Shown here in pieces: positions 1 to 64,000 of a stretch of DNA of 64,000 nt. Below the pieces are notes generated by a model, which did no database searches, was not told where the DNA came from, and was given only the letters and a program-made list of their open reading frames with translations. The position numbers were made by a program, and so were the translations under genes. The stretch is from Bacteroidales bacterium. Its GTDB lineage: Bacteria; Bacteroidota; Bacteroidia; Bacteroidales; VadinHA17. Each line of letters opens with the position of its first letter. Within the stretch, counting starts at the first letter, position 1. The stretch covers positions 10,340-74,339 of the forward strand of contig DNOQ01000450.1 in the NCBI GenBank assembly GCA_003501665.1. Direction: 5' to 3'.

Positions 1-1010
1 GCCCACATGTATTTCCAGTATCCATGTAACCAGAGATCTGTTTCTTCAGTCCATCTGAGTACTTTGCTGTTTCTAAAATTAGCCAGGGATACAAGTGTGT
101 CCCTGGTATTGGGCCATCTTGACATTAACTGGGGCTTCCCATCATAAAAGAATTCCGGTACAGGCAACGAATTAAAACGTGAGTTCAGAACCCTTGCTGC
201 ACGTTGGCTTGAGAAACCTCCAAAAATAAGAGTGTCAATGCTATCAATACCATTCCTTCTTAAATCAGCAACTATAAACTTTCCCCTGGCGCATTCAGGC
301 AATCGTTCAATTTTATCTCTGTTCGTTTCCTTCTTCCATTTTTTAATATTAACACCTCCGCTGATTATAACTTTCCTATCCGGCGAGGAAGACCTTATTA
401 TAACAGGATTTCGCCTTGTGCCTGAAAGACCCGAACCGATCTTTATCGGCCTTTTAATATTATAAGAACTGCAATCAATTATTATATCAACCGAACCTTC
501 AGGGAGGTCACCTTCCTTCAACAGAGTCTGTGCAGCTGCAAGAGCTTCCTCCATGGTTTTATAGGTATTATCTCCTGGTTTATCGCCATCTCTTTTTCCA
601 GATACATAAATACTTGCAATTGTTTTAACGTCATTATTTATGACAGTACGATCTGCAACTGAAATTCCCTTTACTCTATTTACCAGGTCATCAGCTTTTA
701 AAAGGTGGTGATCCGGAAGGAAAGGCAGCAACCTGAGTGTTGAAATGGTCTTCACACATTCAGTATATAAATCCAACTGATAATGTGATTCTGGCAGCTT
801 CAGATTAACAAGCGAAAGATATTCCACCGGAATTTCGTCACCTCCCAGTATTTGTTCATAAACCTCTTTTGCAAAGTTCACCTTGTTTATTTTCCATAGA
901 CTATCAGCTTCAGCAAGACGCTTTTCAAACAACCCGCTCTGGGCATGAACATCCTGAATGAGCAAGCTGAAAATGAGAATAGCCGGAAGAAGCAGTTTTT
1001 TTATGATCAT
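1..1010 (-). CDS. Secreted protein of unknown function; only the N-terminal ~336 aa are present because the gene runs off the left window edge
   Basis: Own reverse-strand translation: ATG at 1010-1008 gives MIIKKLLLPAILIFSLLIQDVHAQSGLFEKRLAEADSLWK... (Sec-type signal). The frame stays open down to base 3 (...RWTEETDLWLHGYWKYMW). It is absent from the supplied ORF track because no stop lies in the window. The segment ...DIIIDCSSYNIKRPIKIGSGLSGTRRNPVIIRSSSPDRKVIISGG... resembles the start of beta-helix/pectate-lyase-fold proteins, but this is resemblance only. Confidence 0.6.
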   Translation of the reverse strand, partial: MIIKKLLLPAILIFSLLIQDVHAQSGLFEKRLAEADSLWKINKVNFAKEVYEQILGGDEIPVEYLSLVNLKLPESHYQLDLYTECVKTISTLRLLPFLPDHHLLKADDLVNRVKGISVADRTVINNDVKTIASIYVSGKRDGDKPGDNTYKTMEEALAAAQTLLKEGDLPEGSVDIIIDCSSYNIKRPIKIGSGLSGTRRNPVIIRSSSPDRKVIISGGVNIKKWKKETNRDKIERLPECARGKFIVADLRRNGIDSIDTLIFGGFSSQRAARVLNSRFNSLPVPEFFYDGKPQLMSRWPNTRDTLVSLANFRNSKVLRWTEETDLWLHGYWKYMW

Positions 1011-1397
1011 TTAAAAGTATTTTCTGTGCATGAATGTATTCTGTTTTGTCTCATCCCTATGGTGATAGTCTTAAATTCTACTGCCTGAGCTTTTTACGAT
1101 GGAAGTTTTTCATGATTATCAGATAGTTTTCAGAGCTATAAATGTGATCCTGAAAAATATTTTAAAATGATAATGATATTCCCGTTTCAATTAACATTTC
1201 ATTTCTTACTGTTTTGCAGAGTTAAAAATATATTCATATTTTTAACTCTTTCTTTAAAACACTTAATATTATGTTTTGCCAGTGATGAGCTTATCAGGAA
1301 ATGAATTCTTATTATCGGGTTTGTCGATGCATAAAAAATGAAACCTTGGTCTCTTCCGGATGAAAGAAGATAAATTAAAAAGTATTAAAACAATTAT

Positions 1398-2375
1398 ATG
1401 AAGGAGAAAATTGACGGTCAAAAGGTTCTAGGGCTGTATGAGAAGATGTTTCTCATCCGAAAATATGAAGAAAAGATATATTTTCTTTTTCTCGAGGGTA
1501 TAATGCCGGGAACAATTCATCAATCCCAGGGTCAGGAAGCAACAGCGGTGGGTATGTTGTACGATTTAAGAAAAGAAGACTATATGACATCCACACACAG
1601 GCCTGCCGGTCATTGTCTGGCAAAAGGGGTCACAGTTGATTCGATGATGGCTGAAATGTTTGCAAAGAAAACGGGTTGTTGCAAGGGCAAGGGAGGAGCA
1701 ATGCATACCGGAGATATTTCTGTTGGGGCAATCCCGGCAATCGCGATTGTCGGCGGAGGGATTCCTGTTGCTGTAGGAGTCGGCCTCTCATGTAAAATGA
1801 GGAAAACCGATAATGTTGTGGTTTGTTTTTTTGGTGACGGGGCAACCAATGAGGGAGCTTTTCATGAATCATTAAATGCTGCTGCAATCTGGAATCTACC
1901 AGTTATTTTTGCCTGTGAGAATAATCTATATGGAGCATCCACACATATAAGACAGGTAACGAAAATCAAAGACCTTGCAGTCAGAGGTGATGCATATGGA
2001 ATACCATGGGAAATAGTCGATGGTAATGATGTCATTAAAGTAAATGAAGCAGCCATAAGAGCAATTGAAAGGGCAAGAAATGGATCAGGTACTACCTTCC
2101 TGGAACTCAAAACATACAGAAGATCGGGGCATTCAAGGAATGATGCATGCGGGTACAGGGATAAGAAAGAGGAAAAGGAATGGTTTGAAAAAGACCCGTT
2201 GACAATCTGTAAAAATTATATCCTTGAAAAGAAAATAACCACACTCCAAAAGCTTGAGGAATTGGAAAAGAAGGTTCTTGATGAAATCGATAATGCTGTT
2301 GAGTATGCAAAATCAAGCCCGTATCCTGAACCACAGGATGCATTAACTGATGTTTATTTTGAAGGAGGAAAATAA
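1398..2375 (+). CDS. Thiamine-diphosphate-dependent acetoin/2-oxoacid dehydrogenase E1 component, alpha subunit
   Basis: 325 aa. E1-alpha hallmarks are ...IHQSQGQEATAVG..., the TPP-binding motif GDGATNEGAFHESLNAAAIWNLPVIFACENNLYG, and ...YRRSGHSRND.... The stop lies 2 nt before the next ATG. Confidence 0.9.
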   Translation: MKEKIDGQKVLGLYEKMFLIRKYEEKIYFLFLEGIMPGTIHQSQGQEATAVGMLYDLRKEDYMTSTHRPAGHCLAKGVTVDSMMAEMFAKKTGCCKGKGGAMHTGDISVGAIPAIAIVGGGIPVAVGVGLSCKMRKTDNVVVCFFGDGATNEGAFHESLNAAAIWNLPVIFACENNLYGASTHIRQVTKIKDLAVRGDAYGIPWEIVDGNDVIKVNEAAIRAIERARNGSGTTFLELKTYRRSGHSRNDACGYRDKKEEKEWFEKDPLTICKNYILEKKITTLQKLEELEKKVLDEIDNAVEYAKSSPYPEPQDALTDVYFEGGK

Positions 2376-2377
2376 CC

Positions 2378-3397
2378 ATGGCTACGATGTCTATTGCAGA
2401 AGCTTTGAGAGAAGCGATAAAAGAGGAAATGAGACGGGACGAAAGAGTATTCTGTCTTGGAGAAGATATTGATGTTGAAGGAGGATTCGGAGGAGCATTC
2501 ACCGTGACATTGGGCCTTTCTAAGGAATTCGGGCATGAGAGAATCCTTGATACTCCGATTTCTGAGATAATGATTGCCGGTGCCGCTGTGGGAGCCGCCA
2601 TGACAGGTATGATCCCGATTGCTGACGTGCAATATGGTGATTTCCTGTTCTGCATGATGGATCAGATGGCAAATAATGCAGGGAAAATGACATATATGTC
2701 GGGAGGAACTGTCAAGGTACCGATGGTAATGAGAGCGCCTGTTGGTGCAACAACAAGAGGAGCCCAGCATGCACAGAGCCTTGAAGGATTCTTCACACAT
2801 ATACCGGGGCTTAAGGTCATATGCCCTTCTACTGCTTACGATGCCAAAGGGTTGCTGAAGACGGCAATCCGAGATGAGAATCCGGTGGTGGTATTTGAAC
2901 ATAAGCTTCTGTATGGAAGCAAAGGTAACCGTGCAGAAAAATCTGCGCTCAGTCCTGTTGGAGAGGTCCCTGAGGAAGAATATCTTATTCCTTTCGGAGT
3001 CGCAGCTATTAGAAGGGAAGGTACTGATATTACAATTGTTGCAAACCTGTTAATGATTTACAGGGCTATGGAAGCTGCCGCTATCCTTGAGAAAGAGGGA
3101 ATAAGTGTTGAAATAATTGATCCCCGCACATTGGTCCCATTTGATTATGAAACAGTTATAAATTCAATTAAAAAGACCTCCCGGCTCATGATAGTTGAAG
3201 AGGATACAAGACGAAACGGATGGGGAGCAGAAGTCGCGGCACAGATAGCCGAGGATGCTATTTATTATCTTGATGCACCGATAAAGAGGGTTGCAACCTA
3301 TGATGTTCCGATTCCCTTTGCTCCTGTTATGGAAAACTTTGTTGTCCCCTCGGCACAGAGAATAGCTGAAGAAGCAAGAAAATTAATGAACTCCTGA
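2378..3397 (+). CDS. Acetoin/2-oxoacid dehydrogenase E1 component, beta subunit
   Basis: 339 aa. It shows the transketolase-like pyrimidine-binding and C-terminal domain pattern typical of E1-beta (...VFCLGEDI..., ...GAQHAQSLEGFFTHIPGLKVICPSTAYDAKGLLKTAIRDENPVVVFEHK...). It is tightly coupled to the E1-alpha gene. Confidence 0.9.
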   Translation: MATMSIAEALREAIKEEMRRDERVFCLGEDIDVEGGFGGAFTVTLGLSKEFGHERILDTPISEIMIAGAAVGAAMTGMIPIADVQYGDFLFCMMDQMANNAGKMTYMSGGTVKVPMVMRAPVGATTRGAQHAQSLEGFFTHIPGLKVICPSTAYDAKGLLKTAIRDENPVVVFEHKLLYGSKGNRAEKSALSPVGEVPEEEYLIPFGVAAIRREGTDITIVANLLMIYRAMEAAAILEKEGISVEIIDPRTLVPFDYETVINSIKKTSRLMIVEEDTRRNGWGAEVAAQIAEDAIYYLDAPIKRVATYDVPIPFAPVMENFVVPSAQRIAEEARKLMNS

Positions 3398-3416
3398 AAA
3401 TATTAAATAGAAAATC

Positions 3417-4325
3417 ATGGCATTGGTTTCAATGAAAAGGCTTATGAATCATGCCATTGCAAACAAATATGCAGTGGGGTATTTTGAAGCCTGGAATATG
3501 GATTCCATTCTGGCAGTTGTTGATGCTGCTGAAAAAACTGATTCACCGGTTATCATAGGCTTCGGAGGTCAGTTCATAGGAAGTAAAAAGAGAACTGTTA
3601 AAGAGAATATTTATCATTATGGATCTCTTGGAAAATCAATTGCGGAAAACACAAAAGTTCCCGTAGCATTACTTTTAAATGAGGCTCATGAGATCCCAAT
3701 GTTAATCAATGGATTAAAAGCAGGGTTTAATGCGATAATGTATGAGGACCATAGTATCTCTCTCAAAGAATTCATAGAAATTAATAAATACCTTGTAAGA
3801 ACCGCTCACTATTGCGGTGCTGATGTTGAAGCAGAAATCGGAGAACTTCCAAATGCAGATATCTCCACTGATTCTATAAGCCAGGGAAAAATGACAGATC
3901 CGGAAGAAGCAGCATATTTTGTGGAAGAAACAGGCATTGATGCACTAGCTGTTGCAGTAGGCAATGTCCATCTTCTTGAAAATAAAAAGTCTGATCTTGA
4001 TTTTGATCTGATAAAGGCTCTCAGGAAGAAGGTTAAAGTGCCTCTTGTTCTTCATGGAGGAACAGGTATCTCACCTGAAAACCTGAAGGAGGCTATAAAC
4101 CTGGGAATGTGCAAAGTAAATGTTGGCACGGTAATGAAAAGAGCTTTCCTGAAATCAGTCCAGTTGTACCTTAAGGATCATGAAGTTGACAGAATGGATC
4201 CTCATGATATTATCGGGAAAGGTGGCGAACTTGATATGCTTTCCGGAGCAAGAGAGGCTATCGCCGAAGAAGTTGTCAGGTTCATGAAAATATTCGGTTG
4301 TGTTAATAAGGCTCATTTAATCTGA
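3417..4325 (+). CDS. Class II (metal-dependent) ketose-bisphosphate aldolase family protein (fructose/tagatose-bisphosphate aldolase-like)
   Basis: 302 aa. Family motifs are ...NKYAVGYFEAWNMDSILAVVDAAEKTDSPVIIGF..., ...VEAEIGELP..., ...ALAVAVGNVHLL... and ...PLVLHGGTGIS.... The gene sits between the E1-beta and E2 genes with gaps of 19 and 9 nt. Confidence 0.85.
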   Translation: MALVSMKRLMNHAIANKYAVGYFEAWNMDSILAVVDAAEKTDSPVIIGFGGQFIGSKKRTVKENIYHYGSLGKSIAENTKVPVALLLNEAHEIPMLINGLKAGFNAIMYEDHSISLKEFIEINKYLVRTAHYCGADVEAEIGELPNADISTDSISQGKMTDPEEAAYFVEETGIDALAVAVGNVHLLENKKSDLDFDLIKALRKKVKVPLVLHGGTGISPENLKEAINLGMCKVNVGTVMKRAFLKSVQLYLKDHEVDRMDPHDIIGKGGELDMLSGAREAIAEEVVRFMKIFGCVNKAHLI

Positions 4326-4334
4326 GGAAGTGAA

Positions 4335-5567
4335 ATGATAAAGAAAATAATAATGCCTTCAGGCGGGCAGACAACTGATGAGATGCTTATCCAGAAATGG
4401 AATTTCAAGCAGGGAGATCCCGTAAAGAGAGGAGATACTCTTTTTGAGATTGAAACAGATAAAGCATCATTACCAGTTGAAAGTTTCACTGATGGTATCC
4501 TTCTTGCGATTTTATACAATGAAGGCGAAATGGTAAAAACAGGTGAAATAGTGGCATACATCGGTGATCCGGGGGATAAGATACCGGAAGGACCTGAAAA
4601 ACCAATGCTCGGACCTGAAGAAAAGAAAATCGAAACCTCTGTAATACAAGATAAAGAAGTTGTACCTGTGATAATAACAGGGGTAGCACAACAGATCAAA
4701 GATCTGAAAATAACCGCATCCCCTCTTGCGAAAAATATGGCAAGAATTGAAAATGTCAGCCTTGAGGAAATTGCGAATTTCTATTCTAAAAATCTAATCA
4801 AGAAAGCCGATATTGATAACTTCATCAGAGAAAAACAGATTCCGGGCGACGGAGGTTTTTATCTTATCGATACAACTTCTATGAGGCGAACAATTGCCAG
4901 GAGGATGAAGGAAAGTGTTTTAACATCCCCTCATTATATTGTCTCTGTCGATGTCGATATGTATGAAATAATCAGACTGAGAAAAAAGCTCAATGAATAC
5001 CTGAAGGACAGTGAAATTAAAATTACATATAATGATATCCTTATGAAGATTGCAGCAAAGGCAATCGAGGCTTTCCCGATGATCAATTCCTCTTATCAGG
5101 ATGATACGATAAAAGTATACAGGGATATCAATTTTGGTCTTGCCGTAGGCCTGGATAAAGGACTTATAGTACCTGTGGTAAAACAGGTGAATAAAAAGTC
5201 TATCAGGGAAATAGCAGCTGCAAACAACAGGAATATTAACGCTGCAAAAACCGGCAGGCTGCAGGAATCAGACATTACAGGAGGTACAATTACTTTATCA
5301 AATCTCGGCATGTATGGAATCGATAAATTTACTGCTGTAATCAACCAGCCCGAAAGCTGCATACTGGCTGTCGGGGGAATAATTGAGAAACCTGTCGTGA
5401 AAAACCATCAGATAGTTATAAGAGATATGATGAATATAACAGGTTCATTTGATCATAGGATCATAGATGGTACCCTGGGTGCTTCATTTCTTAACGGGGT
5501 AAGGGAATTACTTGAGGATCCTTATCTGTTATTCTTCAATCCCGAAAGGTATCTTTCTGAGAAATAA
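4335..5567 (+). CDS. Dihydrolipoamide acyltransferase (E2 component) of a 2-oxoacid/acetoin dehydrogenase complex
   Basis: 410 aa. It has a single lipoyl domain with the lipoyl-lysine motif EIETDKASLPVES and a peripheral-subunit-binding domain (ITASPLAKNMARIENVSLEEI). The catalytic domain ends ...ITGSFDHRIIDGTLGASFL (DHRxxDG active site). Confidence 0.9.
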   Translation: MIKKIIMPSGGQTTDEMLIQKWNFKQGDPVKRGDTLFEIETDKASLPVESFTDGILLAILYNEGEMVKTGEIVAYIGDPGDKIPEGPEKPMLGPEEKKIETSVIQDKEVVPVIITGVAQQIKDLKITASPLAKNMARIENVSLEEIANFYSKNLIKKADIDNFIREKQIPGDGGFYLIDTTSMRRTIARRMKESVLTSPHYIVSVDVDMYEIIRLRKKLNEYLKDSEIKITYNDILMKIAAKAIEAFPMINSSYQDDTIKVYRDINFGLAVGLDKGLIVPVVKQVNKKSIREIAAANNRNINAAKTGRLQESDITGGTITLSNLGMYGIDKFTAVINQPESCILAVGGIIEKPVVKNHQIVIRDMMNITGSFDHRIIDGTLGASFLNGVRELLEDPYLLFFNPERYLSEK

Positions 5568-5682
5568 ATCCTAAATGGTTTTCATGAGAACAACATGCTG
5601 AACACTTAATTGAGCGAATGTTAATCTGTAAGAAATAATCAAATAATAATGCATTAATAATTATTTAAAGAGGAGGTATATT

Positions 5683-6228
5683 ATGCTTGATAAGAAACAA
5701 TTCGAGAAAGCCCGCACTGAAGCACTTGCATATTTCGATAAGGCCGGTATCGTCCTTACTGAGAAGGAAAAAAATTCTATCGAAATTGCAGATTTCGGAC
5801 TAAGTGACCTCTATAAAATCGGACTCGAGGTGCTTGTTTATGTTAATACAACAAAAGTCTGCGCAAAAGAACTTGTAATGTTCCCGGGACAGACATGTCC
5901 GGAACACAAACATCCGACAAAGAACGGTATTTCAGGAAAAGAGGAGACATTCAGGTGCAGATGGGGTAAAGTATACCTGTATGTTACCGGTGAAAAGAAC
6001 TGTGAACCTAAACTTGACGGTCTGGAAAATCATAAAGAATATCTCAAGGTATCACATGAAATAGTACTTAATTCGGGAGATCAATATACTCTGATGTCTG
6101 ACACTCTGCACTGGTTCAGGGCAGGCGATGAAGGGGCTGTTGTTTCGGAGTTCTCAACTACAAGTACTGATGACCAGGATATCTTTACAGATCCCAGAAT
6201 AAACAGGTTCACCAAAATAAGCGAATAA
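5683..6228 (+). CDS. Cupin-type D-lyxose/D-mannose ketol-isomerase family protein (short form)
   Basis: 181 aa. ...CAKELVMFPGQTCPEHKHPTKNGISGKEETFRCRWGKVYLYV... matches my memory of the short (Bacillus YdaE-type) D-lyxose isomerase cupin metal site. The assignment rests on motif recall only. Confidence 0.7.
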   Translation: MLDKKQFEKARTEALAYFDKAGIVLTEKEKNSIEIADFGLSDLYKIGLEVLVYVNTTKVCAKELVMFPGQTCPEHKHPTKNGISGKEETFRCRWGKVYLYVTGEKNCEPKLDGLENHKEYLKVSHEIVLNSGDQYTLMSDTLHWFRAGDEGAVVSEFSTTSTDDQDIFTDPRINRFTKISE

Positions 6229-6251
6229 TTAACAGATCCACTGAAAATCTT

Positions 6252-7190
6252 ATGTCTGATATCGTTTGTGTCGGAATACTGGTTGCCGATGTCCTCGGAA
6301 AACCGGTTGACCATTTACCAGAGAAAGGTAAATTAGGCCTGGTAGAGAAAATGTCACTTCAGATTGGCGGTTGTGCCGCAAATTTTGCTATTGACCTTGC
6401 CAAACTCGGACTGAAAACCACTATCATTGGAAAGATAGGTGACGATAATTTTGGCAGATTTTTACTCGAAACTCTAAACTCAGAGAAAGTTGATGTAACG
6501 GGGCTGAAACTTGATAAAAATGTTTCTACCTCTGCTTCAATGGTTATGATATCAGGAGACGGCGAAAGATCAATACTTCATTCTTTCGGTGCCAATGCCA
6601 AATTCAGTTTTGATGATGTAAACCTTGATTTAATAAAAGAATCAAAAATCTTACTGATTGCAGGAACATTCCTCATGCCTGATTTTGACGGTGAAGGCAC
6701 AGAGAAACTCCTTAAATATGCAAAAGAGAATGGAGTTATTTGCTGCATGGATACTGCATGGGATTCAAAGGGTCAATGGCTCAGGAAGATTGAATCATCA
6801 TTGCAATATCTCGACTGGTTTATGCCGAGTTATGATGAAGCATGTGAAATGAGTGGCAAAAAGATCCCTGAAGAGATTGCCCTTTTCTTCCGTTCAAAAG
6901 GTGTTAAAAATGTAATTATAAAACTGGGGCATGAGGGTTGTTTCGTTAAGCAAGACGATCAAAAAGAGTACCAGGTCCCTGCTTTTAACAAAGTTAAGAC
7001 AATTGATACTTCAGGTGCCGGTGATTCATTCTGTGCAGGTTTTATTGCCGGACTCTATTTGGGCTGGAATATACCTGAATGTGCCAGGTTTGCAAATGCT
7101 GTTGGTGCTCATTGCATAATGCAGATAGGGACAACCGCAGGCATTAAATCTATCGAAGAGACTCTCAGATTCATTAAAGAATATGAATAA
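6252..7190 (+). CDS. PfkB/ribokinase-family carbohydrate kinase, substrate unknown
   Basis: 312 aa. Motifs are ...IVCVGILVADVLGKPV..., ...GGCAANFAIDLAKLG... and the C-terminal PfkB signature ...DTSGAGDSFCAGFIAGL.... Confidence 0.85.
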   Translation: MSDIVCVGILVADVLGKPVDHLPEKGKLGLVEKMSLQIGGCAANFAIDLAKLGLKTTIIGKIGDDNFGRFLLETLNSEKVDVTGLKLDKNVSTSASMVMISGDGERSILHSFGANAKFSFDDVNLDLIKESKILLIAGTFLMPDFDGEGTEKLLKYAKENGVICCMDTAWDSKGQWLRKIESSLQYLDWFMPSYDEACEMSGKKIPEEIALFFRSKGVKNVIIKLGHEGCFVKQDDQKEYQVPAFNKVKTIDTSGAGDSFCAGFIAGLYLGWNIPECARFANAVGAHCIMQIGTTAGIKSIEETLRFIKEYE

Positions 7191-7312
7191 TAGATTAAAC
7201 GAAGTTCTTAGTTACTGATGGCTGGTTATAATACACTAATAAACAAGCAACAAGCAACTTGAGTTAATTACCTGGAATTATTAATTTTTTGCTAAACTTA
7301 AAATAGATACTT

Positions 7313-8575
7313 ATGAAAAAAACTTTCGGACTGACGATGTCCATTTTGATTGTTGGATTGGTCGCATTATTTGTAATGTGTGACAATTCTAAAAGACAGA
7401 GATCTAAAAGCACCACCACTGCAAAAATAACAGGGATAAGAAGGATGGAGGAGACAATCCTTCCGGTAACGGGGCAGGGTGATAACTGGTATATGACATG
7501 GGCCAGTGATGATAAACAGTATGCCGGATTATGCGATGGCACCGGGTTTAAGGATCTGCCTGATTATACCGGTATATATTATAACTCTAAGTTGCTTGCC
7601 ATTTCAGGAAATCCGCCGGATCATACTTTCGAATCTGTCCCGGGATATCCTGACCTGGAGTCGATCAGTCCCCGTCAGGTGCCTGGTTCCAGAGATTATA
7701 GCAGATACTACGGATTTGCTATTATTGCCGTAGATGGGGCAATCTACCAGTTACTGAGTACACCAAAAGTCCCATTCGGTCCTGAAGGCAATGCATTCAT
7801 TGGTGCCAAGTTAATCTACTCTCCCAATAATGGAGTAACATGGTATAACCAGGATGGGTCGACACCAGTTGTGTATGAAAAATGGGAAGACAGGAACAAG
7901 GAGAACATGGCTTTCTTCTTTGAACCCGATGAGTCTTTTGCACTTTCAAGCTTCCTCCAGATGGGTAAGAATTATGAAGACAATACTGATGGTTATGTAT
8001 ACCTGTATGCGACCAATGGAAATGTGGATGGCAAGATGAACCAGCTCGTCATGCTGCGGGTAAAGAAAGATAAAATCCGTGTGCGATCAGAGTATGAATA
8101 TTTTGTTTCTCTTAACAGTGATGGTACCGCAAACTGGAGCAAGGATATAAATAACCGCGGTGTTGTTTGCCAGTTCCCTGAAGGATGGGTCAATTATAAT
8201 ATTAGTCCCGGTCATTCAGGTCATCCATATGCATGGCAGCCAAGCGTAGCATACAATAATCCACTGGGAGTTTATATGATGGCTAACTGGGGCATTGGTG
8301 TGGGCAGCGATGGAGACTGGTTTGGAAAACCAAGCTACCTTGGTTTCTGGACAGCACCACAACCCTGGGGACCGTGGACACAGGTATATGAGGAAGAGGC
8401 CTGGACCACGGCGGGTGATGTGAATGCCCGTTGTTACCAGCCGTATATTGCTCCTAAATGGATCGCTGATGATGGCAAATCATTCTGGATGGTGTGGACC
8501 GACTTCAGGAAAGTGGGTGACACAAGACCATACTACGCCTTTAACTGCCAGAAGGTGGAGATCATTACAGAATAA
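7313..8575 (+). CDS. Lipoprotein of unknown function, probable beta-propeller (glycoside-hydrolase candidate)
   Basis: 420 aa. It has a lipoprotein-type signal, MKKTFGLTMSILIVGLVALFVMC. Repeated W/Y/G-rich strands (...GDNWYMTWASDDKQYAGLCDG..., ...GVTWYNQDGS..., ...GKSFWMVWTDF...) suggest a propeller. I cannot assign a family. Confidence 0.6.
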   Translation: MKKTFGLTMSILIVGLVALFVMCDNSKRQRSKSTTTAKITGIRRMEETILPVTGQGDNWYMTWASDDKQYAGLCDGTGFKDLPDYTGIYYNSKLLAISGNPPDHTFESVPGYPDLESISPRQVPGSRDYSRYYGFAIIAVDGAIYQLLSTPKVPFGPEGNAFIGAKLIYSPNNGVTWYNQDGSTPVVYEKWEDRNKENMAFFFEPDESFALSSFLQMGKNYEDNTDGYVYLYATNGNVDGKMNQLVMLRVKKDKIRVRSEYEYFVSLNSDGTANWSKDINNRGVVCQFPEGWVNYNISPGHSGHPYAWQPSVAYNNPLGVYMMANWGIGVGSDGDWFGKPSYLGFWTAPQPWGPWTQVYEEEAWTTAGDVNARCYQPYIAPKWIADDGKSFWMVWTDFRKVGDTRPYYAFNCQKVEIITE

Positions 8576-8598
8576 AATTCTTACAATTATTACCGGGG

Positions 8599-8648
8599 AA
8601 AGCTCATTTATGCCTGACAAAACTCTTTCAGGCATTTAAATGAGCTTT
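8599..8648 (+). terminator. Rho-independent terminator downstream of the 7313-8575 gene
   Basis: Left arm 8599-8617 (aaagctcatttatgcctga) pairs with right arm 8628-8648 (tcaggcatttaaatgagcttt). That gives 12 bp plus 7 bp with a 2-nt bulge and a 10-nt loop, followed by the T-rich run ttctttattt. Confidence 0.7.
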
Positions 8649-8795
8649 TTCTTTATTTACTTGAACTATTATATGATTTGTTTAAGCATGTCTCAAGTGA
8701 GACATTTTATAAATTATGAATATCCATGATGTAACAAATTAATATACCTTTAAATGAATAAAATATTTTAAAGAAATCATCCTTTAAAGCCATGT

Positions 8796-10991
8796 ATGAA
8801 AAAGGACATTATTACTAAAAAAGGAATTAGCTTAGTTTCAATACTAATGCTATTCCTGAGCAATGTTGTTGTATATTCAGTTCAGGGACAGGAATCTGCT
8901 GTTGCCAAAATTGCTATTCCTGCTGAGGTGCAGATGCATATAATTGAACCCTCCCATCCCTGGAGACCACCTTTTGGTGTGAACCGGATTGGCCGATCCT
9001 TTGAAGTTATCGTGACTTTCCGGTCAAAAGAAATACCTGCAGGTGAATTCTTTCTGGCTGGTCTCCTTAATGGGAAAGAAGTATGCCGGAAAAAATTGTT
9101 GTTAACAGACAAAACTCCATTTGCAGAGATCGTGCCCCAGGACGAAGATAAAAATCATTTAACATTATTTTCTGTAAACAATCCAGGGAAAAAAGATATT
9201 GCGTTTTCAGGCAGTCCGGCAATAACTGAAAAAATAGATCAGGTGGCACTGATTTTTTCCGAAACAGGGAAAGCTCCTGTCGAATTGACAAGACAGGCAG
9301 TTACAGTGCCATCATTTGAAGCTGAAGCTGTTGCCAAACACGACAGGGTTATAAATCCTGTTGACCTTGGAACAATTCTTGTCCCTGCTAACTGGCTGCT
9401 GCTGGCAGGCGGACAAAAAGCATACGTAACCTTAGCTGTACTGAACAGAAGTCAGGATAATTTGGCTGCATGTTCCAAAATCTGGTACAATTCTGCACCT
9501 CAAAACAAAGTGATCGAGCCTTTAACATTGAATCAGGGAAACAGAGTCCAGAAAGACCTGTCACTCCCGGCATGCTCAAAGTCATTGCAAAAGGACATCC
9601 TGCATTTATCTGTTGAAAATGCTGAAGGCAAGGAATTATGGCATAAAGAAATTAAGGTGATGATTGTCCAAAACCCACCGGCATTACCGTCTTTTGGAGT
9701 TGTTAAGACGAAGTTACGATATGACAGCCCTATAATAAACATCGTCGATGGGAAGAATGTCCCCCTCAGCTATGATGAATTATGGAAACCTGAATTCGAG
9801 GATGTGGTTGTATGTTTACCCAATGGTTCCAGGTGGATTTTCTGGAGAGGTACCAGCTATATACCTGTCTGGGCAGGTAAGTATAATACATGCCTGAGTT
9901 ATGAATGGGCTGAACGGCTTTCTCCAAATGACGGATTCACTGATTGCCTTGAACCACTGATGGACAAAGAACTACGATACAGCAAAGTTGAGATTGTAGA
10001 GTCTACAAACTCCAGGATCCATATCCGGTGGAATTACCAGTCCTGTGATTTCAACTATAAAGTCAATGGAGATTTGCCGGTGGAAGATTACTATTTTTAT
10101 CCCGACGGCTTTGGCACCCGTGTTCTGACCCTGAAGTCAATTCCTGAAGCAGAATATGAAGTGTCGGAATTAATCATCCTTGCCCCCCAGGCAGCATTTC
10201 CTTTAAACTTTATGTCCCCTGATCCTGTAGATATTATCTCTGTCACTACAGGGGAGAAAGCGATAATTCATTTACCGGAAGCGGACCAGACCTGGAAAAA
10301 AATTAGTGATCCATGTGTATATCGCATCAGGCTTCACAGGGACGAACCTTTAGCAGCGATTTTCTTTAATCCTAACCTTAGTAGTAAACCGGGAGCATTT
10401 AAACCTGTTTACGAAAATGAATTCCTGGCAACTCCGGCATACTGGGGTGGCCACTGGCCACTGAGTCGAGGATTCAATACTATGTGGAATATAAATGAAT
10501 CTGTCTGGGATGGACCGTCCCATAATAGTCTGATGACGTGGGCTTCAAACAGACCCAAACCTGTCATAAGTGCTGTTACGGAAACAAAAGATGCCTTCGG
10601 CACACTTAAAACCATGAAGGTAGAGACCTGGGCATGGCTTATAGGGATGACCGATGTCAACGACGATACACTTCTGCAGATAACACAGAGTTATGCCAAA
10701 CCACCAACACTGGATGTGAGTGGTGCAATACAGGATCCGGAACATTATTCATTTGAGAGGCGGGCGATGAGACTTGTTGTGGAAAAGAAGAAAGTAAGAA
10801 TAATGATCAGACCTGACAGATGGTGTGTGAATCCTGTTTTTGAACTGCAAAATGCACCAGAACAGCTGCAGGCAGTAAAGCTTGGAGGAAAAACTCTTCA
10901 AACTGATAAATATGCGTGGGATGGAAATATATTCTGGCTGAACGCAACAATTGATCAGCCGGTAATCCTTGAGTTACTCTTCAGGGAATAA
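8796..10991 (+). CDS. Secreted protein of unknown function (731 aa)
   Basis: This is a long ORF with a signal peptide (…LVSILMLFLSNVVVYSVQGQES). No motif is recognisable to me. It has its own upstream gap and ends convergent with the amidohydrolase gene. Confidence 0.65.
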   Translation: MKKDIITKKGISLVSILMLFLSNVVVYSVQGQESAVAKIAIPAEVQMHIIEPSHPWRPPFGVNRIGRSFEVIVTFRSKEIPAGEFFLAGLLNGKEVCRKKLLLTDKTPFAEIVPQDEDKNHLTLFSVNNPGKKDIAFSGSPAITEKIDQVALIFSETGKAPVELTRQAVTVPSFEAEAVAKHDRVINPVDLGTILVPANWLLLAGGQKAYVTLAVLNRSQDNLAACSKIWYNSAPQNKVIEPLTLNQGNRVQKDLSLPACSKSLQKDILHLSVENAEGKELWHKEIKVMIVQNPPALPSFGVVKTKLRYDSPIINIVDGKNVPLSYDELWKPEFEDVVVCLPNGSRWIFWRGTSYIPVWAGKYNTCLSYEWAERLSPNDGFTDCLEPLMDKELRYSKVEIVESTNSRIHIRWNYQSCDFNYKVNGDLPVEDYYFYPDGFGTRVLTLKSIPEAEYEVSELIILAPQAAFPLNFMSPDPVDIISVTTGEKAIIHLPEADQTWKKISDPCVYRIRLHRDEPLAAIFFNPNLSSKPGAFKPVYENEFLATPAYWGGHWPLSRGFNTMWNINESVWDGPSHNSLMTWASNRPKPVISAVTETKDAFGTLKTMKVETWAWLIGMTDVNDDTLLQITQSYAKPPTLDVSGAIQDPEHYSFERRAMRLVVEKKKVRIMIRPDRWCVNPVFELQNAPEQLQAVKLGGKTLQTDKYAWDGNIFWLNATIDQPVILELLFRE

Positions 10992-11057
10992 AGTATATCA
11001 TTCTGTTTTATATCATTTCGTTTACCTGATCTACGGCCTGGGATTAATAGGATAAAA

Positions 11058-12431
11058 CTACTGAGACAGGTTAAAAAGCTCTACCGCATTATCATGAAGT
11101 ATCATTCTGGCAATATTTTTTGCCTCGGATTCAGACAGATAACAATCCTTTACCTTATCGATAAGCACTCTTGCAACAACCTGCTTGCCCATGAGAAGAT
11201 GGCTATATGCATTCTCAATATTCAGGTAATCACCTCCGAATCCCATGATCTTGGATGCAGGAACGGTTTCGATCCATTCATGCAGAAATCTTTCAGAATA
11301 CGAAGGAGAAATAACATATAACCAGCACATATCGATGTAAGCATTCGGGAAGTATTTTGCAATAGTCGTCAGCTCTGCACCATAAGGATAGCTGCCATGC
11401 ATTAAGACAAACTTCACAGTGGGATATTCCATTATCAGATTAACCAGGTGCGTAGGTTTGGAGTTCTCAATGATATTTCCGTTGCCGGTATGAAGACCCG
11501 TGTGGATCATAACCGGCAGTTTGTTATCCCTGGCAAGATCCAGAACCCTGTGCATCATAAAATCCTGGAGGGGTTTAACATCTTCAAATGTAAATGTGGT
11601 CCCATCCGGAGAACTCATTAAATCTTCAAAGACTTTTGCTGAGCTTCCCCTGCTGGTATTCTCATAATTTAGAATGCGGTTGTAGGCAAGACCGGACTTT
11701 ATTGCTACAAATCCCTTCTGTTTTGCGTCATTAAATGCGCTTCCCAGGGCCTTAATCAAATCATCAAGATTTGCAATGTCGATATTTTGTCGTTTCCCAA
11801 GCGAGGTGATCTGTTGCTTGGAATTAATGAAAATAAAACTGTCAAACCTGACTACATATCTAAATCCCTTTGTTCCGAAACTACGATCATCACTGTCCTG
11901 GATCAGGTATTCAATTTTGCATTTATCATTTACGACATGGCTTATCCAGTCAGTTTGATAAGCCTTTTTGATCTTTTCAGATAGTAGTTCAACTGTTAAT
12001 TCGTTTATATCGCTGATACCGAACAGTTTATCAGCGGCCAGCAAAGCTGCCCGGTTATATGCGGTATTTTTAGAGCTTTCCCAGTATGGTTTTAAAATAT
12101 CCCATTTTTGTTTCACAGTAAGTGAATCCTTCCTCAATTTTGCAAATAACTTTGCCGGCAATCCTGAGGATATGATATCGTCTGCAGAATAATGATGCAG
12201 CAACACCATAAAATCAAGAGCTGTTCTTTGTTTGAGACGCGTAGGGCTCATTAAATGCTCGTGAGTATCAACAACTTTCATGTCATTGATAAAATCAATA
12301 ATCCGTTGCTCATAGCCTTTTAAAGGTAATGGCCTGATCTGAACCTGTGACTTTGATAAGAGAGGACCCAATAATAACACAAAGAACAACAGAGCTTTTT
12401 TCATATTCTGGATATTTAAATTATTTCTCAA
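11058..12431 (-). CDS. Secreted metal-dependent TIM-barrel amidohydrolase-superfamily protein
   Basis: 457 aa. ...MKVVDTHEHLMSP... is an HxH-type metal site, and ...VMIHTG..., ...VLMHGSYPY... and ...GFGGD... fit the amidohydrolase fold. The more likely start is the second Met at 12404 (MKKALLFFVLLLGPLLSKSQV signal). Confidence 0.7.
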   Translation of the reverse strand: MRNNLNIQNMKKALLFFVLLLGPLLSKSQVQIRPLPLKGYEQRIIDFINDMKVVDTHEHLMSPTRLKQRTALDFMVLLHHYSADDIISSGLPAKLFAKLRKDSLTVKQKWDILKPYWESSKNTAYNRAALLAADKLFGISDINELTVELLSEKIKKAYQTDWISHVVNDKCKIEYLIQDSDDRSFGTKGFRYVVRFDSFIFINSKQQITSLGKRQNIDIANLDDLIKALGSAFNDAKQKGFVAIKSGLAYNRILNYENTSRGSSAKVFEDLMSSPDGTTFTFEDVKPLQDFMMHRVLDLARDNKLPVMIHTGLHTGNGNIIENSKPTHLVNLIMEYPTVKFVLMHGSYPYGAELTTIAKYFPNAYIDMCWLYVISPSYSERFLHEWIETVPASKIMGFGGDYLNIENAYSHLLMGKQVVARVLIDKVKDCYLSESEAKNIARMILHDNAVELFNLSQ

Positions 12432-12505
12432 TCATAATTATTTTCCATGTCTCCGGGTAATTTATTTAAGCTGCTGGTTACCGGTTGCGGTTGACTGCTC
12501 CAACC

Positions 12506-15184
12506 TTATGCCTTAAAACGTAACTTGAATGTTTTTATCTCAAATGGTTTAAGATCAAACTGAATGGTATCCCCCGTAACTTTCATCTTTATACCGGTGT
12601 CCTCTACCAGGTTGGCTTCATTGGCAGATACAATCTTTGCCATGCTCTTTAACGTTACTCCCGGTGTGGCCTCTCCTGATGCCTCGTACAACCTCACTAT
12701 GGTCGTACCTTCTTTCCCCGGTTTCATTGCCGTTATTACTACATTCGGTTTCGAAACCTCAAGCATGCCCCACACCTTCGGCAGCTTTCCTTCATGAATG
12801 CCTGACTTGCGGCAAAGCAAAGGATTGTTATACTCCAGCCCGTGACGATAAACCTCTGCCTTGCGCCAGTCACCTTCGTGCGGAACCAGCGCGTAATCAA
12901 ACTCAAGGTCCGCTCCCATCATGAGTCCCGTGTCTGATGACATACCCCTCTCATATCCCCCTCCGTAACCATACGATGCAATCCTTGCCGAGCGCATAAG
13001 TGATACCATCATCGTCGAATCACTCGTCAGGTTGCCAGGTAGGCCACGGTTAAGAACTGCCAGCCCTCTTGATCCGTCACTGTAATCAGCCCAGTTCTGG
13101 GCAGGAAATTCTATCCCGTTAGGCCGCTCTATCGACCCGAAGGGTATCTCATGTACTATCTTCCCTTCCTTTATTGTGGTCGGGAACATTACCTGGTATC
13201 TTACAAATTTCTCATTGTTCTCTATCCGTGTCTTAATGTCTATCCTCCTTAATCCCTTATATATCCTGATTGTCGTGGATAATGCCCCGTCGGCACAGAA
13301 CCTGTGCGGCGCCAGTTTGTATTCCGAATAAACCGGGCCCTGGTGTACCTTGCCCCTCTCTCCCCGGTACTCCGTGCTGAACTGATCCACATTCTCCTGC
13401 GGTACAGGCTGCTTGCGGTCATTTACAACCTGACCTGCCCTTAAATTACCGTAAAGTTCCCAGAGGTCTCCCCCGTCATACTGATGAACAACCACGTTCC
13501 CGGCCTTATAAAGTACTTCCCATTTATTCGATTTCAATCCGATACTTGTTATTGCTCCTGTTGACAGTTCAAGCTTTATCCTGTAATATTCGTTCTCCAT
13601 AACACCTTCACTGATCTCCTGGCTTGCGTTCATCTGTGATGCCGATGTCAACGGGATGACCCTGTAAACAGCCTCTCCCATTGCAGGTACTCCCCTGGCT
13701 ATGAACACGATCTTCGCATTCTTTATCCCTCCGTCACGGAAACGCTCTGCCTCAACTATCTCCACGGGAATTATCTTATTTGCCTGGTCAGCCACCTGGA
13801 TATCAACAATACCCCCTTTCTTAAAACCAACCATAGTCTCAACAACATCGTCGCGCTTCCATCCCAGAGGATTGAACACTACAACAGGTATTCCTTCACC
13901 GCTTGTATCTACCTGTGATGCCAGGTAATCAAGCCTGTCATCTACCAGCTCCTTTCCCGTGCGTGCCGAAAAATCGTACGTAAGTATGGTGTCTTCATAT
14001 ACTTGGTCTGTCATGACACCAGCCATAAGATCATGAGCCTGGTTGAATAGTGATGGCTCCCAGGCATCCCATACCTTTTCCTCAGCAGTCGGCCGCCCGA
14101 GCCAGTTGCCTATAGCACCCAGCTTCTCCGCTGTGGTGAGTAGCCTCTCAACGTTTCTCAGCTTCTGCTTCAGCTCAATACGGCTGCTGTAAGCTCCCTG
14201 GAAAATAGGATTAAGATCTCCGCTGATGACAGGCCTGTCTGTTCTTTTCTCCATAGTAGCCTCAAAATCTGTTGGCACAGCAAGTCTCAGGTTGAAAGGT
14301 TTGTCACTCAGTTTTTCAAATTTCCCGACCATAACAGGCAGGCTTTCCAGAGGCTCAGAAACGTCACATTCTGCCATACCTATGCGGTCATTTCCTTTAT
14401 ATAAATGGGACAGTGATTCAAATCTCTTTTTACAAAAGGTAATAAACTCGTCAATTTTATCAGGAGATCCCGCAAAATTGCAATACGATTGTGCAAGATA
14501 AATGGCTGATATACGGGTTCCGTCAATTCCCTCCCATAACCATTCAGAGGGTACCTTCGAGTCGGGAGCGCCACGCTGGAACCAGTATGAATTAAAACCT
14601 GCCTTTTTAAGGATCTGCGGCATCTGGGCATTGTGTCCGAATGTGTCAAGGGCCCAGCCGATGGTCACATCAACTCCCAGCTTATCCCTGAAATAACTTT
14701 TGCCATAGAGGAACTGGCGTACCATTGATTCGCCCGAAGGTATATTAGCATCAAACATAGAGTCTATCCCTCCAACTATCTGTAGCCTGCCTTCATTAAC
14801 AAATTGATAAAAAGCAGCTGCCTCTTCAGGATATCTCTCAAGAAACGGTTTTACATAACAGACCTGATCGAGTGTGAATCGATAATCCGGATAGTCATTT
14901 AATAATTTAAGTGCTGTCAGGATATTTGGCAGACCCATATCAAGATATTGCTCCCTTGTCTTGAATACCGCTCCTTCCCAGTGGGTATGAGGTATGATCC
15001 AGAATGTATCTTTTGGAGCAAGCGTTGATAACATGGATGATTCGGGATCTGTACTGCGGCCGCGTGTATAACTGCCAGATGCAAACAATTCTGTAATATT
15101 ACCCACACCTAATGTTCCCGCAGCGCCTAGAAATGCTGCATGTGATACAAACTTTCTTCTGGTAAGAAAACTTTTCTTTGTCAT
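12506..15184 (-). CDS. GH38 alpha-mannosidase with twin-arginine (Tat) signal (copy 1)
   Basis: 892 aa. It carries the Tat leader MTKKSFLTRRKFVSHAAFLGAAG. The GH38 N-terminal metal site is ...IIPHTHWEGAVF... and the nucleophile region is ...GWALDTFGHNAQMPQIL.... The long C-terminal beta-rich domains are typical of GH38. Confidence 0.9.
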   Translation of the reverse strand: MTKKSFLTRRKFVSHAAFLGAAGTLGVGNITELFASGSYTRGRSTDPESSMLSTLAPKDTFWIIPHTHWEGAVFKTREQYLDMGLPNILTALKLLNDYPDYRFTLDQVCYVKPFLERYPEEAAAFYQFVNEGRLQIVGGIDSMFDANIPSGESMVRQFLYGKSYFRDKLGVDVTIGWALDTFGHNAQMPQILKKAGFNSYWFQRGAPDSKVPSEWLWEGIDGTRISAIYLAQSYCNFAGSPDKIDEFITFCKKRFESLSHLYKGNDRIGMAECDVSEPLESLPVMVGKFEKLSDKPFNLRLAVPTDFEATMEKRTDRPVISGDLNPIFQGAYSSRIELKQKLRNVERLLTTAEKLGAIGNWLGRPTAEEKVWDAWEPSLFNQAHDLMAGVMTDQVYEDTILTYDFSARTGKELVDDRLDYLASQVDTSGEGIPVVVFNPLGWKRDDVVETMVGFKKGGIVDIQVADQANKIIPVEIVEAERFRDGGIKNAKIVFIARGVPAMGEAVYRVIPLTSASQMNASQEISEGVMENEYYRIKLELSTGAITSIGLKSNKWEVLYKAGNVVVHQYDGGDLWELYGNLRAGQVVNDRKQPVPQENVDQFSTEYRGERGKVHQGPVYSEYKLAPHRFCADGALSTTIRIYKGLRRIDIKTRIENNEKFVRYQVMFPTTIKEGKIVHEIPFGSIERPNGIEFPAQNWADYSDGSRGLAVLNRGLPGNLTSDSTMMVSLMRSARIASYGYGGGYERGMSSDTGLMMGADLEFDYALVPHEGDWRKAEVYRHGLEYNNPLLCRKSGIHEGKLPKVWGMLEVSKPNVVITAMKPGKEGTTIVRLYEASGEATPGVTLKSMAKIVSANEANLVEDTGIKMKVTGDTIQFDLKPFEIKTFKLRFKA

Positions 15185-15290
15185 AACCTTTAATTTTTTT
15201 TAAGCTAGAATTAGTAATTCAACAACAGGATTATTTAAGGAAAAAATATTGAATAGCGATCAGTTGACAAATATTATTATGAAGTCGAAT

Positions 15291-16365
15291 TTAGTAAATA
15301 ATGCGAATTAAGGGTTGAAAGTTGAATTAGTTATTATTATATAAATATTTGATTGTCAATAAAATACATTAAATATATTTGATCAAAACCTTGATAATCA
15401 ATATCATAAGACAAAAAGCGCTAACTAATGTCGATAAGCATGATTCCCAAGGCAAAAGAATTAGAACTAATTTCTATTTATCTGTATATCTGTGATATAT
15501 ATGACTCAGAGCTTAAATATCTCTGTCAGCGGTTCAGCAATAATAATGAGCCTGAATTCACTGATCAGGAGGTTATGACTATTTATCTTTATGTTATGCA
15601 AGTTGAACAACGGTTAAGGATAAAACAAATACACAGTTTCGCCAACGATTATCTTCGATCCCGGTTCCCTCTGCTCCATTCGTATGAAGCATTCAATATT
15701 AGGGTAAATCGGTTAAGTGAAGCTTTTAAGCATTTGTCTGGCTTATTATTGTCTGATTATTGTCCCTATGACTGTCAACCTGATACCAGCTTGATTGATT
15801 CACTTCCTATTATTACAAGCTCAGGGAAGCGCCCAAATGCGGTGGCAAAAGAATTGACTGATAAAGGTTTTTGCTCAACTAGAAGCATGTATTACCATGG
15901 ATCAAAACTTCATGCTTTAGCATTTTCCAGACATGGACATTTACCCTTTCCTGAAAGCATCATTGTTACTCCTGCCTCTGAAAATGACCTTAATGTGCAA
16001 AAACAATACTGGAGTGGCTTTTCTAACAGAACATTTTATGGTGACAAAATCTATTATGATGAAGATTTTTTCAATAGAATGATTCAGATGAATAACTCAA
16101 AAATGATGATCCCCCAAAAAGCTGTTAAAGGCCAAGCCATAATTATTGCTCAAAGGGATAAAGCAGCTAACAACCTTTATTCAACTGCAGTATCAAAGAT
16201 CCGCCAGCCTATTGAAGCTTTATTCAATTGTCTAATAGAAAAAACGTACATTCAAAGAGCGTCTAAGGTGCGATCTACCAGTGGTCTTATTGTCCATATA
16301 TTTGGAAGAATCGCAGCTGCTTACATATTTTCAATTTTTAACTCTTGATTCGCATTAATAATTAA
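15291..16365 (+). mobile_element. IS982-like insertion sequence (about 1.07 kb) with imperfect terminal inverted repeats
   Basis: A single transposase ORF is flanked by ttagtaaataatgcgaat (15291-15308) on the left. The reverse complement of attcgcattaataattaa (16348-16365) on the right matches it at 15 of 18 positions, with a perfect 10-nt core taatgcgaat. I could not see a target-site duplication, so the exact ends are uncertain. Confidence 0.55.
15428..16348 (+). CDS. DDE transposase, IS982-family-like
   Basis: 306 aa. The layout matches IS982-type transposases as I recall them: ...FTDQEVMTIYLY..., ...FPLLHSYEAFNIRVNRL..., ...LIDSLPI... (D), ...YYHGSKLHAL..., ...FYGDKIYY... (D), ...IRQPIEALFNCL... 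(E), ...ASKVRSTSGLIVHI.... The frame is uninterrupted. Confidence 0.7.
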   Translation: MSISMIPKAKELELISIYLYICDIYDSELKYLCQRFSNNNEPEFTDQEVMTIYLYVMQVEQRLRIKQIHSFANDYLRSRFPLLHSYEAFNIRVNRLSEAFKHLSGLLLSDYCPYDCQPDTSLIDSLPIITSSGKRPNAVAKELTDKGFCSTRSMYYHGSKLHALAFSRHGHLPFPESIIVTPASENDLNVQKQYWSGFSNRTFYGDKIYYDEDFFNRMIQMNNSKMMIPQKAVKGQAIIIAQRDKAANNLYSTAVSKIRQPIEALFNCLIEKTYIQRASKVRSTSGLIVHIFGRIAAAYIFSIFNS

Positions 16366-16855
16366 ATAAAGATAATTAAATTTGATTAAATGCAATTTGA
16401 TTTAACAGGAGATGGATAATACAAATACTTTTCACCATCCAAAAAATGCCCTGTGGTTAAGCGTGAGTGGGCTGGAAAGTATAACCCTGGATGCAGTTAA
16501 GTGTCTTTGCCTACAACATCTCGGTTATTATGCGCCAAAAGAAAGATCGAAGTTCTATCGATTGGTTTATTTCGATGCCTGCCAAAATGAGCAGTAGTGG
16601 GTATCAATCGGAACTTAAATTGGACGAAGAACATTTTTATAAAGCTGACCGGGAGGAGCTTGATATGCTCATCGAAGCAGCATAAAAACAAAGAAAGGAG
16701 GTAAATATGAGAGTCAACACGAAAGTGTATGGGCGATGTTCGTTCCATTAGCTCAAAAAAGGAAAATCTGAGGGCATTTTATTCCCAAAAGACAAAAGAT
16801 AAAAAATATTTTTGACTGGAGTTAAACCAAATTGACCATGATAAAATAGCTTTGG

Positions 16856-16863
16856 TCTTATTG
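16856..16863 (+). promoter_or_regulatory. Candidate Bacteroidota -7 promoter element (TAnnTTTG) upstream of the GH92 gene at 16931
   Basis: tagctttg at 16856-16863 lies 68 nt upstream of the ATG. A second match, tatttttg, is at 16807-16814. This is a motif match only, in AT-rich DNA. Confidence 0.25.
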
Positions 16864-16930
16864 CTGGTATAAAACCCGGCTCAAAAAAATCAATTTGGAT
16901 TTTTAAGGAATAATATAAGAAGGAATATTT

Positions 16931-19591
16931 ATGAAAAAATTAAAAGGCATAACAAAATATGTTGTTTTAATCCTGGGTATAGCGGTTTTGATCTACTGCG
17001 GGATAACATTATCAGGGGAGAATAATATGTTTAAGAAAGGACTAAGCAGTTATATAAATATATTGAGCGGGACAGGCAATGGTCCGGATAGATACTCTCA
17101 CGGGCACACGCATCCCCTTACAACATTGCCCAATGGGTTTACCATGTGGGCACCCATGACCAAGGTTGCCGATAGCTCTAATTTCTACAGATATTCTGAC
17201 ACTACAATTCAGGGATTTACAGCAACCCATATTCCGCACAGATGGATTGGCACCTATGCAAGCTTTGTCTTCATGCCCGTTGCAGGCGATTTGATTACTG
17301 ACCCGGACGGCAGGGCAGTTGCCTTTAACCATAGTAATGAAATTGCAAAAGCTCATTATTACAGTGTTGAAATGGATAACGGAATCAGGACAGAAATAGC
17401 ACCAGCTATGAGGTCAGCTTTTATAAAGATCAGGTTTCCTGAGGGCAATTCACATATTTTGTTTGATGGGCTCACTTACATAAGTATAGACGAAAGTAAA
17501 AAAACTATCACAGGTTATGTGGACCAGAAGGCCCCGAGATTTTATTTCTATGCCGAAATTGACAAAAGTATAATATCTTCAGGGTACCCGGCAAAAAGAT
17601 GTGCCACTTTAGGTTTTTCAACAGGAAGAAATGAAACAGTGAATATGAAGATTGGCACATCATATTTCAGTATCGAACAGGCCAGGGAAAATCTTAACAG
17701 GGAGATTGGCAGGAAGACATTCAACCAGGTAAAGAAGGAAGCTGAAGAGATATGGAATAATGTCCTGGAGAAGATAAGGATTGAAGGGGCTACTGAAGAT
17801 CAGATGATTACATTCTATTCAAATCTTTACCGTACTAAGATATATCCTAATGCATTCTGGGAAGATATTGAAGGGGAGATACAACATAAGAATCCATATG
17901 GTGGCGTATTTCCAGGTAAGCTATATGTTAATAACGGATTCTGGGATACATATAAGAGCACATGGCCACTTTATGCACTTCTGGAGCCAGCCCTGACAGG
18001 AGAGATGCTTGAGGGATTCCTGAATTTCTTCAGGGAATCAGGTTTTGTACCCCAGTGGTCGCATCCTGTCGATTATGATTATACTCCGGGAACGCATTCA
18101 GATGTATTATTTGCAGATGCATATATTAAAGGTATCCGGAATTTCGACTTTGAAACCGCGTACGAGTCGATTTTGTACAATGCCTGCCAGCCCGCTTCAA
18201 GAAGGAAGATAAATGAGCGTTCCGTATTCCTGGGGTATGTTCCGGATGATTTGCATGGGGCATCAGGTTCATGGACACTTGAAGGTGCGATGTGCGATGC
18301 TGCAATTACCCGGATGGCTAAAGCTTTAGGCAAAACAGATGATTATGAGTACTTTAAGAATAAGTCATTAAGCTATTCGAACATTTTTTCATCTTCAGTC
18401 GGCGGATTCTTCAGAGGAAGGAAATCAGACGGGACATGGAGAACCTCAGACTCAGATTTCAAACCCAATGAATGGGGATACGAATTCATGGAAGGGGCTC
18501 CCTGGCAATATCGTTTTTCGCCTGCATTTGATGCGCAGGGACTGGCAAATCTTTTTGGAGGAAGAGCCGCGCTGACTGAAAAACTAGATGAGATGTTCAC
18601 AGCACCCGGAGATTTCTTAACCGGTAGCTACGGTTTTACCATACATGAGATGCAGGAAACATATGATGCAGGTATGGGTCAGTATTCGCATCCCAATGAG
18701 CATAATCATTATACTCCATACCTTTACAGTTATACAGGTATCCCTTCCAGAACTGCTTCCAGGGTCCGCGACATTCTGACCAGGTTATACAGCTCAGGAG
18801 TAGAAAATGGCGGTGGATATATCGGTGATGAAGATAATGGCGGGATGTCAGGATGGTTCATATGGGGTGCCCTGGGAATAATGCCGGCACCCGGAGCTAC
18901 ATCAGAATATATTATTGGTTCACCACTTTTTTCGAAGGCTGCAATACACCTCGGGAATGGGAAAGTATTTGAAATAATAGCCAGGGGTAACAGTGAAACA
19001 AATATATATGTTCAAAATGCAACTCTGAATGGAGAGAATCATTCAAAGAATTACATCAAACATTCAGATATAATTCAGGGCGGAATCCTGATATTGCAGA
19101 TGGGCTCTAATCCATCATCAGAGTGGGGTACAGGTGCTGATGATCTGCCATCTTCAATAACAACCGGAACTGAAATGCCCTGGCCACTGAAAGATATCAC
19201 AAGCTCATCCAAGGTTTCTGACAGCGGGGGATTAAACAAAGAAAATGCATCAGATGATTATGCTCTTTCGATGTGGTCTGTTTCATCTTCAAATGGCTGG
19301 ATCGAGTATCAGCTTTCAGAACCTGAGAGAGTCAGCATGTATACAATAACATCATCGGACGATTCTGCGAAAAATCCAAAGGACTGGATATTAAAAGGAT
19401 CAGCAGATGGGAAGATATGGATTAGTATTGATACCAGGGCAGGGCAGCTCTTTTTATGGAAATTCCATACACGGAGTTTCTCTGTCAGCGACAGCAATAA
19501 ATATCAATATTACAGATTTGAGATAACTGCAAATAATGGCAGCGATAAAACTGCTCTGGGCGAGTTGGAATTATTAAGATCGGCAAAATAA
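16931..19591 (+). CDS. GH92-family alpha-mannosidase with C-terminal F5/8 type C (discoidin/CBM32-like) domain
   Basis: 886 aa with a signal/lipoprotein-like N-terminus. The GH92-like N-domain is ...GTGNGPDRYSHGHTHPLTTLPNGFTMWAPMT.... The catalytic region is ...HPNEHNHYTPYLYSYTG...GGGYIGDEDNGGMSGWFIWGALGIMPAPG...IGSPLF.... The last ~140 aa (...WIEYQLSEPERVSMYTITSSDDSAKNPKDWILKGSADGKIWISID...YYRFEITANNG...ELELL) are discoidin-like. Confidence 0.85.
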   Translation: MKKLKGITKYVVLILGIAVLIYCGITLSGENNMFKKGLSSYINILSGTGNGPDRYSHGHTHPLTTLPNGFTMWAPMTKVADSSNFYRYSDTTIQGFTATHIPHRWIGTYASFVFMPVAGDLITDPDGRAVAFNHSNEIAKAHYYSVEMDNGIRTEIAPAMRSAFIKIRFPEGNSHILFDGLTYISIDESKKTITGYVDQKAPRFYFYAEIDKSIISSGYPAKRCATLGFSTGRNETVNMKIGTSYFSIEQARENLNREIGRKTFNQVKKEAEEIWNNVLEKIRIEGATEDQMITFYSNLYRTKIYPNAFWEDIEGEIQHKNPYGGVFPGKLYVNNGFWDTYKSTWPLYALLEPALTGEMLEGFLNFFRESGFVPQWSHPVDYDYTPGTHSDVLFADAYIKGIRNFDFETAYESILYNACQPASRRKINERSVFLGYVPDDLHGASGSWTLEGAMCDAAITRMAKALGKTDDYEYFKNKSLSYSNIFSSSVGGFFRGRKSDGTWRTSDSDFKPNEWGYEFMEGAPWQYRFSPAFDAQGLANLFGGRAALTEKLDEMFTAPGDFLTGSYGFTIHEMQETYDAGMGQYSHPNEHNHYTPYLYSYTGIPSRTASRVRDILTRLYSSGVENGGGYIGDEDNGGMSGWFIWGALGIMPAPGATSEYIIGSPLFSKAAIHLGNGKVFEIIARGNSETNIYVQNATLNGENHSKNYIKHSDIIQGGILILQMGSNPSSEWGTGADDLPSSITTGTEMPWPLKDITSSSKVSDSGGLNKENASDDYALSMWSVSSSNGWIEYQLSEPERVSMYTITSSDDSAKNPKDWILKGSADGKIWISIDTRAGQLFLWKFHTRSFSVSDSNKYQYYRFEITANNGSDKTALGELELLRSAK

Positions 19592-19694
19592 GGAATGTGC
19601 CCTTTTATTTACACTTATAATGTATCAGATCCTAGTTGCGGACAACCAGCAAAGCACAATTAAGTTTGACTATTTCATTACAATATCCGGAATT

Positions 19695-20440
19695 TCAGTT
19701 TGCAGCAACATCGTTCAGCGAATGGTAATTAGGATCCAAAGCATAAGAAATGAAAAAAATGGCACAAGAGTCATTTGAAAAGTAAAGATATCTGTCACTT
19801 TGCTTGTCATAAATATTGACATTAACATATTTAGGCACAGAATAATAATCTGCAAGGGCCTCTGCCCTGTACCTGAGTTCATATGAATTATAATTATCCA
19901 TGATATTTACAAACCAGGCATGGATTTTCAACAGTAGAGATAAATTTTCATAATGAGTAAGATTCTTAACCGTGGATTTTATTCATTTTTCCCCTTTTGC
20001 CTGGGAAGTTGGTTGTTTGGTCGGGTTTACATGAAGATAGTGATTATAACAAGATCAACCGTATAGACTATGCAAACCGGGTACTTAAAGTTATGACACC
20101 AATCCAGGTCGTTTTCCCAGCTGATCCATAACCGGTCAGATTTATCACAAGCTAGAGATGGTTTGGTATTCAGGTTTACTCTGTTCTTCCAGCTCCCTCC
20201 GGTAAATACAGGGACTCTCTTTTTAACTTCCAATGTATTTGGGTCAATAATGTTCATACTAATGTTCAGATGAACACCATCCGTAATAACGTGTGCCATG
20301 TATACGAAACCATCTTTCCCCCAAGCTATCGCAGGATCAAGACAGCATTCATCGTAATGAGTGACCTGTACCGGGACTTAGGGCAATTAAAGTCGATGCT
20401 GCACCCAGGTCCCTTATAAATACCCTCCTCTTCATTGGTT
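19695..20440 (-). pseudogene. Probable decayed gene remnant (fragmented beta-propeller-like ORFs)
   Basis: Two short minus-strand ORFs (20027-20299 and 19695-19931) sit in different frames. An open upstream extension reads ...DPAIAWGKDGFVYMAHVITDG... and is closed by an in-frame stop. There is no credible start or signal peptide. The segment ...KPSLACDKSDRLWISWEND... looks like a propeller blade. It lies between intact GH92 and GH38 genes. Confidence 0.3.
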
Positions 20441-20479
20441 AAGTATTGAAAAGACAGAATTTAATAATTTGTAAATCAG

Positions 20480-23041
20480 TTACTTCTCAAGTTGTAATTT
20501 GATAGTTTTAATCTCAAAGGGGCCGATGTCAAATTGGACAGTATCCATTGCAACTTTCAACTTACTCCCGGTGTCCTCAATAAGATTGGCTTCCCAGGCA
20601 GAGTTTATTTTCGCCCTGCTCCTGATTGCAACTTCCTTTGTTGCCCTGCCTGATGCTTCGTAAAGTCTGAGTATCGTCGAACCATCTGGTCCCGGTTTCA
20701 AAGCTGATAAAACTACATTCGGCTTCGACACTTCCAGCAATCCCCACACCTTCGGCAGCTTTCCTTCATGAATGCCTGACTTGCGGCAAAGCAACGGATT
20801 GTTATACTCAAGCCCATGCCTGTAAATCTCAGCCTGTTGCCAGGTTTCCTCATGGGGAACAAGTGAATAATCAAATTCCAATTCCTTACCTACCATAAAA
20901 CCGGCGACTGAACTCATCCATTGTTCAATATCTTTATCGAACCGGTGTGATCCATACGACATAAGGGATGCTGAACGCATCAGGGAAAGGATCATCGTTG
21001 AATCGCTTGTGAGATTGCCAGGCAGCCCCCTGTTTAATACTGAAAGACCTTTATTCCCATCACTGTAATCTGCCCAGTTCTGGGCCGGCAATTCAATACC
21101 GTTCGGCCGTTCAAGCGATCCGAAAGGTATCTCATGCACAGTCTGACCATTCCTGATCGTCGTCGGAAATAATACCTGGTAACGAACGTATTTCTCGTTA
21201 TTCATAATTTCAGTCCGAATATCAATACGTCTCAATCCCGGGTATAGCCTTACCCTGGTGGCAAAAGTACCCTGAAGGGTGTCTGCAAACGTGTTATACA
21301 GGCCGAAATGGTGCGCAACTTTAAATTCAGAATAGACCGGCCCTTTATGTATTACACCTTTCTCCCCGCGATACTCTGAGCTGAACTGATCCCGACTGGC
21401 TTCCGGAACCGGCTGCTTGCGATTCATGGCTATATTACTTCCTCCTTTCAGGTTTTCATAAAGCTCCCATAAGTCACCACCATCAAACTGGCGCACAACC
21501 ACATTCCCTTCTCTTTCCAGTACTTCCCACTGATTTGATCTGAGCACCAGGCTGGTCATTGCCCCTGTCAGAAAATCAAATTTTATTCTATAGTACTCAT
21601 TCTCCAGCTGCCCCTCACTGTTTTCCTGACTTGCATTGAGCGGAGATGCTTTTGTCAGCGGGATAACTCTGTAAACGGCTTCCCCCATCGCGGGTATTTC
21701 CCTGGCAATGAAGATTATCTTCGCATTCTTAATACCTCCGTCACGGAAACGCTCTGCTTCAAGTATTTCAACAGGAATTACCCTATTCGACGTATCAACT
21801 ACCTGGATATCAACAATCCCTCCTTTTTTAAAGCCTACTGTTGTCTCAACAACATCGTCACGCTTCCAGCCAAGTGAATTGAATATCACAAGGGGTATCC
21901 CTTCACCAGTGGTATCAATCTGCGAGGACAAGTAACCAAGACGGTCATCGACTAATTCATTACCCAGATGTGTCGAGAATTTGTAACCCAGCATCGTGTC
22001 ATCATTGACATGATCCATCATGACCCCCGCCATAAGATCGTGGGCCTGGTTGAACAACGAAGGTTCCCATGCGCTCCATACCTTTTCTTCAGTTGTTGGT
22101 CTCCCAAGCCAGTTGCCAATTGCACCCAGCTTTTCCGCTGTCGTGAGCAATCTCTCAACATTTCTAAGTTTCTGCTTCAGTTCAATCCTGCTGCTGTAGG
22201 CTCCCTGGAAAATGGGATTAAGCTCACATTTTATTACCGGGCGGTCAGTCCTCTTGTTTATCACCTCCTCATATTCTGTCGGAACGGCAAGCCTGAGATT
22301 AAATGATCTGCCGTCCTGCAGGTTAAATTCTTTGACCCTGTCAGGGACACTCTCCACCGGATTGACCACATCAGGGCTGCCAACCCCAACCCTTTCTGTG
22401 CCATAAGCCCAGGGAGTAAGTGAATCGAACTTCTGTTTCATGAAGTTTGTAAATTCATCAATCTTATCGGGGGAATGACCAAGGAGTCCATAACCCTTTG
22501 GAAGGTAAAAAGCAGGGATCCGTGTGCCGTCAATACCTTCCCATAACCATTCTGACGGTACTTCAGTATCTGGCACACCCCGCATAAACCAGTAAGATTT
22601 AAACCCTCCCTGTTTGAGGATCTGTGGCATCTGGGCGTTGTGACCAAAAGTATCAAGTGCCCACCCGACAGTCACATCTACTCCCAGCTTCTCCCTGAAA
22701 TAATTTTTACCATATATCATATGACGTACCATTGATTCCCCTCCCGGGATATTGGCATCGAACATGGAGATATTACCTCCGACAACCTGAAGCCGTCCTT
22801 CCCTTATAAATTGCTTAAATGCAGCTGCCTCTTCAGGAAATCTCTCCAGAAAAGGCTTAACATAGCAAACCTGGTCAAGAGTAAAACGATAATCCGGGTA
22901 CTCATTCAACAGATTTAAAGCTGTCAGTATATGTGGTAATCCTATTTCGAGGTATTCCTCCCGGGTTTTAAATACCGCTCCCTCCCAGTGTGTAGAGGGA
23001 ATAAACCAGAAAGTATCTTTTGGAATTGATTTAGAAAACAT
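20480..23041 (-). CDS. GH38 alpha-mannosidase lacking any signal peptide (copy 2)
   Basis: 853 aa. It starts MFSKSIPKDTFWFIPSTHWEGAVF..., which is exactly where the mature domain of the neighbouring copies begins. An in-frame TAA lies immediately upstream (23042-23044). The nucleophile region is ...GWALDTFGHNAQMPQIL.... It is 18 nt downstream of copy 3. Confidence 0.9.
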   Translation of the reverse strand: MFSKSIPKDTFWFIPSTHWEGAVFKTREEYLEIGLPHILTALNLLNEYPDYRFTLDQVCYVKPFLERFPEEAAAFKQFIREGRLQVVGGNISMFDANIPGGESMVRHMIYGKNYFREKLGVDVTVGWALDTFGHNAQMPQILKQGGFKSYWFMRGVPDTEVPSEWLWEGIDGTRIPAFYLPKGYGLLGHSPDKIDEFTNFMKQKFDSLTPWAYGTERVGVGSPDVVNPVESVPDRVKEFNLQDGRSFNLRLAVPTEYEEVINKRTDRPVIKCELNPIFQGAYSSRIELKQKLRNVERLLTTAEKLGAIGNWLGRPTTEEKVWSAWEPSLFNQAHDLMAGVMMDHVNDDTMLGYKFSTHLGNELVDDRLGYLSSQIDTTGEGIPLVIFNSLGWKRDDVVETTVGFKKGGIVDIQVVDTSNRVIPVEILEAERFRDGGIKNAKIIFIAREIPAMGEAVYRVIPLTKASPLNASQENSEGQLENEYYRIKFDFLTGAMTSLVLRSNQWEVLEREGNVVVRQFDGGDLWELYENLKGGSNIAMNRKQPVPEASRDQFSSEYRGEKGVIHKGPVYSEFKVAHHFGLYNTFADTLQGTFATRVRLYPGLRRIDIRTEIMNNEKYVRYQVLFPTTIRNGQTVHEIPFGSLERPNGIELPAQNWADYSDGNKGLSVLNRGLPGNLTSDSTMILSLMRSASLMSYGSHRFDKDIEQWMSSVAGFMVGKELEFDYSLVPHEETWQQAEIYRHGLEYNNPLLCRKSGIHEGKLPKVWGLLEVSKPNVVLSALKPGPDGSTILRLYEASGRATKEVAIRSRAKINSAWEANLIEDTGSKLKVAMDTVQFDIGPFEIKTIKLQLEK

Positions 23042-23059
23042 TTATGTGCGTTTTTATAA

Positions 23060-25744
23060 TTATAATTTCTGAAGTTTCAACTTAAATGTCTTTATTTCAA
23101 ATGGTTTCAGATCAAACTGTAACGTGTCCATTGCTACTTTCATTTTTGCCCCTGGGTCCTCTATCAGATTCGCTTCATTAGCTGTTAAAATTCTGGCCTT
23201 ACTTTTTATTTTAACACCTTGTGTCGCCCTGCCGGATGCCTCATAAACCCTGAATATTGTGGTTTCGTCTTTACCCGGTTTCAATGATGATATAACTACA
23301 TTTGGATTGGAAACTTCCAGCAGTCCCCATGTTTTCGGTAACTTACCTGAATGAATACCTGCCTTGCGACATAGAAGTGGATTATTAAATTCCAATCCAT
23401 GCTTATATATTTCAGCTTTGCGCCAGTCTCCTTCATGAGGAACCAGAGCATAGTCAAACTCCAGGTTAGCACCCAGCATCAATCCCGTATCGGATGACAT
23501 ACCCCGTTCATATCCTCCACCATAGCCATATGAAGCAATGCGGGCCGATCGCATCAACGAAACCATCATTGTGGAATCGCTTGTGAGATTCCCCGGCAGC
23601 CCTATATTGAGTATTGCAAGTCCTTTTGATCCATCACCGTAGTCTGCCCAGTTCTGTGCCGGAAATTCAATACCGTTAGGTCTTTCTATAGATCCAAATG
23701 GAATTTCATGGACTATCTGTCCATTCTTTATTGTTGTCGGGAACATCACCTGGTATCGAACAAACTTCTCATTGTTCTCAATCCGCGTCTTTATATCGAT
23801 CCGATTCAAACCTGCATATGTTCTTACTACAAAGGAAATAGCTCCATCTGCACAGTACCTGTGTGGCCCGAGTTTATATTCTGAGTAAACCGGGCCCCGG
23901 TGAACAGTACCACGTTCCCCTCGATACTCGGTGCTGAACTGGTCAACATTTATTACCGGAACCGGTTGCTTCCTTGTCATGTTTATATTACTGCCACCTT
24001 TCAGGTTTTCATAGAGTTCCCACAGGTCCCCTCCGTCATATTGATGAACCACTACATTCCCGGCATTATCCAGAACCTCCCAGTTGTTCGATTTTAAAGC
24101 AAGGCTGGTAATAGCTCCGGTTGACAGGTCTAATGATATTTTAAAGTGTTCATTTTCCATTATACCATCGCTGCTCTCGCTGCCTGCATTGAGCACTGAT
24201 GCTGATGTTAGTGATATAACCCGGTAAACAGCCAGTCCCATCGCAGGAATTTCCTTAGCAATGAAAATGATCTTTGCACTCTTTATCCCTCCCCCGCGGA
24301 ACCGTGTTGCTTCTAGTATCTCAACAGGAATTATCTTATTCGATTGATCGACTACCTGTATATCTACAATGCCTCCCTTCTTAAATCCAACTATTGTTTC
24401 AACTACATCATCCCTCTTCCATCCAAGTGAATTGAATACTACAAGTGGTATTCCTTCACCAGTTGTGTCGACCTGTGTTGAAAGGTAGTCAAGCCTGTCC
24501 TCGACCAATTCAATACCTGTACGTGTTGAAAAGTCATAAGTAAGGATTGTATCTTCATAAACATGATCTGTCATGACACCTGCCATAAGGTCGTGGGCCT
24601 GATTGAACAGGGATGGTTCCCATGCGCTCCATACCTTTTCTTCAGTGGTAGTCCTTCCAAGAAGGTTCCCGAGAGCTCCGAGCTTTTCCGCTGTTGTAAG
24701 CAACCTCTCAACCTTCCTCAGTTTCTGCTTAAGCTCGATACGGCTGCTGTAAGAACCCTGGAAAATGGGATTTAACTCACCTTTAAGTACTATCCGATCG
24801 GTCCTTTTATTTACAACATTCACAAAATCTGAGGGTCCGGCAAGACGCAGATTAAATGGCTTATTACTTAACTTCTCAAATTCGGCTACCATTACCGGTA
24901 CACTCTCGTTAGCATCTTCAACATCAAGACTGTCTATTCCAACCCTGTCATTACCATAAGACCATGGATTTAGTGAATCAAACCTTTTCTTCACACTGGC
25001 AACAAATTCATCAATTTTATCAGGAGTACGACCAAGAAGTCCATATCCTCTCGGCAGGTAAAATGCAGCAATCTGAGTTCCATCAATACCTTCCCATAAC
25101 CATTCGGAAGGTATTTCGTTGTTTGGTACGCCGCGCTGGAACCAGTATGAATCATATCCTGCCAGTTTCAGCAGCTGTGGCATCTGGGCACAGTGTCCGA
25201 AAGTATCAAGCGCCCAGCCAACATTCACATCCACTCCCAGGTTTTCCCTGTAATAGGTCTTTCCATAGAGCATATGCCTCACCATTGACTCGCCACAGGG
25301 AATATTTGCATCAAACATAGAAATTATTGCACCTACAATGTGCAGCCTTCCCTCCTTTACAAACTGGCGAAAAGCCACTGCTTCTTCCGGATATCTCTCC
25401 AGAAAAGGCTTAACATAACATACCTGGTCGAGAGTAAACCGATAATTCGGATAGTCATTTAAAAGCCTGAGCGCTGTAAGTATATGTGGTAAACCCATCT
25501 CAAGATATTGTTCCCTCGTCTTGAAGACAGCGCCCTCCCAATGTGTGGCGGGAATAAACCAGAAAGTATCCGCAGGAGCCAGTACCGGATCCGGATTTGA
25601 ATCAAAATCTGATTTTGCCCCAGCATTATTCGCTTCTGATGAAAATAATACTGCAAAATTACCTACGCTGAATGTACCTGCCGCACCAATAACGGCTGCA
25701 TTTGATATAAACTTTCTTCTGCTTAAGGAATTTTTCTTAGTCAT
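23060..25744 (-). CDS. GH38 alpha-mannosidase with twin-arginine (Tat) signal (copy 3)
   Basis: 894 aa with the Tat leader MTKKNSLSRRKFISNAAVIGAAG. GH38 motifs are ...FIPATHWEGAVF... and ...GWALDTFGHCAQMPQLL.... It is collinear with copies 1 and 2 throughout. Confidence 0.9.
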   Translation of the reverse strand: MTKKNSLSRRKFISNAAVIGAAGTFSVGNFAVLFSSEANNAGAKSDFDSNPDPVLAPADTFWFIPATHWEGAVFKTREQYLEMGLPHILTALRLLNDYPNYRFTLDQVCYVKPFLERYPEEAVAFRQFVKEGRLHIVGAIISMFDANIPCGESMVRHMLYGKTYYRENLGVDVNVGWALDTFGHCAQMPQLLKLAGYDSYWFQRGVPNNEIPSEWLWEGIDGTQIAAFYLPRGYGLLGRTPDKIDEFVASVKKRFDSLNPWSYGNDRVGIDSLDVEDANESVPVMVAEFEKLSNKPFNLRLAGPSDFVNVVNKRTDRIVLKGELNPIFQGSYSSRIELKQKLRKVERLLTTAEKLGALGNLLGRTTTEEKVWSAWEPSLFNQAHDLMAGVMTDHVYEDTILTYDFSTRTGIELVEDRLDYLSTQVDTTGEGIPLVVFNSLGWKRDDVVETIVGFKKGGIVDIQVVDQSNKIIPVEILEATRFRGGGIKSAKIIFIAKEIPAMGLAVYRVISLTSASVLNAGSESSDGIMENEHFKISLDLSTGAITSLALKSNNWEVLDNAGNVVVHQYDGGDLWELYENLKGGSNINMTRKQPVPVINVDQFSTEYRGERGTVHRGPVYSEYKLGPHRYCADGAISFVVRTYAGLNRIDIKTRIENNEKFVRYQVMFPTTIKNGQIVHEIPFGSIERPNGIEFPAQNWADYGDGSKGLAILNIGLPGNLTSDSTMMVSLMRSARIASYGYGGGYERGMSSDTGLMLGANLEFDYALVPHEGDWRKAEIYKHGLEFNNPLLCRKAGIHSGKLPKTWGLLEVSNPNVVISSLKPGKDETTIFRVYEASGRATQGVKIKSKARILTANEANLIEDPGAKMKVAMDTLQFDLKPFEIKTFKLKLQKL

Positions 25745-25911
25745 AACTTCATTTTTAATTTGTTTATACTTGGATGTGAGTGTGATGCATTATTGTAATC
25801 TTTTTACCTGAACAGGGAGATCCCGGGAATACCATACGATGGTTATCAGGAAATAAATACTTTTCATTTTCTCATTTTAAGATGCTGGCTGATTCTCAAT
25901 CAATCAGGACA

Positions 25912-28035
25912 TTACAGTATCCTGACCGGTTTTTGCTTGCCGGAATATACCTTTTTACCGTTCAGCAATATAATAAAAGTATCATTAAAATATATTAAAT
26001 CGACCTTGTTTTGTTTCCATCCATAACCTGATATATTCAGCCGGTTATTTGAGGGAATCTGCGGATTTATCCAGAGAGACCCGTCTATCCTCGGATCAAA
26101 ACCAGCCATTCCATAAAGAATAGCCTGAGCACCTGTCATACCTGATATTTCATTGGCTCGTTTATTTACCGGAACAGCGGGCCTGTCAGCAAATTGTTCC
26201 TGGGGGTAATAAGGCAGATGTCTGCCCATCCAGAAAAAGCGCTGCAGAATATCCAGTGCAAGCTCCGGTCTTCCAAGTTCATACATCGTAAGAGCCAGTA
26301 TCGGGCCCTCTCCTGTATAGGCTCCGCCACCGGACCAGTCGGGATCATTTACCTCGTAATGAATTTCGTCTTCGCCTGATATACTGCTCACACCGTAAGG
26401 GAATAAGAAGGCGCCATCTCTTAAGTGGGTGATCAATGCATCTTCCATATCTCTGGTACATACACCTGCTCTGAGAGCATCATATGCCTGAATGGAATAT
26501 ATTATTTCTTCGTGTCCGTCAGGATAGATACATTTAAACCATCTTGCCCCGGGGTCCCACAGGGTTGTCCGAACTGCTGATCTGATTTCTGCAGCCGATT
26601 TCCTCCATTGATTAATACTGGCATTGTCATATCCGGCTTCCTCTCCCATATCAGCCAGACGTTCAAGGCACCAGGCCCGTTCTGAATTAGGACTTGCAAC
26701 AAAATGTTCCCATCCCGCGCTCCTCATTTCAAGTAAGTTATTCTGAATCCCATAATCAATCAGTCCATTCTGCCTTGATTGAAGCTCTTCATTTTCCATT
26801 ACTAATCTTACAGCTTCATCAAATAGTTCTCTTTGTTCACCCGAGTGTTTCCAGATAGTCCAGACCAGGTTAACATATGACCATGTACTATATGAATAAG
26901 GTACGCCAATACCCGATCCGTCGAGTGTATATGCATAATATTTTGTAAGGTCAATGGCAGTCATTGCCTTCGCATTATCAACAACTTTATCTCCTAACAA
27001 CAACGAGGCCATTTGTGGAGAATATCCGGCAAAATCCCATAAGTAGGAACAGATCCCGCCGCCATCAATCCCAAGAGTTGAAAGAAACGGATTCACAGCA
27101 AATGAGGGATTTTCCCAGATACAGACCAATCCGCTAACTACAGATCGTTTATAATAGTCATCCAAACCGGGAATATCACTTTCAACAACAGGAATGTTAT
27201 TCAATGCCCATGCCAACCTTCCTTTCCAGGCTTGCTCCGTCTCAACCTCCCATTCTTTGAGACTTTCCGGGGGAAGAAATGGTTTATTCTTTTCGGTGAA
27301 TACAATTCCCAGATATGTTATTTTGCTTTTATCAGCAGCGATTTCCATCTCAGGTGATTCCTTCAAAAGAGTAATACTCACCGATTCATTAGACCAGTGA
27401 TGGTCTCCGTCAGACTTAGCATCATTGCCTCTTGGAGGCTGACCAAAAGTCCAAGAGCTCAATGGATTAACTAAAGGCTTGCCTGGACTGATATCAGGCA
27501 TAAACTTGACATTCATTGATTTTCCTGTCCGGTTTTTCAGAGTCATTTTCAGTAAAAATCCTGTCCTGTTGTATAATGGAATGAGCTCACTTTGTACAGA
27601 GAAAGATATCAGGTCGTTCTTAACTATAAAATGATATGTCCCATTTCTTATTATCCTGTCGGGTCTCCACTTACCTCCGGAATATAATAATCCTACATCA
27701 CCTTTTCCTGTACTGCCAATATCTTTGACAGGATGTCCGTTTACCGCCAGTGTCATAACAAGTCTGAAATCTCTTCCTGCAAGCGGCGGACCATAACAAT
27801 CACCCACTCCCATTACCGTATTTGAAACAGGGGTAACAGTGCTCCATCCGCTCATCACCCACATATGGTTTGATGGAGAGAGGCTTGCATTCAGGTCAAG
27901 CGCAAAATCTTCAAGTGTATATTTCTGGTCCGGAAGGATCTTTTCTGAGCCGACCTTTTTGCCCGGTTGTGCATCACAGACAGTAAAGGCTGTCCACACT
28001 ATCGAGCTTGTTATCAATAGTTTTCCTATTCTCAT
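25912..28035 (-). CDS. Secreted protein of unknown family; N-terminal beta-rich region plus C-terminal helical, possibly (alpha/alpha)6-type, glycoside-hydrolase-like region
   Basis: 707 aa with the signal MRIGKLLITSSIVWTAFTVCDAQ. The C-terminal half is rich in W/Y/D/E helical repeats (...WCLERLADMGEEAGY..., ...DPDWSGGGAYTGEGPILALTMYELGRPELALDILQRFFW...), reminiscent of six-hairpin glycosidases. The family is not assigned. Confidence 0.55.
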   Translation of the reverse strand: MRIGKLLITSSIVWTAFTVCDAQPGKKVGSEKILPDQKYTLEDFALDLNASLSPSNHMWVMSGWSTVTPVSNTVMGVGDCYGPPLAGRDFRLVMTLAVNGHPVKDIGSTGKGDVGLLYSGGKWRPDRIIRNGTYHFIVKNDLISFSVQSELIPLYNRTGFLLKMTLKNRTGKSMNVKFMPDISPGKPLVNPLSSWTFGQPPRGNDAKSDGDHHWSNESVSITLLKESPEMEIAADKSKITYLGIVFTEKNKPFLPPESLKEWEVETEQAWKGRLAWALNNIPVVESDIPGLDDYYKRSVVSGLVCIWENPSFAVNPFLSTLGIDGGGICSYLWDFAGYSPQMASLLLGDKVVDNAKAMTAIDLTKYYAYTLDGSGIGVPYSYSTWSYVNLVWTIWKHSGEQRELFDEAVRLVMENEELQSRQNGLIDYGIQNNLLEMRSAGWEHFVASPNSERAWCLERLADMGEEAGYDNASINQWRKSAAEIRSAVRTTLWDPGARWFKCIYPDGHEEIIYSIQAYDALRAGVCTRDMEDALITHLRDGAFLFPYGVSSISGEDEIHYEVNDPDWSGGGAYTGEGPILALTMYELGRPELALDILQRFFWMGRHLPYYPQEQFADRPAVPVNKRANEISGMTGAQAILYGMAGFDPRIDGSLWINPQIPSNNRLNISGYGWKQNKVDLIYFNDTFIILLNGKKVYSGKQKPVRIL

Positions 28036-28042
28036 ATCTCAA

Positions 28043-30841
28043 TTATTCAGGGGGATATATTCCGGTTCCCCAGTTCTTATTTGGTTCACTGCCCAGCCAC
28101 AATTCAAGAAGTCCTCCTTTAATGAAATCCGAATGACTGATCCAGAACTGGTTCAGAGGTTTCCCATTGAGAGAAGCCCGCTGGATATAACAGTTCTTTT
28201 CCGAGTTATCATAAGTTCTTATAACGAATTTTCCACCTTCATAATAAGATTTATCGAGGCTGATAGTAACCTCATCAAATACCGGGCTTGTAATATCATA
28301 TACCGGGTTTATTGAGGCCGTCCCTGTAAGACTGAAAAGCCCAATTGCCATTAAAGCGCTGACACCACCCATCTGTCCCTGGTCTTCATCATGTCCTCCG
28401 TAACCTTTATCAGGAGTAATGGCTCCGTAAGCCTGTTCATTTACTCTCCGTACCCAATACTGGCTGAGCCATGGTTTGCCTGCATAGTTGAATACATGAG
28501 CATTTGAACAGCCGGGTTGATTTGCATAACTGACATACCCGCCTCCGTACCCAAAAACAAAATCCTGAGGTGCTGCCATTTCAAAAGCATAATTTAATTT
28601 ATTGCACAGAGAGTCATTCCCCCCCATCATGATAGCCAGATCAGCTATATCGTGCGATACTGACCATGTTCCCTGCCATGAGTTGGCTTCAATCCAACCA
28701 CTCCCTCTTAAAGGATCATTATGAAGCCACTGACCGTTCTTATCCTTCGGGAAGATTAGTTTTTGCTGGTCATTATATATATTCTTCCATCCAGCCGAAC
28801 GCTTTAAGAAATATGATTCATCCTTTTTCTTCTTCAATCCTTTGGCCATTTGGGCCAGAGCCCAGTCCTGGAAATTGGCTTCAAGCGTTATCCCGGCATT
28901 ACCCGGGTGATAGCCATTTTTCAGATAATATTCATCTATACCCATCATACCACCGGGCATGTGATTGAACTTCATAACGTCAAATGCATGAAGTGCATCA
29001 GTTTTTTTGAGAATCCCTTTTGTATATGCTGAAACTATGAGATTGGTTGCAGGACAGCCGGTCATTATATATGAATAACCGCCGCCACACGGACCCCTTG
29101 GTAATAGTTTCCCGTTATCGGCATACTGTACCAGTGAAGCTGCAATTTCATCCAGTACTTCCGGCCAGGCCAGTCCCCATAGGATGTTCAGGTTCCATTG
29201 AGTCAGCCAGAATGCGTCTGAATTATACATATGGAACTTAACTTTCCCATCGACTGTTTTTGGCAGTGTTCTGACTTTAAATATGTTATCTGTAAATGAA
29301 CCTGTTCTTACACCCTGTGTATTATCCGGATAATCACCGTTTACATCATCCAGCTTATGCCTGCCAAGAAGTGCATGCCAGAGGTCTGTATAAAATTTTA
29401 TTTTCCGGACGTCGGTACCTCCTTTTACATCGATACGTCCGAGCCATTGATTCCACTCATCTCTTGAATCCCGCCTTACCTTATCAAAATCCCAGTGGTT
29501 GCATTCGCTGATAAGGTTTTTACGTGCATTTTCAATGCTTGTATAGGAGACAGCGAATTTAACCTGTACCTGGTCGCCGGCTTTAACTGAGTAACTGGCG
29601 CTTACACCCGATGAAGGTGCATCGTGATAACTGATTCCCTCTTTAAGTTTTGGGGTACTGCCTGATTTACCTGTGAGTTGAGAGATATTAAAAAGCTTAT
29701 CTTGATCGATCCATCCATCAAGAGCCTCATATGGCCGGTCGAACTGTGCAACAAAGTATATTTTCACATTTCTGGGGCCTCCCCACAAACGGCCAGTTGT
29801 ATTTACTTCACCTTCCACTTCAGAATCACTTACCCTCATTACTCTTCCATCGGTCATTGTTGAAGTACCTACGTATCCTCCCAGGTTCAGCAATATCTTT
29901 GATACTACATCCTTCGTGTATGTCAGACGGTAGAAGCTAACTCTGTCTGTAGCAGTTAGTTCCACCCATATATTATAATCTTTCAGATAGAGCCGATGGT
30001 AGCCTGGCTGAACTATTTCATCATCATGTGAAAATTTTGATTTCCACTTTTGTTCACCTGCTGACGGATCAATATCCCCGGTTGTAGGCATCAGGGTTAT
30101 GCCTGACAGCATCCAGCAATGGACCTGTGGAAAACCCAGGACTTCCAGTGAATTATAGTTATAACCTCCACCGTACTGATTCTTATTTCGTGTCAGGGGT
30201 GCAGCACCAATCATACCAAAGGGCTGGTTCCCTGTGATAAAAAAGAAATATCTCCCTCGTGCAGATTCTGTATAAGGATCAACCCACGATACATAATCTT
30301 TATAATCCTCAGGAGCAGGGAATACCTCAATTTCAGAAAGACCTACTCTTATCCCGTCGGCATCTGTAACTTCAAGGCGCAGCCATTCAACTTTTTTTGC
30401 ATTGAATGTTACAACCCTGGGACTGCCGTCATTGGGTATTAGAAGGACCTGCTCTTCACTCCCGTCACTGAAATGTAATACTCCCCCCGCGATATGTGTC
30501 AGTTCTGATGGTGTGTCATAGATAACAACCTTATTTATTGTAACAGGATGATCCCAGTCAAGCTGGATCCAGGGATAGTTGATATATCCCCAGGAAGTCA
30601 TCCCGCTGTTGGAAATCCATTCTCCTTTGTTGCGAATATGTATTAATCCATCTGTGACTTTTTGAGGACCAGACTCATTATTTATGGCTGATGCTGCAGT
30701 AACCTTTGCCAGAGGTGCAATATTATCAGGTCCAGCCTTTAACATGTTACCTGCAATCAATGCAAAACATAACAGGACAAATTTAAATTTCACCAGGGGA
30801 CCATTAAGAACCTGGCAGGAAAACTTAAGTTTTTTTTTCAT
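28043..30841 (-). CDS. GH92-family alpha-mannosidase with N-terminal galactose-binding-like (discoidin-type) domain
   Basis: 932 aa. The N-terminal ~150 aa (...NIAPLAKVTAASAINNESGPQKVTDG...WIQLDWDHPVTINKVVIYD...GLSEIEVFP) form a carbohydrate-binding-module-like region. The GH92 core includes ...YANQPGCSNAHVFNYAGKPWLSQYWVRRV...GYGGHDEDQGQMGGVSALMAIGLF...ITSPVFDEVTISL.... Confidence 0.85.
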   Translation of the reverse strand: MKKKLKFSCQVLNGPLVKFKFVLLCFALIAGNMLKAGPDNIAPLAKVTAASAINNESGPQKVTDGLIHIRNKGEWISNSGMTSWGYINYPWIQLDWDHPVTINKVVIYDTPSELTHIAGGVLHFSDGSEEQVLLIPNDGSPRVVTFNAKKVEWLRLEVTDADGIRVGLSEIEVFPAPEDYKDYVSWVDPYTESARGRYFFFITGNQPFGMIGAAPLTRNKNQYGGGYNYNSLEVLGFPQVHCWMLSGITLMPTTGDIDPSAGEQKWKSKFSHDDEIVQPGYHRLYLKDYNIWVELTATDRVSFYRLTYTKDVVSKILLNLGGYVGTSTMTDGRVMRVSDSEVEGEVNTTGRLWGGPRNVKIYFVAQFDRPYEALDGWIDQDKLFNISQLTGKSGSTPKLKEGISYHDAPSSGVSASYSVKAGDQVQVKFAVSYTSIENARKNLISECNHWDFDKVRRDSRDEWNQWLGRIDVKGGTDVRKIKFYTDLWHALLGRHKLDDVNGDYPDNTQGVRTGSFTDNIFKVRTLPKTVDGKVKFHMYNSDAFWLTQWNLNILWGLAWPEVLDEIAASLVQYADNGKLLPRGPCGGGYSYIMTGCPATNLIVSAYTKGILKKTDALHAFDVMKFNHMPGGMMGIDEYYLKNGYHPGNAGITLEANFQDWALAQMAKGLKKKKDESYFLKRSAGWKNIYNDQQKLIFPKDKNGQWLHNDPLRGSGWIEANSWQGTWSVSHDIADLAIMMGGNDSLCNKLNYAFEMAAPQDFVFGYGGGYVSYANQPGCSNAHVFNYAGKPWLSQYWVRRVNEQAYGAITPDKGYGGHDEDQGQMGGVSALMAIGLFSLTGTASINPVYDITSPVFDEVTISLDKSYYEGGKFVIRTYDNSEKNCYIQRASLNGKPLNQFWISHSDFIKGGLLELWLGSEPNKNWGTGIYPPE

Positions 30842-30929
30842 GAGATATTCCGGATTATAAGTTAAAGCAATATTATTCAGTCAGGCATTGGTTCCGGCTG
30901 GAAAACATTAAAAAACATGAAGAACCTAA

Positions 30930-32081
30930 TTACTTAAACTGGTACTTAATATCCCGTGAAGGAATATTTTTCTCCCTGATAATAATTTCAGAATTAATGA
31001 TCTCTATTTTATCAACACCCTTATAATCCTCCGGAATTTTAGCCAGGAATGCTGTATAAGATTTGGAGATGACCTCATTGGCATCAATAAAATCATAAAT
31101 ATTTCGATCAAAGATCTTACCCTTCTTTGCAATAACAGGGAAAGGTTCGTGCAATCCTGTTGTACCGAATTCCATTCCGAAAGCTACCGGGGCATCGTTT
31201 TCCATGGAACGCCAGAAATTGATCCAGGGATACTCTTCTGTTTCCCAGATATATCCCAGCAAAAGATTTTTGCCCGGATTGGAGGCTGTAACCCAGCCGT
31301 ACTTATCATTCCGGTTATACACAAAGGAAGATACTCTTGGCCACGGATTCGTAAATTGCCTCAGGCTGACCTTTTCTCCGTTATGAATTGCTTCAGGCCA
31401 TCTTAATACAGGTTCTTCCTGGTTTAAACTGCCATCTTCCTTATCTTCAAAGCCCTTCTCAGCATTATTGTCAAACAGAGTTGACTTATCAAGGAAAGGA
31501 GGTCCTATAGTTACGTGCTGTACTATATTGAACATACGACCAAACTTGTTCAGATTTTTAATCTCTTCGGTCACAAAGAATAAAGGTTCATTTTCAGGCA
31601 TCTCAATCTTTCTGGTAAGCTGTAATCCTCCCATCGGCAGGCTGCAACCCGAGGACCATGTTAACATCCCGTCAATTTTCTGAGGTCCTCCGAGACTTGT
31701 CCAGGTAACTGTATTAACTTCCCCGTGGTGAATGAAACCATTTGCCTTTTCACCTTCAGAAGGAGGTCCCCAACGGTCAAAACATACGAAATGTCCCATA
31801 AAATCAGGCATTGTAGTATCCTTAATGCGCCAATCCAATGGATTTAGCGGTAACTCTTTAAGGTGAAAATCAGGTACTGATCCACCATTCAGATTTACCT
31901 CTAGAACTGCTTTGCTATTTTCAATTTTCATAAAGGAATTTATTTGAGTTTCATTTTGAGGCGATTTGCCCGTCACAGCTTCAGATGGCTTCCCTGTACT
32001 CTTTGGCTGACATGAAGACATTCCTAAAATAATTAAAACCACTATTCCGGCCAGGTTCTTTTTCATAACTTGGTTTAACAT
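30930..32081 (-). CDS. Lipoprotein of unknown function; weak resemblance to the galactose-mutarotase-like/aldose-epimerase fold
   Basis: 383 aa with the lipoprotein signal ...IILGMSSCQPKS. The segment ...NLNGGSVPDFHLKELPLNPLDW...GHFVCFDRWGPPSEGEKANGFIHHGEV... resembles substrate-binding segments of mutarotase-like proteins. The functional call is low confidence. Confidence 0.45.
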   Translation of the reverse strand: MLNQVMKKNLAGIVVLIILGMSSCQPKSTGKPSEAVTGKSPQNETQINSFMKIENSKAVLEVNLNGGSVPDFHLKELPLNPLDWRIKDTTMPDFMGHFVCFDRWGPPSEGEKANGFIHHGEVNTVTWTSLGGPQKIDGMLTWSSGCSLPMGGLQLTRKIEMPENEPLFFVTEEIKNLNKFGRMFNIVQHVTIGPPFLDKSTLFDNNAEKGFEDKEDGSLNQEEPVLRWPEAIHNGEKVSLRQFTNPWPRVSSFVYNRNDKYGWVTASNPGKNLLLGYIWETEEYPWINFWRSMENDAPVAFGMEFGTTGLHEPFPVIAKKGKIFDRNIYDFIDANEVISKSYTAFLAKIPEDYKGVDKIEIINSEIIIREKNIPSRDIKYQFK

Positions 32082-32196
32082 TTAAATTAATAATAGGTTA
32101 TCTTTAATTTCCCTTGTTTTGGAGTCCAGTTAAGATACATTTTATTGTTCAATAAAAATATAAGTTTTAAAAATAGATTCAAACAGCAGTACTGAT

Positions 32197-32204
32197 TATA
32201 TTTG
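32197..32204 (+). promoter_or_regulatory. Candidate Bacteroidota -7 promoter element (TAnnTTTG) for the GH92 gene at 32242
   Basis: tatatttg lies 38 nt upstream of the annotated ATG, in the 160-nt divergent intergenic region. This is a motif match only. Confidence 0.3.
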
Positions 32205-32241
32205 CTCTTTCACCAATTAATCCGGCAACTAATAATAAATT

Positions 32242-34611
32242 ATGCAAGCTATTTATTTAAACTATAAGAAAATGTGGAGAAGTATCTTAATTGGCTTATT
32301 GTCAGTAATATTGACATCATGTACAGGAACCTTTAACAGACAAAAGAATCCGGCAGATTATGTTAATCCCTTAATTGACACGAAGAAACCAAGATGGTTA
32401 TATTTTTCCTCGGCTTGCAGGCCTTTCGGGATGGTAAGTCTCAGTCCTGATACCTGGGTACTGGGAACATGGAATTCCGGTTATCTGTACGATACAACCA
32501 CCATACGATGTTTCAGCCATATACATTGCTGGCAACTTTCGGGCATTCCTGTTATGCCTGTTACCGGCAGCATGAAAGGTCAGCTTGGCTTTGAGGCAAA
32601 CAAATCACGTTTTTCGCATGATAAGGAAGTTGTTAAACCCGGTTATCACAAAGTGGTACTTGATGATTACAATATTACTGCTGAACTGACATCAACATGC
32701 AGGGTAGGTTTTCACAGATATCTATTCCCCGGAAATCAGCCGGGGCATATTCTTTTTGATGTCGGGGCAGAACTGGGACAATCAGCAAGGGATTCAGCAG
32801 CGATAAGAAAATCAGGCGATTCAGAACTGGCGGGATATGCTATAATGTCACCTACAATAAGGCGTAAGAAACCATGTAAGGTATATTTTATTGCACAATT
32901 TAACAGGCCATTTTCCGCTTTCGGGGGGTGGAAAAAGCCGGTAAATGATAAGGAAGCAGAAAAAGCTTTATTCCGGGATATAAGCGGTTTACAGGGGATT
33001 GAATGCGGTGGTTATGTTACTTTCGATAATGCAGGAAAAAAGCCTGTATTGGTGAAAGTGGCTCTTTCATATGTCAGCGAAGAACAGGCCCGCATGAATA
33101 TGAATGCCGAGCTGCCCCACTGGGATTTCGACAGGATAGTTAAAGAATCGCATGATGAGTGGAATAAAGAACTTGGTAAAATTGAAATTGAGGGAGGGAC
33201 ATATGCACAGCGGGTCAAATTCTATACAGATCTTTTTCATGTATTGCTTGGACGCCATATTTACAGCGATCACAACGGAATGTACACAGACAATACAGGG
33301 CCTGAACCACGTGCCAGGCAGATTCCCCTTGACAGCAGGGGATATCCCGTTTTTAACATGCATAATTCCGACAGTTTCTGGGGCACGGAATTTAACCTCA
33401 ATATACTTTGGTCCATAGCCTATCCACAGGCTATGAACGATATGGCCGCCACACTAATTGAGTATTACAAAAACGGAGGATTGATAGCAAGGGGACCCAG
33501 CGGGGGCAATTACACCTTCGTGATGAATGGCGACCAGGCTGTTCCGCTGATAGCAGCTGCATACAACAAAGGTATCCGCAATTTCGATATCGAAACTGCC
33601 TTTGCAGGCTGCCTTAAAAATGCAGAACCGGGAGGCATACGTTCCCATGGCGGATACGAGGCAGAGGCAAACAAATATGTGGATTATTATGTAGAAAGAG
33701 GTTATGTCCCTGAAGGTATTCCCGGCGTAGGATGGCATAAAGGCGGGTGTGCCCTTACCCTCTATTTTGCGTACCAGGACTGGTGCCTGGCTCAATTTGC
33801 TAAAGGACTGGGGAAAACCGATATCTATGAACATTACCTTAAGCGCTCTTTCAGTTACCGTAACGTTTTCGATCTGGAAGTCGGATGGATGCGCCCCAGG
33901 GAGATGGATGGATCGTGGTACAAAGATTTTAAGCCAGTCGAAGAGAAGGGTGCTGCGAGAGGTTTCACTGAAGGGAACTCTGCAATGTTTACTTACTATG
34001 TTCCTCATAATATGAAAGACCTGATTGAAATGATCGGAGGAAATGAAGCTTTTATCGCCAAACTCAACAAGCAGTTTGAACTCGCCGCCCCCAACAGGTT
34101 TATCACACCTCATGGTTTACATGCCCGGAACTGGGTCGATTACGAGAACCAGCCCAGCTTTCATATGGCACATCTCTTCAGTCATGCAGGTGCACCATGG
34201 CTTACACAATACTGGCTGAGACGGCTGAAGGATGAGGTTTTCAGTGATATCACCCCTTATGGGGGATATAATGGTGATGAAGACCAGGGTCAGATTGGTG
34301 GTTTCGGGGTAATTACCTCCATTGGGCTTTTCGATATTCAGGGCGGTGCAGCGGTTGACCCTTATTACGAAATTACCAGCCCTGTCTTTGATAAGATCAC
34401 CATTCACCTGGACAACCGGTATTATAAAGGAAAAACATTTGTAATTAAAACCATTAATAACAGCTCTGATAACATATATATCCAGTCTGCACGGTTAAAC
34501 AACAAGACATTAAACAGTTTCCGGATTCCTCATTCTGCAGTTGCCAACGGAGGAGAACTGGAAATAGTCCTGTCTGATAAACCATCAAAATGGGGTGTTG
34601 TAAATGATTAA
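32242..34611 (+). CDS. GH92-family alpha-mannosidase (lipoprotein)
   Basis: 789 aa with a lipoprotein box ...LSVILTSCTG; the start may be the Met at 32272. GH92 motifs are ...YVNPLIDTKKPRWLYFSSACRPFGMVSLSPDT..., ...YENQPSFHMAHLFSHAGAPWLTQYWLRRL...GGYNGDEDQGQIGGFGVITSIGLF...ITSPVFDKITIHL.... Confidence 0.9.
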   Translation: MQAIYLNYKKMWRSILIGLLSVILTSCTGTFNRQKNPADYVNPLIDTKKPRWLYFSSACRPFGMVSLSPDTWVLGTWNSGYLYDTTTIRCFSHIHCWQLSGIPVMPVTGSMKGQLGFEANKSRFSHDKEVVKPGYHKVVLDDYNITAELTSTCRVGFHRYLFPGNQPGHILFDVGAELGQSARDSAAIRKSGDSELAGYAIMSPTIRRKKPCKVYFIAQFNRPFSAFGGWKKPVNDKEAEKALFRDISGLQGIECGGYVTFDNAGKKPVLVKVALSYVSEEQARMNMNAELPHWDFDRIVKESHDEWNKELGKIEIEGGTYAQRVKFYTDLFHVLLGRHIYSDHNGMYTDNTGPEPRARQIPLDSRGYPVFNMHNSDSFWGTEFNLNILWSIAYPQAMNDMAATLIEYYKNGGLIARGPSGGNYTFVMNGDQAVPLIAAAYNKGIRNFDIETAFAGCLKNAEPGGIRSHGGYEAEANKYVDYYVERGYVPEGIPGVGWHKGGCALTLYFAYQDWCLAQFAKGLGKTDIYEHYLKRSFSYRNVFDLEVGWMRPREMDGSWYKDFKPVEEKGAARGFTEGNSAMFTYYVPHNMKDLIEMIGGNEAFIAKLNKQFELAAPNRFITPHGLHARNWVDYENQPSFHMAHLFSHAGAPWLTQYWLRRLKDEVFSDITPYGGYNGDEDQGQIGGFGVITSIGLFDIQGGAAVDPYYEITSPVFDKITIHLDNRYYKGKTFVIKTINNSSDNIYIQSARLNNKTLNSFRIPHSAVANGGELEIVLSDKPSKWGVVND

Positions 34612-34692
34612 ATATATACCCTTCCCAATGTCAGCAATTAAGATTTTTTGAACCATAAGAATACAAAATCTATCAGGAAATTATCGGAAATC

Positions 34693-35781
34693 ATGGAAAA
34701 TAAAACCTTTTCACCAGCAACACGGCAAAACCGCCGCAGTTTTTTAAAGTCCCAGGTTATCCTTGGACTGGGAGCCTTTACAACAGGAATGGTTATCCCT
34801 CAGGCTTGTGCTTCACCGCAAAAACCGGATAAACCCGGTGTAATGACTCAGGACGAATTACGGTTAAAGTACCAGGAATGTCTTGGCGGACCATTCCCTG
34901 AACCGCCATCACTAAATATTCAGTTAAGGGAGACCATACATAAGGATGGTTATCGTATTGAATCACTTACCTTTGAAGGATTGCCGGGAGATAGAATTAC
35001 AGCATTATTACTCATACCTGACAGTGCAACTACCACAAACCCGGCACCTGCTATTGCCGTATGGCACCAGCACAACGGGGAATATCATCTTGGAAAATCT
35101 GAACCGGCAGGCCTTGCAGGTAATCCGATGCACCATACGGCATTAGCACTGGTCCGTGAAGGCTATGTTGTCATTTGTCCCGATGCATTGTGTTTTGAGG
35201 AACGTCAGGATCCGACCGGGAAGCTTAAGGGCGTGAATTATGAACGCTTCGAGTTCATGCGTGAAGTTGTGCAGGGTCGTTCTCTTGCATGGAGAGATAT
35301 ATTTGATATGAAACAATCCATAACAGTACTCTGTGAACGTCCTTACGTACGTGAAAATCTGATCGGATGCTATGGTCATTCGATGGGATCAACCCATGCC
35401 TGGCTGGTGGGACCGCTGGAACCCAGGTTGAAATGTGTCATTGGCAACTGCTGCCTTCCAACATATGAGGCAATAGAAGAAAACCATCTCCTGCATTGCT
35501 TCCCCAATTTTGTACCGGGATGGAGAAAATATGGAGATACTCCTGAAATTGCATCGCTTATTGCACCCAGGGCTTTACATCTGAACCTCGGGGAAAAGGA
35601 TGCCGGCAGTCCGATAGAATCAGCAACCAGAGGGCTGAACCGCATCGCGGAAGTATACAGGAAGGAAGGGGTTCCGGACAACTTCACTTATTTCATTGAA
35701 CCTGATACAGGTCACGTCCTTTCCGAGGCAATGTGGAAACATGTGAAAGAGTGTTTTGCCCGGCATCTTAAAACCGGATAA
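34693..35781 (+). CDS. Tat-exported alpha/beta-hydrolase (dienelactone-hydrolase / acetyl-esterase-like)
   Basis: The track ORF begins at a TTG (34648). I prefer the ATG at 34693, which gives the Tat leader MENKTFSPATRQNRRSFLKSQVILGLGAF. It has the nucleophile elbow ...GCYGHSMGSTHAW... and a late ...EPDTGHVL... His, consistent with a Ser-Asp-His hydrolase. Confidence 0.7.
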   Translation: MENKTFSPATRQNRRSFLKSQVILGLGAFTTGMVIPQACASPQKPDKPGVMTQDELRLKYQECLGGPFPEPPSLNIQLRETIHKDGYRIESLTFEGLPGDRITALLLIPDSATTTNPAPAIAVWHQHNGEYHLGKSEPAGLAGNPMHHTALALVREGYVVICPDALCFEERQDPTGKLKGVNYERFEFMREVVQGRSLAWRDIFDMKQSITVLCERPYVRENLIGCYGHSMGSTHAWLVGPLEPRLKCVIGNCCLPTYEAIEENHLLHCFPNFVPGWRKYGDTPEIASLIAPRALHLNLGEKDAGSPIESATRGLNRIAEVYRKEGVPDNFTYFIEPDTGHVLSEAMWKHVKECFARHLKTG

Positions 35782-35784
35782 CAG

Positions 35785-38376
35785 CTACTTGTTCATCAAG
35801 TCATTGCCTGTCATTTTTACTTCGACCTTTTCACCAGGTGGAACATTAATCACGTATGGGATACCAGGGATCAGATCGAAGCAGTTGTCGGTAATCTCAG
35901 ATTCTCCATTTATGTCAAGAGTGAGAGCCCAGACATAGACAGGAGAAGTAATGATAACCTTGCTGCCACTTTGTTTTATTGAAATATCAGGTCTCAGCAA
36001 GACAAGGTCCTTAAACCTGGCCAGGAACAACCTGTGTTGTGATATAACATTCTCATTATTCTTTAACACAGCAAATGCTCCATGACTTTTAATACCTGCC
36101 TGTATAAAGAGGTTCTTATCAAATGAGGCGATTATTTTTGAAGAATTCGGCGGTAATACAACATTCTCAGACTTATTAACAGGAAGCTTTCCGCTTGTTT
36201 CAAACAATCCATACAGAAGCCTGCCCTTCCAGGATTCCTGTTTTTCGTTTATCCCATAGATATTTATCTTATTGCCTTCCTCTGCCACCACAACACAGAT
36301 CTGTTCAAATGATCTTCTTACCGGATGGTAAGCCAGTTTCTTCCTGAGATAATAATCTACGATGGTCCATCCGTGGGTAACAGGCCACGAGTCATTATAC
36401 ATCCAGAATATGGCACTTGAGCTGCTGTACATACGTCTGTGAAAATTATTGATATACTCCATAAGTCCTTCCGACTGAAGCAATGCACTGGCAAAGACAT
36501 AATCGTCAAAACTCATTTTTGAATAGTTCTTCCCAAGCCAGTCTTCAATGAATTTATATGTAACTCCTTTTTTATCAGTCACAAAGTTCATCATGTTATC
36601 GTGCAAATCCCATGAGAAGGACCGTATATATTGCTCACCTGGAGGCAGGAACTGCCGTAATGTGGCAGGTGAACTGGCGCCGAGAACCCCTCCTTCATTC
36701 GGGAAACGGTCCACATAATCCCTGTAAGCCCAGATGCTGGTGCTGTCCTTTTGAAGGGAGACACCCCATGGATGCTGATCGCCAGTTATCGGGCTGTTAG
36801 GAAACTGATGATCTTCTGAATATGGAGAACTTGGCCAGTAGAAACGGTACGGATCCTCTTCTTTCATTATGACCGGCATCAAATGGTGGTAAATCAGATA
36901 ATCAGGGACTACTTTTCCGCTGTGCGTGTAACCCCATCCCCATGTCCCCCATTCCAGCTCATTGTTTCCACACCAGACAATCAGGGATGGATGATGTGCA
37001 AATTCACGGACAGCCCAGGTTATTTCTTTTTTGACATTATTATAAAACCCGACATCATCTCCCGGATATTCGGAACATGCAAAAAGGAAGTCGTGCCATA
37101 CTACCACTCCTTTTTCGTCACACAGGCTCAGAAGTTCATTGCCTGCAAAAAGGCCTCCACCCCAGATCCGGAGAATATTAAAATTTGCATCAAGAGCCAG
37201 ATCGACAAGTTTTTCAAGGCGTTTATTGTCAACGCTGCTGTAGATCATATCAGCAGGCACCCAGTTGCCACCTTTCATAAAAACAGGACGATTGTTAACC
37301 TTTATGGTAAAGTAATTACCTTCAACAGGATGCTGTGACCGGTCAATGTCAATTTTCCTGAATCCTATTTTTCTTGAACCAGAATCAATCACCTTGCCAT
37401 TCTTCTTAATATCGATTCTCAGAGTATACAGATACGGATCGCCCTGACCTGCCGGCCACCATAACTCAGGTCTGTCTATTCTCATTTTTAATTCATACGG
37501 TTTTATTCCTTCAGATAGAGTAATTTTCCGGGATACATGCTGGTTTCTTTCAACCAGGATTGCTTCTGCTGTTACATCACCTGATTTGTCTGTCCCTTCA
37601 ATGAATGCCCTGATTACCATATCAGCTGACGAAAGGTCATCATTCATTTTTATCCAGGGGACAATATTGTCAAGCCTGGCTTCATCTCTCCAGATAAGAG
37701 ATACGTCACCGGTGATCCCGATGTTTATTAACTGAGGATTCCAGTCCCAGGAGAACTGGTACTGCGGCTTGCGTAACCAGTGTCGTTTGTTGAGATAAAC
37801 ATTAAGGGAATTGTTGTAGTCCTTTACACTCCTGTCCGCCGCATCATAGAGTCCGCTTTCTATACCCATGGTCAGAATATTTTTGCCCTCCAGGAGCTTC
37901 CCTGTAACATCTATTAAACAGGGAATAAAGGCATTATCATGCCTTCCGACCGGTTTCCCGTTAAGGCAGATTACTGCCGAATAATCGAGCCTGTCAAATT
38001 TCAGCCATACAGACTTGTTATTTATTCCCTCCGGTACAGAGAACTCCCTGTAATACTGCCAGTACTGTTCAGCTATCCACCTTGCCGATAAATAATTCAT
38101 CCCATAATTAATATCACTGATCATACCTTTTTTCTGCAGTGACAATATAAGGTCCATGGGCACATCGATATCCATATAGCGGAGAGTGTCATTCAGGGGA
38201 TTAATCATGCTGAAACCATTAATACTGTTAGGGCCATGATTACCATCATTCCAGGTAACTTTCCATCTGCCCGACAGACTTAATTGATTGTCAGGCTGGC
38301 TGTAAGTCTGGCAGTGAATCAATAATTCCAACAAAACCAGAACCAAAAACAGTTTTCCCTTAATTACTTTAGCCAT
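35785..38376 (-). CDS. GH2 beta-mannosidase
   Basis: 863 aa with a signal peptide. It has the GH2 sugar-binding N-domain, ...FNILRIWGGGLFAGNE... and ...VVWHDFLFACSEYPGDD...HHPSLIVWCGNNELEWGTWGW.... The acid/base NE lies in the context typical of Man2A-type beta-mannosidases. Confidence 0.85.
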   Translation of the reverse strand: MAKVIKGKLFLVLVLLELLIHCQTYSQPDNQLSLSGRWKVTWNDGNHGPNSINGFSMINPLNDTLRYMDIDVPMDLILSLQKKGMISDINYGMNYLSARWIAEQYWQYYREFSVPEGINNKSVWLKFDRLDYSAVICLNGKPVGRHDNAFIPCLIDVTGKLLEGKNILTMGIESGLYDAADRSVKDYNNSLNVYLNKRHWLRKPQYQFSWDWNPQLINIGITGDVSLIWRDEARLDNIVPWIKMNDDLSSADMVIRAFIEGTDKSGDVTAEAILVERNQHVSRKITLSEGIKPYELKMRIDRPELWWPAGQGDPYLYTLRIDIKKNGKVIDSGSRKIGFRKIDIDRSQHPVEGNYFTIKVNNRPVFMKGGNWVPADMIYSSVDNKRLEKLVDLALDANFNILRIWGGGLFAGNELLSLCDEKGVVVWHDFLFACSEYPGDDVGFYNNVKKEITWAVREFAHHPSLIVWCGNNELEWGTWGWGYTHSGKVVPDYLIYHHLMPVIMKEEDPYRFYWPSSPYSEDHQFPNSPITGDQHPWGVSLQKDSTSIWAYRDYVDRFPNEGGVLGASSPATLRQFLPPGEQYIRSFSWDLHDNMMNFVTDKKGVTYKFIEDWLGKNYSKMSFDDYVFASALLQSEGLMEYINNFHRRMYSSSSAIFWMYNDSWPVTHGWTIVDYYLRKKLAYHPVRRSFEQICVVVAEEGNKINIYGINEKQESWKGRLLYGLFETSGKLPVNKSENVVLPPNSSKIIASFDKNLFIQAGIKSHGAFAVLKNNENVISQHRLFLARFKDLVLLRPDISIKQSGSKVIITSPVYVWALTLDINGESEITDNCFDLIPGIPYVINVPPGEKVEVKMTGNDLMNK

Positions 38377-38625
38377 ATTAAGCTTATTTTAAGTGTGTTA
38401 CATTCAATTTTATCTGAAAATAGATCATGATACAGTAACAAATTCAATAACTTTACGTATAATAATATTATAGCCTGTACTGTTTCGCAGGAAGTACCCG
38501 GACTTTATTGTCTTCAATGCATCATAGGGCTTCTTATCAGCAATCTTAAGTCCGGAAATGATTACCTGTTATTATTTTAATATTATATATTACCCTGCCC
38601 GATAGGATTGTAAGTATCTGAACAC

Positions 38626-39840
38626 TTACTTAAGATCATATAATTCTTTAAGTTTATTAATGACAGGAAGATCCAGTACCGGATCGAAACCCAGCAGTTC
38701 TGTGAATGTTGATTCAAAATCTTTCTCAACAGAACTTAAGAATGTTATATCAGGAGGAAAACTGTTCCCTGTCTCATCTTTTACATTAAAACGCAACCCA
38801 AACGACATTGCCTTTAGTATCCTGTCGTATGGCAACTGACACTGCATTGCAAGATGTATTGCTCCCATGAACCTGTCATCAGCGCCGAGTTTCCGGATAA
38901 GGTCCTGACCTACCCGGAATATAGTATCCTGGAGGTCTTTATTCCTGAAACGGTATATAAGATCATCGATATGATCTTCCAGGTCTGAAACTGTAAAATC
39001 ATCCGGATAGACTACCCTCAGGATATCTGCCGACTGGATCATGACATCCCTGGTAAAGTCTGAAACCTCTTTATGGTCAAGCACTTCATACATATAAACA
39101 GCATCAGGATACAGTAAATAACCGTAATAGGCTGCAGCAGCGTGTCCGAGATTATGGATAAAAGCTTTCCTGTCGACCCATGCTTTTATATTGCTTTTGG
39201 GGGCTAATCCTTTTACCTGTGGTATTGGATTCTTAAATCCTTTTCCATCGAGTATCAGTGTATTATAAGGTTCAGCAAATACAACAAGAGGATCTTTTTC
39301 CAGTTCTGCCAATGGCATTATGGGGACCATTTTCCCAATGCTGGTCTCGATAAGCCCCACATAGGTATCAACAGGGAATTCCGAAGGCAGCACCTTTTTC
39401 AGCTGTTCATCGACGAACTCAGCTGCCGATCTCATATTCTCGGCGAGTATAATATCAAGAGGTTTATCTGGATCATTAACAGATCTCTTTAAGAGAGCTT
39501 CCGCAATAACAGGTATCACTTTTTCAAGTGCATTTTTACCTACAGATATCGCCATAATTCCGGCAGTAGAAACAGCATCAACCACACTTTCCCTGTTAAA
39601 AGCAGAGATAGCCTGCACATTCCTGACAATTATCTCCTGTTCGGTTTCACCTTTTATGACAATCCTGTACCTGCCCTGCTGGTTAAGCATACCAATAACT
39701 GTCTGATCCACATCGATAAATACAACATTATACCCGCTGCACCCGAATAATTGTCCGACAAAGGAGCGGCCGATCTTGCCGGCCCCGAAAATGACTATTT
39801 TGTGTATTTCAACCTTCGATCTGTTCTTTATAGGCCTCAT
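38626..39840 (-). CDS. Mannitol-dehydrogenase-family oxidoreductase (mannitol-1-phosphate 5-dehydrogenase-like)
   Basis: I place the start at the ATG at 39840 (MRPIKNRSKVEIHKIVIFGAGKIGRSFVGQLF..., a Rossmann motif like the MtlD N-terminus), giving 404 aa. The longer track ORF (to 39951) would overlap the upstream kinase by 143 nt. The chosen start still overlaps it by 32 nt. Confidence 0.75.
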   Translation of the reverse strand: MRPIKNRSKVEIHKIVIFGAGKIGRSFVGQLFGCSGYNVVFIDVDQTVIGMLNQQGRYRIVIKGETEQEIIVRNVQAISAFNRESVVDAVSTAGIMAISVGKNALEKVIPVIAEALLKRSVNDPDKPLDIILAENMRSAAEFVDEQLKKVLPSEFPVDTYVGLIETSIGKMVPIMPLAELEKDPLVVFAEPYNTLILDGKGFKNPIPQVKGLAPKSNIKAWVDRKAFIHNLGHAAAAYYGYLLYPDAVYMYEVLDHKEVSDFTRDVMIQSADILRVVYPDDFTVSDLEDHIDDLIYRFRNKDLQDTIFRVGQDLIRKLGADDRFMGAIHLAMQCQLPYDRILKAMSFGLRFNVKDETGNSFPPDITFLSSVEKDFESTFTELLGFDPVLDLPVINKLKELYDLK

Positions 39841-40996
39841 AGTATGGTTGCATTTTAGCCCGTTTTTCACCGGTTTCCTCTTCAAAATATGTACCTCCCA
39901 TATAGAAACAGGTAAAACCACCTGAGACGACTCCCCAGCAGCAGGCCTCACGAAGATCAGGATGTCTGACTCCGCTAAGAAGCTGGGTCACAACAGATGC
40001 AATAATCCCCCCGACAAAATTATCTCCACAACCGGTAGTGTCTCCGCCTTGTGCATTCTTAAGCTCGCCGATTACTTTTCTTGATACAGGCATCTCGGTT
40101 AATCCGGATTCTGTAAAAAAGTGTCCATCAGAATAAGTCGATATATTTTTCGATCCGTTGGTTATTATCAAAGAAGAGACTCTCTTCTCCCGGAAAAATC
40201 TTATGGCATCCTGGGGATCGTGTTCTCCGCTCAGGCGGAAAGCCTCCTCCTGATCCGCAATGAGAAGATCGATATAGCTGTAACTTGCATCACTTTCACC
40301 CAACGGCCATTTCTGCAAGGGATTCGCCTTTTCATTCCTGAAATCAAAAACAGTGTTTACAATTGTTATGCATCCTTTTGATTTAGCTTTCTTCAGAAGA
40401 GTTGTCAAATGGTCGTGAATCTGTGGGACAAGAGCTGTGCCGCCGAATACAACAATATCGGAATCAAAAAAATCGTCGCCCAGTTCATCCGGTCTGTAAT
40501 CCCATGCAGCTCCTATAGAGTTAAGAAAAGCTCTTTCCCCGTGCCCATTATCATAAGAAGGATCGGAGAGAACAACAGTAGATGGAGTACGATTATTTAT
40601 AAGTTTGTAATCCCTGAGCACCACCGGCGTCTTCCGGAGTGCTGAAATGAGATACTGACCTATATCATCATTTCCGCCACGACCATAGAAACGAACCTCA
40701 CACTGTTCTTTATCAACTAATTGAGAGACATTAATGAGTGAAACTATTGAGGGACCCCCAATGTTTATCTTATCATGGGTTCTGCCACCAGTTATTTTGT
40801 CAAGCACTTTGGTTAATGTACTCCCGCAATAATTCTCAAACTCCTCCTGAAATACAAGTTGCCCCGGTGTCAAACCTCCATCTCCCCGTTTTTTTGACAG
40901 GTATGGACTTATTTCTGCACTTTTAAAATTAATGTCATTGTATAAGAGATCAACCAGACAACAGCCTGTTCCTGAAACTATGATCTTTCCCGGCAT
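39809..40996 (-). CDS. PfkB-family carbohydrate kinase, substrate unknown
   Basis: 395 aa. Motifs are ...IIVSGTGCCLVDLLYN..., ...GGPSIVSLINVSQL... and the C-terminal signature ...GGDTTGCGDNFVGGIIAS.... Confidence 0.8.
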   Translation of the reverse strand: MPGKIIVSGTGCCLVDLLYNDINFKSAEISPYLSKKRGDGGLTPGQLVFQEEFENYCGSTLTKVLDKITGGRTHDKINIGGPSIVSLINVSQLVDKEQCEVRFYGRGGNDDIGQYLISALRKTPVVLRDYKLINNRTPSTVVLSDPSYDNGHGERAFLNSIGAAWDYRPDELGDDFFDSDIVVFGGTALVPQIHDHLTTLLKKAKSKGCITIVNTVFDFRNEKANPLQKWPLGESDASYSYIDLLIADQEEAFRLSGEHDPQDAIRFFREKRVSSLIITNGSKNISTYSDGHFFTESGLTEMPVSRKVIGELKNAQGGDTTGCGDNFVGGIIASVVTQLLSGVRHPDLREACCWGVVSGGFTCFYMGGTYFEEETGEKRAKMQPYYEAYKEQIEG

Positions 40997-41032
40997 AATA
41001 TTATTCTAAGTGATGATTATTAATTTCAATAA

Positions 41033-41707
41033 TTAAAGATACTTTTCATAGTCATTTACAAGAAGGTGAACCGGTTTCACATCCTCAACAATATCAGGGA
41101 ACCTTCCTATTTTCTCATAGAACCTGTTATCATTGGCATCGTCATTTACCAGGCTGACCTCTCCTATTAATACTCTGCCTTTCCCTTTCTCACCATAAAA
41201 CCTGTGATAAACTCTCGATTTCAGACATATGCTTTGCCCCGGTTTAAGAATCATAGGTTCTCCTGCTTTAACAGTGGTCAACACCCCGTCAATACTTACA
41301 GTTACCGGCTCAGGTGATAATTTATCATCATCAGTTGCATTGTAGAGCTCCATGACAAGATTGCCTCCGCCCCTGTTGATGATATCCTCTGTTTTGTTCC
41401 AGTGGAAATGCATCGGTGTCTCCTGTTCCTCATCAGAAACCATTATCTTCTCACAATACATTTTATCTTTTTTGTCCCAGTTGCCGTTCCGGATAGTAAA
41501 CAGGGATAATCCTGTTTTATTAAAATCACCGCTGCCAAAATCGGTTATATCCCAGCCCAGTTTATTATCCACTATCTCTCCACAGGTTTCATATTTTCCG
41601 CTCCATTCTTCAGGAGCCCAGTCAGCCCATTCAGGTAACATAAACTGATGTTTTACAAAAAACTCCTTGATATCTGTAATAATTGAATTAACCTCACTTC
41701 TTTTCAT
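41033..41707 (-). CDS. D-lyxose/D-mannose ketol-isomerase family protein (long, E. coli Z5688-type cupin)
   Basis: 224 aa. ...YCEKIMVSDEEQETPMHFHWNKTEDIINRGGGNLVMELY... and ...VYHRFYGEKGKG.VLIGEVS..NDD..DN.F match my memory of the Lyx_isomer family core. Confidence 0.8.
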   Translation of the reverse strand: MKRSEVNSIITDIKEFFVKHQFMLPEWADWAPEEWSGKYETCGEIVDNKLGWDITDFGSGDFNKTGLSLFTIRNGNWDKKDKMYCEKIMVSDEEQETPMHFHWNKTEDIINRGGGNLVMELYNATDDDKLSPEPVTVSIDGVLTTVKAGEPMILKPGQSICLKSRVYHRFYGEKGKGRVLIGEVSLVNDDANDNRFYEKIGRFPDIVEDVKPVHLLVNDYEKYL

Positions 41708-41849
41708 AATTTATCTGTTTTATAAGTTATTAACGACTGGTCTTTTGTAATATTTCAAATATAATTGCTTAGTCCTTAAAAAATCAAGTTTAAGAAAAAT
41801 TTATAGCAACTGATATTATTGAACCTGCAGTAAATATCCGGATAATTTA

Positions 41850-44800
41850 TTAATAAACTCCTTTTTTAAAACTATTATCAATTCCCCAACTGACATTGGG
41901 TTCCGGTCCCATTTCTAGTATTAACGATCCTCCTTTTAATAATTCCGAAGCAGGGAAATAAAAAGAGTTAAGCTCTTTACCGTTTAACACGGCTTTCTGC
42001 ACATAGATGTTTTTACGTGAGCTTTTCCTGGCTTCAATGACGAATTTTTCACCACGTCCGAACTGTTTTCCAAGATCGATCTCTATTTTTTCATAAAGCG
42101 GGCTGGCTATTTCATATACCGGATCGATCCTGCAACCTCCATCTGTCTGGAATAATCCAATAGAGGCCATAAGCAACCAGGCGCTCATCTGACCCTGATC
42201 CTCATCACCCAGGTAAGCATTTGATATGCCTGCTCCATAATAACGATCGATGATTGACCTGGTCCATTTCTGTGTAAGCCAGGGTTTTTGTACCCAATTG
42301 AAAAGAAAGGAAAAATGCATCGACTGCTGATTACCCTGTACTACCGGGTAATCCCAATACTGGTCATTGGGAGCATTATATCTCCATTTCTCACTCTGGT
42401 TAAATCCCCATTCCAGCCGTTCCAGGAAACGTTCTTTTCCTATGAGATCAGCTAAAGCGGGAACGTCCTGGGGTACAAAAAAAGTCATTTGCCAGGCATT
42501 AGCTTCAACATAGTGTCTGTTAGCTCCTGACCTGAAAGGATCGAAATCTGATACCCAGGAACCATCACTCAGACGCATATGACAATATCCGTTTTCCGGA
42601 TTTATAGCATTACGCCACCAGTAGCCCCGTTCGTTAAACAATTGATATTCTCTTGTTTTTCCCATGGCTTTTGCCATCTGACCTACTGTCCAGTCATCAA
42701 AGGAGTATTCCATGCTGTTGGAAAAGCGACCCATATCGGATGGAACATATTTATATTTCAGATACGGTACCAGGTTCCTGTTTCCTGCAAAACCATTAAA
42801 TACTTTCTGGGCAGGAGTCGTTTGCATCTTTATGGCAGCCTTTAATGCCTTCTCAGGATCAAAATTCCGGATACCCATCTGATATGCCCCCACGATCAGC
42901 GGGATCTCATGCTCGGCAACCATCACAGGTATGTAATTCATTCCTCCGGGGCCTTTCGCAAGCCAGCCGTTTGCATCGAACATGGCAAGTTGTGAATTTA
43001 CCCATCTGCCACTCCACTCAGGAGTTACGAGATTCCAGAATTGGTTCAGGTTCCAGAATGTATTCCAGAAAGCATCGCATCCCAGAGCAACATTATCCGG
43101 ATTTTCAATCTTCCGGATTTTCTTGTCAGTGGATACCCATTCTCCATTTACATCTGAGAAGATGTTCCGGCTGCAGACAGCACGGTAAAAATTTGTATAG
43201 AAACGGATTTTTTCAAGCCTGTTGTCAGTTGTAATCAAAACACGATTGAACAAATCATTCCATACCTTCACATGGTTTTCCCTGACGGCATCAAAACTCC
43301 AGCCGAAAGGATCAGTGATCTCGGTTTCGAGGTTTAAAGCTGCATTAGCGACACTGACATAAGAAATTCCTGAACGTACCTGAACAACAGGATTTTGTCT
43401 TGCATTAAATTGTAAAAACACTCCTGCCTGTTTAGCTTCTTCCGCCACCAAAGAATCATCATGATTTACAGTGTCATTTAACCAGCTGCCCATACTTTCG
43501 AAAGGCTTGTCAAATTCCAGTACAAAATAAACAGTATAATCCTGGTGGGCATCAATACTCCAGACCCGCGGGGCAAGCTGATGACAAGAACCCTCGATAC
43601 GGTATTTGTTTATTTGCTTAATCCGGATTTCCTTTATCTCATATCTGTTCTCAGCTGGTACTTTTAAATCAATCAGAATCCGCGCGCTATCCCTGTTTTC
43701 CGGAAAGGTAAAACGCATGAATCCGCAACGTGTTGTTGAAGTAATTTCTGCCTTGATATTATAATCGGTTAGTTCAGCTTTATAATATCCTATGGGTGCC
43801 TCTTCTGTCCGTTTATTAATTGCAGAACGATAACCTTCTTCCGGTAAAAGTTCGTCACCTATTCTGGTTATTAATTTCCCGTTCGAAGCAAAAATACCCA
43901 GGCCGCCAAGTGTCCATTCATGAATATGACTGAATGTACCAATGCTTTCAAATGAGGGTTCGTAACCTGCCTGCCACCCGGAATTCTGATTATCGGGACT
44001 CAGCTTAACCATACTGAAAGGCATCCAGGGACCTGGAGCAATCATCCACCGGGAATGTGCAGTCCCGATGCGGGTATCGACATAATCGGCCGGAGTCTGG
44101 AGCTTTTGTTTTGAACGTGTTATTGTGCCCTTCTGCAGCAATTTACCATCAGCAATTATCCGGTACCTGCTTTTAACCTGGCTGTCTACGGATGGCATGG
44201 GTACTTCATACTGATAATGACCTGATTCCATTGTTTCCTTAAAAATAACTTTGCCGTCAAGTTCCACGCTGATTACCGGTATTCCCTTCAAATGCTCAGC
44301 ACTTACAAGAAGAGGCTGCACTTTTTCCCCTTCCCTTATTATCTCATATGGAGCCGGCACTACCTCCTTAATAAAAACCTTTTCCGGAGATACAAGGGTT
44401 ACACCGGCCGGGCCTTCAAGATGCACCTCATCGAACATAATCCATGAACCTTCCAGGACAGCAAGGGTAATACAATTACCCCCGGATTTAATAATGCCGG
44501 GATTTATTGGTATTTCAATCATCCGGGGTGTAGCAGAACTTAAATCCCCTGTAATAGAAGCTGTATCTGTAACCGGCTCATTAAGCCTTGGATGTGGTTG
44601 TTTATCAAGCTGGTATTCGTTGGCAACCAATTGTAATTTCCGATCCGTATCGTTGATGCTTACCTTCAATAATGGTGAAAATTTTTTTGCAAAATCCAGG
44701 AGGTTTATTACAAGTTTCCATTCTCCTTTTGAAATCGGTTCAGGTATTTTTTTTACCCCGAAAAATATATTTATCTGATGTGTCCTCCAGCCTGAAGTTG

Positions 44801-45062
44801 ACCATGTACCTCCCCATGTATCAACCGGTCCGGGAATAACATAAGGAAACGATTTAACGGCTTCTGAAAATCCTGCCAGATAATATTTATCCTCAAAACC
44901 AAAGTCGCTGGCAAGGAACTGTTTAAAACTGTCCGGACCCAGTGCCAGGTCAGCCGATGAGTGATCAGCAATTCCTATACTCCAGATTATATGTTTGTCC
45001 TGGCTGCAGGATACAAGCGAAAGCATCATTAATAAGCCCGGAATAATTATCTTTTTTCTCAT
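41850..45062 (-). CDS. GH92-family alpha-mannosidase with a ~300-aa unassigned N-terminal extension (lipoprotein)
   Basis: 1070 aa with the lipoprotein box ...MLSLVSCSQD. The GH92 part begins near aa 324 (...ADYVDTRIGTAHSRWMIAPGPWMPFSMVKLSPDN...). It contains ...QGNQQSMHFSFLFNWVQKPWLTQKW...AYLGDEDQGQMSAWLLMASIGLF...IASPLYEKIEIDL.... Residues ~20-323 have no motif I recognise. Confidence 0.85.
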   Translation of the reverse strand: MRKKIIIPGLLMMLSLVSCSQDKHIIWSIGIADHSSADLALGPDSFKQFLASDFGFEDKYYLAGFSEAVKSFPYVIPGPVDTWGGTWSTSGWRTHQINIFFGVKKIPEPISKGEWKLVINLLDFAKKFSPLLKVSINDTDRKLQLVANEYQLDKQPHPRLNEPVTDTASITGDLSSATPRMIEIPINPGIIKSGGNCITLAVLEGSWIMFDEVHLEGPAGVTLVSPEKVFIKEVVPAPYEIIREGEKVQPLLVSAEHLKGIPVISVELDGKVIFKETMESGHYQYEVPMPSVDSQVKSRYRIIADGKLLQKGTITRSKQKLQTPADYVDTRIGTAHSRWMIAPGPWMPFSMVKLSPDNQNSGWQAGYEPSFESIGTFSHIHEWTLGGLGIFASNGKLITRIGDELLPEEGYRSAINKRTEEAPIGYYKAELTDYNIKAEITSTTRCGFMRFTFPENRDSARILIDLKVPAENRYEIKEIRIKQINKYRIEGSCHQLAPRVWSIDAHQDYTVYFVLEFDKPFESMGSWLNDTVNHDDSLVAEEAKQAGVFLQFNARQNPVVQVRSGISYVSVANAALNLETEITDPFGWSFDAVRENHVKVWNDLFNRVLITTDNRLEKIRFYTNFYRAVCSRNIFSDVNGEWVSTDKKIRKIENPDNVALGCDAFWNTFWNLNQFWNLVTPEWSGRWVNSQLAMFDANGWLAKGPGGMNYIPVMVAEHEIPLIVGAYQMGIRNFDPEKALKAAIKMQTTPAQKVFNGFAGNRNLVPYLKYKYVPSDMGRFSNSMEYSFDDWTVGQMAKAMGKTREYQLFNERGYWWRNAINPENGYCHMRLSDGSWVSDFDPFRSGANRHYVEANAWQMTFFVPQDVPALADLIGKERFLERLEWGFNQSEKWRYNAPNDQYWDYPVVQGNQQSMHFSFLFNWVQKPWLTQKWTRSIIDRYYGAGISNAYLGDEDQGQMSAWLLMASIGLFQTDGGCRIDPVYEIASPLYEKIEIDLGKQFGRGEKFVIEARKSSRKNIYVQKAVLNGKELNSFYFPASELLKGGSLILEMGPEPNVSWGIDNSFKKGVY

Positions 45063-45125
45063 AATGTTTTTTAAGGATTTAAAATATCAGCCATGAGGTA
45101 TGATTTAGTTTCAGAATTGTATTAA

Positions 45126-47417
45126 TTAGTCAGCATAAGAAACCATAATTGCACTCAGGGGCGTTAACTTCAGTTTAAGCTCCGTTCCTGAAACAGATGA
45201 TCCTTCATTTTCTGATGCACTCCGGAAAACTATTACATCCCTGATGTTGTTTATATTTAGTGTAATTTCCTGTTCCCATGGCAGATAGTTCACAAAAAAT
45301 TGTGATTTACGGCCATTGCCGGACTGCCAGTTCGAGGTGAAAACTGAAGGAAAGTCAATACTACGTTTTCCCGGTCGGGTGATCATGGGTATATTTGCAG
45401 CTCCTTCGAACGGAAGAGGTTTTTGCATTCTTCCATATACCAGGTAATCTTTACCAGATCCCAATCTCCAGCTGTTAAGAGATTTCACAAGTTTAATAAT
45501 GTATTCCTGGTTGGGTATATCCGTCTCCCAGGTTGTTCCCCAATCCCAGATCATATCACCATTACCTCTTAATATAACCGTGAGCATATCCCCGGCACAA
45601 AATGAATAAGCCAGACGCTGAAGGAAATTATAAGGGCTCTCATTAACATCGATGGCCACTGACAGAGCATTCTGGTTCCCCATGAAATTGTTCACATATT
45701 CATGATTTACAAAGGCATAAGCGGGGACAGGTCTCCCGGCAAAAAGATTAATAGTGGCACGGGCATCATTGAAAAGCAAGTATTGTAGGTTGGCTTCAGA
45801 AGCTGCCGCTTCACATCCGATTATGGGTTTGTAACCTGCTTTTTCCAGGATCGGCAAAAAGCCTTTAAAAATGCTGTGCATAGCATCGTTTTGCCAGAGC
45901 CCCGGACCATAAGCATGACCATGACCGGTTCCGTAACACGGATAACAGCTTCCTCCCAGGTTCTGGTCAAAATACTGGACATAGTCAGTCTTACTGGCAA
46001 CTATCTTCAAAATCTGGTCTGACACCACCTCTCTGACAAAATCATTTGCAGGACACATGTCATAACCAATCCTCTGGGCATTGGGACCTGTACACACACC
46101 ATTGGTGGCCAGTGTTCCATCCGGAGCAACTTTCATCACCTTTTCAAGGCCCTTCTCTTCGTATTCCTTGTACATATTGTATGTTGTATCAGTATTACTT
46201 CGCAGAGTATAACCGATTCCGCTTGCATATAGCCCGGCAAGATTACCCTTATCATGTAAGCCCTTCACAAACTGAAGGTAGTTTTTTTCACCCCCGAAAG
46301 GTGGCCATACATAAGGCGGAGCCCAGGGAGCTGATCCTTCCCAGTGCATCAGTAATACCATAACCTTACTGTCAAATGCTTTGTTGTATTTGTCGATTAT
46401 CTTCAATGCATTTGTATAGGGATACAGTTCATTGGGCGTCATATCACCCATATCTTTATGGCCTCTCACAGGGTAGGTAATTACTACCGGTGACCGGAAA
46501 TACCAGTCAGGCAGCATTTTATTATCCCTGATCCTGGGTGGTACCGGCATACCTGATGATTCTCGCCAATCGCGGTAAATAGCAGAGGCATCATGCCAGT
46601 CGCCGTTAAAAACCTCCAGAACCATATCATAAGGCATCGTGTATAATCCCTTACCTGCTCCGCCAGGAAATAACCGGAAGTCCAGTTTTATTCCCTTTTC
46701 ACTGACACGATGGAATTCTATCCCTTTCGGATTGCACTTCTCATCGTGTGAAGCCAGATACAGGCCACCATTCTCATTGTAATATGCCATGTACTGCATC
46801 TGGGTTGAGGAAGGATAAAAGCCACCCCATCCCATTTTCGGATACTCAACCGGCTTGAACTTTAACCAGGGGCTCTCTTCACGGATTCTGATATCTTCAA
46901 TAAGGCAGCCCTCCTGGGCAGGCCAGAAAATGCGGCCTGTTCCGCCAGTGCCAATTAAATCATCAGGCACAACAACATTAGGAAAATCTATATGATCGAT
47001 AGTATATCCTGTATTGTTATCGATGCTGATATTCCACTTCATTCCCGGTGAGTTCTCAGACATTTTTACCGTGACAACAACTTTAAGATCAGTATTCCCG
47101 ATGCTGGTATATGTTAAAGTTAATAGTCCATAATTATTATTTTCAATTCTGAATTTTCCTGCCTGGTGTGCATCGAACTCGTGAATCTCTCCTTCCCTGA
47201 GAGGGTCACGAAAACGGATTGTGAAAAGCGGGCCTTCACTGTCAGCAGTATAAATAAGGTTTTTTCCAGCCTTTTCAATGGATTTTATGGAACCTGTATT
47301 ACCGTTTAGCTTCAGCTCATAAAACCTGTTCTTAAAAATTATATCGCTGTCTGAACATGAAGACAGAACCATTAAAGCAACAAAAATTAATAAGCAGTCC
47401 CAGAAATTTCTTCTCAT
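45126..47417 (-). CDS. Lipoprotein of unknown function, glycoside-hydrolase candidate (possible TIM-barrel)
   Basis: 763 aa with the lipoprotein box ...LMVLSSCSDS. The central region (...VMVLLMHWEGSAPWAPPYVWPPFGG..., ...DYVQYFDQNLGGSCYPCYGTGHGHAYGPG..., ...PIIGCEAAASE...) has beta-strand-then-acidic-residue patterns reminiscent of clan GH-A-like barrels. No family is assigned. Confidence 0.6.
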   Translation of the reverse strand: MRRNFWDCLLIFVALMVLSSCSDSDIIFKNRFYELKLNGNTGSIKSIEKAGKNLIYTADSEGPLFTIRFRDPLREGEIHEFDAHQAGKFRIENNNYGLLTLTYTSIGNTDLKVVVTVKMSENSPGMKWNISIDNNTGYTIDHIDFPNVVVPDDLIGTGGTGRIFWPAQEGCLIEDIRIREESPWLKFKPVEYPKMGWGGFYPSSTQMQYMAYYNENGGLYLASHDEKCNPKGIEFHRVSEKGIKLDFRLFPGGAGKGLYTMPYDMVLEVFNGDWHDASAIYRDWRESSGMPVPPRIRDNKMLPDWYFRSPVVITYPVRGHKDMGDMTPNELYPYTNALKIIDKYNKAFDSKVMVLLMHWEGSAPWAPPYVWPPFGGEKNYLQFVKGLHDKGNLAGLYASGIGYTLRSNTDTTYNMYKEYEEKGLEKVMKVAPDGTLATNGVCTGPNAQRIGYDMCPANDFVREVVSDQILKIVASKTDYVQYFDQNLGGSCYPCYGTGHGHAYGPGLWQNDAMHSIFKGFLPILEKAGYKPIIGCEAAASEANLQYLLFNDARATINLFAGRPVPAYAFVNHEYVNNFMGNQNALSVAIDVNESPYNFLQRLAYSFCAGDMLTVILRGNGDMIWDWGTTWETDIPNQEYIIKLVKSLNSWRLGSGKDYLVYGRMQKPLPFEGAANIPMITRPGKRSIDFPSVFTSNWQSGNGRKSQFFVNYLPWEQEITLNINNIRDVIVFRSASENEGSSVSGTELKLKLTPLSAIMVSYAD

Positions 47418-47509
47418 TTAATATTGATTGATAATTTATGCCTTTATAATAATTCAGTTGTAACCGTTATAAAAGTATATCTATTCCCCCACATTCAGGA
47501 TTTTGATTG

Positions 47510-48391
47510 TTAACGACCTAACAATTCGGCAGCACCCATATCCCAGGTATTATAGTTATAATTTCCACCCTCACAGGCACCAACGTAATAGAAGTACCAC
47601 TTATTATTTATCAGGTAAAATGCAGGTGTTGCTGCAAATAACTTATCAAATGTTCCATCAGTTCCGGAAGGTCTGAATATTGGATTTACAGGAGATTTTG
47701 TCCAGGGTCCGCCAGGAGAATCTGAGGATGCCATACAGGCTGTCCATTCTTTTCCGTTAAAGGACTCCCACATCAGAATAAACTTTCCAAAAGCTTTAAA
47801 AACCTGCTTCCATTCAAAGTAATGCGAATCCGGACTGCCTTCAGAACCACGCGAAAGTATATCTCCGGTTCCCTGCTTGATCCAGGTCTTACCGTCAACG
47901 GAAGTTGCATACCTTATTCCCGGTAATACTTCAGTTCCTCTGTATGAATAATACATATAGTAGGTCCCCTTGTGGATTATTATCGCTGATTGCGAAACAT
48001 GTGTCCCGTCATTCCTTCCCTGCCCGGTGGAAGTCAGGATAGGATTCCCCGGGTATTCGAACCATACATACGGATCTGATTTATAAGCCCATGCTTTAGC
48101 TATAGCCCCCTTCCCTCCATCTTTTGCTACCAGATTGGCGCCGGCATAAAACATAACCAGTTTAGACCTGTCTTTGGGATTTTCCAGAATGCAGGGCTCC
48201 TGAACCTGGCCCCCGGCCCAGCCTCCATGCCTGATTATAGGGTTGCCGTGATACCTTACAGGTGGCATTGCCGATTCAAAATCTGAATAATCTGATATCC
48301 TGCCTTTTTTATCTGGCTTCTGAGCCTGTACATGAAGGCTGATAAGCAATAAAGCTGCCAGAATACTGATAATGAACGGCTTATTTCTCAT
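47510..48391 (-). CDS. Secreted five-bladed-beta-propeller-type glycoside hydrolase candidate (GH43/GH117/GH130-like)
   Basis: 293 aa with a signal peptide. Blade-start motifs recur (...YHGNPIIRHG..., ...YPGNPILTS..., ...SPVNPIFRPS...), along with ...KGTYYMYYSYRG... and ...NNKWYFYYVGA..., as in that clan. The exact family is not resolved. Confidence 0.55.
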   Translation of the reverse strand: MRNKPFIISILAALLLISLHVQAQKPDKKGRISDYSDFESAMPPVRYHGNPIIRHGGWAGGQVQEPCILENPKDRSKLVMFYAGANLVAKDGGKGAIAKAWAYKSDPYVWFEYPGNPILTSTGQGRNDGTHVSQSAIIIHKGTYYMYYSYRGTEVLPGIRYATSVDGKTWIKQGTGDILSRGSEGSPDSHYFEWKQVFKAFGKFILMWESFNGKEWTACMASSDSPGGPWTKSPVNPIFRPSGTDGTFDKLFAATPAFYLINNKWYFYYVGACEGGNYNYNTWDMGAAELLGR

Positions 48392-48404
48392 AGTTTGGTA
48401 ACCG

Positions 48405-50705
48405 TCAATAGTTTATACCCCATTCTTTATTTGGTTCAGGACCCATTATCAGGACGAGAGAACCCCCATCAACGATGTCTTTAAATTTTATGCGGACGCT
48501 GTTGAGAGGTTTGTTGTTCAGTGTAGCAGACTGGATGTAGATATTCTCCTTTGAATTATTACGGGCTTCAATAGTAAATTCTGATCCTTTATAATACTTA
48601 TTATCAAGTTTGATAGTGATCTTACTGAACAGTGGGCTTGTAAGGTTTACCATCGGAACTGTTTCGCAACCTCCCTCCATTTCAAACATACCCATTGCGG
48701 TATTAACAAACCATGCGCCCATTTGTCCTTCGTCTTCATCGCCTTCCCATCCATGGTAAGGTGTTGAACCATAATATGTGTCAAGAATTGCCCTGGTATA
48801 TTTCTGTGTCAGCCAGGGTTTTCCGGAATAGTTAAATAAAAATGGCGACTGCATGTTTACCTGGTTACCCATATTGATGTAATACTCCACAGCTTCAGGC
48901 TGGTACCTGTCGAATGCATGTGCGGCAAATCTATGACTGACGGATTTCTCAAAACCTTTCTCAAGCCTGCTGTTGAACAGATCTTTACCTGTCATATTGA
49001 TGAGACCCGGAATATCATGTGGTACGTACAAGGTATATTGCCATCCGTTTCCCTCAACAAAATGTTTCCCTGAGAATGGATTATAGTCTGTCATCCACTG
49101 ACCGGAAGAATCTTTCGGTACAACATATTTCAGGTCCTGGTTAAAAATATTCTTCCAGTTCTCCGATCGTTTGATCAGATATTTATAATCGTTCTTTTTC
49201 CCCAGTGCTTTCGCCATCTGGGCAACACAAAAATCATCATAGGCATAATCCATTGTTCTGCTTGCTGCATCTATTTCAAAGGGGACATATCCCTTTTTAA
49301 CATATACATCCAGGAATTCATTTCCGGCAAGGCCTGAACATGGTAATAATTCTCTGCCCTGCACAGTTACTATATTATGTACTGCCCGGTAAGCTTCATC
49401 AATATCATAGTTCCTGATCCCTTTCTGATAGGCTCCTATTATCATTGCAATCTCATGCGACACCTCCATGATTCCTGTATATTCCACACCTGTCGGGCCA
49501 ACGCTTGTCCACCCGTTTTTCCTGAAAAGTTCAAGCTGTGTCTCAATATAGTTTTCCATTAATTCCGGCGAAACCAGAGACCAGGTTGTGTTCAGATCCC
49601 AGAATGAGTTCCAGAATGAGTCTCCGCCATATATATCCTGACCTTCAGGCATTTGCTGAACTTTCTCACATGGATCCATATATTTGCCGTCCACATCGTT
49701 CCATGTCTGCTTGGCAGCATAACAGCGGTAAAGGTTCGTGTAGAATTTCATTTTATCCACATCAGTGCCACCTTCAACCTCAACCCTGCTTAACAGTTTG
49801 GCCCAGGTTTCACGTGTCTTGTTTTTTACCGCATTGAAATCCCAGCCATAACCGTCAAGTTCTGTTTTCATGTTAAGCCTGGCCTGATCGATGCTGACAA
49901 GAGAAATACCGGATTTAACCATAACAACATCACCTGAATTGGTTTTATAGGTAACATATGCCCCTATATCATTTTTACCGGAGATCTTATCAATATTTTT
50001 TTGAAGTTTCCCCTCTGTCCATCCATTAAATGAATTGAATGGAGTGTCGAATTTAAGAACAAAGTTCAGGGTATATTCATTCCAGCTGCTTTTGCCGATC
50101 ATGCAATGAGCATAACCTTCAATCTCAGTGTCACTGACTCTTTTTATTTCAGCATCTAATACCGAATACCTGTATTCTGCCGGAATGAACAGATCTATCA
50201 GCACCCTTGACTCATCCTTTTCAGGGAATGTATATTTCTGAAATCCGCACCTGGTTGTCACGGTCATTTCAGCAAACACATCATGGTCGTACAGGTGGAC
50301 TGAATAATATCCTGGAGAAGCCTTTTCCGTTTCTTTAAGGATACGTGAATGATAACCTGCCCCGCCTCCCTTATATGCAGCATCGACAGGTCTGTCTTCA
50401 AAGACCAGATCAGTTGTTGCAGGCATCATTCTCAGTCCGGCCATGGTCCAGGCATGAATATGACTGAATCCTGATATGCTGTTTATTGCATAATCATAGC
50501 CACCCATCCATACATAACCCTGGTTATCGGGTCCAAGTTGGATCATGCCAAAAGGGGCTGTAGCATAAGGACCGAGCATCCATCTTGAATTTGAAGTACC
50601 AATAAATACATCAACCCAGTCAATAGGTTTACGGTCATCCTGTGCTGCAATGAATTTATTCATAGCCAGGATAAATACTAATAAAATTAACAGTCTGATT
50701 TTCAT
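48405..50705 (-). CDS. GH92-family alpha-mannosidase
   Basis: 766 aa with a signal peptide. Motifs are ...IDWVDVFIGTSNSRWMLGPYATAPFGMIQLGPDN... and ...MGNQVNMQSPFLFNYSGKPWLTQKY...HGWEGDEDEGQMGAWFVNTAMGMF...LTSPLFSKITIKL.... Confidence 0.9.
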   Translation of the reverse strand: MKIRLLILLVFILAMNKFIAAQDDRKPIDWVDVFIGTSNSRWMLGPYATAPFGMIQLGPDNQGYVWMGGYDYAINSISGFSHIHAWTMAGLRMMPATTDLVFEDRPVDAAYKGGGAGYHSRILKETEKASPGYYSVHLYDHDVFAEMTVTTRCGFQKYTFPEKDESRVLIDLFIPAEYRYSVLDAEIKRVSDTEIEGYAHCMIGKSSWNEYTLNFVLKFDTPFNSFNGWTEGKLQKNIDKISGKNDIGAYVTYKTNSGDVVMVKSGISLVSIDQARLNMKTELDGYGWDFNAVKNKTRETWAKLLSRVEVEGGTDVDKMKFYTNLYRCYAAKQTWNDVDGKYMDPCEKVQQMPEGQDIYGGDSFWNSFWDLNTTWSLVSPELMENYIETQLELFRKNGWTSVGPTGVEYTGIMEVSHEIAMIIGAYQKGIRNYDIDEAYRAVHNIVTVQGRELLPCSGLAGNEFLDVYVKKGYVPFEIDAASRTMDYAYDDFCVAQMAKALGKKNDYKYLIKRSENWKNIFNQDLKYVVPKDSSGQWMTDYNPFSGKHFVEGNGWQYTLYVPHDIPGLINMTGKDLFNSRLEKGFEKSVSHRFAAHAFDRYQPEAVEYYINMGNQVNMQSPFLFNYSGKPWLTQKYTRAILDTYYGSTPYHGWEGDEDEGQMGAWFVNTAMGMFEMEGGCETVPMVNLTSPLFSKITIKLDNKYYKGSEFTIEARNNSKENIYIQSATLNNKPLNSVRIKFKDIVDGGSLVLIMGPEPNKEWGINY

Positions 50706-50717
50706 GATGAATAAATA

Positions 50718-53387
50718 TTAATTCCTAAATAAAAAAGTTACAGGCTTATATGCTCCAAGCTCAATTTCGAATGAGTTATTTCTTATTATAATTTCATCCC
50801 CTTCCTTTTCTCCCCTTAAGTTAACAGGTAGAGCTTTTGTAAAAGAGGTTCCCTCAGGCAGTGTAATTTTGCATATACTCCCTTCTCCTGTCTGTTCCCA
50901 TAGTCTGAGCATTGTTCCTTCTCCAAACGGATTCGGACCAAAAGCTGTAACAAGGACTCCCTTGCGGGACAATAAAATACCTGTTTTTGAAACAGGAAGG
51001 TTCCCTGACCTTGAGGTATGAAGGGTTGCCTTCAAGGGTACGCGGAACTCCTCATTGGGAGTGATCAGCGATTGTTCATTTTTAAAATCCCGGAAACTCC
51101 AGATATACATCTTTACCGACCATGAGCCTTCAATCCACTCAGTAAAATTAGTGCTCCACTGGTTATTGTAAAGATTGACAAAGACGCCTGGTTTTTGGGG
51201 TATAAAATAACCGGAGTATTTCCATAGTCCAGGCCTTTCGAGACTTATCGCGGGAGCATCAGGCGTAGAAAGACCATATCCGTTCATCTTATTATCGTGA
51301 ATGGCAATACCATTATTGATCAGATAATAATCAAAGCCTGAACCCTTGATAATATCCTTTGCCGGTTCTGCCACGGCACCCAGTCGTCCTACTTTAAACT
51401 GTGGATTTTCCACATTGAACGGGAAACTTATCCACCCTGCCTCAGGCCACGGATCAGCAGGTTTGCCATTGATGAACCAAGTAAGCTCCAGATAGGGTAG
51501 ATCACGGTACAGGGCTAACGAAAGAGAATAGTTATGAGGATTACCTGTCTCTTTTGAAAAAAACATTACCGCTTTAGCAGAAATATTGTCCGAAGTGTAT
51601 GATACTTTTGCTTTTCCTCCACTGATCCTTTTATATGGAGTATCATCGAGCCCAGGGCGACCAAATACCTGAATTGCCCAGGTTTGTTTTACCTTTACAT
51701 ATTTGTCTACAAAATCTGAAACTTCTTTATTACTGAACCGTTCATAAATATACTGACCAAAACCATATTCAGAATTCTGATCTACCATTTCACGTCCCGA
51801 TTTCTTGTCAATAACTGATACAATTGCTCCTTTTAAAGGATCGATTTTTACTTTAAGAAACTCATTCTCAATAGTATTATTTTTAGTGTCGGCAGTTATA
51901 GCAAAGATATTACCCTGTTTTAGGTTATCAGCAGGAACAAAAGTTGCATATCCCGCTGATGGAATATCTTTTGCAATAAATCTGAGTATGTTCCCTTTAT
52001 TGTGAACAGGGATGATTTCACCGGTTCCGAGATCTTTAAGGGCTTCAATTCTTGTGCTTTGCTGAATGGTTATAAGCCCGGAGCGTTTCCATGGCAAAGG
52101 ATTGAACACAGTAATTTTTTGTCCGTCAACATTTGTCATTGAAGAGAGTCTCTTTATCTCTCTGTCATATGCCGGATCAATTATTTTCTCAGCCTGATAA
52201 ACACGATCACCTTTTTCCTTCCAGGAGGCTTCAAGTTTGTTGTAAGTACCTGCTCCCCTGACAGTAAAAAATTCATCACCATAATACCAGTCGCCATAGT
52301 ATCCGTCTTTCATTGACAATCCAAAGGTATGCTCATTCCATAAAAGAGCACCCTCGGTTGCGGAACTGGTAAATGAGGAAATATTAACTTCCTTTCCTGT
52401 CCACAGATTTGTAAGGGTATTAAGCAATTCAAGGGAATAAATATCTTTCTGCATTTTTCTCACGCTTTTCATTTCCCGTGGCATCGACATATAACCATGG
52501 ATCCATGTATCGGGCATATCGCCTTTAGCAACAGGCAGATCGGGATCTTCCTTCATTATTGCATCATAGAAATCAGAGATCCTGCCGATCTTCAGTTTAG
52601 CATTAGGTGCAAGCTCCCTTGCTTTCCGGAGCACCTCAACCACATCTTCAGGAGAAGGCGGTCCCTGGTTATCTCCTGTATGTATGATGGCAAGCCATGT
52701 CTTGTATTTCCAGTATGCATCAGGGACCAGTGAAGTGCCATAGTCACGTCCCCAGTAAATTGTCATCAGCTTTGAACCATCCGGTCCCTGCCACCAGAAC
52801 AGTAAAGGCACCTCGGGGGACCTTGAAGCAGAGTTACAGCCTATATGCAGGATCTTGATCCCGGCATTATTCAGAAGCGTCGGCAGAAACCATGAATGGC
52901 TGGGAACATCTGTCAGTTTTGCATCGCGCGGCAGTGGCAGATTAAATCTTCGGGAAAGGTCTGAAGCAAATGTAAGAGACCTGACAAGAGCCTCAGGATC
53001 ACCTGCTTCTGTCTCAAAAGTGAAAGGCAGACCATGGTAGACAAACCATCCTTCACGGACAGCAGCCTCAATCTCTGGCCTGTTTTCAGGTGTGCATCTT
53101 TCAAGTATCTGCATCAGCGGCCATGATGCTATTGTCCATACAAACTGGTTGTCACGGGGCAGGCTCCGGCTCTTTTCCAGCGTGACCATAGCCTGTTCCA
53201 TCATGGTTGTCGAATACAGATTGATAACCGACTCGGCCATATCATCATAACCGTTATCGAAATGCGTCTTGAAGACAAAGATTATCTCTCTGACATTTGG
53301 ATTAGGTTTTTCTGCTTCCTGGGCTTTGATCGTACCTGATAACAGGAGGAAAATAATTATCAAACCATACAATTCTCTCATATTCAA
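50718..53387 (-). CDS. Distant GH38-like glycosidase candidate (paralogue A)
   Basis: 889 aa with a signal peptide. ...EIIFVFKTHFDNGYDDMAE... parallels the GH38 H-x-D metal motif. ...DAKLTDVPSHSWFLPTLLNNAGIKILHIGCN... parallels the GH38 D-x-F-G-H nucleophile segment. It has a large beta-rich C-terminus. The assignment is weaker than for the canonical copies. Confidence 0.55.
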   Translation of the reverse strand: MNMRELYGLIIIFLLLSGTIKAQEAEKPNPNVREIIFVFKTHFDNGYDDMAESVINLYSTTMMEQAMVTLEKSRSLPRDNQFVWTIASWPLMQILERCTPENRPEIEAAVREGWFVYHGLPFTFETEAGDPEALVRSLTFASDLSRRFNLPLPRDAKLTDVPSHSWFLPTLLNNAGIKILHIGCNSASRSPEVPLLFWWQGPDGSKLMTIYWGRDYGTSLVPDAYWKYKTWLAIIHTGDNQGPPSPEDVVEVLRKARELAPNAKLKIGRISDFYDAIMKEDPDLPVAKGDMPDTWIHGYMSMPREMKSVRKMQKDIYSLELLNTLTNLWTGKEVNISSFTSSATEGALLWNEHTFGLSMKDGYYGDWYYGDEFFTVRGAGTYNKLEASWKEKGDRVYQAEKIIDPAYDREIKRLSSMTNVDGQKITVFNPLPWKRSGLITIQQSTRIEALKDLGTGEIIPVHNKGNILRFIAKDIPSAGYATFVPADNLKQGNIFAITADTKNNTIENEFLKVKIDPLKGAIVSVIDKKSGREMVDQNSEYGFGQYIYERFSNKEVSDFVDKYVKVKQTWAIQVFGRPGLDDTPYKRISGGKAKVSYTSDNISAKAVMFFSKETGNPHNYSLSLALYRDLPYLELTWFINGKPADPWPEAGWISFPFNVENPQFKVGRLGAVAEPAKDIIKGSGFDYYLINNGIAIHDNKMNGYGLSTPDAPAISLERPGLWKYSGYFIPQKPGVFVNLYNNQWSTNFTEWIEGSWSVKMYIWSFRDFKNEQSLITPNEEFRVPLKATLHTSRSGNLPVSKTGILLSRKGVLVTAFGPNPFGEGTMLRLWEQTGEGSICKITLPEGTSFTKALPVNLRGEKEGDEIIIRNNSFEIELGAYKPVTFLFRN

Positions 53388-53505
53388 TTATTTTAATACC
53401 AGCCATCACGTCTGGTGGTTACAATATAATAACACTCTTATAGAATAAGGTCACAGTAAAAAACCATATTGCTGAAAGTATCAGCTTATTAAGGATAACT
53501 CACTA

Positions 53506-56172
53506 TTATTCCAGAAGGAATGAAGCCGGCTTATAGGCTCCTATCTCAATCTCGAATGAATTATCTTTTAAAACAACAGGATTCCCGGTTTTCTCTCCTC
53601 TCAGATTAACAGGAACCACCCTGGTGAAGGATATACCTTCTGGCAATGTAACTTTACATTTCCCCGGCTCACCGGCCTGTTCCCAGAGTCTGAGTACAGT
53701 TCCGGCCCCGAATACGTTCGGTCCGAAAGACGTTACCAGCACACCTCTTTTTGATAATATTATTCCATCACTGGCAGGAGGTAAAGGTCCTGGTTTGCCA
53801 GATATAATTGCGGCTTTCAGGGGAGCTCTGAATTCTTCCGATGGCGATATCAGTGACTGTTCATTTTTATAACCCTGGAAACTCCAGATAAACATTTTAG
53901 CTGACCATGAGCCTTCAATCCATTCAGTGAAGTTTGTGCTCCACTGGTTATTATATAGATTTACAAAGACATTTGGCTTTTTAGGTATAAAATATTTCGA
54001 GTACCTCCATAATCCCGGTCTGTCGAGGCTAATACCGGGAGCGTCAGGGGTGCAGACTGCAAAGCCGTTCTTTTTATTATCGAGTAATGCAATACCACTG
54101 TTAATGAGATAGAAATCAAAGTCTGAACCTTTTATAATATCTTTTGACGGGTCAATTACAGCACCCAGGCGTCCTACCCTGAACTGAGCATTATCGACTT
54201 TAAACGGAAAGCTTATCCATCCGGCTTCAGGCCATGGTTCAGCCTGCTTGCCATCGATAAACCAGTTTATTTCAATGTAAGGCAGATCTTTATAAAGGGT
54301 ATAGGAAAGAGAATAATTATGGGGATTACCCTTCTCCCTGGTAAAATGGAGGAATGCTTTTGCGGATATATCATCTGACAAATATTTTACTGTTGCTTTC
54401 CCTCCGTTGACAATGCTATAGGGTGTTTCGTCAAGGTTAGGACGTCCGAACTCAGGTACACCCCATGACAGGTCTACCTTCAGATAAGCATCCGTATACC
54501 TTTTGGTCTCTGTTTTACTGAATCTTTCGTACATATACTGACCAAACCCATAAACAGAACTCTGATCGACCATTTCATATCCCGATTTTTTATCAATAAT
54601 TGATACTGCTGCTCCTTTTGCAGGATCAATATTTATTTTAAAATACTCATTTTCAATAACATTAGCCTTTTCATCAGCCACTGGTGATTTAACATTTTCA
54701 GCTTTGGGAGCCGATACCGGGACATAGGTAGTATAACCTGAAGAGGGGACATTTTTTGCAATGAATTTCAGGACTTTACCCTTATTGTGAACCGGGATGA
54801 CCTCTCCTGTTCTTAGCTCCTGAAGAGCTTCAATTTTAGTTTCCTGCTGTACAGTTACAATACCTGAGCGTGCCCAGGGGAGAGAGTTATATACAACTAT
54901 TCTCTGACCAGGGACATTTACCGAGGAAGAGAGTCTCTTCATCTCCCTGTCGAATGCCGGGAGAAGGATCTTTTCTGCCTGGTAAACACGATCTCCCTTT
55001 TCTTTCCATGAAGCTTCAATTTCTTTATAAGTTCCTGCAGCACGTGTTTCATGAAACTTGTCCCCATAGTACCAGTCACCTGAATGGCCATGACTCATTG
55101 CCATCCCGAATGTATGCTCATCCCATAAGAGAGCACCTTCAGCAGCAGGTGCCGTGAATGATGTAATATCTACTTTCCGGTCGGTCCAGTTATTTAAGAG
55201 AGTATTAAGCAGTTCGAATGAATATATATCCTTATGCAATGACCGGACGCTTTTCATCTCCCGCGGCATGGACATATACCCATGTATCCAGGTATCCGGC
55301 ATATCTCCTCTTACAACTGGCAGATCAGGATTCTCCTTCATCAGTGCATCATAAAAATCGGAGATCCTGCCAATCCTCAGTTTTGCATTGGGAGCCAGTT
55401 CCTGAGCCCTTATAAGTACTTTTTCAACATCCTCTGGTGCCGGAGGGCCCTGGTTATCGCCTGTATGGACTATGGCAAGCCACGTCTTGAATTTCCAGCT
55501 TTCATCAGGGACCAGGCTTGTGCCATAACTCTCGGCCCAGTAAATAGTCATAAGCCTGGAATCATCAGGTCCCTGCCACCAGAATATCAGGGGTACTTCA
55601 GGAGAACTTGAAACGGCGTTGCAGCCGATATGCAGGATTTTTATCCCGGCATTGTTAAGAAGTGTAGGCAGAAACCATGAATGACTTGGCACATCGGTCA
55701 GCTTTGCATCGCGGGGTAAGGGCAGATTGAACTTCCTTGAAAGATCAGCTGAAAAAGCAAGTGATCGCACTAGGACTTCAGGGTCTGCGGCTTCAGTCTC
55801 AAAGGTGAAAGGCAGGCCATGATACACAAACCAGCCTTCGCGAATAGCAGCCTCGACTTTGGGTTTAATCTCAGGAGAACACCTTTGAAGGATCTGGGTC
55901 ACCGGCCATGAGGGCATGGTCCAGACAAACTGTTTTTCCTGCGGAAGGCTCCGGCTTTTTTCAAGTGTCGCCAGAGCCTGTTCCATCATGGTTGTTGAGT
56001 ACTTATTGATTACCGATTCGGCCATATCGGTATACCCGTTGTCAAAATGAGTCTTGAATACAAAGATTATCTCTTTAACATTGAGATTTGGTTTTACTTT
56101 CTCCTGGGCATTACCTGCCCCGGCGAAGAAAAAGATAAACAGCAGAAGGCTAATTAGTCTATTCATATTCAA
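53506..56172 (-). CDS. Distant GH38-like glycosidase candidate (paralogue B)
   Basis: 888 aa. It is collinear with paralogue A and highly similar over the full length, with the same THFDNGY and TDVPSHSW segments, and has a signal peptide. Confidence 0.55.
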   Translation of the reverse strand: MNMNRLISLLLFIFFFAGAGNAQEKVKPNLNVKEIIFVFKTHFDNGYTDMAESVINKYSTTMMEQALATLEKSRSLPQEKQFVWTMPSWPVTQILQRCSPEIKPKVEAAIREGWFVYHGLPFTFETEAADPEVLVRSLAFSADLSRKFNLPLPRDAKLTDVPSHSWFLPTLLNNAGIKILHIGCNAVSSSPEVPLIFWWQGPDDSRLMTIYWAESYGTSLVPDESWKFKTWLAIVHTGDNQGPPAPEDVEKVLIRAQELAPNAKLRIGRISDFYDALMKENPDLPVVRGDMPDTWIHGYMSMPREMKSVRSLHKDIYSFELLNTLLNNWTDRKVDITSFTAPAAEGALLWDEHTFGMAMSHGHSGDWYYGDKFHETRAAGTYKEIEASWKEKGDRVYQAEKILLPAFDREMKRLSSSVNVPGQRIVVYNSLPWARSGIVTVQQETKIEALQELRTGEVIPVHNKGKVLKFIAKNVPSSGYTTYVPVSAPKAENVKSPVADEKANVIENEYFKINIDPAKGAAVSIIDKKSGYEMVDQSSVYGFGQYMYERFSKTETKRYTDAYLKVDLSWGVPEFGRPNLDETPYSIVNGGKATVKYLSDDISAKAFLHFTREKGNPHNYSLSYTLYKDLPYIEINWFIDGKQAEPWPEAGWISFPFKVDNAQFRVGRLGAVIDPSKDIIKGSDFDFYLINSGIALLDNKKNGFAVCTPDAPGISLDRPGLWRYSKYFIPKKPNVFVNLYNNQWSTNFTEWIEGSWSAKMFIWSFQGYKNEQSLISPSEEFRAPLKAAIISGKPGPLPPASDGIILSKRGVLVTSFGPNVFGAGTVLRLWEQAGEPGKCKVTLPEGISFTRVVPVNLRGEKTGNPVVLKDNSFEIEIGAYKPASFLLE

Positions 56173-56241
56173 TATTTTAACTTATAACTTGTAATTCATT
56201 TTTTTTGATACCGTATCTGGAGTGATAAGTTCTTTAATACC

Positions 56242-58503
56242 TTATTTAATATCTGTCAGTTGATTTAAAACAGACGGGGCGCTTGCCCACTCCTTGGCAG
56301 GACGGTCTCCCATAACGAATTCGAGTGTTCCTCCCTGTACTATTTCAGAATGTTTTATCCATGCTCTGTTAAAAGTCTCGTCGTTCAGGGTAGCTGACTG
56401 TATATATTTGTTTTGTTTTGATACATTTCTGGCTTTGACCATGAATGTCTTTCCATTGCCGAGTTTTATCTTAACCTTTTTAAAGAATGGGCTTCCTATG
56501 GCATACAATCCATTGCCCGGTGTTACAGGATAAAAGCCCATTGCGGAAAAGACATACCATGAACATAATGCACCTCCATCCTCATCACCTGACAGACCAA
56601 GGGGATCGTCATCAAACCACATTTCCATAACTTCCCGGATCCTCCTTTGTGTTTTCCAAGGCTTGCCCGCATAGTTATACAGGTAAGGTACATGGAATGA
56701 TGGCTCATTACCAGCCGGGAACATGCCGTTCAGGCCGGATGCATCAGGGAACTGACCCATGAACTGCCACTTGGCCATCCGGGTTGGTTCATTAAAAAGG
56801 TCATCGAGCCGTCTGGTAAATGACTCAGCTCCTCCCATCATTTCAATAAGCCCCGGGATATCATGCATCACATTAAAATTCCATATATAGGCATTATTCT
56901 CTGCAAAATACATCCTGCTTCCCACACCTCCCGAGGTCTGGGGATTAAAAGGTTCAACCCAGTTGCCGTCAGCCATTTTAGGTGACATAAATCCTGTAGC
57001 CGGATTATATACATTACGGAAATTCTGTGATCTCTTCATGAAGTATTTGTAATCGTCATTTTTACCAAGCGCCTTTGCCAGTTGGGCAAGACACCAGTCG
57101 TCATAGCTATGTTCTAGAGTTACGGCAACAGCCTGTCTTTTTTCAAAACCATCAACCATCGGTTCAGTCTCTTCAGCACCCTCAGGAAGAGCAGGATACC
57201 AGCCATTCTGTATATAAAAGCTATCCAGTCCGCACATAGGTCCCGACCTCCATGGCAACATGGTACCACTCATTGCGTTTTTCTTCAGACCTTCATATCC
57301 CTTCTCAACATCGAAATCAGTACTACCTTTCTGGTATGTATCCCAGATCAGCGCTGCAGCATGGAAGCCAATCATGGCAGGAAAGTCACCGTAAAACTGG
57401 GGGAAAGTGGGCATCCATCCGCTCTGATCATACATATCGACATAAGATTGTACCATATCAACCTGTCTGTCAGGTTCGATCAGGTAAAGAAGAGGATGAT
57501 GACTCCGGAAGGTATCCCATAACCAGTCATCAACATAGAACGGCCTGCCATTGTCTTCGTGAACCTTTTTATCATAACCGCTGAAATAACGTCCGTATTC
57601 CGAGATGTTGACCATCCGTTCCAGACCACGGTAAAATGATGTATAGAAAATTCTCATCTGTCTTTCGGTTCCACCTTTTACAAAGATCTTACCCAGGACT
57701 TCCTTCCATATTCTGTAGCTTTCTTCAGATACCTGTTCAAATGACTTACCGCTCATTTCACGGGTCAGATTATCCTTAGCCTGTTTTTCATCTATATAGG
57801 AAATCCCTATCCTGATTTCGACAGGTTCCGCCGGAGCATTGAATGTCAGGTAGATACCTGTTCTTCTTCCGCTTATCTCATTGTCTCCTGAAGCAAGATC
57901 CTCCCCGGCGAATGTACCGTTCACATCGAAAGGCCTTGAGAGTTCTGCATAAAAATATTGCTTTGTGCCTCTCGACTCTTCCCATCCCTGAAGTGAATTT
58001 TTGTCATTTATTACGAATGATGCCTGACCCCCGGACCTGAAGACAATATTGGCAGCTTTATTTTCCTGGTAATCAAATCTATAGATTACAGCTCTCTCGG
58101 TGGTTGTCCAGTCTGCAATAATATCATGATCTTCAAGAAGCACTTTATGTCTCCAGGGATGTAATTCTTCCATATCATGATCATAGGATGATGCATTTGC
58201 CGCATGGTTGGCTGAAACTGTTCCTGCCGTAGGCATCAGCTCAGTGACATGTCCGTTTCTGTATGCCGGCATGTTGACTGCCAGGCCATATATTTTGTCT
58301 GAAAGGTAACGATCTCCCAGACCGGGCCTGGTAACTGTAAAAACCCGTATCATACTGTGAGGACGGTGAACAGTCGGATTCTTGGTAGTAAGAAGTGGTG
58401 CCACGCCTCCGATATTAGGATCAACATAACTTGTAACATCAGCATTATTACAGGCAGTAACAAATACTGAAATGATCAGCAGAAGATTTCTTATTTTACG
58501 CAT
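56242..58503 (-). CDS. GH92-family alpha-mannosidase (lipoprotein)
   Basis: 753 aa with the lipoprotein box ...ISVFVTACNN. Motifs are ...YVDPNIGGVAPLLTTKNPTVHRPHSMIRV... and ...AGNEPSFHVPYLYNYAGKPWKTQRRIREVM...LSGDEDGGALCSWYVFSAMGFYPVTPG...IGSPFFKKVKIKL.... Confidence 0.85.
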   Translation of the reverse strand: MRKIRNLLLIISVFVTACNNADVTSYVDPNIGGVAPLLTTKNPTVHRPHSMIRVFTVTRPGLGDRYLSDKIYGLAVNMPAYRNGHVTELMPTAGTVSANHAANASSYDHDMEELHPWRHKVLLEDHDIIADWTTTERAVIYRFDYQENKAANIVFRSGGQASFVINDKNSLQGWEESRGTKQYFYAELSRPFDVNGTFAGEDLASGDNEISGRRTGIYLTFNAPAEPVEIRIGISYIDEKQAKDNLTREMSGKSFEQVSEESYRIWKEVLGKIFVKGGTERQMRIFYTSFYRGLERMVNISEYGRYFSGYDKKVHEDNGRPFYVDDWLWDTFRSHHPLLYLIEPDRQVDMVQSYVDMYDQSGWMPTFPQFYGDFPAMIGFHAAALIWDTYQKGSTDFDVEKGYEGLKKNAMSGTMLPWRSGPMCGLDSFYIQNGWYPALPEGAEETEPMVDGFEKRQAVAVTLEHSYDDWCLAQLAKALGKNDDYKYFMKRSQNFRNVYNPATGFMSPKMADGNWVEPFNPQTSGGVGSRMYFAENNAYIWNFNVMHDIPGLIEMMGGAESFTRRLDDLFNEPTRMAKWQFMGQFPDASGLNGMFPAGNEPSFHVPYLYNYAGKPWKTQRRIREVMEMWFDDDPLGLSGDEDGGALCSWYVFSAMGFYPVTPGNGLYAIGSPFFKKVKIKLGNGKTFMVKARNVSKQNKYIQSATLNDETFNRAWIKHSEIVQGGTLEFVMGDRPAKEWASAPSVLNQLTDIK

Positions 58504-58579
58504 AATAACAGGTATTTTAAGTCAGGTACATTCATAATACAATTACAATAAAAAACTAAGGTACACATTTTGGATTATT

Positions 58580-60955
58580 TCAGTTCTGAATTGCTGTTCC
58601 CCAGGTTTTATTTGGCTCCGGACCCAATTCAATTTCAAGTTTTCCCCCCTTGAAAAATTCAGCGACAGGAAAGGTGAAGCTATTCCATGGCTTACCATTT
58701 AACCGGGCACTTTGAATATAGATATCATCTGTATTTTTTCTTTTTGTGGATATCTCAAAAACAGTAGTCTCTTCCTTATTATCCAATGAAGGGAATCTTA
58801 ATACAGTTCTGTCAAATAACGGACTGGTTATTTCAAGATCAGGATCTTTTCCAACACATCCCTGGACATCGAACAGGCCGATAGCCATAAGAACACCCAG
58901 GGCTCCAAGCTGTCCCTGGTCTTCATCACCATTGTAGCCGCTGAAGGGATCTGTTCCCCCGAATGATATCTCCTTTACCTGGCGCACCCAGAATTGTGTC
59001 TTCCAGGGTGCTCCAGCAAAGCTGAAGAGGTGTGCCATCTCGCACGACGGTTGATTTTCATAGTCTACCCAGCCGGTTCCATGCTCACCATGCGGTGTCA
59101 CGAACCTGTGAGGTAAAGCTTTAAAGAAATTTGAATCCAGTTTGCTGACAAATGCATTATCGCCTCCCATTTGAGCTATCAATCCCTTTACATTCTGTGG
59201 TACATAAAAAGAATATGTGGCTGAGTTACCTTCAATAAAACCCAGGGAATTGAATTTGCCCTCGATTGATATAGGTGAGAAGGGTTCCATCCATTCTCCT
59301 GTTTTGTGGCGCGGACGTGCCCAGCCTGCAACCGGGTCAAAGACATTCCTCCAGTTTTCAGAACGCTTCAGAAAGAGGTCTGCATCCTTGTTTTTCCCCA
59401 ATAATTCAGCCATTACAGCAATGCACCAGTCCTGGTAAGCATATTCAAGGGTCATTGATGTTCCCCCGCGGTGGAAGCCATCCCCTCTTTTGGCAATCTC
59501 GACCGGTACGTAGCCCAGATCAACATACCAGTCTATTCCACCACCTGATGGATTTGGTCCGGCTTCATAACCAGCACGGTCACGAATCCCTCCGGGAAAA
59601 GCATTTTTCCTTGCTCCGGCATATGAGAGCTCCGGATCAAAACCTGCTCTGCCGGTTGACATGAGAGCTGCAAGAAGAGGAACAGAATGGTCCCCGACCA
59701 TTACATAGGAATAATTGCCTCCCCATGAGCATCTCGACATCGTACCTGCATTCCGGTAATAATCCAGGAATGTCTCAGCCATCCAGTTACCATATTCAGG
59801 ATAAAGCAGAGACCAGAAAACATTGAGATTCCATTGTGATCCCCAGAGTCCATCCCCATCCAGGAACGGTCTTACCGGTTTACCTTTTTCATCCAAAGGT
59901 ACCTGGCGTATCACCGGTTCCGGACCGGTCCAGTCAGCATATAATCCATCCACGTCACTGCATATTCTTTTGGATGCCGTATGCATCAGGTCGGTATATA
60001 GTTTTACCTGCTGTTCCTTTGTTCCGCCTTCCACATCAACTCTCCCAAGGTAATCATTCCATGAATTAGTAGCTTCACTGACAACTTTATCGAAGTCCCA
60101 GTGAGGAAGTTCGGTGTCAAGATTCAGACGGGCATTATTTGCACTCACATGTGACAGAGCTACTTTAATGAGTATTTTTTCACCTTCCTTCAAATCCTTA
60201 TACGACACATTAACACCACTGCTTTCTCCGCTGACAATGCCATTTTCTGGTCTGACCATGGCGGAAGTTTTTTCAGCACCCTCTATTTTCCACCCTGCAA
60301 AATCATTAAATGGCTTACTGAAATGTGCCACAAAATGAACAATGAAAGGCTTTTTTCGTCTGAAAGTCGGGGCCATTACCGAATAGCCTTCAATTTCATC
60401 ATTACCTGTCTGTCTTGCATAGGAATATGACATTTTTGTGGGTCCCAGATGTGCACCAAGATCGAAAAGGATATTTGCCTCACCCGCTTCAGGGAAAGTA
60501 TACCTGTGCATTCCCACCCTGCAAGTTGCTGTAAGCTCAGCTGTTACCCTGAAGTCTTCAAGAAAGACTTTATGATATCCAGGTTTTACAACTTCTTTAT
60601 CATGACTGAATCGTGATTTATTCGACTCAAAACCAAGGTTCCCCCTGCATGGTCCAGGAACAGGCATGACAGGAATTCCTGCCGTCTGTGCATTATGAAT
60701 ATGGGAAAAGTTCAGAATATATTCATCATTATACATGTAACCCGAATTCCAGAGATCACCATGCCGTGTGTCAGGTGATAAGCAAACCATCCCAAATGGG
60801 ACTGCCGCGGAAATAAAATAATCAAACCGCGATTTATGGCTGTCAATCAGAGGATTAACAAGATCTGCCGGAGATTTTTTCCCTTCATTAACAGATAATT
60901 CAGTGGAACATCCGGTCATAAGCAGTAGCAATAACAGGACCCTCAGGTTATTCAT
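58580..60955 (-). CDS. GH92-family alpha-mannosidase (lipoprotein)
   Basis: 791 aa with the lipoprotein box ...LLLMTGCSTE. Motifs are ...LVNPLIDSHKSRFDYFISAAVPFGMVCLSPDT... and ...YENQPSCEMAHLFSFAGAPWKTQFWVRQV...SGYNGDEDQGQLGALGVLMAIGLF...ITSPLFDRTVLRF.... Confidence 0.9.
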   Translation of the reverse strand: MNNLRVLLLLLLMTGCSTELSVNEGKKSPADLVNPLIDSHKSRFDYFISAAVPFGMVCLSPDTRHGDLWNSGYMYNDEYILNFSHIHNAQTAGIPVMPVPGPCRGNLGFESNKSRFSHDKEVVKPGYHKVFLEDFRVTAELTATCRVGMHRYTFPEAGEANILFDLGAHLGPTKMSYSYARQTGNDEIEGYSVMAPTFRRKKPFIVHFVAHFSKPFNDFAGWKIEGAEKTSAMVRPENGIVSGESSGVNVSYKDLKEGEKILIKVALSHVSANNARLNLDTELPHWDFDKVVSEATNSWNDYLGRVDVEGGTKEQQVKLYTDLMHTASKRICSDVDGLYADWTGPEPVIRQVPLDEKGKPVRPFLDGDGLWGSQWNLNVFWSLLYPEYGNWMAETFLDYYRNAGTMSRCSWGGNYSYVMVGDHSVPLLAALMSTGRAGFDPELSYAGARKNAFPGGIRDRAGYEAGPNPSGGGIDWYVDLGYVPVEIAKRGDGFHRGGTSMTLEYAYQDWCIAVMAELLGKNKDADLFLKRSENWRNVFDPVAGWARPRHKTGEWMEPFSPISIEGKFNSLGFIEGNSATYSFYVPQNVKGLIAQMGGDNAFVSKLDSNFFKALPHRFVTPHGEHGTGWVDYENQPSCEMAHLFSFAGAPWKTQFWVRQVKEISFGGTDPFSGYNGDEDQGQLGALGVLMAIGLFDVQGCVGKDPDLEITSPLFDRTVLRFPSLDNKEETTVFEISTKRKNTDDIYIQSARLNGKPWNSFTFPVAEFFKGGKLEIELGPEPNKTWGTAIQN

Positions 60956-61012
60956 GGCTTTTTATATAAGATGTTTTTAATTTCACGGCCTATACCGGCT
61001 TATATCTAAATT

Positions 61013-63115
61013 TTATTTGTTTGATTTCCATATCTTGCTGAGTTCAATGGCAGCAGGTTTCGTGTTTCCTTCAAAATCAATTATTGATGTATTGACAGGG
61101 CAAGGGTAACAGTCGTGGCCCATCCAGATTATGAATCCTCCGCATTCTGGGAAACGGGACTTATTTGCCTGCAGGGCTATGCTGAGCCCGGCTGTCTGAC
61201 GGCCCTGGCTCCAACTGACATATTCTTCAAGCGATCCAGGAATTCTACCATTATTGTCAAAAATGAAGTCATCCCATTCGATCCACCAGCTTACTTTCCT
61301 CCAGAGAGGATTATCCATATTGGCAGGAAGTGCAGGCAGATCACCACGGTATTTATTAATCATCTCTGCTGACATGGCTCCGGCCACACCGACCTCTGAA
61401 TGCATCAGGGCATCATCAAGATCCCAGAATTTTTTAACTGCATTCATGGTACGGTCCTTTTCAGTGAATGGCAGCTTCCATGGTCCATGGACATCCCAGC
61501 AAACACCCTTTCCAAAGTTATTCAGGCTGCCTCCAATCGTTGGCCCGGAGGGAGATCCTGTAACAAAACGCCGCCAGGGATCTTCCGCCTTGACCATTTG
61601 CTTCATACACCTGATCATCGGATGTTTATCATTCACTGGGGCTATATCGCCATATTCATACAACTCATTCCCGCCGCACCATAACAAAAGAGAGACATGA
61701 TGGCGCAACCGTTTTATATAACTTTCTGATATCTTTGACATTACAAAGATCTCTTCCGGAGTGTCAGGTGGATAATTATCCAGTCCCGAGGAAGAGAGAG
61801 GAAACTCCTGCCATACCATTATTCCCATTTTGTCGCAGGTATTATAGAACCACTCCTTTTCCGGGAATCCGCCTCCCCAGACCCTGAAAATATTAATTCC
61901 CAGGTCTTTGTAGGTTTTTATTAACCTAAGGTAATCGGATTCCTCAAGATCGGCAAAATTCGGACGGACCGGAGTCCAGTTGACTCCCTGAAGAAATACC
62001 GGCTTATCGTTCACACTGCAGATCCATGGATCAGCCTGAGGCAGTGCACCCTGGCATGGAAGCCAGCTTATATTTTTAAATCCGACAATACGTTCTATAA
62101 CCTGGCAGGTATTCCCGTCCCTGTCGTACAAAGTACATACCATCTCGTACAATACCTGGTCACCAAGACCATTAGGCCACCATCTTTTGATTTTCAGATC
62201 ATTCCAGGTTTTTCCCTCACGAAGTATTGTGGATGGGAGGGTCTCATCAATGACAGGTTCACCCGTATCTTTTTTCAGCTGAATCCTGACCTTACCTTTC
62301 AGGGCTTCCGGTGTCATTTCTGCAGAGATCTCCATCTTCCCCAGATCCTTGCTCCTGTTAGCATCAGTGACAACTCTGAAGGTCTCTATCTCCGGATTTT
62401 CCTTAGCACCCACTTCAAGAAAAATTTCATCCCATATACCTGTCTGGACAATCCTTGGAACCCAGTCCCATCCATAATAGAACCTGGGTTTCCAGTCTTT
62501 GATCTTCGAAGTGTATGTTATCTGACCCAGGTAGTCCGGGGGTGATCTGAAGACAATGGCCAGTGTATTGTTATTCTCCTTAAGAAAAGAAGTAATATCA
62601 AATTTGTATGGAACAAAGGTATTGTTGAATTTCCCGGCTTCCCTGCCATTAACAATAATGACCCCATTATGATCAAGCCCCATGCAATTCAGTATTGTTT
62701 TACCTCCCTTTTTCATCCATTTATCAGGGATCCTGGTAATGTATATCCAATGGCGGTTTTCAATCCATTCTATTGAGAAATTATTATTGCCGATATTCCA
62801 ATCCTCAATAATACCTGCATCCTTTAATGATTTTTGCACCGACCCGGGGATCTTTGCCGAAATATTGCTGAACTCAGCTTTGGGTCCTTTTATTTCATTG
62901 AAATTAAAATCCCATTTCCAGCTTTCCGGACCGTAACCCCATAGCTTCCATTCAAGTGAGGAAAGGTTATGCGAGGTTTTCCCGATAGAATTTTCATCAT
63001 CATTCCCGGAATATATAATTCCTGTCTGGCTTGCAGAAATCAATAAAAGTACTGCAACTTTCTTAAACAATTTATTACAATTTATCATAACTGGTATTAG
63101 AATAAGTTTATGCAT
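61013..63115 (-). CDS. GH2-family glycosidase (beta-mannosidase / exo-beta-glucosaminidase-like subgroup)
   Basis: 700 aa with a signal peptide. It has a GH2 N-terminal sugar-binding pattern (...IPGSVQKSLKDAGIIEDWNIGNNN...). Other motifs are ...INIFRVWGGGFPEKEWFYNTCDKMGIMVWQEFPLSSSG... and ...HHVSLLLWCGGNELYEYG.... Confidence 0.8.
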   Translation of the reverse strand: MHKLILIPVMINCNKLFKKVAVLLLISASQTGIIYSGNDDENSIGKTSHNLSSLEWKLWGYGPESWKWDFNFNEIKGPKAEFSNISAKIPGSVQKSLKDAGIIEDWNIGNNNFSIEWIENRHWIYITRIPDKWMKKGGKTILNCMGLDHNGVIIVNGREAGKFNNTFVPYKFDITSFLKENNNTLAIVFRSPPDYLGQITYTSKIKDWKPRFYYGWDWVPRIVQTGIWDEIFLEVGAKENPEIETFRVVTDANRSKDLGKMEISAEMTPEALKGKVRIQLKKDTGEPVIDETLPSTILREGKTWNDLKIKRWWPNGLGDQVLYEMVCTLYDRDGNTCQVIERIVGFKNISWLPCQGALPQADPWICSVNDKPVFLQGVNWTPVRPNFADLEESDYLRLIKTYKDLGINIFRVWGGGFPEKEWFYNTCDKMGIMVWQEFPLSSSGLDNYPPDTPEEIFVMSKISESYIKRLRHHVSLLLWCGGNELYEYGDIAPVNDKHPMIRCMKQMVKAEDPWRRFVTGSPSGPTIGGSLNNFGKGVCWDVHGPWKLPFTEKDRTMNAVKKFWDLDDALMHSEVGVAGAMSAEMINKYRGDLPALPANMDNPLWRKVSWWIEWDDFIFDNNGRIPGSLEEYVSWSQGRQTAGLSIALQANKSRFPECGGFIIWMGHDCYPCPVNTSIIDFEGNTKPAAIELSKIWKSNK

Positions 63116-63379
63116 AACATATCAGAATAGAATATCGTGATGTGAGACACTAATTCATATAATTTGTCTTAGGTATGATTTGCCTGGTACCGTTTGTTTT
63201 TCAACATTACTGCACTAAAAATTGGTAATCCTCCTTCAATCAGATTGTTAATTTATCGTCGTTTTATACAGTAACAACCTCAGGCAGAAAGTCATTTTTT
63301 TTTATTTAGTATCGGTTTTAATAATAAAATGTCTTAAATATCTGTATATCTGTTATTTAGTCACACGAACTCACCCCAA

Positions 63380-63449
63380 CCCCTCTCTGCTTTGCAAAGA
63401 GGGGCTAAAAAGCTTCTCACCCCCTTCTTTTGCCTGCAAGAGAAGGGGG
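63380..63449. repeat. Two adjacent GC-rich stem-loops (REP-like intergenic palindromic unit)
   Basis: Hairpin 1 spans 63380-63404: cccctct(c)tgc ttt gca(a)agagggg. Hairpin 2 spans 63420-63449: cccccttct t ttgc ct gcaa g agaaggggg. Both are preceded by a ctcacccc-type box and stand out from otherwise AT-rich intergenic DNA. Confidence 0.7.
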
Positions 63450-63556
63450 ACGGGGGGATGAGTACATGCAAATTAGAAGAATATTTTAAGTTTTTATTAT
63501 TCATTCCTGATAGTCATATTTTATTTTATTCAAATTGTTTCCCTTTAGTTTTAAAA

Positions 63557-63587
63557 CTGAGAGGGCCGTTAGATATCGGCCCCTCAG
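63557..63587 (-). terminator. Candidate rho-independent terminator for the partial minus-strand gene ending at 63618
   Basis: ctgagagggccg (63557-63568) pairs with cggcccctcag (63577-63587), giving 11 bp, GC-rich, with one bulged A and an 8-nt loop. On the minus strand it is followed by only TTTTAAAA, so the T-tract is short. Confidence 0.4.
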
Positions 63588-63617
63588 TATCATAAAGAAT
63601 ATCAAATACAGATCATC

Positions 63618-64000
63618 TTAAAATTGCACCTCAATAAATCTTACCTCGTATGGTTTCAGTTGTATTGAGGTAAGTGGCTGTCCGACAGGCTTGCCCAGTG
63701 CATTGACTTCCACCATCTTCTTTATTACCTGGCCCGGAACAGCTGAAGAGAGCTTAACTTCTGCTGCTGATCCTTCCAGTTCGCGGAAATGAAGAAGCAG
63801 AGTTCCTTTTTCCCTGAATACGGGTCTGCTGTTAACAAGCATCGCATTCGGAGAACCTGATATTTTAAGTGTCTCCAGGGATGGTGATTTCAGCTCATTT
63901 GCACCTGCGGGGAAAGTTCTTGTCGGGAACGGATTCCTTTCACCCCATGCGTACTTTGTGGCAAAAGTGCTAGTGGTATCCTTCGTCGAGGTGACCTGGT
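63618..64000 (-). CDS. C-terminal end of a protein of unknown function (gene runs off the right window edge), probably another secreted glycan-active enzyme
   Basis: The track lists only 63618-63842. My translation shows the frame stays open upstream to base 64000 (...QVTSTKDTTSTFATKYAWGERNPFPTRTFPAGANELKSPSLETLKISGSPNAMLVNSRPVF...). The C-terminus ...SIQLKPYEVRFIEVQF resembles the C-terminal beta-sandwich tails of the GH38 copies (...KPFEIKTFKLRFKA). Confidence 0.55.
   Translation of the reverse strand, partial: QVTSTKDTTSTFATKYAWGERNPFPTRTFPAGANELKSPSLETLKISGSPNAMLVNSRPVFREKGTLLLHFRELEGSAAEVKLSSAVPGQVIKKMVEVNALGKPVGQPLTSIQLKPYEVRFIEVQF

What the first reader, a model, noticed from the sequence alone, without database searches (positions are those of the whole stretch)
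12506..63115. Roughly 50-kb exo-mannosidase island with no SusC/SusD, transporter or regulator
I count 7 GH92-type, 3 canonical GH38, 2 GH38-like and 2 GH2 beta-mannosidase-type genes. There is also a beta-propeller hydrolase candidate, an esterase and at least 4 large secreted unknowns. Most carry Sec, Tat or lipoprotein signals. Bacteroidota glycan loci are normally organised around a susC/susD pair with a hybrid two-component or ECF-sigma/anti-sigma regulator. Nothing resembling a TonB-dependent receptor (about 1000 aa beta-barrel), a SusD, an MFS/ABC transporter or any DNA-binding regulator is present in the 64 kb. No endo-acting family I recognise is present either (GH76, GH99, GH18, GH85, GH125). 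Either uptake and control are encoded elsewhere, or the unassigned proteins provide the missing functions.
Basis: partly seen in the sequence, partly recalled or inferred. Interest (0 to 1): 0.6.

Follow-up and report, generated by a model that had tools for sequence, protein, structure and literature searches.

The report
Mannosidase gene island missing its uptake genes
This is a very large cluster of mannose-releasing enzymes from an uncultured Bacteroidales bacterium. Its "missing" uptake genes sit directly upstream of the same genes in related bacteria, exactly where this assembled contig stops, so it is an enlarged but ordinary sugar-harvesting locus.

Summary
Pfam confirms 7 GH92, 3 canonical GH38, 2 GH38-like (DUF5054), 2 GH2 beta-mannosidase-type genes and an esterase. 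No SusC, SusD, transporter or regulator occurs in the window or in the whole 84.6-kb source contig (MAG "Bacteroidales bacterium", DDW27 tags); six-frame searches found no remnants either.

The absence is probably not biological novelty. The contig continues with three more GH38 genes and ends 0.9 kb upstream of the first, on the 5' side of a 19-gene co-directional array. In relatives (60-89% identity) the same genes lie just downstream of SusC-SusD-X391, with ECF sigma/anti-sigma or LacI regulators and an MFS transporter in some loci. One 1.29-Mb contig reads SusC-SusD-X393-GH38x-GH2-GH92-GH92-GH38L-GH92, matching the window's order.

The large unknowns are enzymes, not transporters. DUF6259 folds like GH129/GH101/GH36. 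The 707-aa protein folds like GH94/GH63/GH121. The 293-aa protein resembles GH117.

Verdict: an expanded member of a widespread, uncharacterised mannoside PUL family, seen as a split or truncated "CAZyme cluster". That category is already known.

The parts
12506..15184 (-). GH38_a: canonical GH38 alpha-mannosidase with a twin-arginine (Tat) leader
   Evidence: Pfam GH38N, mid, C and C2 domains. N-terminus contains LTRRKFV. Nearest PDB matches are Ams1 and SpGH38. 76% identical to GH38_c.
15289..16367 (+). IS982-family insertion sequence (transposase ORF 15428-16348) in the divergent GH38_a / GH92_a intergenic region
   Evidence: NCBIfam transpos_IS982, E=9e-23. 38-nt terminal inverted repeats at 15289-15326 and 16330-16367.
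16931..19591 (+). GH92_a: GH92 alpha-mannosidase with a C-terminal F5/8 type C (CBM32-like) domain
   Evidence: Pfam.
20480..23041 (-). GH38_b: canonical GH38 without a signal peptide, so probably cytoplasmic
   Evidence: Pfam. It starts 18 bp after GH38_c and has no leader. 72% identical to GH38_c.
23060..25744 (-). GH38_c: canonical GH38 with a Tat leader
   Evidence: Pfam. N-terminus contains LSRRKFI.
25912..28035 (-). MGH1-like protein, 707 aa: beta-sandwich plus (alpha/alpha)6-barrel glycoside hydrolase or phosphorylase of no assigned family; lipoprotein-type leader
   Evidence: Partial Pfam MGH1-like_GH match, E=4e-8. AF2 model pLDDT 91. Foldseek matches GH94, GH121, GH63 and GH65. The GH92_b-MGH1like-GH38_c order is conserved in L099.
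28043..30841 (-). GH92_b: GH92 with an N-terminal DUF7402 domain
   Evidence: Pfam.
30930..32081 (-). DUF4432 protein. Proposed mutarotase-type helper, from my recollection that DUF4432 belongs to the aldose-epimerase-like superfamily; not tested here.
   Evidence: Pfam DUF4432, E=2e-5, below the gathering score. Orthologues lie in the PUL core of relatives.
32242..34611 (+). GH92_c: GH92 lipoprotein
   Evidence: Pfam.
34648..35781 (+). Alpha/beta-hydrolase esterase (AXE1 / Abhydrolase_7-like) with a Tat leader
   Evidence: Pfam. N-terminus contains NRRSFLK.
35785..38376 (-). GH2 beta-mannosidase
   Evidence: Pfam GH2_N2, GH2 and Mannosidase_ig domains.
38626..39951 (-). Mannitol-dehydrogenase-family oxidoreductase (mannitol-1-phosphate 5-dehydrogenase-like), cytoplasmic. 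The true start is probably internal.
   Evidence: Pfam. NCBIfam match below cut-off. Called as 404 aa.
39809..40996 (-). PfkB-family sugar kinase, cytoplasmic
   Evidence: Pfam.
41033..41707 (-). D-lyxose/D-mannose isomerase (cupin), cytoplasmic
   Evidence: Pfam Lyx_isomer, E=1e-97. PDB 3kmh, E=4e-60. NCBI name given.
41850..45062 (-). GH92_d: GH92 with an N-terminal CBM-like (PL4 domain III-like) module
   Evidence: Pfam.
45126..47417 (-). DUF6259: predicted (beta/alpha)8 alpha-glycosidase related in fold to GH129, GH101 and GH36; unclassified. Lipoprotein with CSDSD after the lipidated Cys, so possibly surface-exposed.
   Evidence: Pfam DUF6259. AF2 model pLDDT 92. Foldseek matches 5opq, 8rzk, 5wzr, 2zxq and 4fnr at E 1e-25 to 1e-19 and 10-14% identity. 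Invariant acidic residues include D453, D484 and E536.
47510..48391 (-). 293-aa secreted five-bladed beta-propeller, GH117/GH43-like
   Evidence: PDB sequence matches 3r4y, 4u6d and 3p2n at E about 2e-9. Weak Pfam GH43 match.
48405..50705 (-). GH92_e
   Evidence: Pfam.
50718..53387 (-). GH38L_a: divergent GH38-like protein with DUF5054
   Evidence: Pfam. 70% identical to GH38L_b.
53506..56172 (-). GH38L_b: divergent GH38-like protein with DUF5054
   Evidence: Pfam.
56242..58503 (-). GH92_f
   Evidence: Pfam.
58580..60955 (-). GH92_g
   Evidence: Pfam.
61013..63115 (-). GH2_b: short GH2 of the beta-mannosidase type
   Evidence: Pfam. PDB 5n6u at E=2e-58 and BtMan2A at E=3e-42.
63618..64000 (-). 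C-terminal end of GH38x_967. It is the third of three further GH38 genes (976, 896 and 967 aa) that continue the array beyond the window. In relatives, orthologues of GH38x follow SusC-SusD-X391.
1398..12431 (.). Probably associated catabolic block: E1alpha, E1beta, class-II aldolase, E2, a cupin (Lyx_isomer-like), a PfkB kinase, two secreted unknowns (420 aa and 731 aa) and an Amidohydro_2 protein
   Evidence: Pfam. Relatives place Amidohydro_2, an isomerase, an aldolase, a kinase and URO-D genes next to GH38x (L015). An E2 homologue follows the trio in L073, and Amidohydro_2 sits next to GH38x in L050 and L052.

Best explanation
The island is the enzyme-and-catabolism part of an enlarged member of a widespread Bacteroidales SusC/SusD-type mannoside utilisation locus (PUL) family. 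It is not a self-sufficient system that works without SusCD.

Proposed working, step by step:
1. A SusC/SusD pair plus a conserved 390-aa lipoprotein (X391) binds and imports mannose-rich oligosaccharides. These genes are encoded outside the assembled contig, most likely directly upstream of the first GH38x gene, where the contig ends. (Inferred.)
2. Enzymes at the cell surface and in the periplasm strip the glycan from its ends. They comprise seven mutually divergent GH92, four GH38 subgroups (two members are Tat-exported), two GH2 beta-mannosidases, an esterase, a GH117-like propeller, the GH129/GH101-like DUF6259 and a GH94/GH63-like (alpha/alpha)6 enzyme. (Family assignments are shown; locations and activities are inferred.)
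3. Mannose enters the cytoplasm through an MFS transporter. This gene is present in relatives but absent from the window. (Inferred.)
4. The D-lyxose/D-mannose isomerase converts mannose to fructose. The PfkB kinase then phosphorylates it, with a mannitol-1-phosphate-dehydrogenase-like enzyme alongside. (Inferred from family membership.)

The locus grew in two ways. GH38 genes were duplicated in place (paralogue sets at 70-76% identity). GH92 and other enzyme genes of distinct lineages were added (26-51% identity).
For: - Family content.
- Taxon: NCBI labels the proteins 'MAG TPA: Bacteroidales bacterium', locus tags DDW27.
- Contig edge: the contig continues with three more co-directional GH38 genes and ends 912 bp upstream of the first.
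- L102, a 1.29-Mb contig: SusC-SusD-X393-GH38x(79%)-GH2_b(71%)-GH92_g(86%)-GH92_f-GH38L_b(79%)-GH92. This is the window's own gene order.
- L094: SusC-SusD-X392-GH38x-GH38x-GH92_f(86%)-GH38L_b(82%)-MFS-LyxIso.
- L101: SusC-SusD-X392-GH38x(81%)-LyxIso(89%)-PfkB-Mdh-DUF4432-UROD-GH38-GH38.
- L024: X391 directly precedes a GH38x array.
- Pfam confirms SusC, SusD, ECF sigma, FecR, LacI and MFS in those loci.
- Frequency: X391 lies directly upstream of the first GH38x in 20 of 50 loci that have enough upstream sequence.
- Sub-blocks are conserved elsewhere (L098, L099). L100 links the MGH1-like protein to ECF sigma-FecR-SusC-SusD and an MFS.
- The unknowns model as GH folds.
- Paralogy pattern.
- Literature: split or truncated PULs shown as susCD-less 'CAZyme clusters' are an established category (PMC5753385).
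Against: - No SusC, SusD, regulator or MFS occurs anywhere in 84.6 kb, and there are no pseudogene traces.
- The 912 bp upstream of GH38x_976 is non-coding, whereas X391 usually lies 100-300 bp from GH38x. One relative, L086, does have a gap of about 1 kb.
- About half of the GH38x orthologues with visible upstream sequence are not next to SusCD.
- Array-type relatives L015 and L016 show other genes upstream.
- A terminator-like hairpin and a 500-bp spacer separate GH38x_967 from GH2_b, so the window genes may be a transcription unit of their own.
- No enzyme activity, localisation or regulation was measured.
Confidence: 0.55

Rival explanations
1. It is a true orphan CAZyme cluster. The island is physically separate from any susC/susD pair and works in trans with a PUL elsewhere in the genome that supplies import and sensing. 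Bacteroides salyersiae does this for yeast mannan.
For: - No SusCD or regulator in 84.6 kb.
- Several related arrays show no SusCD in view: L015, L016, L095, L096.
- There is a precedent of one PUL plus an orphan cluster lacking SusC/D for mannan (bioRxiv 10.1101/2022.07.15.500217).
- PULDB describes detached clusters for complex substrates.
- A terminator-like site lies upstream of GH2_b.
Against: - The contig stops exactly on the 5' side of the array, where L094, L101, L102 and L024 carry SusC-SusD-X391.
- L095 and L096 also break at that point, so their lack of SusCD is uninformative.
Confidence: 0.33
2. It is a SusCD-independent strategy. Surface or secreted exo-mannosidases release free mannose outside the cell, and a general monosaccharide transporter takes it up.
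For: - The content is almost all exo-acting, with no recognised endo-mannanase.
- DUF6259 carries an acidic stretch after the lipidated Cys that could act as a surface-export signal. This is inference.
- The isomerase/kinase route acts on the free monosaccharide.
Against: - Tat leaders on GH38_a, GH38_c and the esterase point to a periplasmic location, which needs outer-membrane import of oligosaccharide.
- Orthologous genes in relatives are embedded in SusCD loci.
- No Pfam match to a T9SS C-terminal sorting domain appeared in the scans.
Confidence: 0.08
3. The unassigned proteins are themselves novel transporters or regulators that replace SusC/D.
For: Only that four proteins lacked an annotation.
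Against: - DUF6259 models as a (beta/alpha)8 GH fold and the 707-aa protein as an (alpha/alpha)6 GH fold.
- The 293-aa protein is GH117-like.
- DUF4432 has only a weak, sub-threshold Pfam match and no transporter or regulator domain.
- No unknown has more than one hydrophobic (TM-like) segment, and none is of beta-barrel size.
- None has a DNA-binding domain.
Confidence: 0.02
4. The organism is not a Bacteroidota, so SusC/D should not be expected.
For: None beyond the absence itself.
Against: - The NCBI label is Bacteroidales.
- The closest homologues are in Bacteroidales, Mariniphaga, Mangrovibacterium and Prolixibacteraceae MAGs.
- Relatives carry SusC/D.
Confidence: 0.02

Closest known systems
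Bacteroides thetaiotaomicron yeast alpha-mannan PULs (MAN-PUL1/2/3) and the high-mannose N-glycan PUL (Cuskin et al. 2015, PMC4978465, listed; details from my own knowledge)
   Same: Both are Bacteroidota loci rich in GH92 and GH38 exo-alpha-mannosidases. Both follow the logic of periplasmic exo-trimming after SusC/D import. Relatives of the window locus use ECF sigma/anti-sigma with an STN-domain SusC, as the N-glycan PUL does.
   Different: The window has no GH76, GH99, GH125 or GH18, and no SusC/D or HTCS on the contig. It has a different GH38 repertoire (GH38x, GH38L/DUF5054). It carries a mannose isomerase / PfkB / mannitol-dehydrogenase catabolic trio and URO-D-like genes. It is far larger: at least 17 mannosidase-type genes on one contig.
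PULDB 'CAZyme clusters' and the B. salyersiae orphan mannan CAZyme cluster (PMC5753385; bioRxiv 10.1101/2022.07.15.500217)
   Same: It is a run of adjacent CAZyme genes without susCD in a Bacteroidota. The explanation is either a split or incomplete assembly, or cooperation in trans with a PUL.
   Different: Here comparative synteny points to a specific missing block, SusC-SusD-X391, at a specific contig end. The size and the GH38 expansion are unusual.
The uncharacterised metagenomic PUL family SusC-SusD-X391-GH38x-(GH92/GH38L/GH2)-LyxIso-PfkB-Mdh-DUF4432-UROD (loci L094, L101, L102, L030, L034 and others)
   Same: The proteins are orthologous at 60-89% identity and the gene order is locally identical.
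   Different: The window version lacks SusC, SusD, X391, the MFS and the regulators. It has extra paralogues and accessory enzymes: DUF6259, the GH117-like protein, GH92_a-e, the MGH1-like protein and the esterase.
GH129, GH101 and GH36 retaining alpha-glycosidases (ZgGH129 5opq, NagBb 5wzr, EngBF 2zxq, AgaA 4fnr), compared with DUF6259
   Same: Same three-part architecture of N-terminal beta-sandwich, (beta/alpha)8 barrel and C-terminal beta-sandwich. Foldseek probability 1.0, TM 0.53-0.69.
   Different: Only 10-14% identity. No sequence-level match to those families. Substrate unknown.

Membership tests
Canonical Bacteroidota PUL | Adjacent susC (TonB-dependent transporter) and susD gene pair | tested here: not met
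   No Pfam Plug, TonB_dep_Rec or SusD domain in any ORF. tblastn with orthologous-locus SusC and SusD found nothing below E=0.6 in the window, L001 or L003. The contig ends on the 5' side, so absence from the genome is untested.
Canonical Bacteroidota PUL | Co-localised CAZymes with export signals aimed at one glycan class | tested here: met
   19 glycosidase or esterase genes, nearly all with Sec, Tat or lipoprotein leaders.
Canonical Bacteroidota PUL | Linked sensor or regulator (HTCS, ECF sigma/anti-sigma, SusR, LacI or GntR) | tested here: not met
   None in 84.6 kb. ECF sigma/FecR or LacI regulators are present in some related loci.
PULDB-type 'CAZyme cluster' | [quoted passage not shown] | tested here: met
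   Gene map. Definition quoted from PMC5753385.
SusC-SusD-X391-GH38x mannoside PUL family (defined here from metagenomic loci) | Orthologous GH38x, GH92_f/g, GH38L, LyxIso-PfkB-Mdh, DUF4432 and UROD411 in conserved local order | tested here: met
   60-89% identity and shared order with L094, L101, L102, L030 and L098.
SusC-SusD-X391-GH38x mannoside PUL family (defined here from metagenomic loci) | SusC-SusD-X391 immediately upstream of the first GH38x | tested here: inconclusive
   Not present in the 912 bp available upstream, after which the contig ends.
GH92 / GH38 / GH2 (CAZy families, via Pfam models) | Match to the family catalytic-domain HMM above the gathering score | tested here: met
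   GH92 E-values 1e-121 to 1e-165. Canonical GH38 has all four domains. GH38L matches GH38N at 37-42 bits against a cut-off of 25. GH2_N2 with the TIM barrel or Mannosidase_ig.
GH117 (for the 293-aa protein) | Full-length five-bladed propeller with the GH117 catalytic residues | tested here: inconclusive
   Local matches (residues 133-279) to GH117 structures at E about 2e-9. The protein is about 100 aa shorter than GH117 enzymes. Catalytic residues were not examined.
GH129 / GH101 / GH36 (for DUF6259) | Sequence-level family membership | tested here: not met
   Pfam hits only DUF6259. phmmer against PDB found nothing. Similarity is at fold level only, at 10-14% identity.
GH63 / MGH1 (for the 707-aa protein) | Full-length match to the GH63 / MGH1 catalytic domain | tested here: inconclusive
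   The Pfam MGH1-like_GH match covers only profile positions 184-283 of 356. The fold is closest to GH94, GH121 and GH63 at 11-13% identity.

The most novel reading that the evidence does not exclude
The locus, and the metagenomic PUL family it belongs to, targets a mannose-rich glycan that is not yeast alpha-mannan or a standard N-glycan. It would do so with at least two glycosidase families not yet classified: DUF6259, which is GH129/GH101-like, and the 707-aa (alpha/alpha)6 enzyme. It would also use URO-D-like and Amidohydro_2 enzymes that process an unusual sugar modification. In this organism the enzyme arsenal has truly been uncoupled from SusC/D and is run in trans as a regulon of more than 80 kb.
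Probability: 0.2. Interest if true: 0.55.

Novelty: new member of a known kind. Interest (0 to 1): 0.28.

Why it matters
For genome-scan purposes the lesson is cautionary. A "PUL without SusC/D" on a metagenomic contig should first be checked against the contig ends and against syntenic relatives.

Biologically, the locus documents an abundant, uncharacterised Bacteroidales mannoside PUL family. More than 2,600 GH38x relatives were found, many of them on contigs from JGI, ENA and Logan metagenome assemblies. The family has several unusual features:
- a distinctive GH38 subgroup placed next to SusCD;
- a mannose isomerase / PfkB kinase route in place of the route I would expect (hexokinase plus phosphomannose isomerase);
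- tightly linked URO-D-like genes;
- at least two candidate new glycoside hydrolase families.

Each of these is a concrete target for enzymology.

Tried and rejected
The protein search did not return its 100% self-hit.
2. Using DUF6259 as a synteny anchor in GTDB genomes. Homologues (58-76% identity) lie in unrelated contexts, so they served only for taxonomy.
3. Xanthan as the substrate, a lead from the GH38/GH92 xanthan papers. Rejected because no PL8, GH88, GH5, GH9 or GH3 is present.
4. Hidden small regulators in the gaps at 16348-16931, 19591-20480 and 63115-63617. The six ORFs there have no Pfam match.
5. Cis-regulatory RNAs. Rfam found nothing at gathering thresholds.
6. PDB sequence searches for DUF6259, the MGH1-like protein, DUF4432, GH38L and X391. 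No significant hits.
7. NCBIfam for the unknowns. No hits.
8. A literature search for DUF6259. Zero papers.
9. The sigma-70 promoter scan is uninformative for Bacteroidota and matched at chance level.


Full report
**1. Checking the observation**

- Seven GH92 genes.
- Three canonical four-domain GH38 genes.
- Two divergent GH38-like genes that also match DUF5054.
- Two GH2 genes. One has the Mannosidase_ig domain. The best solved relatives of the other are beta-mannosidases 5n6u and BtMan2A.
- An AXE1 / Abhydrolase_7-type esterase.

The "beta-propeller hydrolase candidate" is the 293-aa protein at 47510-48391. It matches GH117 structures at E about 2e-9.

I read the N-termini by eye. GH38_a, GH38_c and the esterase have twin-arginine leaders. 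Most other proteins have lipoprotein or Sec leaders. GH38_b has no leader at all.

- a cytoplasmic trio at 38626-41707: a mannitol-dehydrogenase-family enzyme, a PfkB kinase and a D-lyxose/D-mannose isomerase (Pfam E=1e-97; PDB 3kmh E=4e-60);
- an intact IS982-type element at 15289-16367 with 38-nt inverted repeats.

**2. Is the absence real?**

No ORF of at least 150 aa carries a TonB-receptor, SusD, MFS, ABC or DNA-binding regulator domain. The same is true of the ORFs in the intergenic gaps. No protein has more than two hydrophobic (TM-like) segments.

I took SusC, SusD, X391, ECF sigma, FecR, LacI and MFS sequences from orthologous loci and ran tblastn against the window and both contig flanks. 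Nothing scored better than E=0.19, so there are no pseudogene remnants. Rfam found no regulatory RNA.

**3. Source and surroundings**

Exact-match look-ups place the window on one contig. It appears as ENA ERZ27315072 k141_397164 (84,587 bp) and as an 84,347-bp NCBI contig. NCBI labels its proteins "MAG TPA: Bacteroidales bacterium" (DDW27_16245 = HBE42718.1; DDW27_16280 = HBE42725.1). The same sequence was recovered independently in Logan SRR6486099 and in a JGI metagenome. So the island is not a mis-assembly, and the Bacteroidota assumption is right.

Right of the window the array continues with three more co-directional GH38 genes of 967, 896 and 976 aa. The contig then ends 912 bp upstream of the first of them.

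Left of the window lie a beta-helix protein, unknowns, a short-chain dehydrogenase, Rpe, DeoC, a 411-aa URO-D-family protein and a protein truncated by the contig end.

In all, 19 genes run co-directionally from the contig's 5' end down to window position 35785.

**4. The decisive comparison**

I scanned metagenome contigs with GH38x_976 and obtained 80 loci at 60-78% identity. I annotated them by BLAST against the window proteins and by Pfam. A recurrent architecture emerged:

[ECF sigma-FecR, or LacI] - SusC (1,050-1,170 aa; some with an STN domain) - SusD (about 540 aa) - X391 (a conserved lipoprotein with no Pfam or PDB match) - GH38x - GH92_f/g, GH38L, GH2_b - (MFS) - LyxIso - PfkB - Mdh - DUF4432 - UROD411 - GH38.

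The most informative loci, with identities to window proteins, are:
- **L102** (1.29-Mb contig): SusC-SusD-X393-GH38x(79%)-GH2_b(71%)-GH92_g(86%)-GH92_f-GH38L_b(79%)-GH92. This is the window's own order.
- **L094** (NCBI GCA_022865305.1): SusC-SusD-X392-GH38x-GH38x-GH92_f(86%)-GH38L_b(82%)-MFS_1-LyxIso.
- **L101** (156-kb contig): SusC-SusD-X392-GH38x(81%)-LyxIso(89%)-PfkB(76%)-Mdh(66%)-DUF4432(74%)-UROD(83%)-GH38-GH38.
- **L024**: X391 directly precedes a multi-GH38x array like ours.

Of 50 loci with at least 1.3 kb of upstream sequence, 20 have X391 (two of them X391-LacI) directly before the first GH38x. Of 39 loci with at least 3 kb upstream, 19 have SusD within three genes.

Other sub-blocks of the island are conserved too:
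- GH38L-GH92_e(88%)-DUF6259(85%)-GH92_d(84%)-LyxIso-PfkB in L098;
- GH92_b(81%)-MGH1like(73%)-GH38_c(77%) in L099;
- in L100, an MGH1-like homologue sits in a small ECF sigma-FecR-SusC-SusD-...-UROD-UROD-MFS locus.

The two other array-type relatives retrieved by look-up, L095 and L096, also break at or within a few hundred bases of the start of the GH38x array. This may reflect a repeat that hinders assembly at that point.

**5. The unknowns are enzymes**

- **DUF6259.** Alignment A1 has 59 sequences. The AF2 model has pLDDT 92. It has a beta-sandwich / (beta/alpha)8 / beta-sandwich architecture. The best Foldseek matches are GH129 (5opq, 8rzk, 5wzr), the Flavonifractor galactosaminidase, GH101 EngBF and GH36, at E 1e-25 to 1e-19 but only 10-14% identity. 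Invariant D453, D484 and E536 lie at barrel-strand ends. They are candidate catalytic residues; this is inference.
- **The 707-aa protein.** Alignment A2 gave a model with pLDDT 91. It has a beta-sandwich plus (alpha/alpha)6 barrel and matches GH94 phosphorylases, GH121, GH63 YgjK and GH65.
- **DUF4432.** The Pfam match is weak and below the gathering score. From memory, the family is aldose-epimerase-like. A mutarotase role would make sense where inverting GH92 and retaining GH38 enzymes release opposite anomers. This is inference.

None of these looks like a transporter or a regulator.

**6. How the island grew**

- The canonical GH38 triplet is 71-76% identical among its members.
- GH38L_a and GH38L_b are 70% identical.
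- GH38x_976 and GH38x_967 are 76% identical.
- The seven GH92 are only 26-51% identical to one another.

GH38 content therefore grew by local duplication. The GH92 genes belong to distinct lineages and presumably have distinct linkage specificities. That last point is inferred by analogy with the characterised B. thetaiotaomicron GH92 set, from my own knowledge.

**7. Mechanism I commit to**

1. SusC/SusD/X391, encoded off-contig, import mannose-rich oligosaccharides.
2. Surface and periplasmic exo-glycosidases and an esterase trim them to mannose.
3. An MFS transporter moves mannose into the cytoplasm. It is absent from the window but present in L094, L037, L073, L078 and L100.
4. The isomerase converts mannose to fructose, the PfkB kinase phosphorylates it, and the mannitol-1-phosphate-dehydrogenase-like enzyme acts alongside.
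5. The leaderless GH38_b may cleave small imported mannosides.

Only the family or fold assignments and the synteny are shown. Locations, activities, substrate and regulation are inferred.

Caveats:
- the 912 bp upstream of GH38x_976 is non-coding;
- roughly half of GH38x orthologues are not next to SusCD;
- a terminator-like hairpin (63583-63562, minus strand) and a 500-bp spacer precede GH2_b.

A true orphan cluster working in trans therefore remains a serious rival.

**8. Comparison with what is known**

[quoted passage not shown] B. salyersiae degrades yeast mannan with one PUL plus an orphan CAZyme cluster lacking SusC/D (bioRxiv 10.1101/2022.07.15.500217).

Compared with the B. thetaiotaomicron mannan and high-mannose N-glycan PULs (PMC4978465), this locus differs in three ways. 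It lacks GH76, GH99, GH125 and GH18. It has different GH38 subgroups. It carries its own isomerase/kinase route.

It is therefore a new and unusually large member of a known kind. It is not a new kind of system.

**9. Verdict**

Interest is low to moderate (0.28). What remains of value is the uncharacterised PUL family, its candidate new GH families, and the linked URO-D and Amidohydro_2 genes.

Noticed in passing
L003:169-1404 (contig, about 11 kb left of the window); relatives L021, L025, L030, L046, L054, L055, L062, L065, L069, L071, L076, L077, L100, L101: URO-D-family genes (a 411-aa type and a 338-aa type) are tightly linked to GH38x in many loci. L100 has two of them next to an MGH1-like GH and an MFS, behind SusC/SusD. 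A uroporphyrinogen-decarboxylase / methyltransferase-like fold in a mannoside PUL has no obvious role. It may remove a sugar modification such as an O-methyl or carboxyl group.
   Followed up: partly
window 1398-7190: E1alpha, E1beta, class-II aldolase and E2, followed by a 181-aa cupin (weak Lyx_isomer match) and a PfkB kinase. This looks like an acetoin/2-oxoacid-dehydrogenase cluster with an aldolase inserted. Relatives place an isomerase, an aldolase, an FGGY kinase and Amidohydro_2 next to GH38x (L015), and an E2 homologue after the trio (L073). It is probably a second catabolic branch of the same regulon.
   Followed up: partly
window 7313-8575, 8796-10991 and 3-1010(-); L003:4887-7157: Four secreted or lipoprotein ORFs (420 aa, 731 aa, at least 336 aa, and 756 aa) have no Pfam hit. 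NCBIfam, run only on the 420-aa and 731-aa ORFs, also gave nothing. They flank the island and may be further unclassified glycan-active proteins.
   Followed up: no
window 45126-48391: Two adjacent genes resemble anhydro-galactosidase families: DUF6259 (best fold match GH129 3,6-anhydro-D-galactosidase) and the 293-aa protein (GH117 3,6-anhydro-L-galactosidase-like). The pairing is not conserved. L098 lacks the 293-aa gene, and the GTDB homologues of DUF6259 have no such neighbour.
   Followed up: partly
window 15289-16367: An intact IS982-family element with 38-nt inverted repeats sits in the divergent promoter region between GH38_a and GH92_a.
   Followed up: partly
window 63360-63460 and 63562-63583: GC-rich palindromes (for example 63420-63449, a 14-nt stem) and a terminator-like hairpin lie in the 500-bp spacer between GH38x_967 and GH2_b. 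In L102 the same two genes are only 32 bp apart.
   Followed up: partly
window 20480-23041: GH38_b is 72% identical to its Tat-exported neighbour GH38_c. It starts 18 bp after that gene and lacks any signal peptide. It is a cytoplasmic paralogue produced by tandem duplication.
   Followed up: partly
window versus ENA contig k141_397164: Coordinates mapped from the two ends differ by 222 bp, so there is an indel somewhere between window positions 12431 and 61013. The ORF at window 3-1010(-) is intact, whereas in L003 it is split into 255 aa and 119 aa. The NCBI and ENA versions of the contig differ by 240 bp in length.
   Followed up: no
L018, L030, L034, L094, L101, L102 and others (not in the window): X391 is a conserved lipoprotein of about 390 aa that always follows SusD in this PUL family. 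It has no Pfam or PDB sequence match. It is a candidate surface glycan-binding protein or a novel surface enzyme.
   Followed up: partly
window 19591-20480: An 889-bp gap contains only short ORFs of 90 aa or less with no Pfam match. It may be a decayed gene remnant.
   Followed up: partly

What the first reader, a model, noticed from the sequence alone, without database searches (positions are those of the whole stretch)
20480..25744. Signal-less GH38 encoded 18 nt downstream of a Tat-signal GH38: cytoplasmic enzyme or Tat hitchhiker?
Copy 2 begins MFSKSIPKDTFWFIPSTHWEG, aligned to residue ~52 of its neighbours. It precisely lacks the ~50-aa Tat leader and linker, and a TAA lies directly upstream of its ATG, so no longer N-terminus is possible. 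It is otherwise intact and sits immediately after the Tat-bearing copy 3 on the same strand. Two readings are possible. The first is a cytoplasmic alpha-mannosidase for imported oligosaccharides, yet no importer is nearby. The second, more speculatively, is co-export as a hetero-oligomer with the Tat-signal paralogue. Tat hitchhiking is established for hydrogenase and DMSO-reductase subunits, and GH38 enzymes are commonly oligomeric metalloenzymes.
Basis: partly seen in the sequence, partly recalled or inferred. Interest (0 to 1): 0.55.

Follow-up and report, generated by a model that had tools for sequence, protein, structure and literature searches.

The report
Signal-less GH38 mannosidase behind Tat-exported paralogue
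An intact alpha-mannosidase gene that has lost its export signal sits 18 bases after an export-tagged sister gene; it belongs to a small, old, conserved signal-less lineage with a remodelled substrate loop. It most likely works inside the cell, although piggy-back export with its neighbour cannot be excluded.

Summary
Copy 3 (23060-25744, minus strand, 894 aa) carries a twin-arginine leader. After its stop come 18 nt holding two more in-frame TAA codons. Then copy 2 (20480-23041, 853 aa) starts 8 residues before the first core beta-strand. Copy 2 lacks exactly the 50-55 unstructured residues (signal plus linker) of copies 1 and 3.

It is not a sporadic recent truncation. Copy 2 groups with two other truly signal-less proteins from independent metagenomes (bootstrap 100%). 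This clade shares two insertions and a rewritten, otherwise near-universal loop. Its dN/dS is 0.087, the same as Tat-bearing relatives. Its outgroups carry Tat signals, so the loss is derived. The rewritten loop aligns to the SpGH38 loop (D763/W764/Y766/F767) that sets +1-subsite specificity and contacts the dimer mate.

Best reading (about 0.6): a functional cytoplasmic alpha-mannosidase with a changed leaving-group subsite, expressed from the upstream gene's operon. Stand-alone signal-less members exist elsewhere in the family, one inside an operon of cytoplasmic enzymes.

Hitchhiking (about 0.15) keeps some circumstantial support: all four signal-less copies in the Tat-using clade directly follow another GH38. 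It has no positive evidence. The closest copy 3 orthologue (92% identity) has no such follower.

The parts
23060..25744 (-). Copy 3: GH38 alpha-mannosidase precursor with Tat leader (894 aa)
   Evidence: ORF. Four GH38 Pfam domains. AF2 pLDDT 87 with an ordered core from residue 60. 92% identical to P0018.
25631..25744 (-). Tat signal peptide of copy 3 (residues 1-38; SRRKFIS motif plus h-region)
   Evidence: TIGR01409 scores 18.0 bits against a cut-off of 16.7, matching residues 7-36. Sequence read. pLDDT about 30.
25571..25630 (-). Unstructured linker of copy 3 (residues 39-58), absent from copy 2
   Evidence: Alignment. pLDDT below 50 up to residue 55.
23042..23059 (-). 18-nt intergenic spacer TTATAAAAACGCACATAA. 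It is in frame and holds two further TAA codons. No terminator-like hairpin.
   Evidence: Sequence. Terminator scan at chance level, with no site here.
20480..23041 (-). Copy 2: signal-less GH38 alpha-mannosidase (853 aa), member of the signal-less clade with P0002 and P0003
   Evidence: ORF. Pfam. No TIGR01409 hit. AF2 pLDDT 90.2. Foldseek TM 0.84 to 5KBP. Clade bootstrap 100%. dN/dS 0.04-0.09.
21272..21295 (-). Clade-specific 8-residue insertion NTFADTLQ (residues 583-590) that lengthens a beta-hairpin in the C-terminal beta-domain
   Evidence: Alignments. It is absent from all 58 other family members aligned. Translation. Strands 571-583 and 588-599 in the model.
20900..20956 (-). Remodelled loop YGSHRFDKDIEQWMSSVAG (residues 696-714), replacing the near-universal YG-[YF]GGGYE.GMSSD[ST]G. 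It aligns to the SpGH38 loop 757-773 (+1 subsite and dimer contact).
   Evidence: HMM alignments to 3LVT and 2WYH. SpGH38 residue roles from PMC2815779. pLDDT below 50 for residues 698-705.
12506..15184 (-). Copy 1: third paralogue, with Tat-type leader TRRKFV (892 aa)
   Evidence: TIGR01409 is sub-threshold at 13.1 bits.
20027..20435 (-). Pseudogene remnant directly downstream of copy 2. It keeps the Tat leader MKRRVFIRDLGAAS... plus about 90 codons of an 829-aa protein that is intact downstream of a GH38 in L010 and L017.
   Evidence: ORF list. tblastx to L010 and L017. Translations.
1398..7190 (+). Cytoplasmic module E1alpha-E1beta-class II aldolase-E2-lyxose-isomerase-like-PfkB kinase. It travels with this GH38 family in other genomes.
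   Evidence: Pfam. The same module is next to the GH38 in L002, L098 and L084.

Best explanation
Copy 2 is a functional GH38 alpha-mannosidase that stays in the cytoplasm. It descends from Tat-exported ancestors. Its lineage lost the twin-arginine leader. In P0002 and P0003 the loss looks like an in-frame deletion of the RR motif and h-region that left the linker; in copy 2 the whole leader and linker are gone.

The lineage then rebuilt the loop that, in the homologous SpGH38 structure, forms the +1 (leaving-group) subsite and touches the dimer mate.

Copy 2 is probably transcribed together with the upstream Tat-bearing copy 3. The inferred division of labour is by compartment. The Tat-bearing copies trim manno-oligosaccharides in the periplasm. 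Copy 2 hydrolyses a small imported mannoside, and the mannose goes to the mannose isomerase and kinase enzymes encoded in the same locus.

Shown: absence of a signal, intact fold and catalytic motifs, age, purifying selection, the clade-specific loop change, and the existence of stand-alone signal-less relatives.

Inferred: cytoplasmic location, co-transcription, changed specificity and the identity of the substrate.
For: No signal:
- No signal and no possible longer start.
- Copy 2 lacks only the disordered residues 1-55 of its paralogues.

Intact enzyme:
- Family-invariant residues are retained, including H18, E20, D130 (DTFGH) and H334-D335.
- The fold matches GH38 at TM 0.84.

Old, selected lineage:
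- copy2+P0002+P0003 has bootstrap 100%. The Tat clade is monophyletic without them at 93%.
- Tat signals are present in the outgroups P0039-41 and P0050, so the loss is derived.
- Synonymous sites against copy 3 are saturated (pS 0.70).
- dN/dS for P0002-P0003 is 0.087, against 0.076-0.118 for Tat-bearing pairs.
- There is no rate acceleration.

Neo-functionalisation:
- An 8-aa insertion, a 3-aa insertion and GGGY->D[KR]DI lie in a loop conserved in 58 of 58 other members aligned.
- This loop aligns to SpGH38 D763-W764-G-Y766-F767, the linkage-specificity loop (PMC2815779).

Precedent for a cytoplasmic role in this family:
- P0109, P0058 and L084 are truly signal-less and have no GH38 neighbour.
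- The L084 gene starts 2 nt after the E2 gene of a PfkB-E1-aldolase-E2 operon.
- The structural nearest neighbours lack signals (PMC2815779).

Context:
- Cytoplasmic mannose isomerase and kinases are in the locus.
- An MFS importer sits in the related locus L098.
Against: - No importer lies anywhere on the 84.6-kb contig.
- Location was not measured, and no SignalP or TatP run was possible.
- All three clade members, plus the independently signal-less P0035, sit directly after another GH38 on the same strand. A purely cytoplasmic enzyme would not need this. Origin by partial tandem duplication and dependence on the upstream promoter would explain it.
- The remodelled loop is also a dimer-contact loop in SpGH38, so the change could concern partner choice rather than substrate.
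- The clade is rare: 3 proteins among 5.8 billion clusters.
Confidence: 0.6

Rival explanations
1. Tat hitchhiking. Copy 2 folds in the cytoplasm, forms a GH38 heterodimer with the still-unexported copy 3 (or copy 1) precursor, and is carried into the periplasm on the partner's single twin-arginine signal. The remodelled dimer-contact and +1-subsite loop would then give the heterodimer a composite active site.
For: - A signal-plus gene is followed 18 nt later by a signal-minus gene on one strand, with no terminator-like site between them.
- 4 of 4 truly signal-less members of the Tat-using clade directly follow another GH38 (window; L003 and L011 with gaps of about 147 nt; L010). This compares with 0 of about 8 close Tat-bearing members.
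- The loop rewritten in the copy 2 clade aligns to a dimer-contact loop.
- Tat substrates fold before export, so a paralogue that keeps the interface could be co-exported by default.
Against: - There is no direct evidence of interaction or of periplasmic location.
- The adjacency reflects at most two independent events. Partial tandem duplication plus loss of an own promoter explains it equally well.
- The upstream partner differs between genomes. L003's upstream gene groups with P0035 (100%) and not with the copy 3 subclade, and its N-terminus is unknown.
- The copy 3 orthologue P0018 (92% identity) is followed by other genes, not by a signal-less GH38.
- Most Tat-bearing relatives stand alone.
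- The spacing is not conserved (18 nt here, about 147 nt in relatives).
- Distant homologues use Sec-type signals, so the fold does not need cytoplasmic assembly.
- No TorD/DmsD/HybE-like chaperone was found among the ORFs scanned.
- A heterodimer of about 190 kDa would exceed the largest Tat cargoes I know of (own knowledge).
Confidence: 0.15
2. Evolutionary relic. Copy 2 is a by-product of a partial tandem duplication. It lost its signal, is mislocalised in the cytoplasm, and has no useful function there. It is on its way to becoming a pseudogene, like the neighbouring remnant at 20027-20435.
For: - The region is in flux. There is a pseudogene directly downstream and a transposase-like ORF at 15428-16348.
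- Copy 2 itself has 20 deviations at columns that are at least 90% conserved, against 1-8 for Tat-bearing copies.
- The clade is very rare.
- P0035, the other signal-less tandem copy, shows odd changes near the metal-binding motif.
Against: - The ORF is intact over 853 codons despite saturated synonymous divergence from every paralogue.
- dN/dS is 0.04-0.09.
- Three members from three independent samples share the same derived loop.
- There is no rate acceleration relative to Tat-bearing relatives.
- All family-invariant residues are kept.
- The AF2 model is confident.
Confidence: 0.07
3. Copy 2 is exported by another route. Examples are a cryptic Sec-type N-terminus or a non-classical route such as vesicles.
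For: P0002 and P0003 keep a vestigial N-terminus, MIKKKLISVFAG. It has three lysines and a 7-residue hydrophobic stretch, which might act as a weak Sec signal.
Against: - Copy 2 has no such stretch. MFSKSIPKD leads straight into the first core strand.
- There is no lipobox cysteine.
- No type IX secretion C-terminal domain was detected by Pfam.
Confidence: 0.04

Closest known systems
Streptococcus pyogenes SpGH38 (PDB 2WYH/2WYI) and Enterococcus faecalis GH38 (3LVT/5KBP): signal-less bacterial GH38 alpha-mannosidases
   Same: - Same overall fold (Foldseek TM 0.83-0.84 over the full length) and similar length.
- No signal peptide.
- The catalytic DxFGH nucleophile motif and HD motif are conserved.
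- The specificity and dimer loop D763-W764-G-Y766-F767 is alignable to the family's S-Y-G-[YF] loop.
   Different: - Only about 19% sequence identity.
- Copy 2 descends from exported (Tat) ancestors rather than from an ancestrally cytoplasmic line.
- The first metal-binding motif is H-W-E, not H-x-D.
- The loop is 3 residues longer and rewritten in copy 2's clade.
Tat 'hitchhiker' pairs: E. coli hydrogenase-2 HybO/HybC (Rodrigue et al. 1999, cited in PMC13323110) and DmsA/DmsB
   Same: One gene product has a twin-arginine leader. The adjacent, co-oriented gene product has none. Both would fold in the cytoplasm.
   Different: - Known pairs are non-homologous subunits of cofactor-containing redox enzymes, with obligate assembly and dedicated chaperones.
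- Here the two are 73%-identical paralogues of a hydrolase.
- The Tat-bearing type usually occurs alone.
- No chaperone gene is seen.
- No interaction is shown.
Bacteroides thetaiotaomicron periplasmic GH38 BT3774 of the yeast-mannan loci (PMC4978465; review PMC10154615)
   Same: A Bacteroidota GH38 embedded among GH92 and other mannan-degrading enzymes. It corresponds to the exported copies 1 and 3.
   Different: I did not compare sequences with BT3774. A Tat-type leader on GH38 was not found described in the literature searched.
Bifidobacterium longum Bl_Man38A/B/C (PDB 7UFR-7UFU): three GH38 paralogues in one operon (review PMC10154615)
   Same: Several GH38 paralogues are encoded side by side with overlapping or complementary linkage specificities. 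They are structural neighbours.
   Different: By my own knowledge of Gram-positive import systems, all three act in one compartment after import. Here the paralogues differ in targeting.

Membership tests
Glycoside hydrolase family 38 (copy 2) | GH38 domain architecture: N-terminal catalytic domain, middle three-helix domain and C-terminal beta-domains | tested here: met
   PF01074 (2.5e-40), PF09261, PF07748 and PF17677 all score above their gathering cut-offs.
Glycoside hydrolase family 38 (copy 2) | GH38 three-dimensional fold | tested here: met
   AF2 model with pLDDT 90.2 and pTM 0.91. Foldseek gives TM 0.84 to 5KBP, 0.83 to 2WYH and 0.75 to dGMII.
Glycoside hydrolase family 38 (copy 2) | Catalytic and metal-binding motifs: His-x-Asp, the nucleophile Asp in DxFGH, and His-Asp in the helical domain | tested here: met
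   H18, E20, D130-T-F-G-H134 and H334-D335 are invariant across 61 family members, copy 2 included. The whole family has Glu where classical GH38 has Asp (THWE). Assignment of roles rests on alignment to known motifs and on my own knowledge, not on structure.
Glycoside hydrolase family 38 (copy 2) | Alpha-mannosidase activity | not testable with these tools
   Needs an enzyme assay.
Tat (twin-arginine) substrate: copy 3 | N-terminal S/T-R-R-x-F-L-K-like motif followed by a moderately hydrophobic h-region | tested here: met
   SRRKFISNAAVIGAAGTF. TIGR01409 scores 18.0 bits against a cut-off of 16.7. The region is disordered in AF2. The motif is conserved in about 30 close homologues.
Tat (twin-arginine) substrate: copy 3 | Tat machinery present in the genome and actual Tat-dependent export | not testable with these tools
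   Only one contig of the metagenome-assembled genome is available. Other RR-leader proteins in the window (copy 1, the esterase at 34648-35781 and the pseudogene at 20349-20435) suggest the organism uses Tat.
Tat (twin-arginine) substrate: copy 2 | Own twin-arginine signal | tested here: not met
   No RR motif, no h-region and no TIGR01409 hit. A TAA lies directly upstream of the ATG.
Tat hitchhiker pair (copy 3 + copy 2) | One signal-bearing and one signal-less partner encoded together | tested here: met
   The two genes are 18 nt apart on the same strand.
Tat hitchhiker pair (copy 3 + copy 2) | Stable hetero-complex formed in the cytoplasm before export, with partner-dependent periplasmic location of the signal-less subunit | not testable with these tools
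   No multimer prediction is possible, because the two chains exceed the 1200-aa limit. No experiments were possible.
Tat hitchhiker pair (copy 3 + copy 2) | Conserved co-occurrence of the two partners across relatives | tested here: inconclusive
   3 of 3 clade members follow a GH38. In L003 and L011 the partner's N-terminus is off the contig, and the partner belongs to another subclade. The copy 3 orthologue P0018 (92% identity) has no signal-less follower.
Tat hitchhiker pair (copy 3 + copy 2) | Dedicated Tat proofreading chaperone (TorD/DmsD/HybE type), common in known systems | tested here: inconclusive
   None was found among the ORFs of at least 150 aa scanned with Pfam. It could be encoded elsewhere, and it is not obligatory.
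Cytoplasmic bacterial GH38 (SpGH38/MngB type, by function) | No targeting signal, with an intact catalytic core | tested here: met
Cytoplasmic bacterial GH38 (SpGH38/MngB type, by function) | Genomic link to an importer and to cytoplasmic catabolism of the product | tested here: inconclusive
   Catabolic genes are present: a lyxose/mannose isomerase at 41033-41707, PfkB kinases, and the module at 1398-7190. No transporter lies on the contig. An MFS gene is in the related locus L098. The L084 homologue sits inside an operon of cytoplasmic enzymes.

The most novel reading that the evidence does not exclude
A signal-less glycoside hydrolase paralogue is co-exported through the Tat pathway as a heterodimer with its Tat-bearing sister. 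The rewritten dimer-contact and +1-subsite loop would create a hybrid active site that exists only in the heterodimer. This would be the first hitchhiker pair made of paralogous hydrolases, in Bacteroidota, and among the largest Tat cargoes (about 190 kDa).
Probability: 0.12. Interest if true: 0.75.

Novelty: new member of a known kind. Interest (0 to 1): 0.38.

Why it matters
This is a clean natural example of paralogues splitting by compartment. An exported enzyme family spawned a lineage that lost its Tat leader, rewrote its leaving-group and dimer-contact loop, and was kept under selection.

For people annotating polysaccharide-utilisation loci, it shows three things:
- GH38 copies in one locus need not share a location or a specificity.
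- Tat leaders are the rule in one Bacteroidales GH38 clade.
- Public gene calls truncate some of these leaders.

If the minority hitchhiker reading were right, it would widen the known range of Tat cargo, both in size and in kind. The gene pair is small enough to test by fractionation with and without the partner.

Tried and rejected
- Read-through or fusion of copies 3 and 2: rejected. The genes are in frame, but three TAA codons lie between them.
- Recent truncation or assembly artefact: rejected. There are two independent signal-less relatives, and synonymous sites are saturated.
- Other apparently signal-less close homologues: P0006 and P0021 are gene-caller start errors with a full Tat leader in frame upstream. 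P0037 had no DNA available.
- Recent gene conversion among copies 1, 2 and 3: none seen. The maximum DNA identity in 150-nt windows is 83%.
- Long-branch artefact for the basal position of the copy 2 clade: unlikely, since rates are equal. The N-terminal third alone does not resolve the position.
- Metagenome scan: added no new clade member beyond L003, which reappeared as L012.
- Sigma-70 promoter and terminator scans: at chance level and not informative for Bacteroidota.
- Literature search for Tat-GH38 or for hydrolase hitchhikers: found nothing relevant.
- Homology across the copy 3 / P0018 3' junction: none after the stop codon.
- Heterodimer modelling: impossible with the 1200-aa limit.
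Full report
**What is there**

The window has about 42% G+C. It matches an 84.6-kb metagenome contig, ENA ERZ27315072 k141_397164. NCBI annotates the contig as a Bacteroidales bacterium genome assembled from a metagenome, with copy 2 as locus tag DDW27_16185.

The window is packed with alpha-mannan and N-glycan degrading genes:
- seven GH92 genes;
- three GH38 genes of one family, called copies 1-3 here;
- two DUF5054-type GH38-like genes;
- a GH2 beta-mannosidase and a second GH2-family gene;
- a D-lyxose/mannose isomerase;
- PfkB kinases.

Copy 3 (23060-25744, minus strand, 894 aa) begins MTKKNSLSRRKFISNAAVIGAAGTF. Its TAA stop is followed by 18 nt, TTATAAAAACGCACATAA. Then comes the ATG of copy 2 (20480-23041, 853 aa; MFSKSIPKDTFWFIPSTHWEG). 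The two genes share a reading frame, but three TAA codons separate them. Neither a longer N-terminus nor read-through is possible.

Copy 2 aligns from residue 52 of copy 1. The curated Tat-signal model TIGR01409 hits copy 3 above its cut-off and copy 1 just below. It does not hit copy 2.

AlphaFold2 models show that residues 1-55 of copy 3 are unstructured and that its first core strand is 60-68. The confident copy 2 model (pLDDT 90.2) starts its first strand at residue 9. Copy 2 lacks exactly the leader and linker, and nothing of the fold.

**Is it a sporadic truncation?**

No. A search of 5.8 billion protein clusters returned about 35 close relatives at 65% identity or more. Nearly all are about 893 aa long with the leader SRRKFISNAAVIGAAGTFGAK.

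I checked the apparent exceptions on their DNA:
- P0006 and P0021 are start-codon miscalls. A complete Tat leader lies in frame upstream.
- P0002 and P0003 (879 aa, 76-77% identical to copy 2, from two other samples) are truly signal-less, with in-frame stops upstream. Their N-terminus MIKKKLISVFAG..NKSVDRN...LAPKDTFW keeps the linker but lacks the RR motif and h-region. This looks like an in-frame deletion of about 23 codons.

Copy 2, P0002 and P0003 form a clade with 100% bootstrap support. The 34 Tat-bearing close relatives, including copies 1 and 3, are monophyletic to its exclusion at 93%. The next outgroups (P0039-41, P0050) carry RRKF leaders, so the loss is derived.

Further points:
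- Synonymous sites between copy 2 and copies 1 and 3 are saturated (pS 0.70-0.73).
- Within the signal-less clade, dN/dS is 0.087 at dS 0.80. Tat-bearing pairs give 0.076-0.118.
- Rates are not accelerated.
- No recent gene-conversion tract exists among the three copies.

**What else changed**

The clade shares an 8-residue insertion, NTFA[DN]TLQ at residues 583-590, which lengthens a beta-hairpin.

It also shares a rewritten loop. The motif YG-[YF]GGGYE.GMSSD[ST]G is present in all 58 other aligned family members, whatever their signal status and phylum. In the clade it reads YGSHR[FY]D[KR]DIE.WMSS[VL]AG at residues 696-714. Seven of the nine shared deviations at columns that are at least 90% conserved lie in residues 684-712. 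All family-invariant residues are kept, including the metal and nucleophile motifs.

The nearest solved structures are the E. faecalis GH38 (5KBP, TM 0.84) and S. pyogenes SpGH38 (2WYH, TM 0.83). HMM alignments place the family's S-Y-G-[YF] on E. faecalis D759-W760-G-Y-F and on SpGH38 D763-W764-G765-Y766. Alignment confidence there is moderate.

According to the SpGH38 paper (PMC2815779):
- the loop 757-773 shapes the +1 subsite and the 1,3 versus 1,6 linkage preference;
- W764, Y766 and F767 are also contacts in an interdigitated dimer;
- the enzyme has no signal peptide and was proposed to be intracellular.

So the signal-less clade has changed precisely the loop expected to set leaving-group specificity, partner contact, or both.

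**Context in relatives**

All three clade members lie directly after another GH38 on the same strand. The gap is 18 nt here and about 147 nt in L003 and L011, where only the C-terminus of the upstream gene is on the contig.

A fourth truly signal-less protein, P0035, belongs to the Tat-type body plan and is therefore an independent loss. It also follows a GH38 directly.

By contrast, none of about eight close Tat-bearing genes with enough upstream sequence follows a GH38. This association is real, but it reflects at most two events. It is also the expected footprint of a partial tandem duplication whose 5' breakpoint lies after the leader. Such a copy has no promoter of its own.

The upstream partner is not a fixed lineage. 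L003's upstream gene groups with P0035 (100%) and lies outside the copy 3 subclade. The closest orthologue of copy 3 is P0018, at 92% identity. It is followed by the convergent PfkB...E1 module, a 739-aa gene and an MFS transporter, not by a signal-less GH38.

More distant relatives (46-58% identity, from other phyla) mostly carry Sec-type signals. So the fold does not need cytoplasmic assembly.

Several distant members are truly signal-less and stand alone: P0109 (19 contigs), P0058 and L084. In L084 the GH38 starts 2 nt after the last gene of an operon that reads DUF2961-PfkB-E1alpha-E1beta-class II aldolase-E2. The same cytoplasmic module lies at 1398-7190 in the window and next to the Tat-bearing GH38 in L002 and L098.

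**Interpretation**

The default location of a protein without a signal is the cytoplasm. Several findings fit that default:
- the family has repeated stand-alone signal-less members;
- one of them sits inside a cytoplasmic operon;
- the nearest characterised structures are signal-less enzymes;
- the clade has a rewritten +1-subsite loop, consistent with a new, smaller substrate.

It applies equally to the obviously cytoplasmic isomerase and kinases of the locus, so it carries little weight.

I therefore favour a functional cytoplasmic, neo-functionalised alpha-mannosidase that is co-transcribed with copy 3 (about 0.6).

Hitchhiking stays possible (about 0.15). Tat substrates fold before export, SpGH38-type enzymes dimerise intimately, and the rewritten loop is a dimer contact. 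But nothing positive supports it:
- the partner is not conserved;
- most Tat-bearing genes work alone;
- no Tat chaperone is seen;
- the cargo would be about 190 kDa.

A decaying relic is unlikely given the selection data (about 0.07). A cryptic alternative export route is unlikely for copy 2, which has no hydrophobic N-terminus (about 0.04).

**Novelty and scores**

GH38 enzymes, cytoplasmic GH38s, Tat leaders and paralogue subfunctionalisation are all known. What is new is a small, previously undescribed signal-less sub-lineage within a Tat-exported Bacteroidales GH38 clade, with a diagnostic loop change.

I rate it a new member of a known kind, with interest 0.38. The hitchhiker reading, if shown, would deserve about 0.75.

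Noticed in passing
window 20027-20435 (-): Pseudogene directly downstream of copy 2. It keeps an orphan Tat leader (MKRRVFIRDLGAASTLIALSPG, 20349-20435) and about 90 codons in another frame. Both match an 829-aa Tat-leader protein that is intact downstream of a GH38 in L010 (2847-5336) and L017. About 190 codons are deleted internally and the rest is lost.
   Followed up: yes
window 1398-7190 (+); L002 12740-18525; L098 2942-8740; L084 964-5981: The module E1alpha-E1beta (TPP-dependent)-class II aldolase-lipoyl E2-(lyxose-isomerase-like cupin)-PfkB kinase travels with this GH38 family. It does so in Bacteroidales and in a distant high-GC lineage, where the GH38 is part of the operon. I did not identify the pathway.
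   Followed up: partly
window 12506-15184 (-), copy 1: Mosaic phylogeny. The N-terminal third of copy 1 groups with P0032 (98%), but the C-terminal third groups with the copy 3 subclade (70-84%). This suggests an old gene conversion between copies 1 and 3. No recent tract is visible at the DNA level.
   Followed up: partly
L010 189-2789 (P0035) and L003 1-804: P0035 is a second, independent signal-less GH38 directly behind another GH38. Its 5' region still reads like a GH38 C-terminus (EFDLKPY), and its N-domain has unusual changes (IPxTHWE -> ILQSHWE). Its C-terminal half is nearly identical to the gene upstream of P0003 in L003.
   Followed up: partly
L002 9925-12607 (P0006); L004 111-2793 (P0021): The public protein records for these Tat-bearing GH38s start at an internal GTG or ATG inside the leader. 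They wrongly look signal-less. The full RRKF leader is in frame upstream.
   Followed up: yes
window 15428-16348 (+): A 306-aa ORF with a sub-threshold DDE transposase match (22 bits against a cut-off of 23). It lies between copy 1 and a GH92 gene on the opposite strand. The region between copy 2 and copy 1 looks rearranged relative to L003 and L011, where the signal-less GH38 is followed by the amidohydrolase that follows copy 1 here.
   Followed up: partly
window 34648-35781 (+): The esterase (Abhydrolase_7/AXE1-like) also has a twin-arginine-type leader, NRRSFLKSQVILGLGAF. The listed TTG start is probably too far upstream, and MENKTF... looks like the real start.
   Followed up: no
whole contig (L096, L097 and the window): The 84.6-kb contig holds at least eight GH38-like genes and at least seven GH92 genes. 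It has no SusC/SusD pair, MFS or ABC transporter, which is unusual for a Bacteroidota glycan locus.
   Followed up: partly
window 38626-39951 (-) and 39809-40996 (-): The mannitol-dehydrogenase-family ORF, as listed from its GTG start, overlaps the upstream PfkB gene by 143 nt. The orthologue in L002 is 419 aa, so the true start is probably further downstream.
   Followed up: no

What the first reader, a model, noticed from the sequence alone, without database searches (positions are those of the whole stretch)
38626..41707. Second isomerase-kinase-dehydrogenase module embedded in the mannosidase gene run, suggesting a mannose-to-fructose route that bypasses mannose-6-P isomerase
On the minus strand, three genes follow each other with a 36-nt gap and then a 32-nt overlap. 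They are a long-form D-lyxose/D-mannose isomerase (HFHWNKTEDIINRGGG core), a PfkB kinase and an MtlD-like mannitol-dehydrogenase-family enzyme. They sit in the middle of 13 co-directional genes (35785-63115) that otherwise encode mannosidases. Together with the short-form isomerase plus kinase at 5683-7190, the window holds two non-orthologous copies of the same logic. D-lyxose isomerases are known to interconvert D-mannose and D-fructose. The usual bacterial route is hexokinase/PTS followed by ManA. The role of the polyol-phosphate dehydrogenase is open: a redox valve to mannitol-1-P, or a different substrate.
Basis: partly seen in the sequence, partly recalled or inferred. Interest (0 to 1): 0.6.

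Follow-up and report, generated by a model that had tools for sequence, protein, structure and literature searches.

The report
Conserved mannose isomerase–kinase–dehydrogenase gene cassette
Three adjacent genes inside a mannosidase cluster of an uncultured Bacteroidales bacterium form a widely conserved cassette that most likely turns released mannose into fructose phosphate and links it to mannitol-1-phosphate. The isomerase-plus-kinase route is a known kind, but the tightly coupled, sometimes fused, kinase–dehydrogenase pair is uncharacterised.

Summary
On the minus strand lie a 224-aa D-lyxose/D-mannose-isomerase-family cupin (41033-41707), a 395-aa divergent PfkB kinase (39809-40996) and a 404-aa MtlD-like dehydrogenase (38626-39840). 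They are separated by a 36-nt gap and a 32-nt overlap, and flanked by GH92 and GH2 genes.

The order isomerase-kinase-dehydrogenase recurs in 36 of 52 fully flanked loci from other Bacteroidota genomes. Mannosidase genes lie nearby only where the isomerase is present (24/42 versus 0/10).

The dehydrogenase keeps the catalytic residues and the two key phosphate-binding arginines of mannitol-1-phosphate dehydrogenases, so it probably acts on a phosphorylated sugar. However, it belongs to a large separate clade with an altered active-site strand.

Kinase and dehydrogenase overlap in most genomes and occur as natural fusion proteins in both orders. Where the cupin is missing, a different candidate isomerase or deaminase sits just upstream of the kinase.

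Best reading: mannose → fructose → fructose-6-P ⇌ mannitol-1-P. The direction and purpose of the last step are unresolved. Mannose isomerase plus fructokinase is not new, and bypass of ManA could not be tested. The kinase–dehydrogenase module itself appears undescribed.

The parts
41033..41707 (-). Long-form D-lyxose/D-mannose isomerase-family cupin (ISO), 224 aa
   Evidence: PF07385 1.3e-97 over its full length. 46% identity to E. coli O157 ECs_5070/Z5688, PDB 3kmh, 4e-60. Metal ligands H100, H102, E107, H168 and K105 are conserved in 63-65 of 65 sequences (the window plus 64 homologues). NCBIfam equivalog NF051472 scores 285.7, below its cut-off of 350.
39809..40996 (-). Divergent PfkB-family sugar kinase (KIN), 395 aa
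   Evidence: PF00294 5.7e-18. No NCBIfam equivalog comes near its cut-off. The best PDB sequence hits have E of about 1e-3. AF2 model: pLDDT 77, pTM 0.82. Foldseek's top hit is E. coli YdjH at 18% identity. D16, G80-G81 and the DTTGCGDNF motif (D325) are conserved in 76-77 of 77 sequences. 2991 relatives in the protein database.
38626..39840 (-). MtlD-like (mannitol-1-phosphate-dehydrogenase-like) NAD-dependent dehydrogenase (DH), 404 aa
   Evidence: PF01232 and PF08125. PDB 3h2z 2e-50 and 5jnm 1e-26. N135, K225, N230, H233, R309, R316, K317 and R323 are conserved; Q312 replaces one arginine (PMC6623548). The strand IGKMVP replaces the canonical VDRIVP. MtlD equivalogs score about 200 bits against cut-offs of about 360.
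39809..39840 (-). 32-nt overlap of the kinase 3' end and the dehydrogenase 5' end (probable translational coupling)
   Evidence: The same -32 spacing occurs in 22 other loci, and 47 of 58 kinase-dehydrogenase pairs overlap.
41756..41763 (-). TATATTTG, a match to the Bacteroidetes -7 promoter consensus TAnnTTTG, 49 nt upstream of the isomerase ATG
   Evidence: It is the only such match in any intergenic gap of the 13-gene run. Background is 0.41 per kb on this strand, so this is weak evidence for a separate promoter.
41850..45062 (-). GH92 alpha-mannosidase with an N-terminal CBM-like domain, immediately upstream
   Evidence: The same neighbour is seen in L048, L081 and L082.
35785..38376 (-). 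GH2 beta-mannosidase-like gene immediately downstream
   Evidence: Glyco_hydro_2_N2, Glyco_hydro_2, Mannosidase_ig. GH2 homologues flank the cassette in 11-12 other loci.
5683..7190 (+). Second module: short-form cupin isomerase (181 aa) plus conventional PfkB kinase (312 aa)
   Evidence: The short form has H-x-H-x8-K-x-E spacing, as in the Thermofilum enzyme (PMC8378251). The kinase is closest to IolC/ribokinase models but below their cut-offs. The module lies in one operon with E1alpha/E1beta, a class II aldolase and E2 (1398-5567).

Best explanation
The three genes form a catabolic cassette for the monosaccharide released by the surrounding exo-mannosidases.

- **Step 1.** The Mn-dependent cupin isomerase converts D-mannose to D-fructose. 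The family assignment is shown; the physiological substrate is inferred from gene neighbourhood.
- **Step 2.** The atypical PfkB kinase phosphorylates fructose, most likely to fructose-6-phosphate. This is inferred. In other genomes the gene immediately upstream of this kinase is either the same cupin, a xylose-isomerase-like TIM-barrel protein, or a NagB-like protein. Each could plausibly yield fructose, but none has been characterised.
- **Step 3.** The NAD-dependent MtlD-like dehydrogenase is translationally coupled to the kinase. It acts on the kinase's phosphorylated product, interconverting fructose-6-P and mannitol-1-P. A phosphorylated substrate is inferred from conserved arginines; the identity and direction are not shown.

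My commitment: the main flux is mannose → fructose → fructose-6-P, and the dehydrogenase ties that pool to mannitol-1-P. Whether it drains NADH or brings in mannitol phosphorylated by the same kinase is open. I rate these roughly equal.
For: **Isomerase.** PF07385 matches over the full length. The protein is 46% identical to the crystallised E. coli O157 enzyme, and all metal ligands are conserved. The family interconverts mannose and fructose (PMC8378251).

**Synteny.** At least 542 species-level genomes encode a relative of the kinase, and the 80 best loci were analysed.
- Among the 52 of these with full flanks, 42 have the isomerase, 44 the dehydrogenase and 36 both, always in the order ISO-KIN-DH.
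- Mannosidase genes co-occur only with the isomerase: 24/42 against 0/10, Fisher p = 0.001.
- Several loci carry an MFS hexose-type transporter and a DUF4432 protein just upstream of the isomerase.

**Dehydrogenase.**
- The catalytic Asn/Lys/Asn/His set, the NAD-binding Asp (D43) and the two arginines shown by mutagenesis to be essential for binding the phosphate of M1P/F6P are conserved in 62 sequences (PMC6623548).
- Kinase-dehydrogenase coupling: the modal overlap is -32 nt.
- Natural fusion proteins exist: kinase-dehydrogenase (P0126, P0173) and dehydrogenase-PfkB (P0198, P0203).
- The P0126 fusion is preceded by a 224-aa Lyx_isomer gene.

**Non-orthologous upstream enzymes.**
- A XylA2-like gene lies next to the P0173 fusion.
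- TIM-barrel cluster c44 precedes the kinase in L004 and L014.
- NagB-like or Glucosamine_iso genes precede the kinase or the fusion in the amino-sugar clusters.
Against: - The kinase has no informative relative. All equivalog models fail, and the structural neighbours (YdjH, KDG kinases, fructokinase, adenosine kinase) share 14-19% identity. Neither fructose nor O6 is demonstrated.
- If the product were the central metabolite fructose-6-P, there would be little reason for tight coupling or fusion with a dehydrogenase.
- The dehydrogenase is not an orthodox MtlD. It falls below every equivalog cut-off. One of the three phosphate arginines is Gln. The active-site strand VDRI is IGKM, invariant in this subfamily and typical of a large separate clade.
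- No physiological rationale for making mannitol-1-P from mannose in an anaerobic Bacteroidales is evident.
- Eight of 52 fully flanked loci lack the dehydrogenase nearby.
- The window's cassette has no adjacent transporter or regulator.
- The co-occurrence statistics ignore phylogenetic non-independence.
Confidence: 0.5

Rival explanations
1. The kinase–dehydrogenase pair is primarily a PTS-independent hexitol route: mannitol + ATP → mannitol-1-P, then mannitol-1-P + NAD+ → fructose-6-P. Here a soluble kinase replaces the mannitol PTS that Bacteroidota lack. The isomerase merely shares the kinase (fructose as a second substrate) or the operon. In a mannan locus this would suit fungal biomass, which supplies both mannan and mannitol.
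For: - MtlD-type enzymes need mannitol-1-P, and the phosphate-binding arginines are kept.
- Fusion and overlap of kinase and dehydrogenase are most natural when the intermediate is a non-central metabolite.
- Stand-alone kinase-dehydrogenase pairs exist without any isomerase (L091).
- An FGGY-kinase–dehydrogenase–aldolase cluster with an ABC sugar transporter exists (L093).
Against: - This does not explain why an aldose-ketose isomerase or a NagB-like gene sits immediately upstream of the kinase in most loci.
- My two literature searches on this point returned no bacterial mannitol kinase.
- The dehydrogenase–PHP phosphoesterase fusion P0140 fits the opposite direction better.
- Known PTS-free mannitol routes use mannitol 2-dehydrogenase plus a fructose kinase (Haloarcula, PMC11519228).
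Confidence: 0.2
2. The kinase makes a non-central phosphorylated ketose, for example fructose-1-phosphate as ketohexokinases do, or a phosphorylated derivative of another sugar. The modified MtlD-like enzyme then oxidises or reduces it to an intermediate of an undescribed pathway. In some genomes that pathway may continue through a class II aldolase or an acetoin/pyruvate-dehydrogenase-like E1/E2/E3 complex.
For: - The kinase and dehydrogenase are both outliers of their families.
- Fusions imply an intermediate worth channelling.
- L075 has ISO-KIN-DH followed co-directionally by E2, E3, a fused E1 and a Zn-ADH. The same set (39-66% identity) flanks a dehydrogenase-PHP fusion in an unrelated MAG (L089).
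- The window and L001 carry E1alpha/E1beta–aldolase–E2–cupin–PfkB operons.
- A prokaryotic ketohexokinase forming fructose-1-P is documented (PMC11519228).
Against: - E2 homologues occur in only 2 of the 80 loci, so the link is occasional.
- The conserved distal phosphate pocket, with the same spacing of residues as in MtlD, argues for a 6-phospho-2-ketose or 1-phospho-hexitol geometry.
- No chemistry can be specified from sequence.
Confidence: 0.15
3. The cassette serves a rare sugar other than mannose: D-lyxose → D-xylulose → xylulose-5-P ⇌ pentitol phosphate, or L-ribose or D-talose. Its position among mannosidase genes would then be incidental.
For: Characterised family members generally prefer D-lyxose, and some short forms are almost lyxose-specific (PMC8378251). 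The xylose-isomerase-like proteins upstream of the kinase in other genomes would also give xylulose.
Against: - Repeated co-location with GH92/GH38/GH2 genes, restricted to isomerase-containing loci.
- Hexose-type MFS transporters nearby.
- The dehydrogenase keeps residue spacing that fits a six-carbon phosphate.
- Free D-lyxose is scarce in nature (general knowledge).
Confidence: 0.08
4. It is an acid-sugar module of the uronate/KDG type: a KduI/IolB-like cupin, a KdgK/IolC-like kinase and a UxuB-like reductase.
For: The kinase's weak NCBIfam hits include IolC and KDG kinase. KDG kinases are among the structural neighbours. Mannitol_dh is also the family of UxuB and UxaB.
Against: - The cupin is an unambiguous PF07385 member (1e-97), not KduI or IolB.
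- The dehydrogenase matches MtlD models at about 200 bits but tagaturonate reductase at 20 bits.
- It has the short MtlD architecture with the phosphate arginines.
- No dehydratase or KDPG aldolase is adjacent.
Confidence: 0.03

Closest known systems
E. coli O157:H7 D-lyxose/D-mannose isomerase Z5688 (ECs_5070; PDB 3kmh/3mpb) and its gene cluster
   Same: The isomerase is 46% identical, with the same length class and the same metal ligands. It too is encoded next to a PfkB sugar kinase and sugar-uptake genes.
   Different: The E. coli cluster is ABC transporter–isomerase–class II aldolase–PfkB, with no dehydrogenase. Its kinase is unrelated to the cassette kinase beyond the fold (26% over 93 residues). 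It resembles the window's second module instead: 25% identity to the 6252-7190 kinase and 31% between the aldolases.
Mannose isomerase (EC 5.3.1.7) + fructose phosphorylation route of pseudomonads
   Same: The same logic for the first two steps: free mannose is isomerised to fructose and then phosphorylated, avoiding mannose-6-P isomerase (PMC6293094, citing Palleroni & Doudoroff 1956).
   Different: Different organisms. The enzyme families of the pseudomonad route are not specified in the source I read. There is no coupled dehydrogenase and no link to glycoside hydrolase clusters.
Mannitol-1-phosphate 5-dehydrogenase MtlD (Shigella/E. coli 3h2z; S. aureus 5jnm) of the mtl operon
   Same: Same two-domain fold, the KxxxxNxxH catalytic motif, the NAD-binding Asp, substrate Arg/Lys residues, and the two essential phosphate-binding arginines (PMC6623548).
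   Different: - About 35% identity, below all MtlD equivalog cut-offs.
- The third arginine is Gln.
- The VDRI strand is replaced by IGKM.
- It is partnered with a soluble kinase rather than a PTS transporter.
Mannitol cycle / bifunctional MtlD–phosphatase of Acinetobacter (PDB 7ocn)
   Same: Consecutive steps fructose → fructose-6-P → mannitol-1-P (→ mannitol). A dehydrogenase fused to a phosphoesterase domain exists in this clade too (P0140). The Acinetobacter enzyme appears among the PDB hits.
   Different: In those systems the pathway makes mannitol as a solute or redox shuttle. Here the genes sit in catabolic glycan loci. The fused domain in P0140 is PHP rather than HAD, and its activity is unknown.
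PTS-free polyol routes: mannitol/sorbitol dehydrogenase + ketohexokinase in Haloarcula hispanica
   Same: A dehydrogenase and a sugar kinase are encoded together for hexitol/fructose metabolism in an organism that does not use a PTS for the substrate (PMC11519228).
   Different: There the dehydrogenases act on the free polyol and the kinase makes fructose-1-P. Here the dehydrogenase carries the phosphate-binding site of the phospho-polyol enzymes.

Membership tests
D-lyxose/D-mannose isomerase (PF07385; EC 5.3.1.15 / 5.3.1.7) | Full-length match to the family profile above its gathering score | tested here: met
   325.8 bits against a cut-off of 20.8, covering residues 1-220 of 224.
D-lyxose/D-mannose isomerase (PF07385; EC 5.3.1.15 / 5.3.1.7) | Cupin metal site (His-x-His-x4-Glu plus a distal His) and the catalytic Lys | tested here: met
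   H100, H102, E107, H168 and K105 align with H103, H105, E110, H171 and K108 of the E. coli enzyme. They are conserved in 63-65 of 65 sequences (motif definition in PMC8378251).
D-lyxose/D-mannose isomerase (PF07385; EC 5.3.1.15 / 5.3.1.7) | Score above the curated NCBIfam equivalog cut-off (NF051472, Gram-negative D-lyxose/D-mannose isomerase) | tested here: not met
   285.7 bits against a cut-off of 350. It is a family member, not a curated equivalog.
D-lyxose/D-mannose isomerase (PF07385; EC 5.3.1.15 / 5.3.1.7) | Measured isomerisation of D-mannose to D-fructose | not testable with these tools
   Requires an enzyme assay.
PfkB / ribokinase-family carbohydrate kinase | Profile match above the gathering score, with the GG dipeptide and the DTxGxGD anion-hole/catalytic Asp motif | tested here: met
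   65.7 bits against 25.8. G80-G81 and D319-T-T-G-C-G-D325 are conserved in 76-77 of 77 sequences. The fold is confirmed by the AF2 model plus Foldseek.
Fructokinase (PfkB type, NCBIfam NF006957) or any other curated kinase equivalog | Score above the equivalog cut-off | tested here: not met
   Fructokinase 31.6 against 450. IolC domain 34.1 against 300. KDG kinase 27.1 against 400. Ribokinase 18.3 against 300.
Mannitol-1-phosphate 5-dehydrogenase (MtlD, EC 1.1.1.17) | Mannitol_dh N and C domains, the KxxxxNxxH catalytic motif and the oxyanion Asn | tested here: met
   PF01232 and PF08125. N135, K225, N230 and H233 are conserved in 57-62 of 62 sequences, with gaps accounting for the remainder.
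Mannitol-1-phosphate 5-dehydrogenase (MtlD, EC 1.1.1.17) | Three-arginine phosphate pocket (S. aureus R283, R287, R294), conserved in M1PDHs and absent from mannitol 2-dehydrogenases (PMC6623548) | tested here: inconclusive
   R316 and R323, the two equivalents that are essential, are invariant. The R283 equivalent is Q312 here and varies within the Bacteroidales subfamily (Q/H/C/R). It is Arg in most of the wider clade.
Mannitol-1-phosphate 5-dehydrogenase (MtlD, EC 1.1.1.17) | Canonical active-site strand S-A-V-D-R-I-V-P (S. aureus D150-V153; I152 lines the substrate cavity and V153 contacts NAD) | tested here: not met
   The strand is T-S-I-G-K-M-V-P, invariant in 60 of 62 sequences with the other two gapped. 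Only 4 of about 150 nearest cluster representatives keep VDRI.
Mannitol-1-phosphate 5-dehydrogenase (MtlD, EC 1.1.1.17) | Score above any curated MtlD equivalog cut-off | tested here: not met
   The best is 208.7 bits against 368. Nine MtlD models all fall below their cut-offs.
Bacteroidota polysaccharide utilisation locus (PUL) | An adjacent SusC-like TonB-dependent transporter and SusD-like pair | tested here: not met
   None of the ORFs of at least 150 aa in the 64-kb window has Plug, TonB_dep_Rec or SusD domains. A pair may lie outside the window. SusC-like genes occur near the cassette in some other loci.

The most novel reading that the evidence does not exclude
The atypical PfkB kinase and the 'IG(K/R)M' MtlD-like dehydrogenase constitute a widespread, undescribed two-enzyme module that is sometimes a single fused polypeptide. 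It processes fructose, or another ketose, through a phosphorylated intermediate that is not simply fed into glycolysis. Different lineages plug different candidate fructose-forming enzymes into it: a cupin mannose isomerase, a xylose-isomerase-like TIM barrel, or a NagB-like deaminase. In some genomes its product is handed to an acetoin/pyruvate-dehydrogenase-like E1/E2/E3 complex. That would amount to a new route of hexose-phosphate breakdown in anaerobic Bacteroidota and other phyla.
Probability: 0.12. Interest if true: 0.8.

Novelty: new variant of a known kind. Interest (0 to 1): 0.5.

Why it matters
Alpha-mannan and N-glycan degradation by Bacteroidota is well studied at the glycosidase level, but the fate of the released mannose is usually assumed to be hexokinase plus ManA. 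A conserved, locus-embedded isomerase–kinase cassette in hundreds of species suggests a dedicated alternative entry. It could improve metabolic reconstruction of anaerobic-digester, sediment and gut Bacteroidales.

More generally, the analysis exposes a large MtlD-like clade: about 500 clusters at 50% identity with E below 1e-30. Many of its members sampled here are adjacent or fused to a sugar kinase, and in the literature I could search it has no assigned reaction. Automatic annotation as 'mannitol-1-phosphate 5-dehydrogenase' may therefore be wrong or incomplete. Identifying the reaction would fix the annotation of thousands of genes and might reveal how PTS-free bacteria handle hexitol phosphates.

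Tried and rejected
1. **Naming the kinase's substrate by homology.** NCBIfam, PDB sequence search, and an AF2 model with Foldseek against PDB gave only fold-level neighbours (YdjH, KDG kinase, fructokinase, adenosine kinase at 14-19% identity). No assignment was possible.
3. **Treating the dehydrogenase as a free-mannitol 2-dehydrogenase feeding fructose to the kinase.** This is attractive because every partner would then make fructose. It is disfavoured by the conserved phosphate-binding arginines (PMC6623548).
4. **The structural role of the Asp lost in the VDRI→IGKM change.** I looked for it in open-access papers on mannitol 2-dehydrogenase.
5. **Literature searches.** Searches linking lyxose isomerase with Bacteroidetes or mannosidase loci, for a bacterial mannitol kinase, and for acetoin-dehydrogenase-like complexes in sugar catabolism returned nothing relevant.
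6. **Presence or absence of manA in the source genome.** This could not be checked.
7. **Sigma-70 promoter and terminator scan.** It gave counts no higher than shuffled sequence and is not suited to Bacteroidota.
8. **Looking in the window for partners common elsewhere.** The URO-D/MtaA-like gene, MFS transporters, DUF4432, GHL6 and the TIM barrel were sought; none is present.

Full report
**The observation**

The window has three consecutive minus-strand ORFs at the stated coordinates.
- A 224-aa protein (41033-41707) matches the D-lyxose isomerase family PF07385 over its full length (1.3e-97).
- A 395-aa protein (39809-40996) matches PfkB only modestly (5.7e-18).
- A third protein has both Mannitol_dh domains.

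The third ORF is open from a GTG at 39951. The ATG at 39840 gives a 404-aa product that begins just before the Rossmann GAGKIGR motif. Independent gene calls on two other assemblies of the same DNA use that start.

The surrounding 64 kb is a dense mannosidase region:
- eight GH92 genes;
- three full GH38 genes, 71-76% identical to each other;
- two GH38N/DUF5054 paralogues, 70% identical to each other;
- two GH2 beta-mannosidase-like genes;
- an MGH1-like hydrolase;
- a DUF6259 protein;
- an esterase-like hydrolase.

The nearest database entry names the source as a Bacteroidales MAG. The only correction is that not all ten other genes of the 13-gene run are established mannosidases.

**Is the arrangement meaningful?**

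A scan of one genome per species with two conserved kinase peptides found at least 542 genomes encoding a relative. The 80 best loci were kept. They come from Bacteroidales, Prolixibacteraceae, Rikenellaceae, Tannerella, Paludibacter, Fermentimonas, Marinilabiliaceae and one Caldithrix MAG.

tblastn with the window's proteins showed the isomerase directly upstream of the kinase in 66 loci. It showed the dehydrogenase directly downstream in most of 63 loci, always in the order ISO-KIN-DH.

Restricting to the 52 loci with at least 5 kb on both sides gave these counts:
- 42 have the isomerase, 44 the dehydrogenase and 36 both.
- Homologues of the window's GH92/GH38/GH2 genes lie within 10 kb in 24 of the 42 isomerase-containing loci.
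- They lie within 10 kb in none of the 10 loci without the isomerase (Fisher p = 0.001).

The test ignores shared ancestry, so the p-value is indicative only.

The kinase-dehydrogenase spacing is -32 nt in 22 loci, and 47 of 58 pairs overlap. The isomerase-kinase gap is typically 2-60 nt.

The only match to the Bacteroidetes -7 promoter consensus (TAnnTTTG) in any intergenic gap of the 13-gene run lies 49 nt upstream of the isomerase ATG. This is weak evidence that the trio can be transcribed on its own.

**The isomerase**

It is 46% identical to ECs_5070/Z5688 of E. coli O157:H7, whose structures are deposited as 3kmh and 3mpb. The His-x-His-x4-Glu plus His metal site and the catalytic Lys are conserved in essentially all 64 homologues.

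The family catalyses D-lyxose↔D-xylulose and D-mannose↔D-fructose, although some short forms are nearly lyxose-specific (PMC8378251).

It scores below the curated equivalog cut-off (285.7 against 350). It is therefore a family member whose preferred substrate is untested. The mannosidase association, hexose-type MFS transporters (GluP/FucP-like) and DUF4432 proteins upstream of it in several loci point to a free hexose, most simply mannose. From memory, DUF4432 is related to aldose epimerases.

**The dehydrogenase**

The nearest solved structures are the mannitol-1-phosphate 5-dehydrogenases of Shigella (3h2z, 2e-50) and S. aureus (5jnm, 1e-26).

The structure-function study of the S. aureus enzyme (PMC6623548) defines these residues:
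- the catalytic set Asn119/Lys200/Asn205;
- substrate residues His208, Arg280 and Lys288;
- NAD-binding Asp31;
- a phosphate pocket of Arg283, Arg287 and Arg294. This pocket is conserved in phosphate-specific enzymes but not in mannitol 2-dehydrogenases. R287 and R294 are essential and R283 is less important.

In the window protein these positions are N135, K225, N230, H233, R309, K317, D43 and Q312/R316/R323. All but Q312 are invariant in the 62 aligned sequences, which are the window protein and its homologues from the loci. I infer an NAD-dependent enzyme acting on a phosphorylated substrate with MtlD-like geometry.

It is not an orthodox MtlD, however.
- Nine MtlD equivalog models score 113-209 bits against cut-offs of 269-719.
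- The strand S-A-V-D-R-I-V-P becomes T-S-I-G-K-M-V-P, invariant in this subfamily. In S. aureus, Ile152 of this strand lines the substrate cavity and Val153 contacts NAD.
- An exhaustive HMMER search found 497 clusters (50% identity) at E below 1e-30.
- Among the best 150, nearly all have (I/V)-G-(K/R)-M and only four keep V-D-R-I.

This is therefore a large, distinct clade, and I found no characterised member of it.

**The kinase**

It has the PfkB hallmarks: D16, the GG dipeptide and DTTGCGDNF with D325, all invariant. It is about 80 residues longer than usual, including a strongly conserved insertion between D16 and the GG motif.

No curated model comes near its cut-off, and PDB sequence hits are marginal. 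An AlphaFold model (pLDDT 77, pTM 0.82) retrieves E. coli YdjH, KDG kinases, fructokinases and adenosine kinases at 14-19% identity. The fold is confirmed, but no substrate can be read from it.

**Evidence that kinase and dehydrogenase work together**

Besides the conserved overlap, the representative search turned up natural fusions:
- P0126 (802 aa) and P0173 (810 aa) are kinase-dehydrogenase fusions of exactly these two subfamilies.
- P0198 and P0203 are dehydrogenase-PfkB fusions in the opposite order.
- P0140 is a dehydrogenase fused to a PHP phosphoesterase domain.

P0126 is preceded by a 224-aa Lyx_isomer gene. Another relative, 49% identical to the window kinase, forms a bare kinase-dehydrogenase pair. 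A more distant dehydrogenase is sandwiched between an FGGY kinase and a class II aldolase, next to an ABC sugar transporter. The dehydrogenase therefore very probably acts on a kinase product.

**What feeds the kinase**

In loci lacking the cupin, the gene just upstream of the kinase varies.
- It can be a xylose-isomerase-like TIM-barrel protein. Cluster c44 plays this role in L004 and L014, and a XylA2-like gene lies next to the P0173 fusion.
- Alternatively, in a recurrent amino-sugar cluster, it is a NagB-like protein. That cluster holds a PIG-L deacetylase, a GFO/IDH/MocA oxidoreductase, a DegT aminotransferase, a NagB-like protein, transporters and TIM barrels.
- The same set (ROK regulator, ABC transporter, TIM barrels, PIG-L, GFO, Glucosamine_iso) precedes the dehydrogenase-kinase fusion P0203 in a sortase-encoding, hence presumably Gram-positive, organism.

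A mannose isomerase, a glucose/xylose-isomerase-like enzyme and a glucosamine deaminase-like enzyme have one plausible product in common, which is fructose or fructose-6-P. This is the basis, by inference only, for calling the kinase a fructose kinase.

**Most likely mechanism**

Periplasmic exo-mannosidases release mannose. After uptake, the cupin isomerises it to fructose and the kinase phosphorylates fructose, probably at O6. The coupled NAD-dependent dehydrogenase then interconverts fructose-6-P and mannitol-1-P.

What is shown:
- the family memberships;
- the conserved active-site residues;
- the synteny and the fusions.

What is inferred:
- the physiological substrates;
- the phosphorylation position;
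- the dehydrogenase reaction and its direction.

The weak point is the rationale. Fructose-6-P is already a central metabolite, so tight coupling to a dehydrogenase is unexpected. Two sub-readings remain.
- A reductive branch towards mannitol-1-P, consistent with the PHP fusion and with the mannitol-cycle order of steps.
- Entry of mannitol phosphorylated by the same kinase, which would suit organisms without a mannitol PTS and a diet of fungal biomass.

A third possibility is that the phosphorylated intermediate is not fructose-6-P at all. Both enzymes are outliers of their families.

**Comparison with what is known**

Isomerising mannose to fructose before phosphorylation is an old observation in pseudomonads (PMC6293094). 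'Bypassing ManA' is therefore a known type of route. Whether this organism lacks or bypasses ManA cannot be said from the window.

The gene neighbourhood of the best-characterised homologue, E. coli O157 ECs_5070, is ABC transporter–isomerase–class II aldolase–PfkB. That arrangement matches the window's other module: short cupin 5683-6228, PfkB 6252-7190 and aldolase 3417-4325, with 25-31% identities. It does not match the trio.

The two modules in the window are thus related designs. One is isomerase–kinase–aldolase and the other is isomerase–kinase–dehydrogenase. They are not duplicates.

PTS-free polyol catabolism, as documented in Haloarcula, uses free-polyol dehydrogenases plus a ketohexokinase (PMC11519228). 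The present dehydrogenase has the phospho-polyol site instead.

I found no paper connecting lyxose isomerase with Bacteroidetes or with mannosidase loci.

**Verdict**

The finding is real and biologically coherent. Its headline interpretation is plausible but only partly testable here, and the route is not new in principle.

The genuinely open and more interesting element is the kinase–dehydrogenase module. It is conserved in hundreds of species, overlapping or fused, and built from two uncharacterised subfamilies. I rate it a new variant of a known kind, of moderate interest.

There is a minority chance that it marks an undescribed pathway. That chance includes the occasional but conserved link to acetoin/pyruvate-dehydrogenase-like E1/E2/E3 genes.

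Noticed in passing
window 1398-7190 (+); also L001 15382-21152: One co-directional operon encodes PDH-like E1alpha, E1beta, a divergent class II ketose-bisphosphate-type aldolase (inserted between E1beta and E2), a lipoyl E2, a short-form lyxose-isomerase-like cupin and an IolC/ribokinase-like PfkB kinase. All are below curated equivalog cut-offs except an E1beta subfamily model. The operon is conserved at 72-97% identity in L001, 3 kb from that genome's trio. A 2-oxoacid/acetoin-dehydrogenase-type complex inside a sugar operon of an anaerobic Bacteroidales is unexplained.
   Followed up: partly
L075 9317-20347; L089 4620-17368: In L075 the trio is followed co-directionally by E2, E3, a 269-aa ORF, a fused E1alpha-beta (819 aa) and a 421-aa Zn-ADH. 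The same E2/E3/E1/ADH set (39-66% identity) flanks a dehydrogenase–PHP fusion in an unrelated MAG (GCA_016214035.1). That MAG also carries a class II aldolase–SDR fusion (sorbitol-6-P-dehydrogenase-like), a lipoate ligase and a radical-SAM gene. This suggests an occasional functional link between this dehydrogenase clade and a lipoyl-dependent complex.
   Followed up: partly
L066 12355-13596 and 22 other loci (cluster c4); absent from the window: A 335-415-aa protein with a URO-D/MtaA-like (methyltransferase or decarboxylase TIM-barrel) C-terminal half lies directly after the dehydrogenase, or close to the trio, in 23 of 80 loci. It is often followed by a Sugar_tr MFS transporter and a DUF998 protein. 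Its role is unknown. No homologue is present in the window.
   Followed up: partly
L041, L050, L069, L070, L072, L077; L087/L088: A recurrent amino-sugar-type cluster surrounds kinase–dehydrogenase pairs that lack the cupin isomerase. It holds a PIG-L deacetylase, GFO/IDH/MocA oxidoreductases, a DegT aminotransferase, a NagB-like protein, ceramidase-N-like proteins, a GH109-like protein, xylose-isomerase-like TIM barrels and SSF/RhaT transporters. A reduced version recurs around a dehydrogenase-kinase fusion in a sortase-encoding organism. The substrate is unknown.
   Followed up: partly
window 15428-16348 (+): A 306-aa ORF with weak DDE transposase matches (PF01609, 1.6e-4) lies between a GH38 gene and a GH92 gene, at the point where gene orientation switches. 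It may be an IS remnant inside the mannosidase region.
   Followed up: no
window 12506-15184, 20480-23041, 23060-25744 (-); 50718-53387, 53506-56172 (-): Recent paralogue expansion. Three full-length GH38 genes are 71-76% identical to each other. Two tandem 888-889-aa genes with only weak GH38N plus DUF5054 matches are 70% identical to each other.
   Followed up: partly
window 30930-32081 (-): A 383-aa protein has a weak DUF4432 match (2e-5). Homologues (56-77% identity) recur next to GH38 genes and next to the trio in other loci (L029, L037, L048, L056, L062, L075). It is probably a conserved accessory of the mannoside system.
   Followed up: partly
window 7313-8575 and 8796-10991 (+); 47510-48391 and 45126-47417 (-): Secreted or lipoprotein-like proteins with no Pfam family (420 aa, 731 aa) or only weak or DUF matches (a 293-aa protein with a faint GH43-like hit; DUF6259) sit among the glycosidases. 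They are candidate unclassified glycan-active proteins.
   Followed up: no
whole window 1-64000: Despite about 20 glycoside-hydrolase-type genes with lipoprotein-like signal peptides, no SusC/SusD pair, hybrid two-component sensor or ECF sigma/anti-sigma pair was detected among ORFs of at least 150 aa in the 64 kb.
   Followed up: partly
window 11058-12431 (-): A 457-aa Amidohydro_2-family protein (lactonase/decarboxylase-type) lies next to the GH38 gene. Amidohydro_2 genes also follow the trio in Rikenellaceae-type loci (cluster c36, e.g. L027 12546-13637).
   Followed up: no
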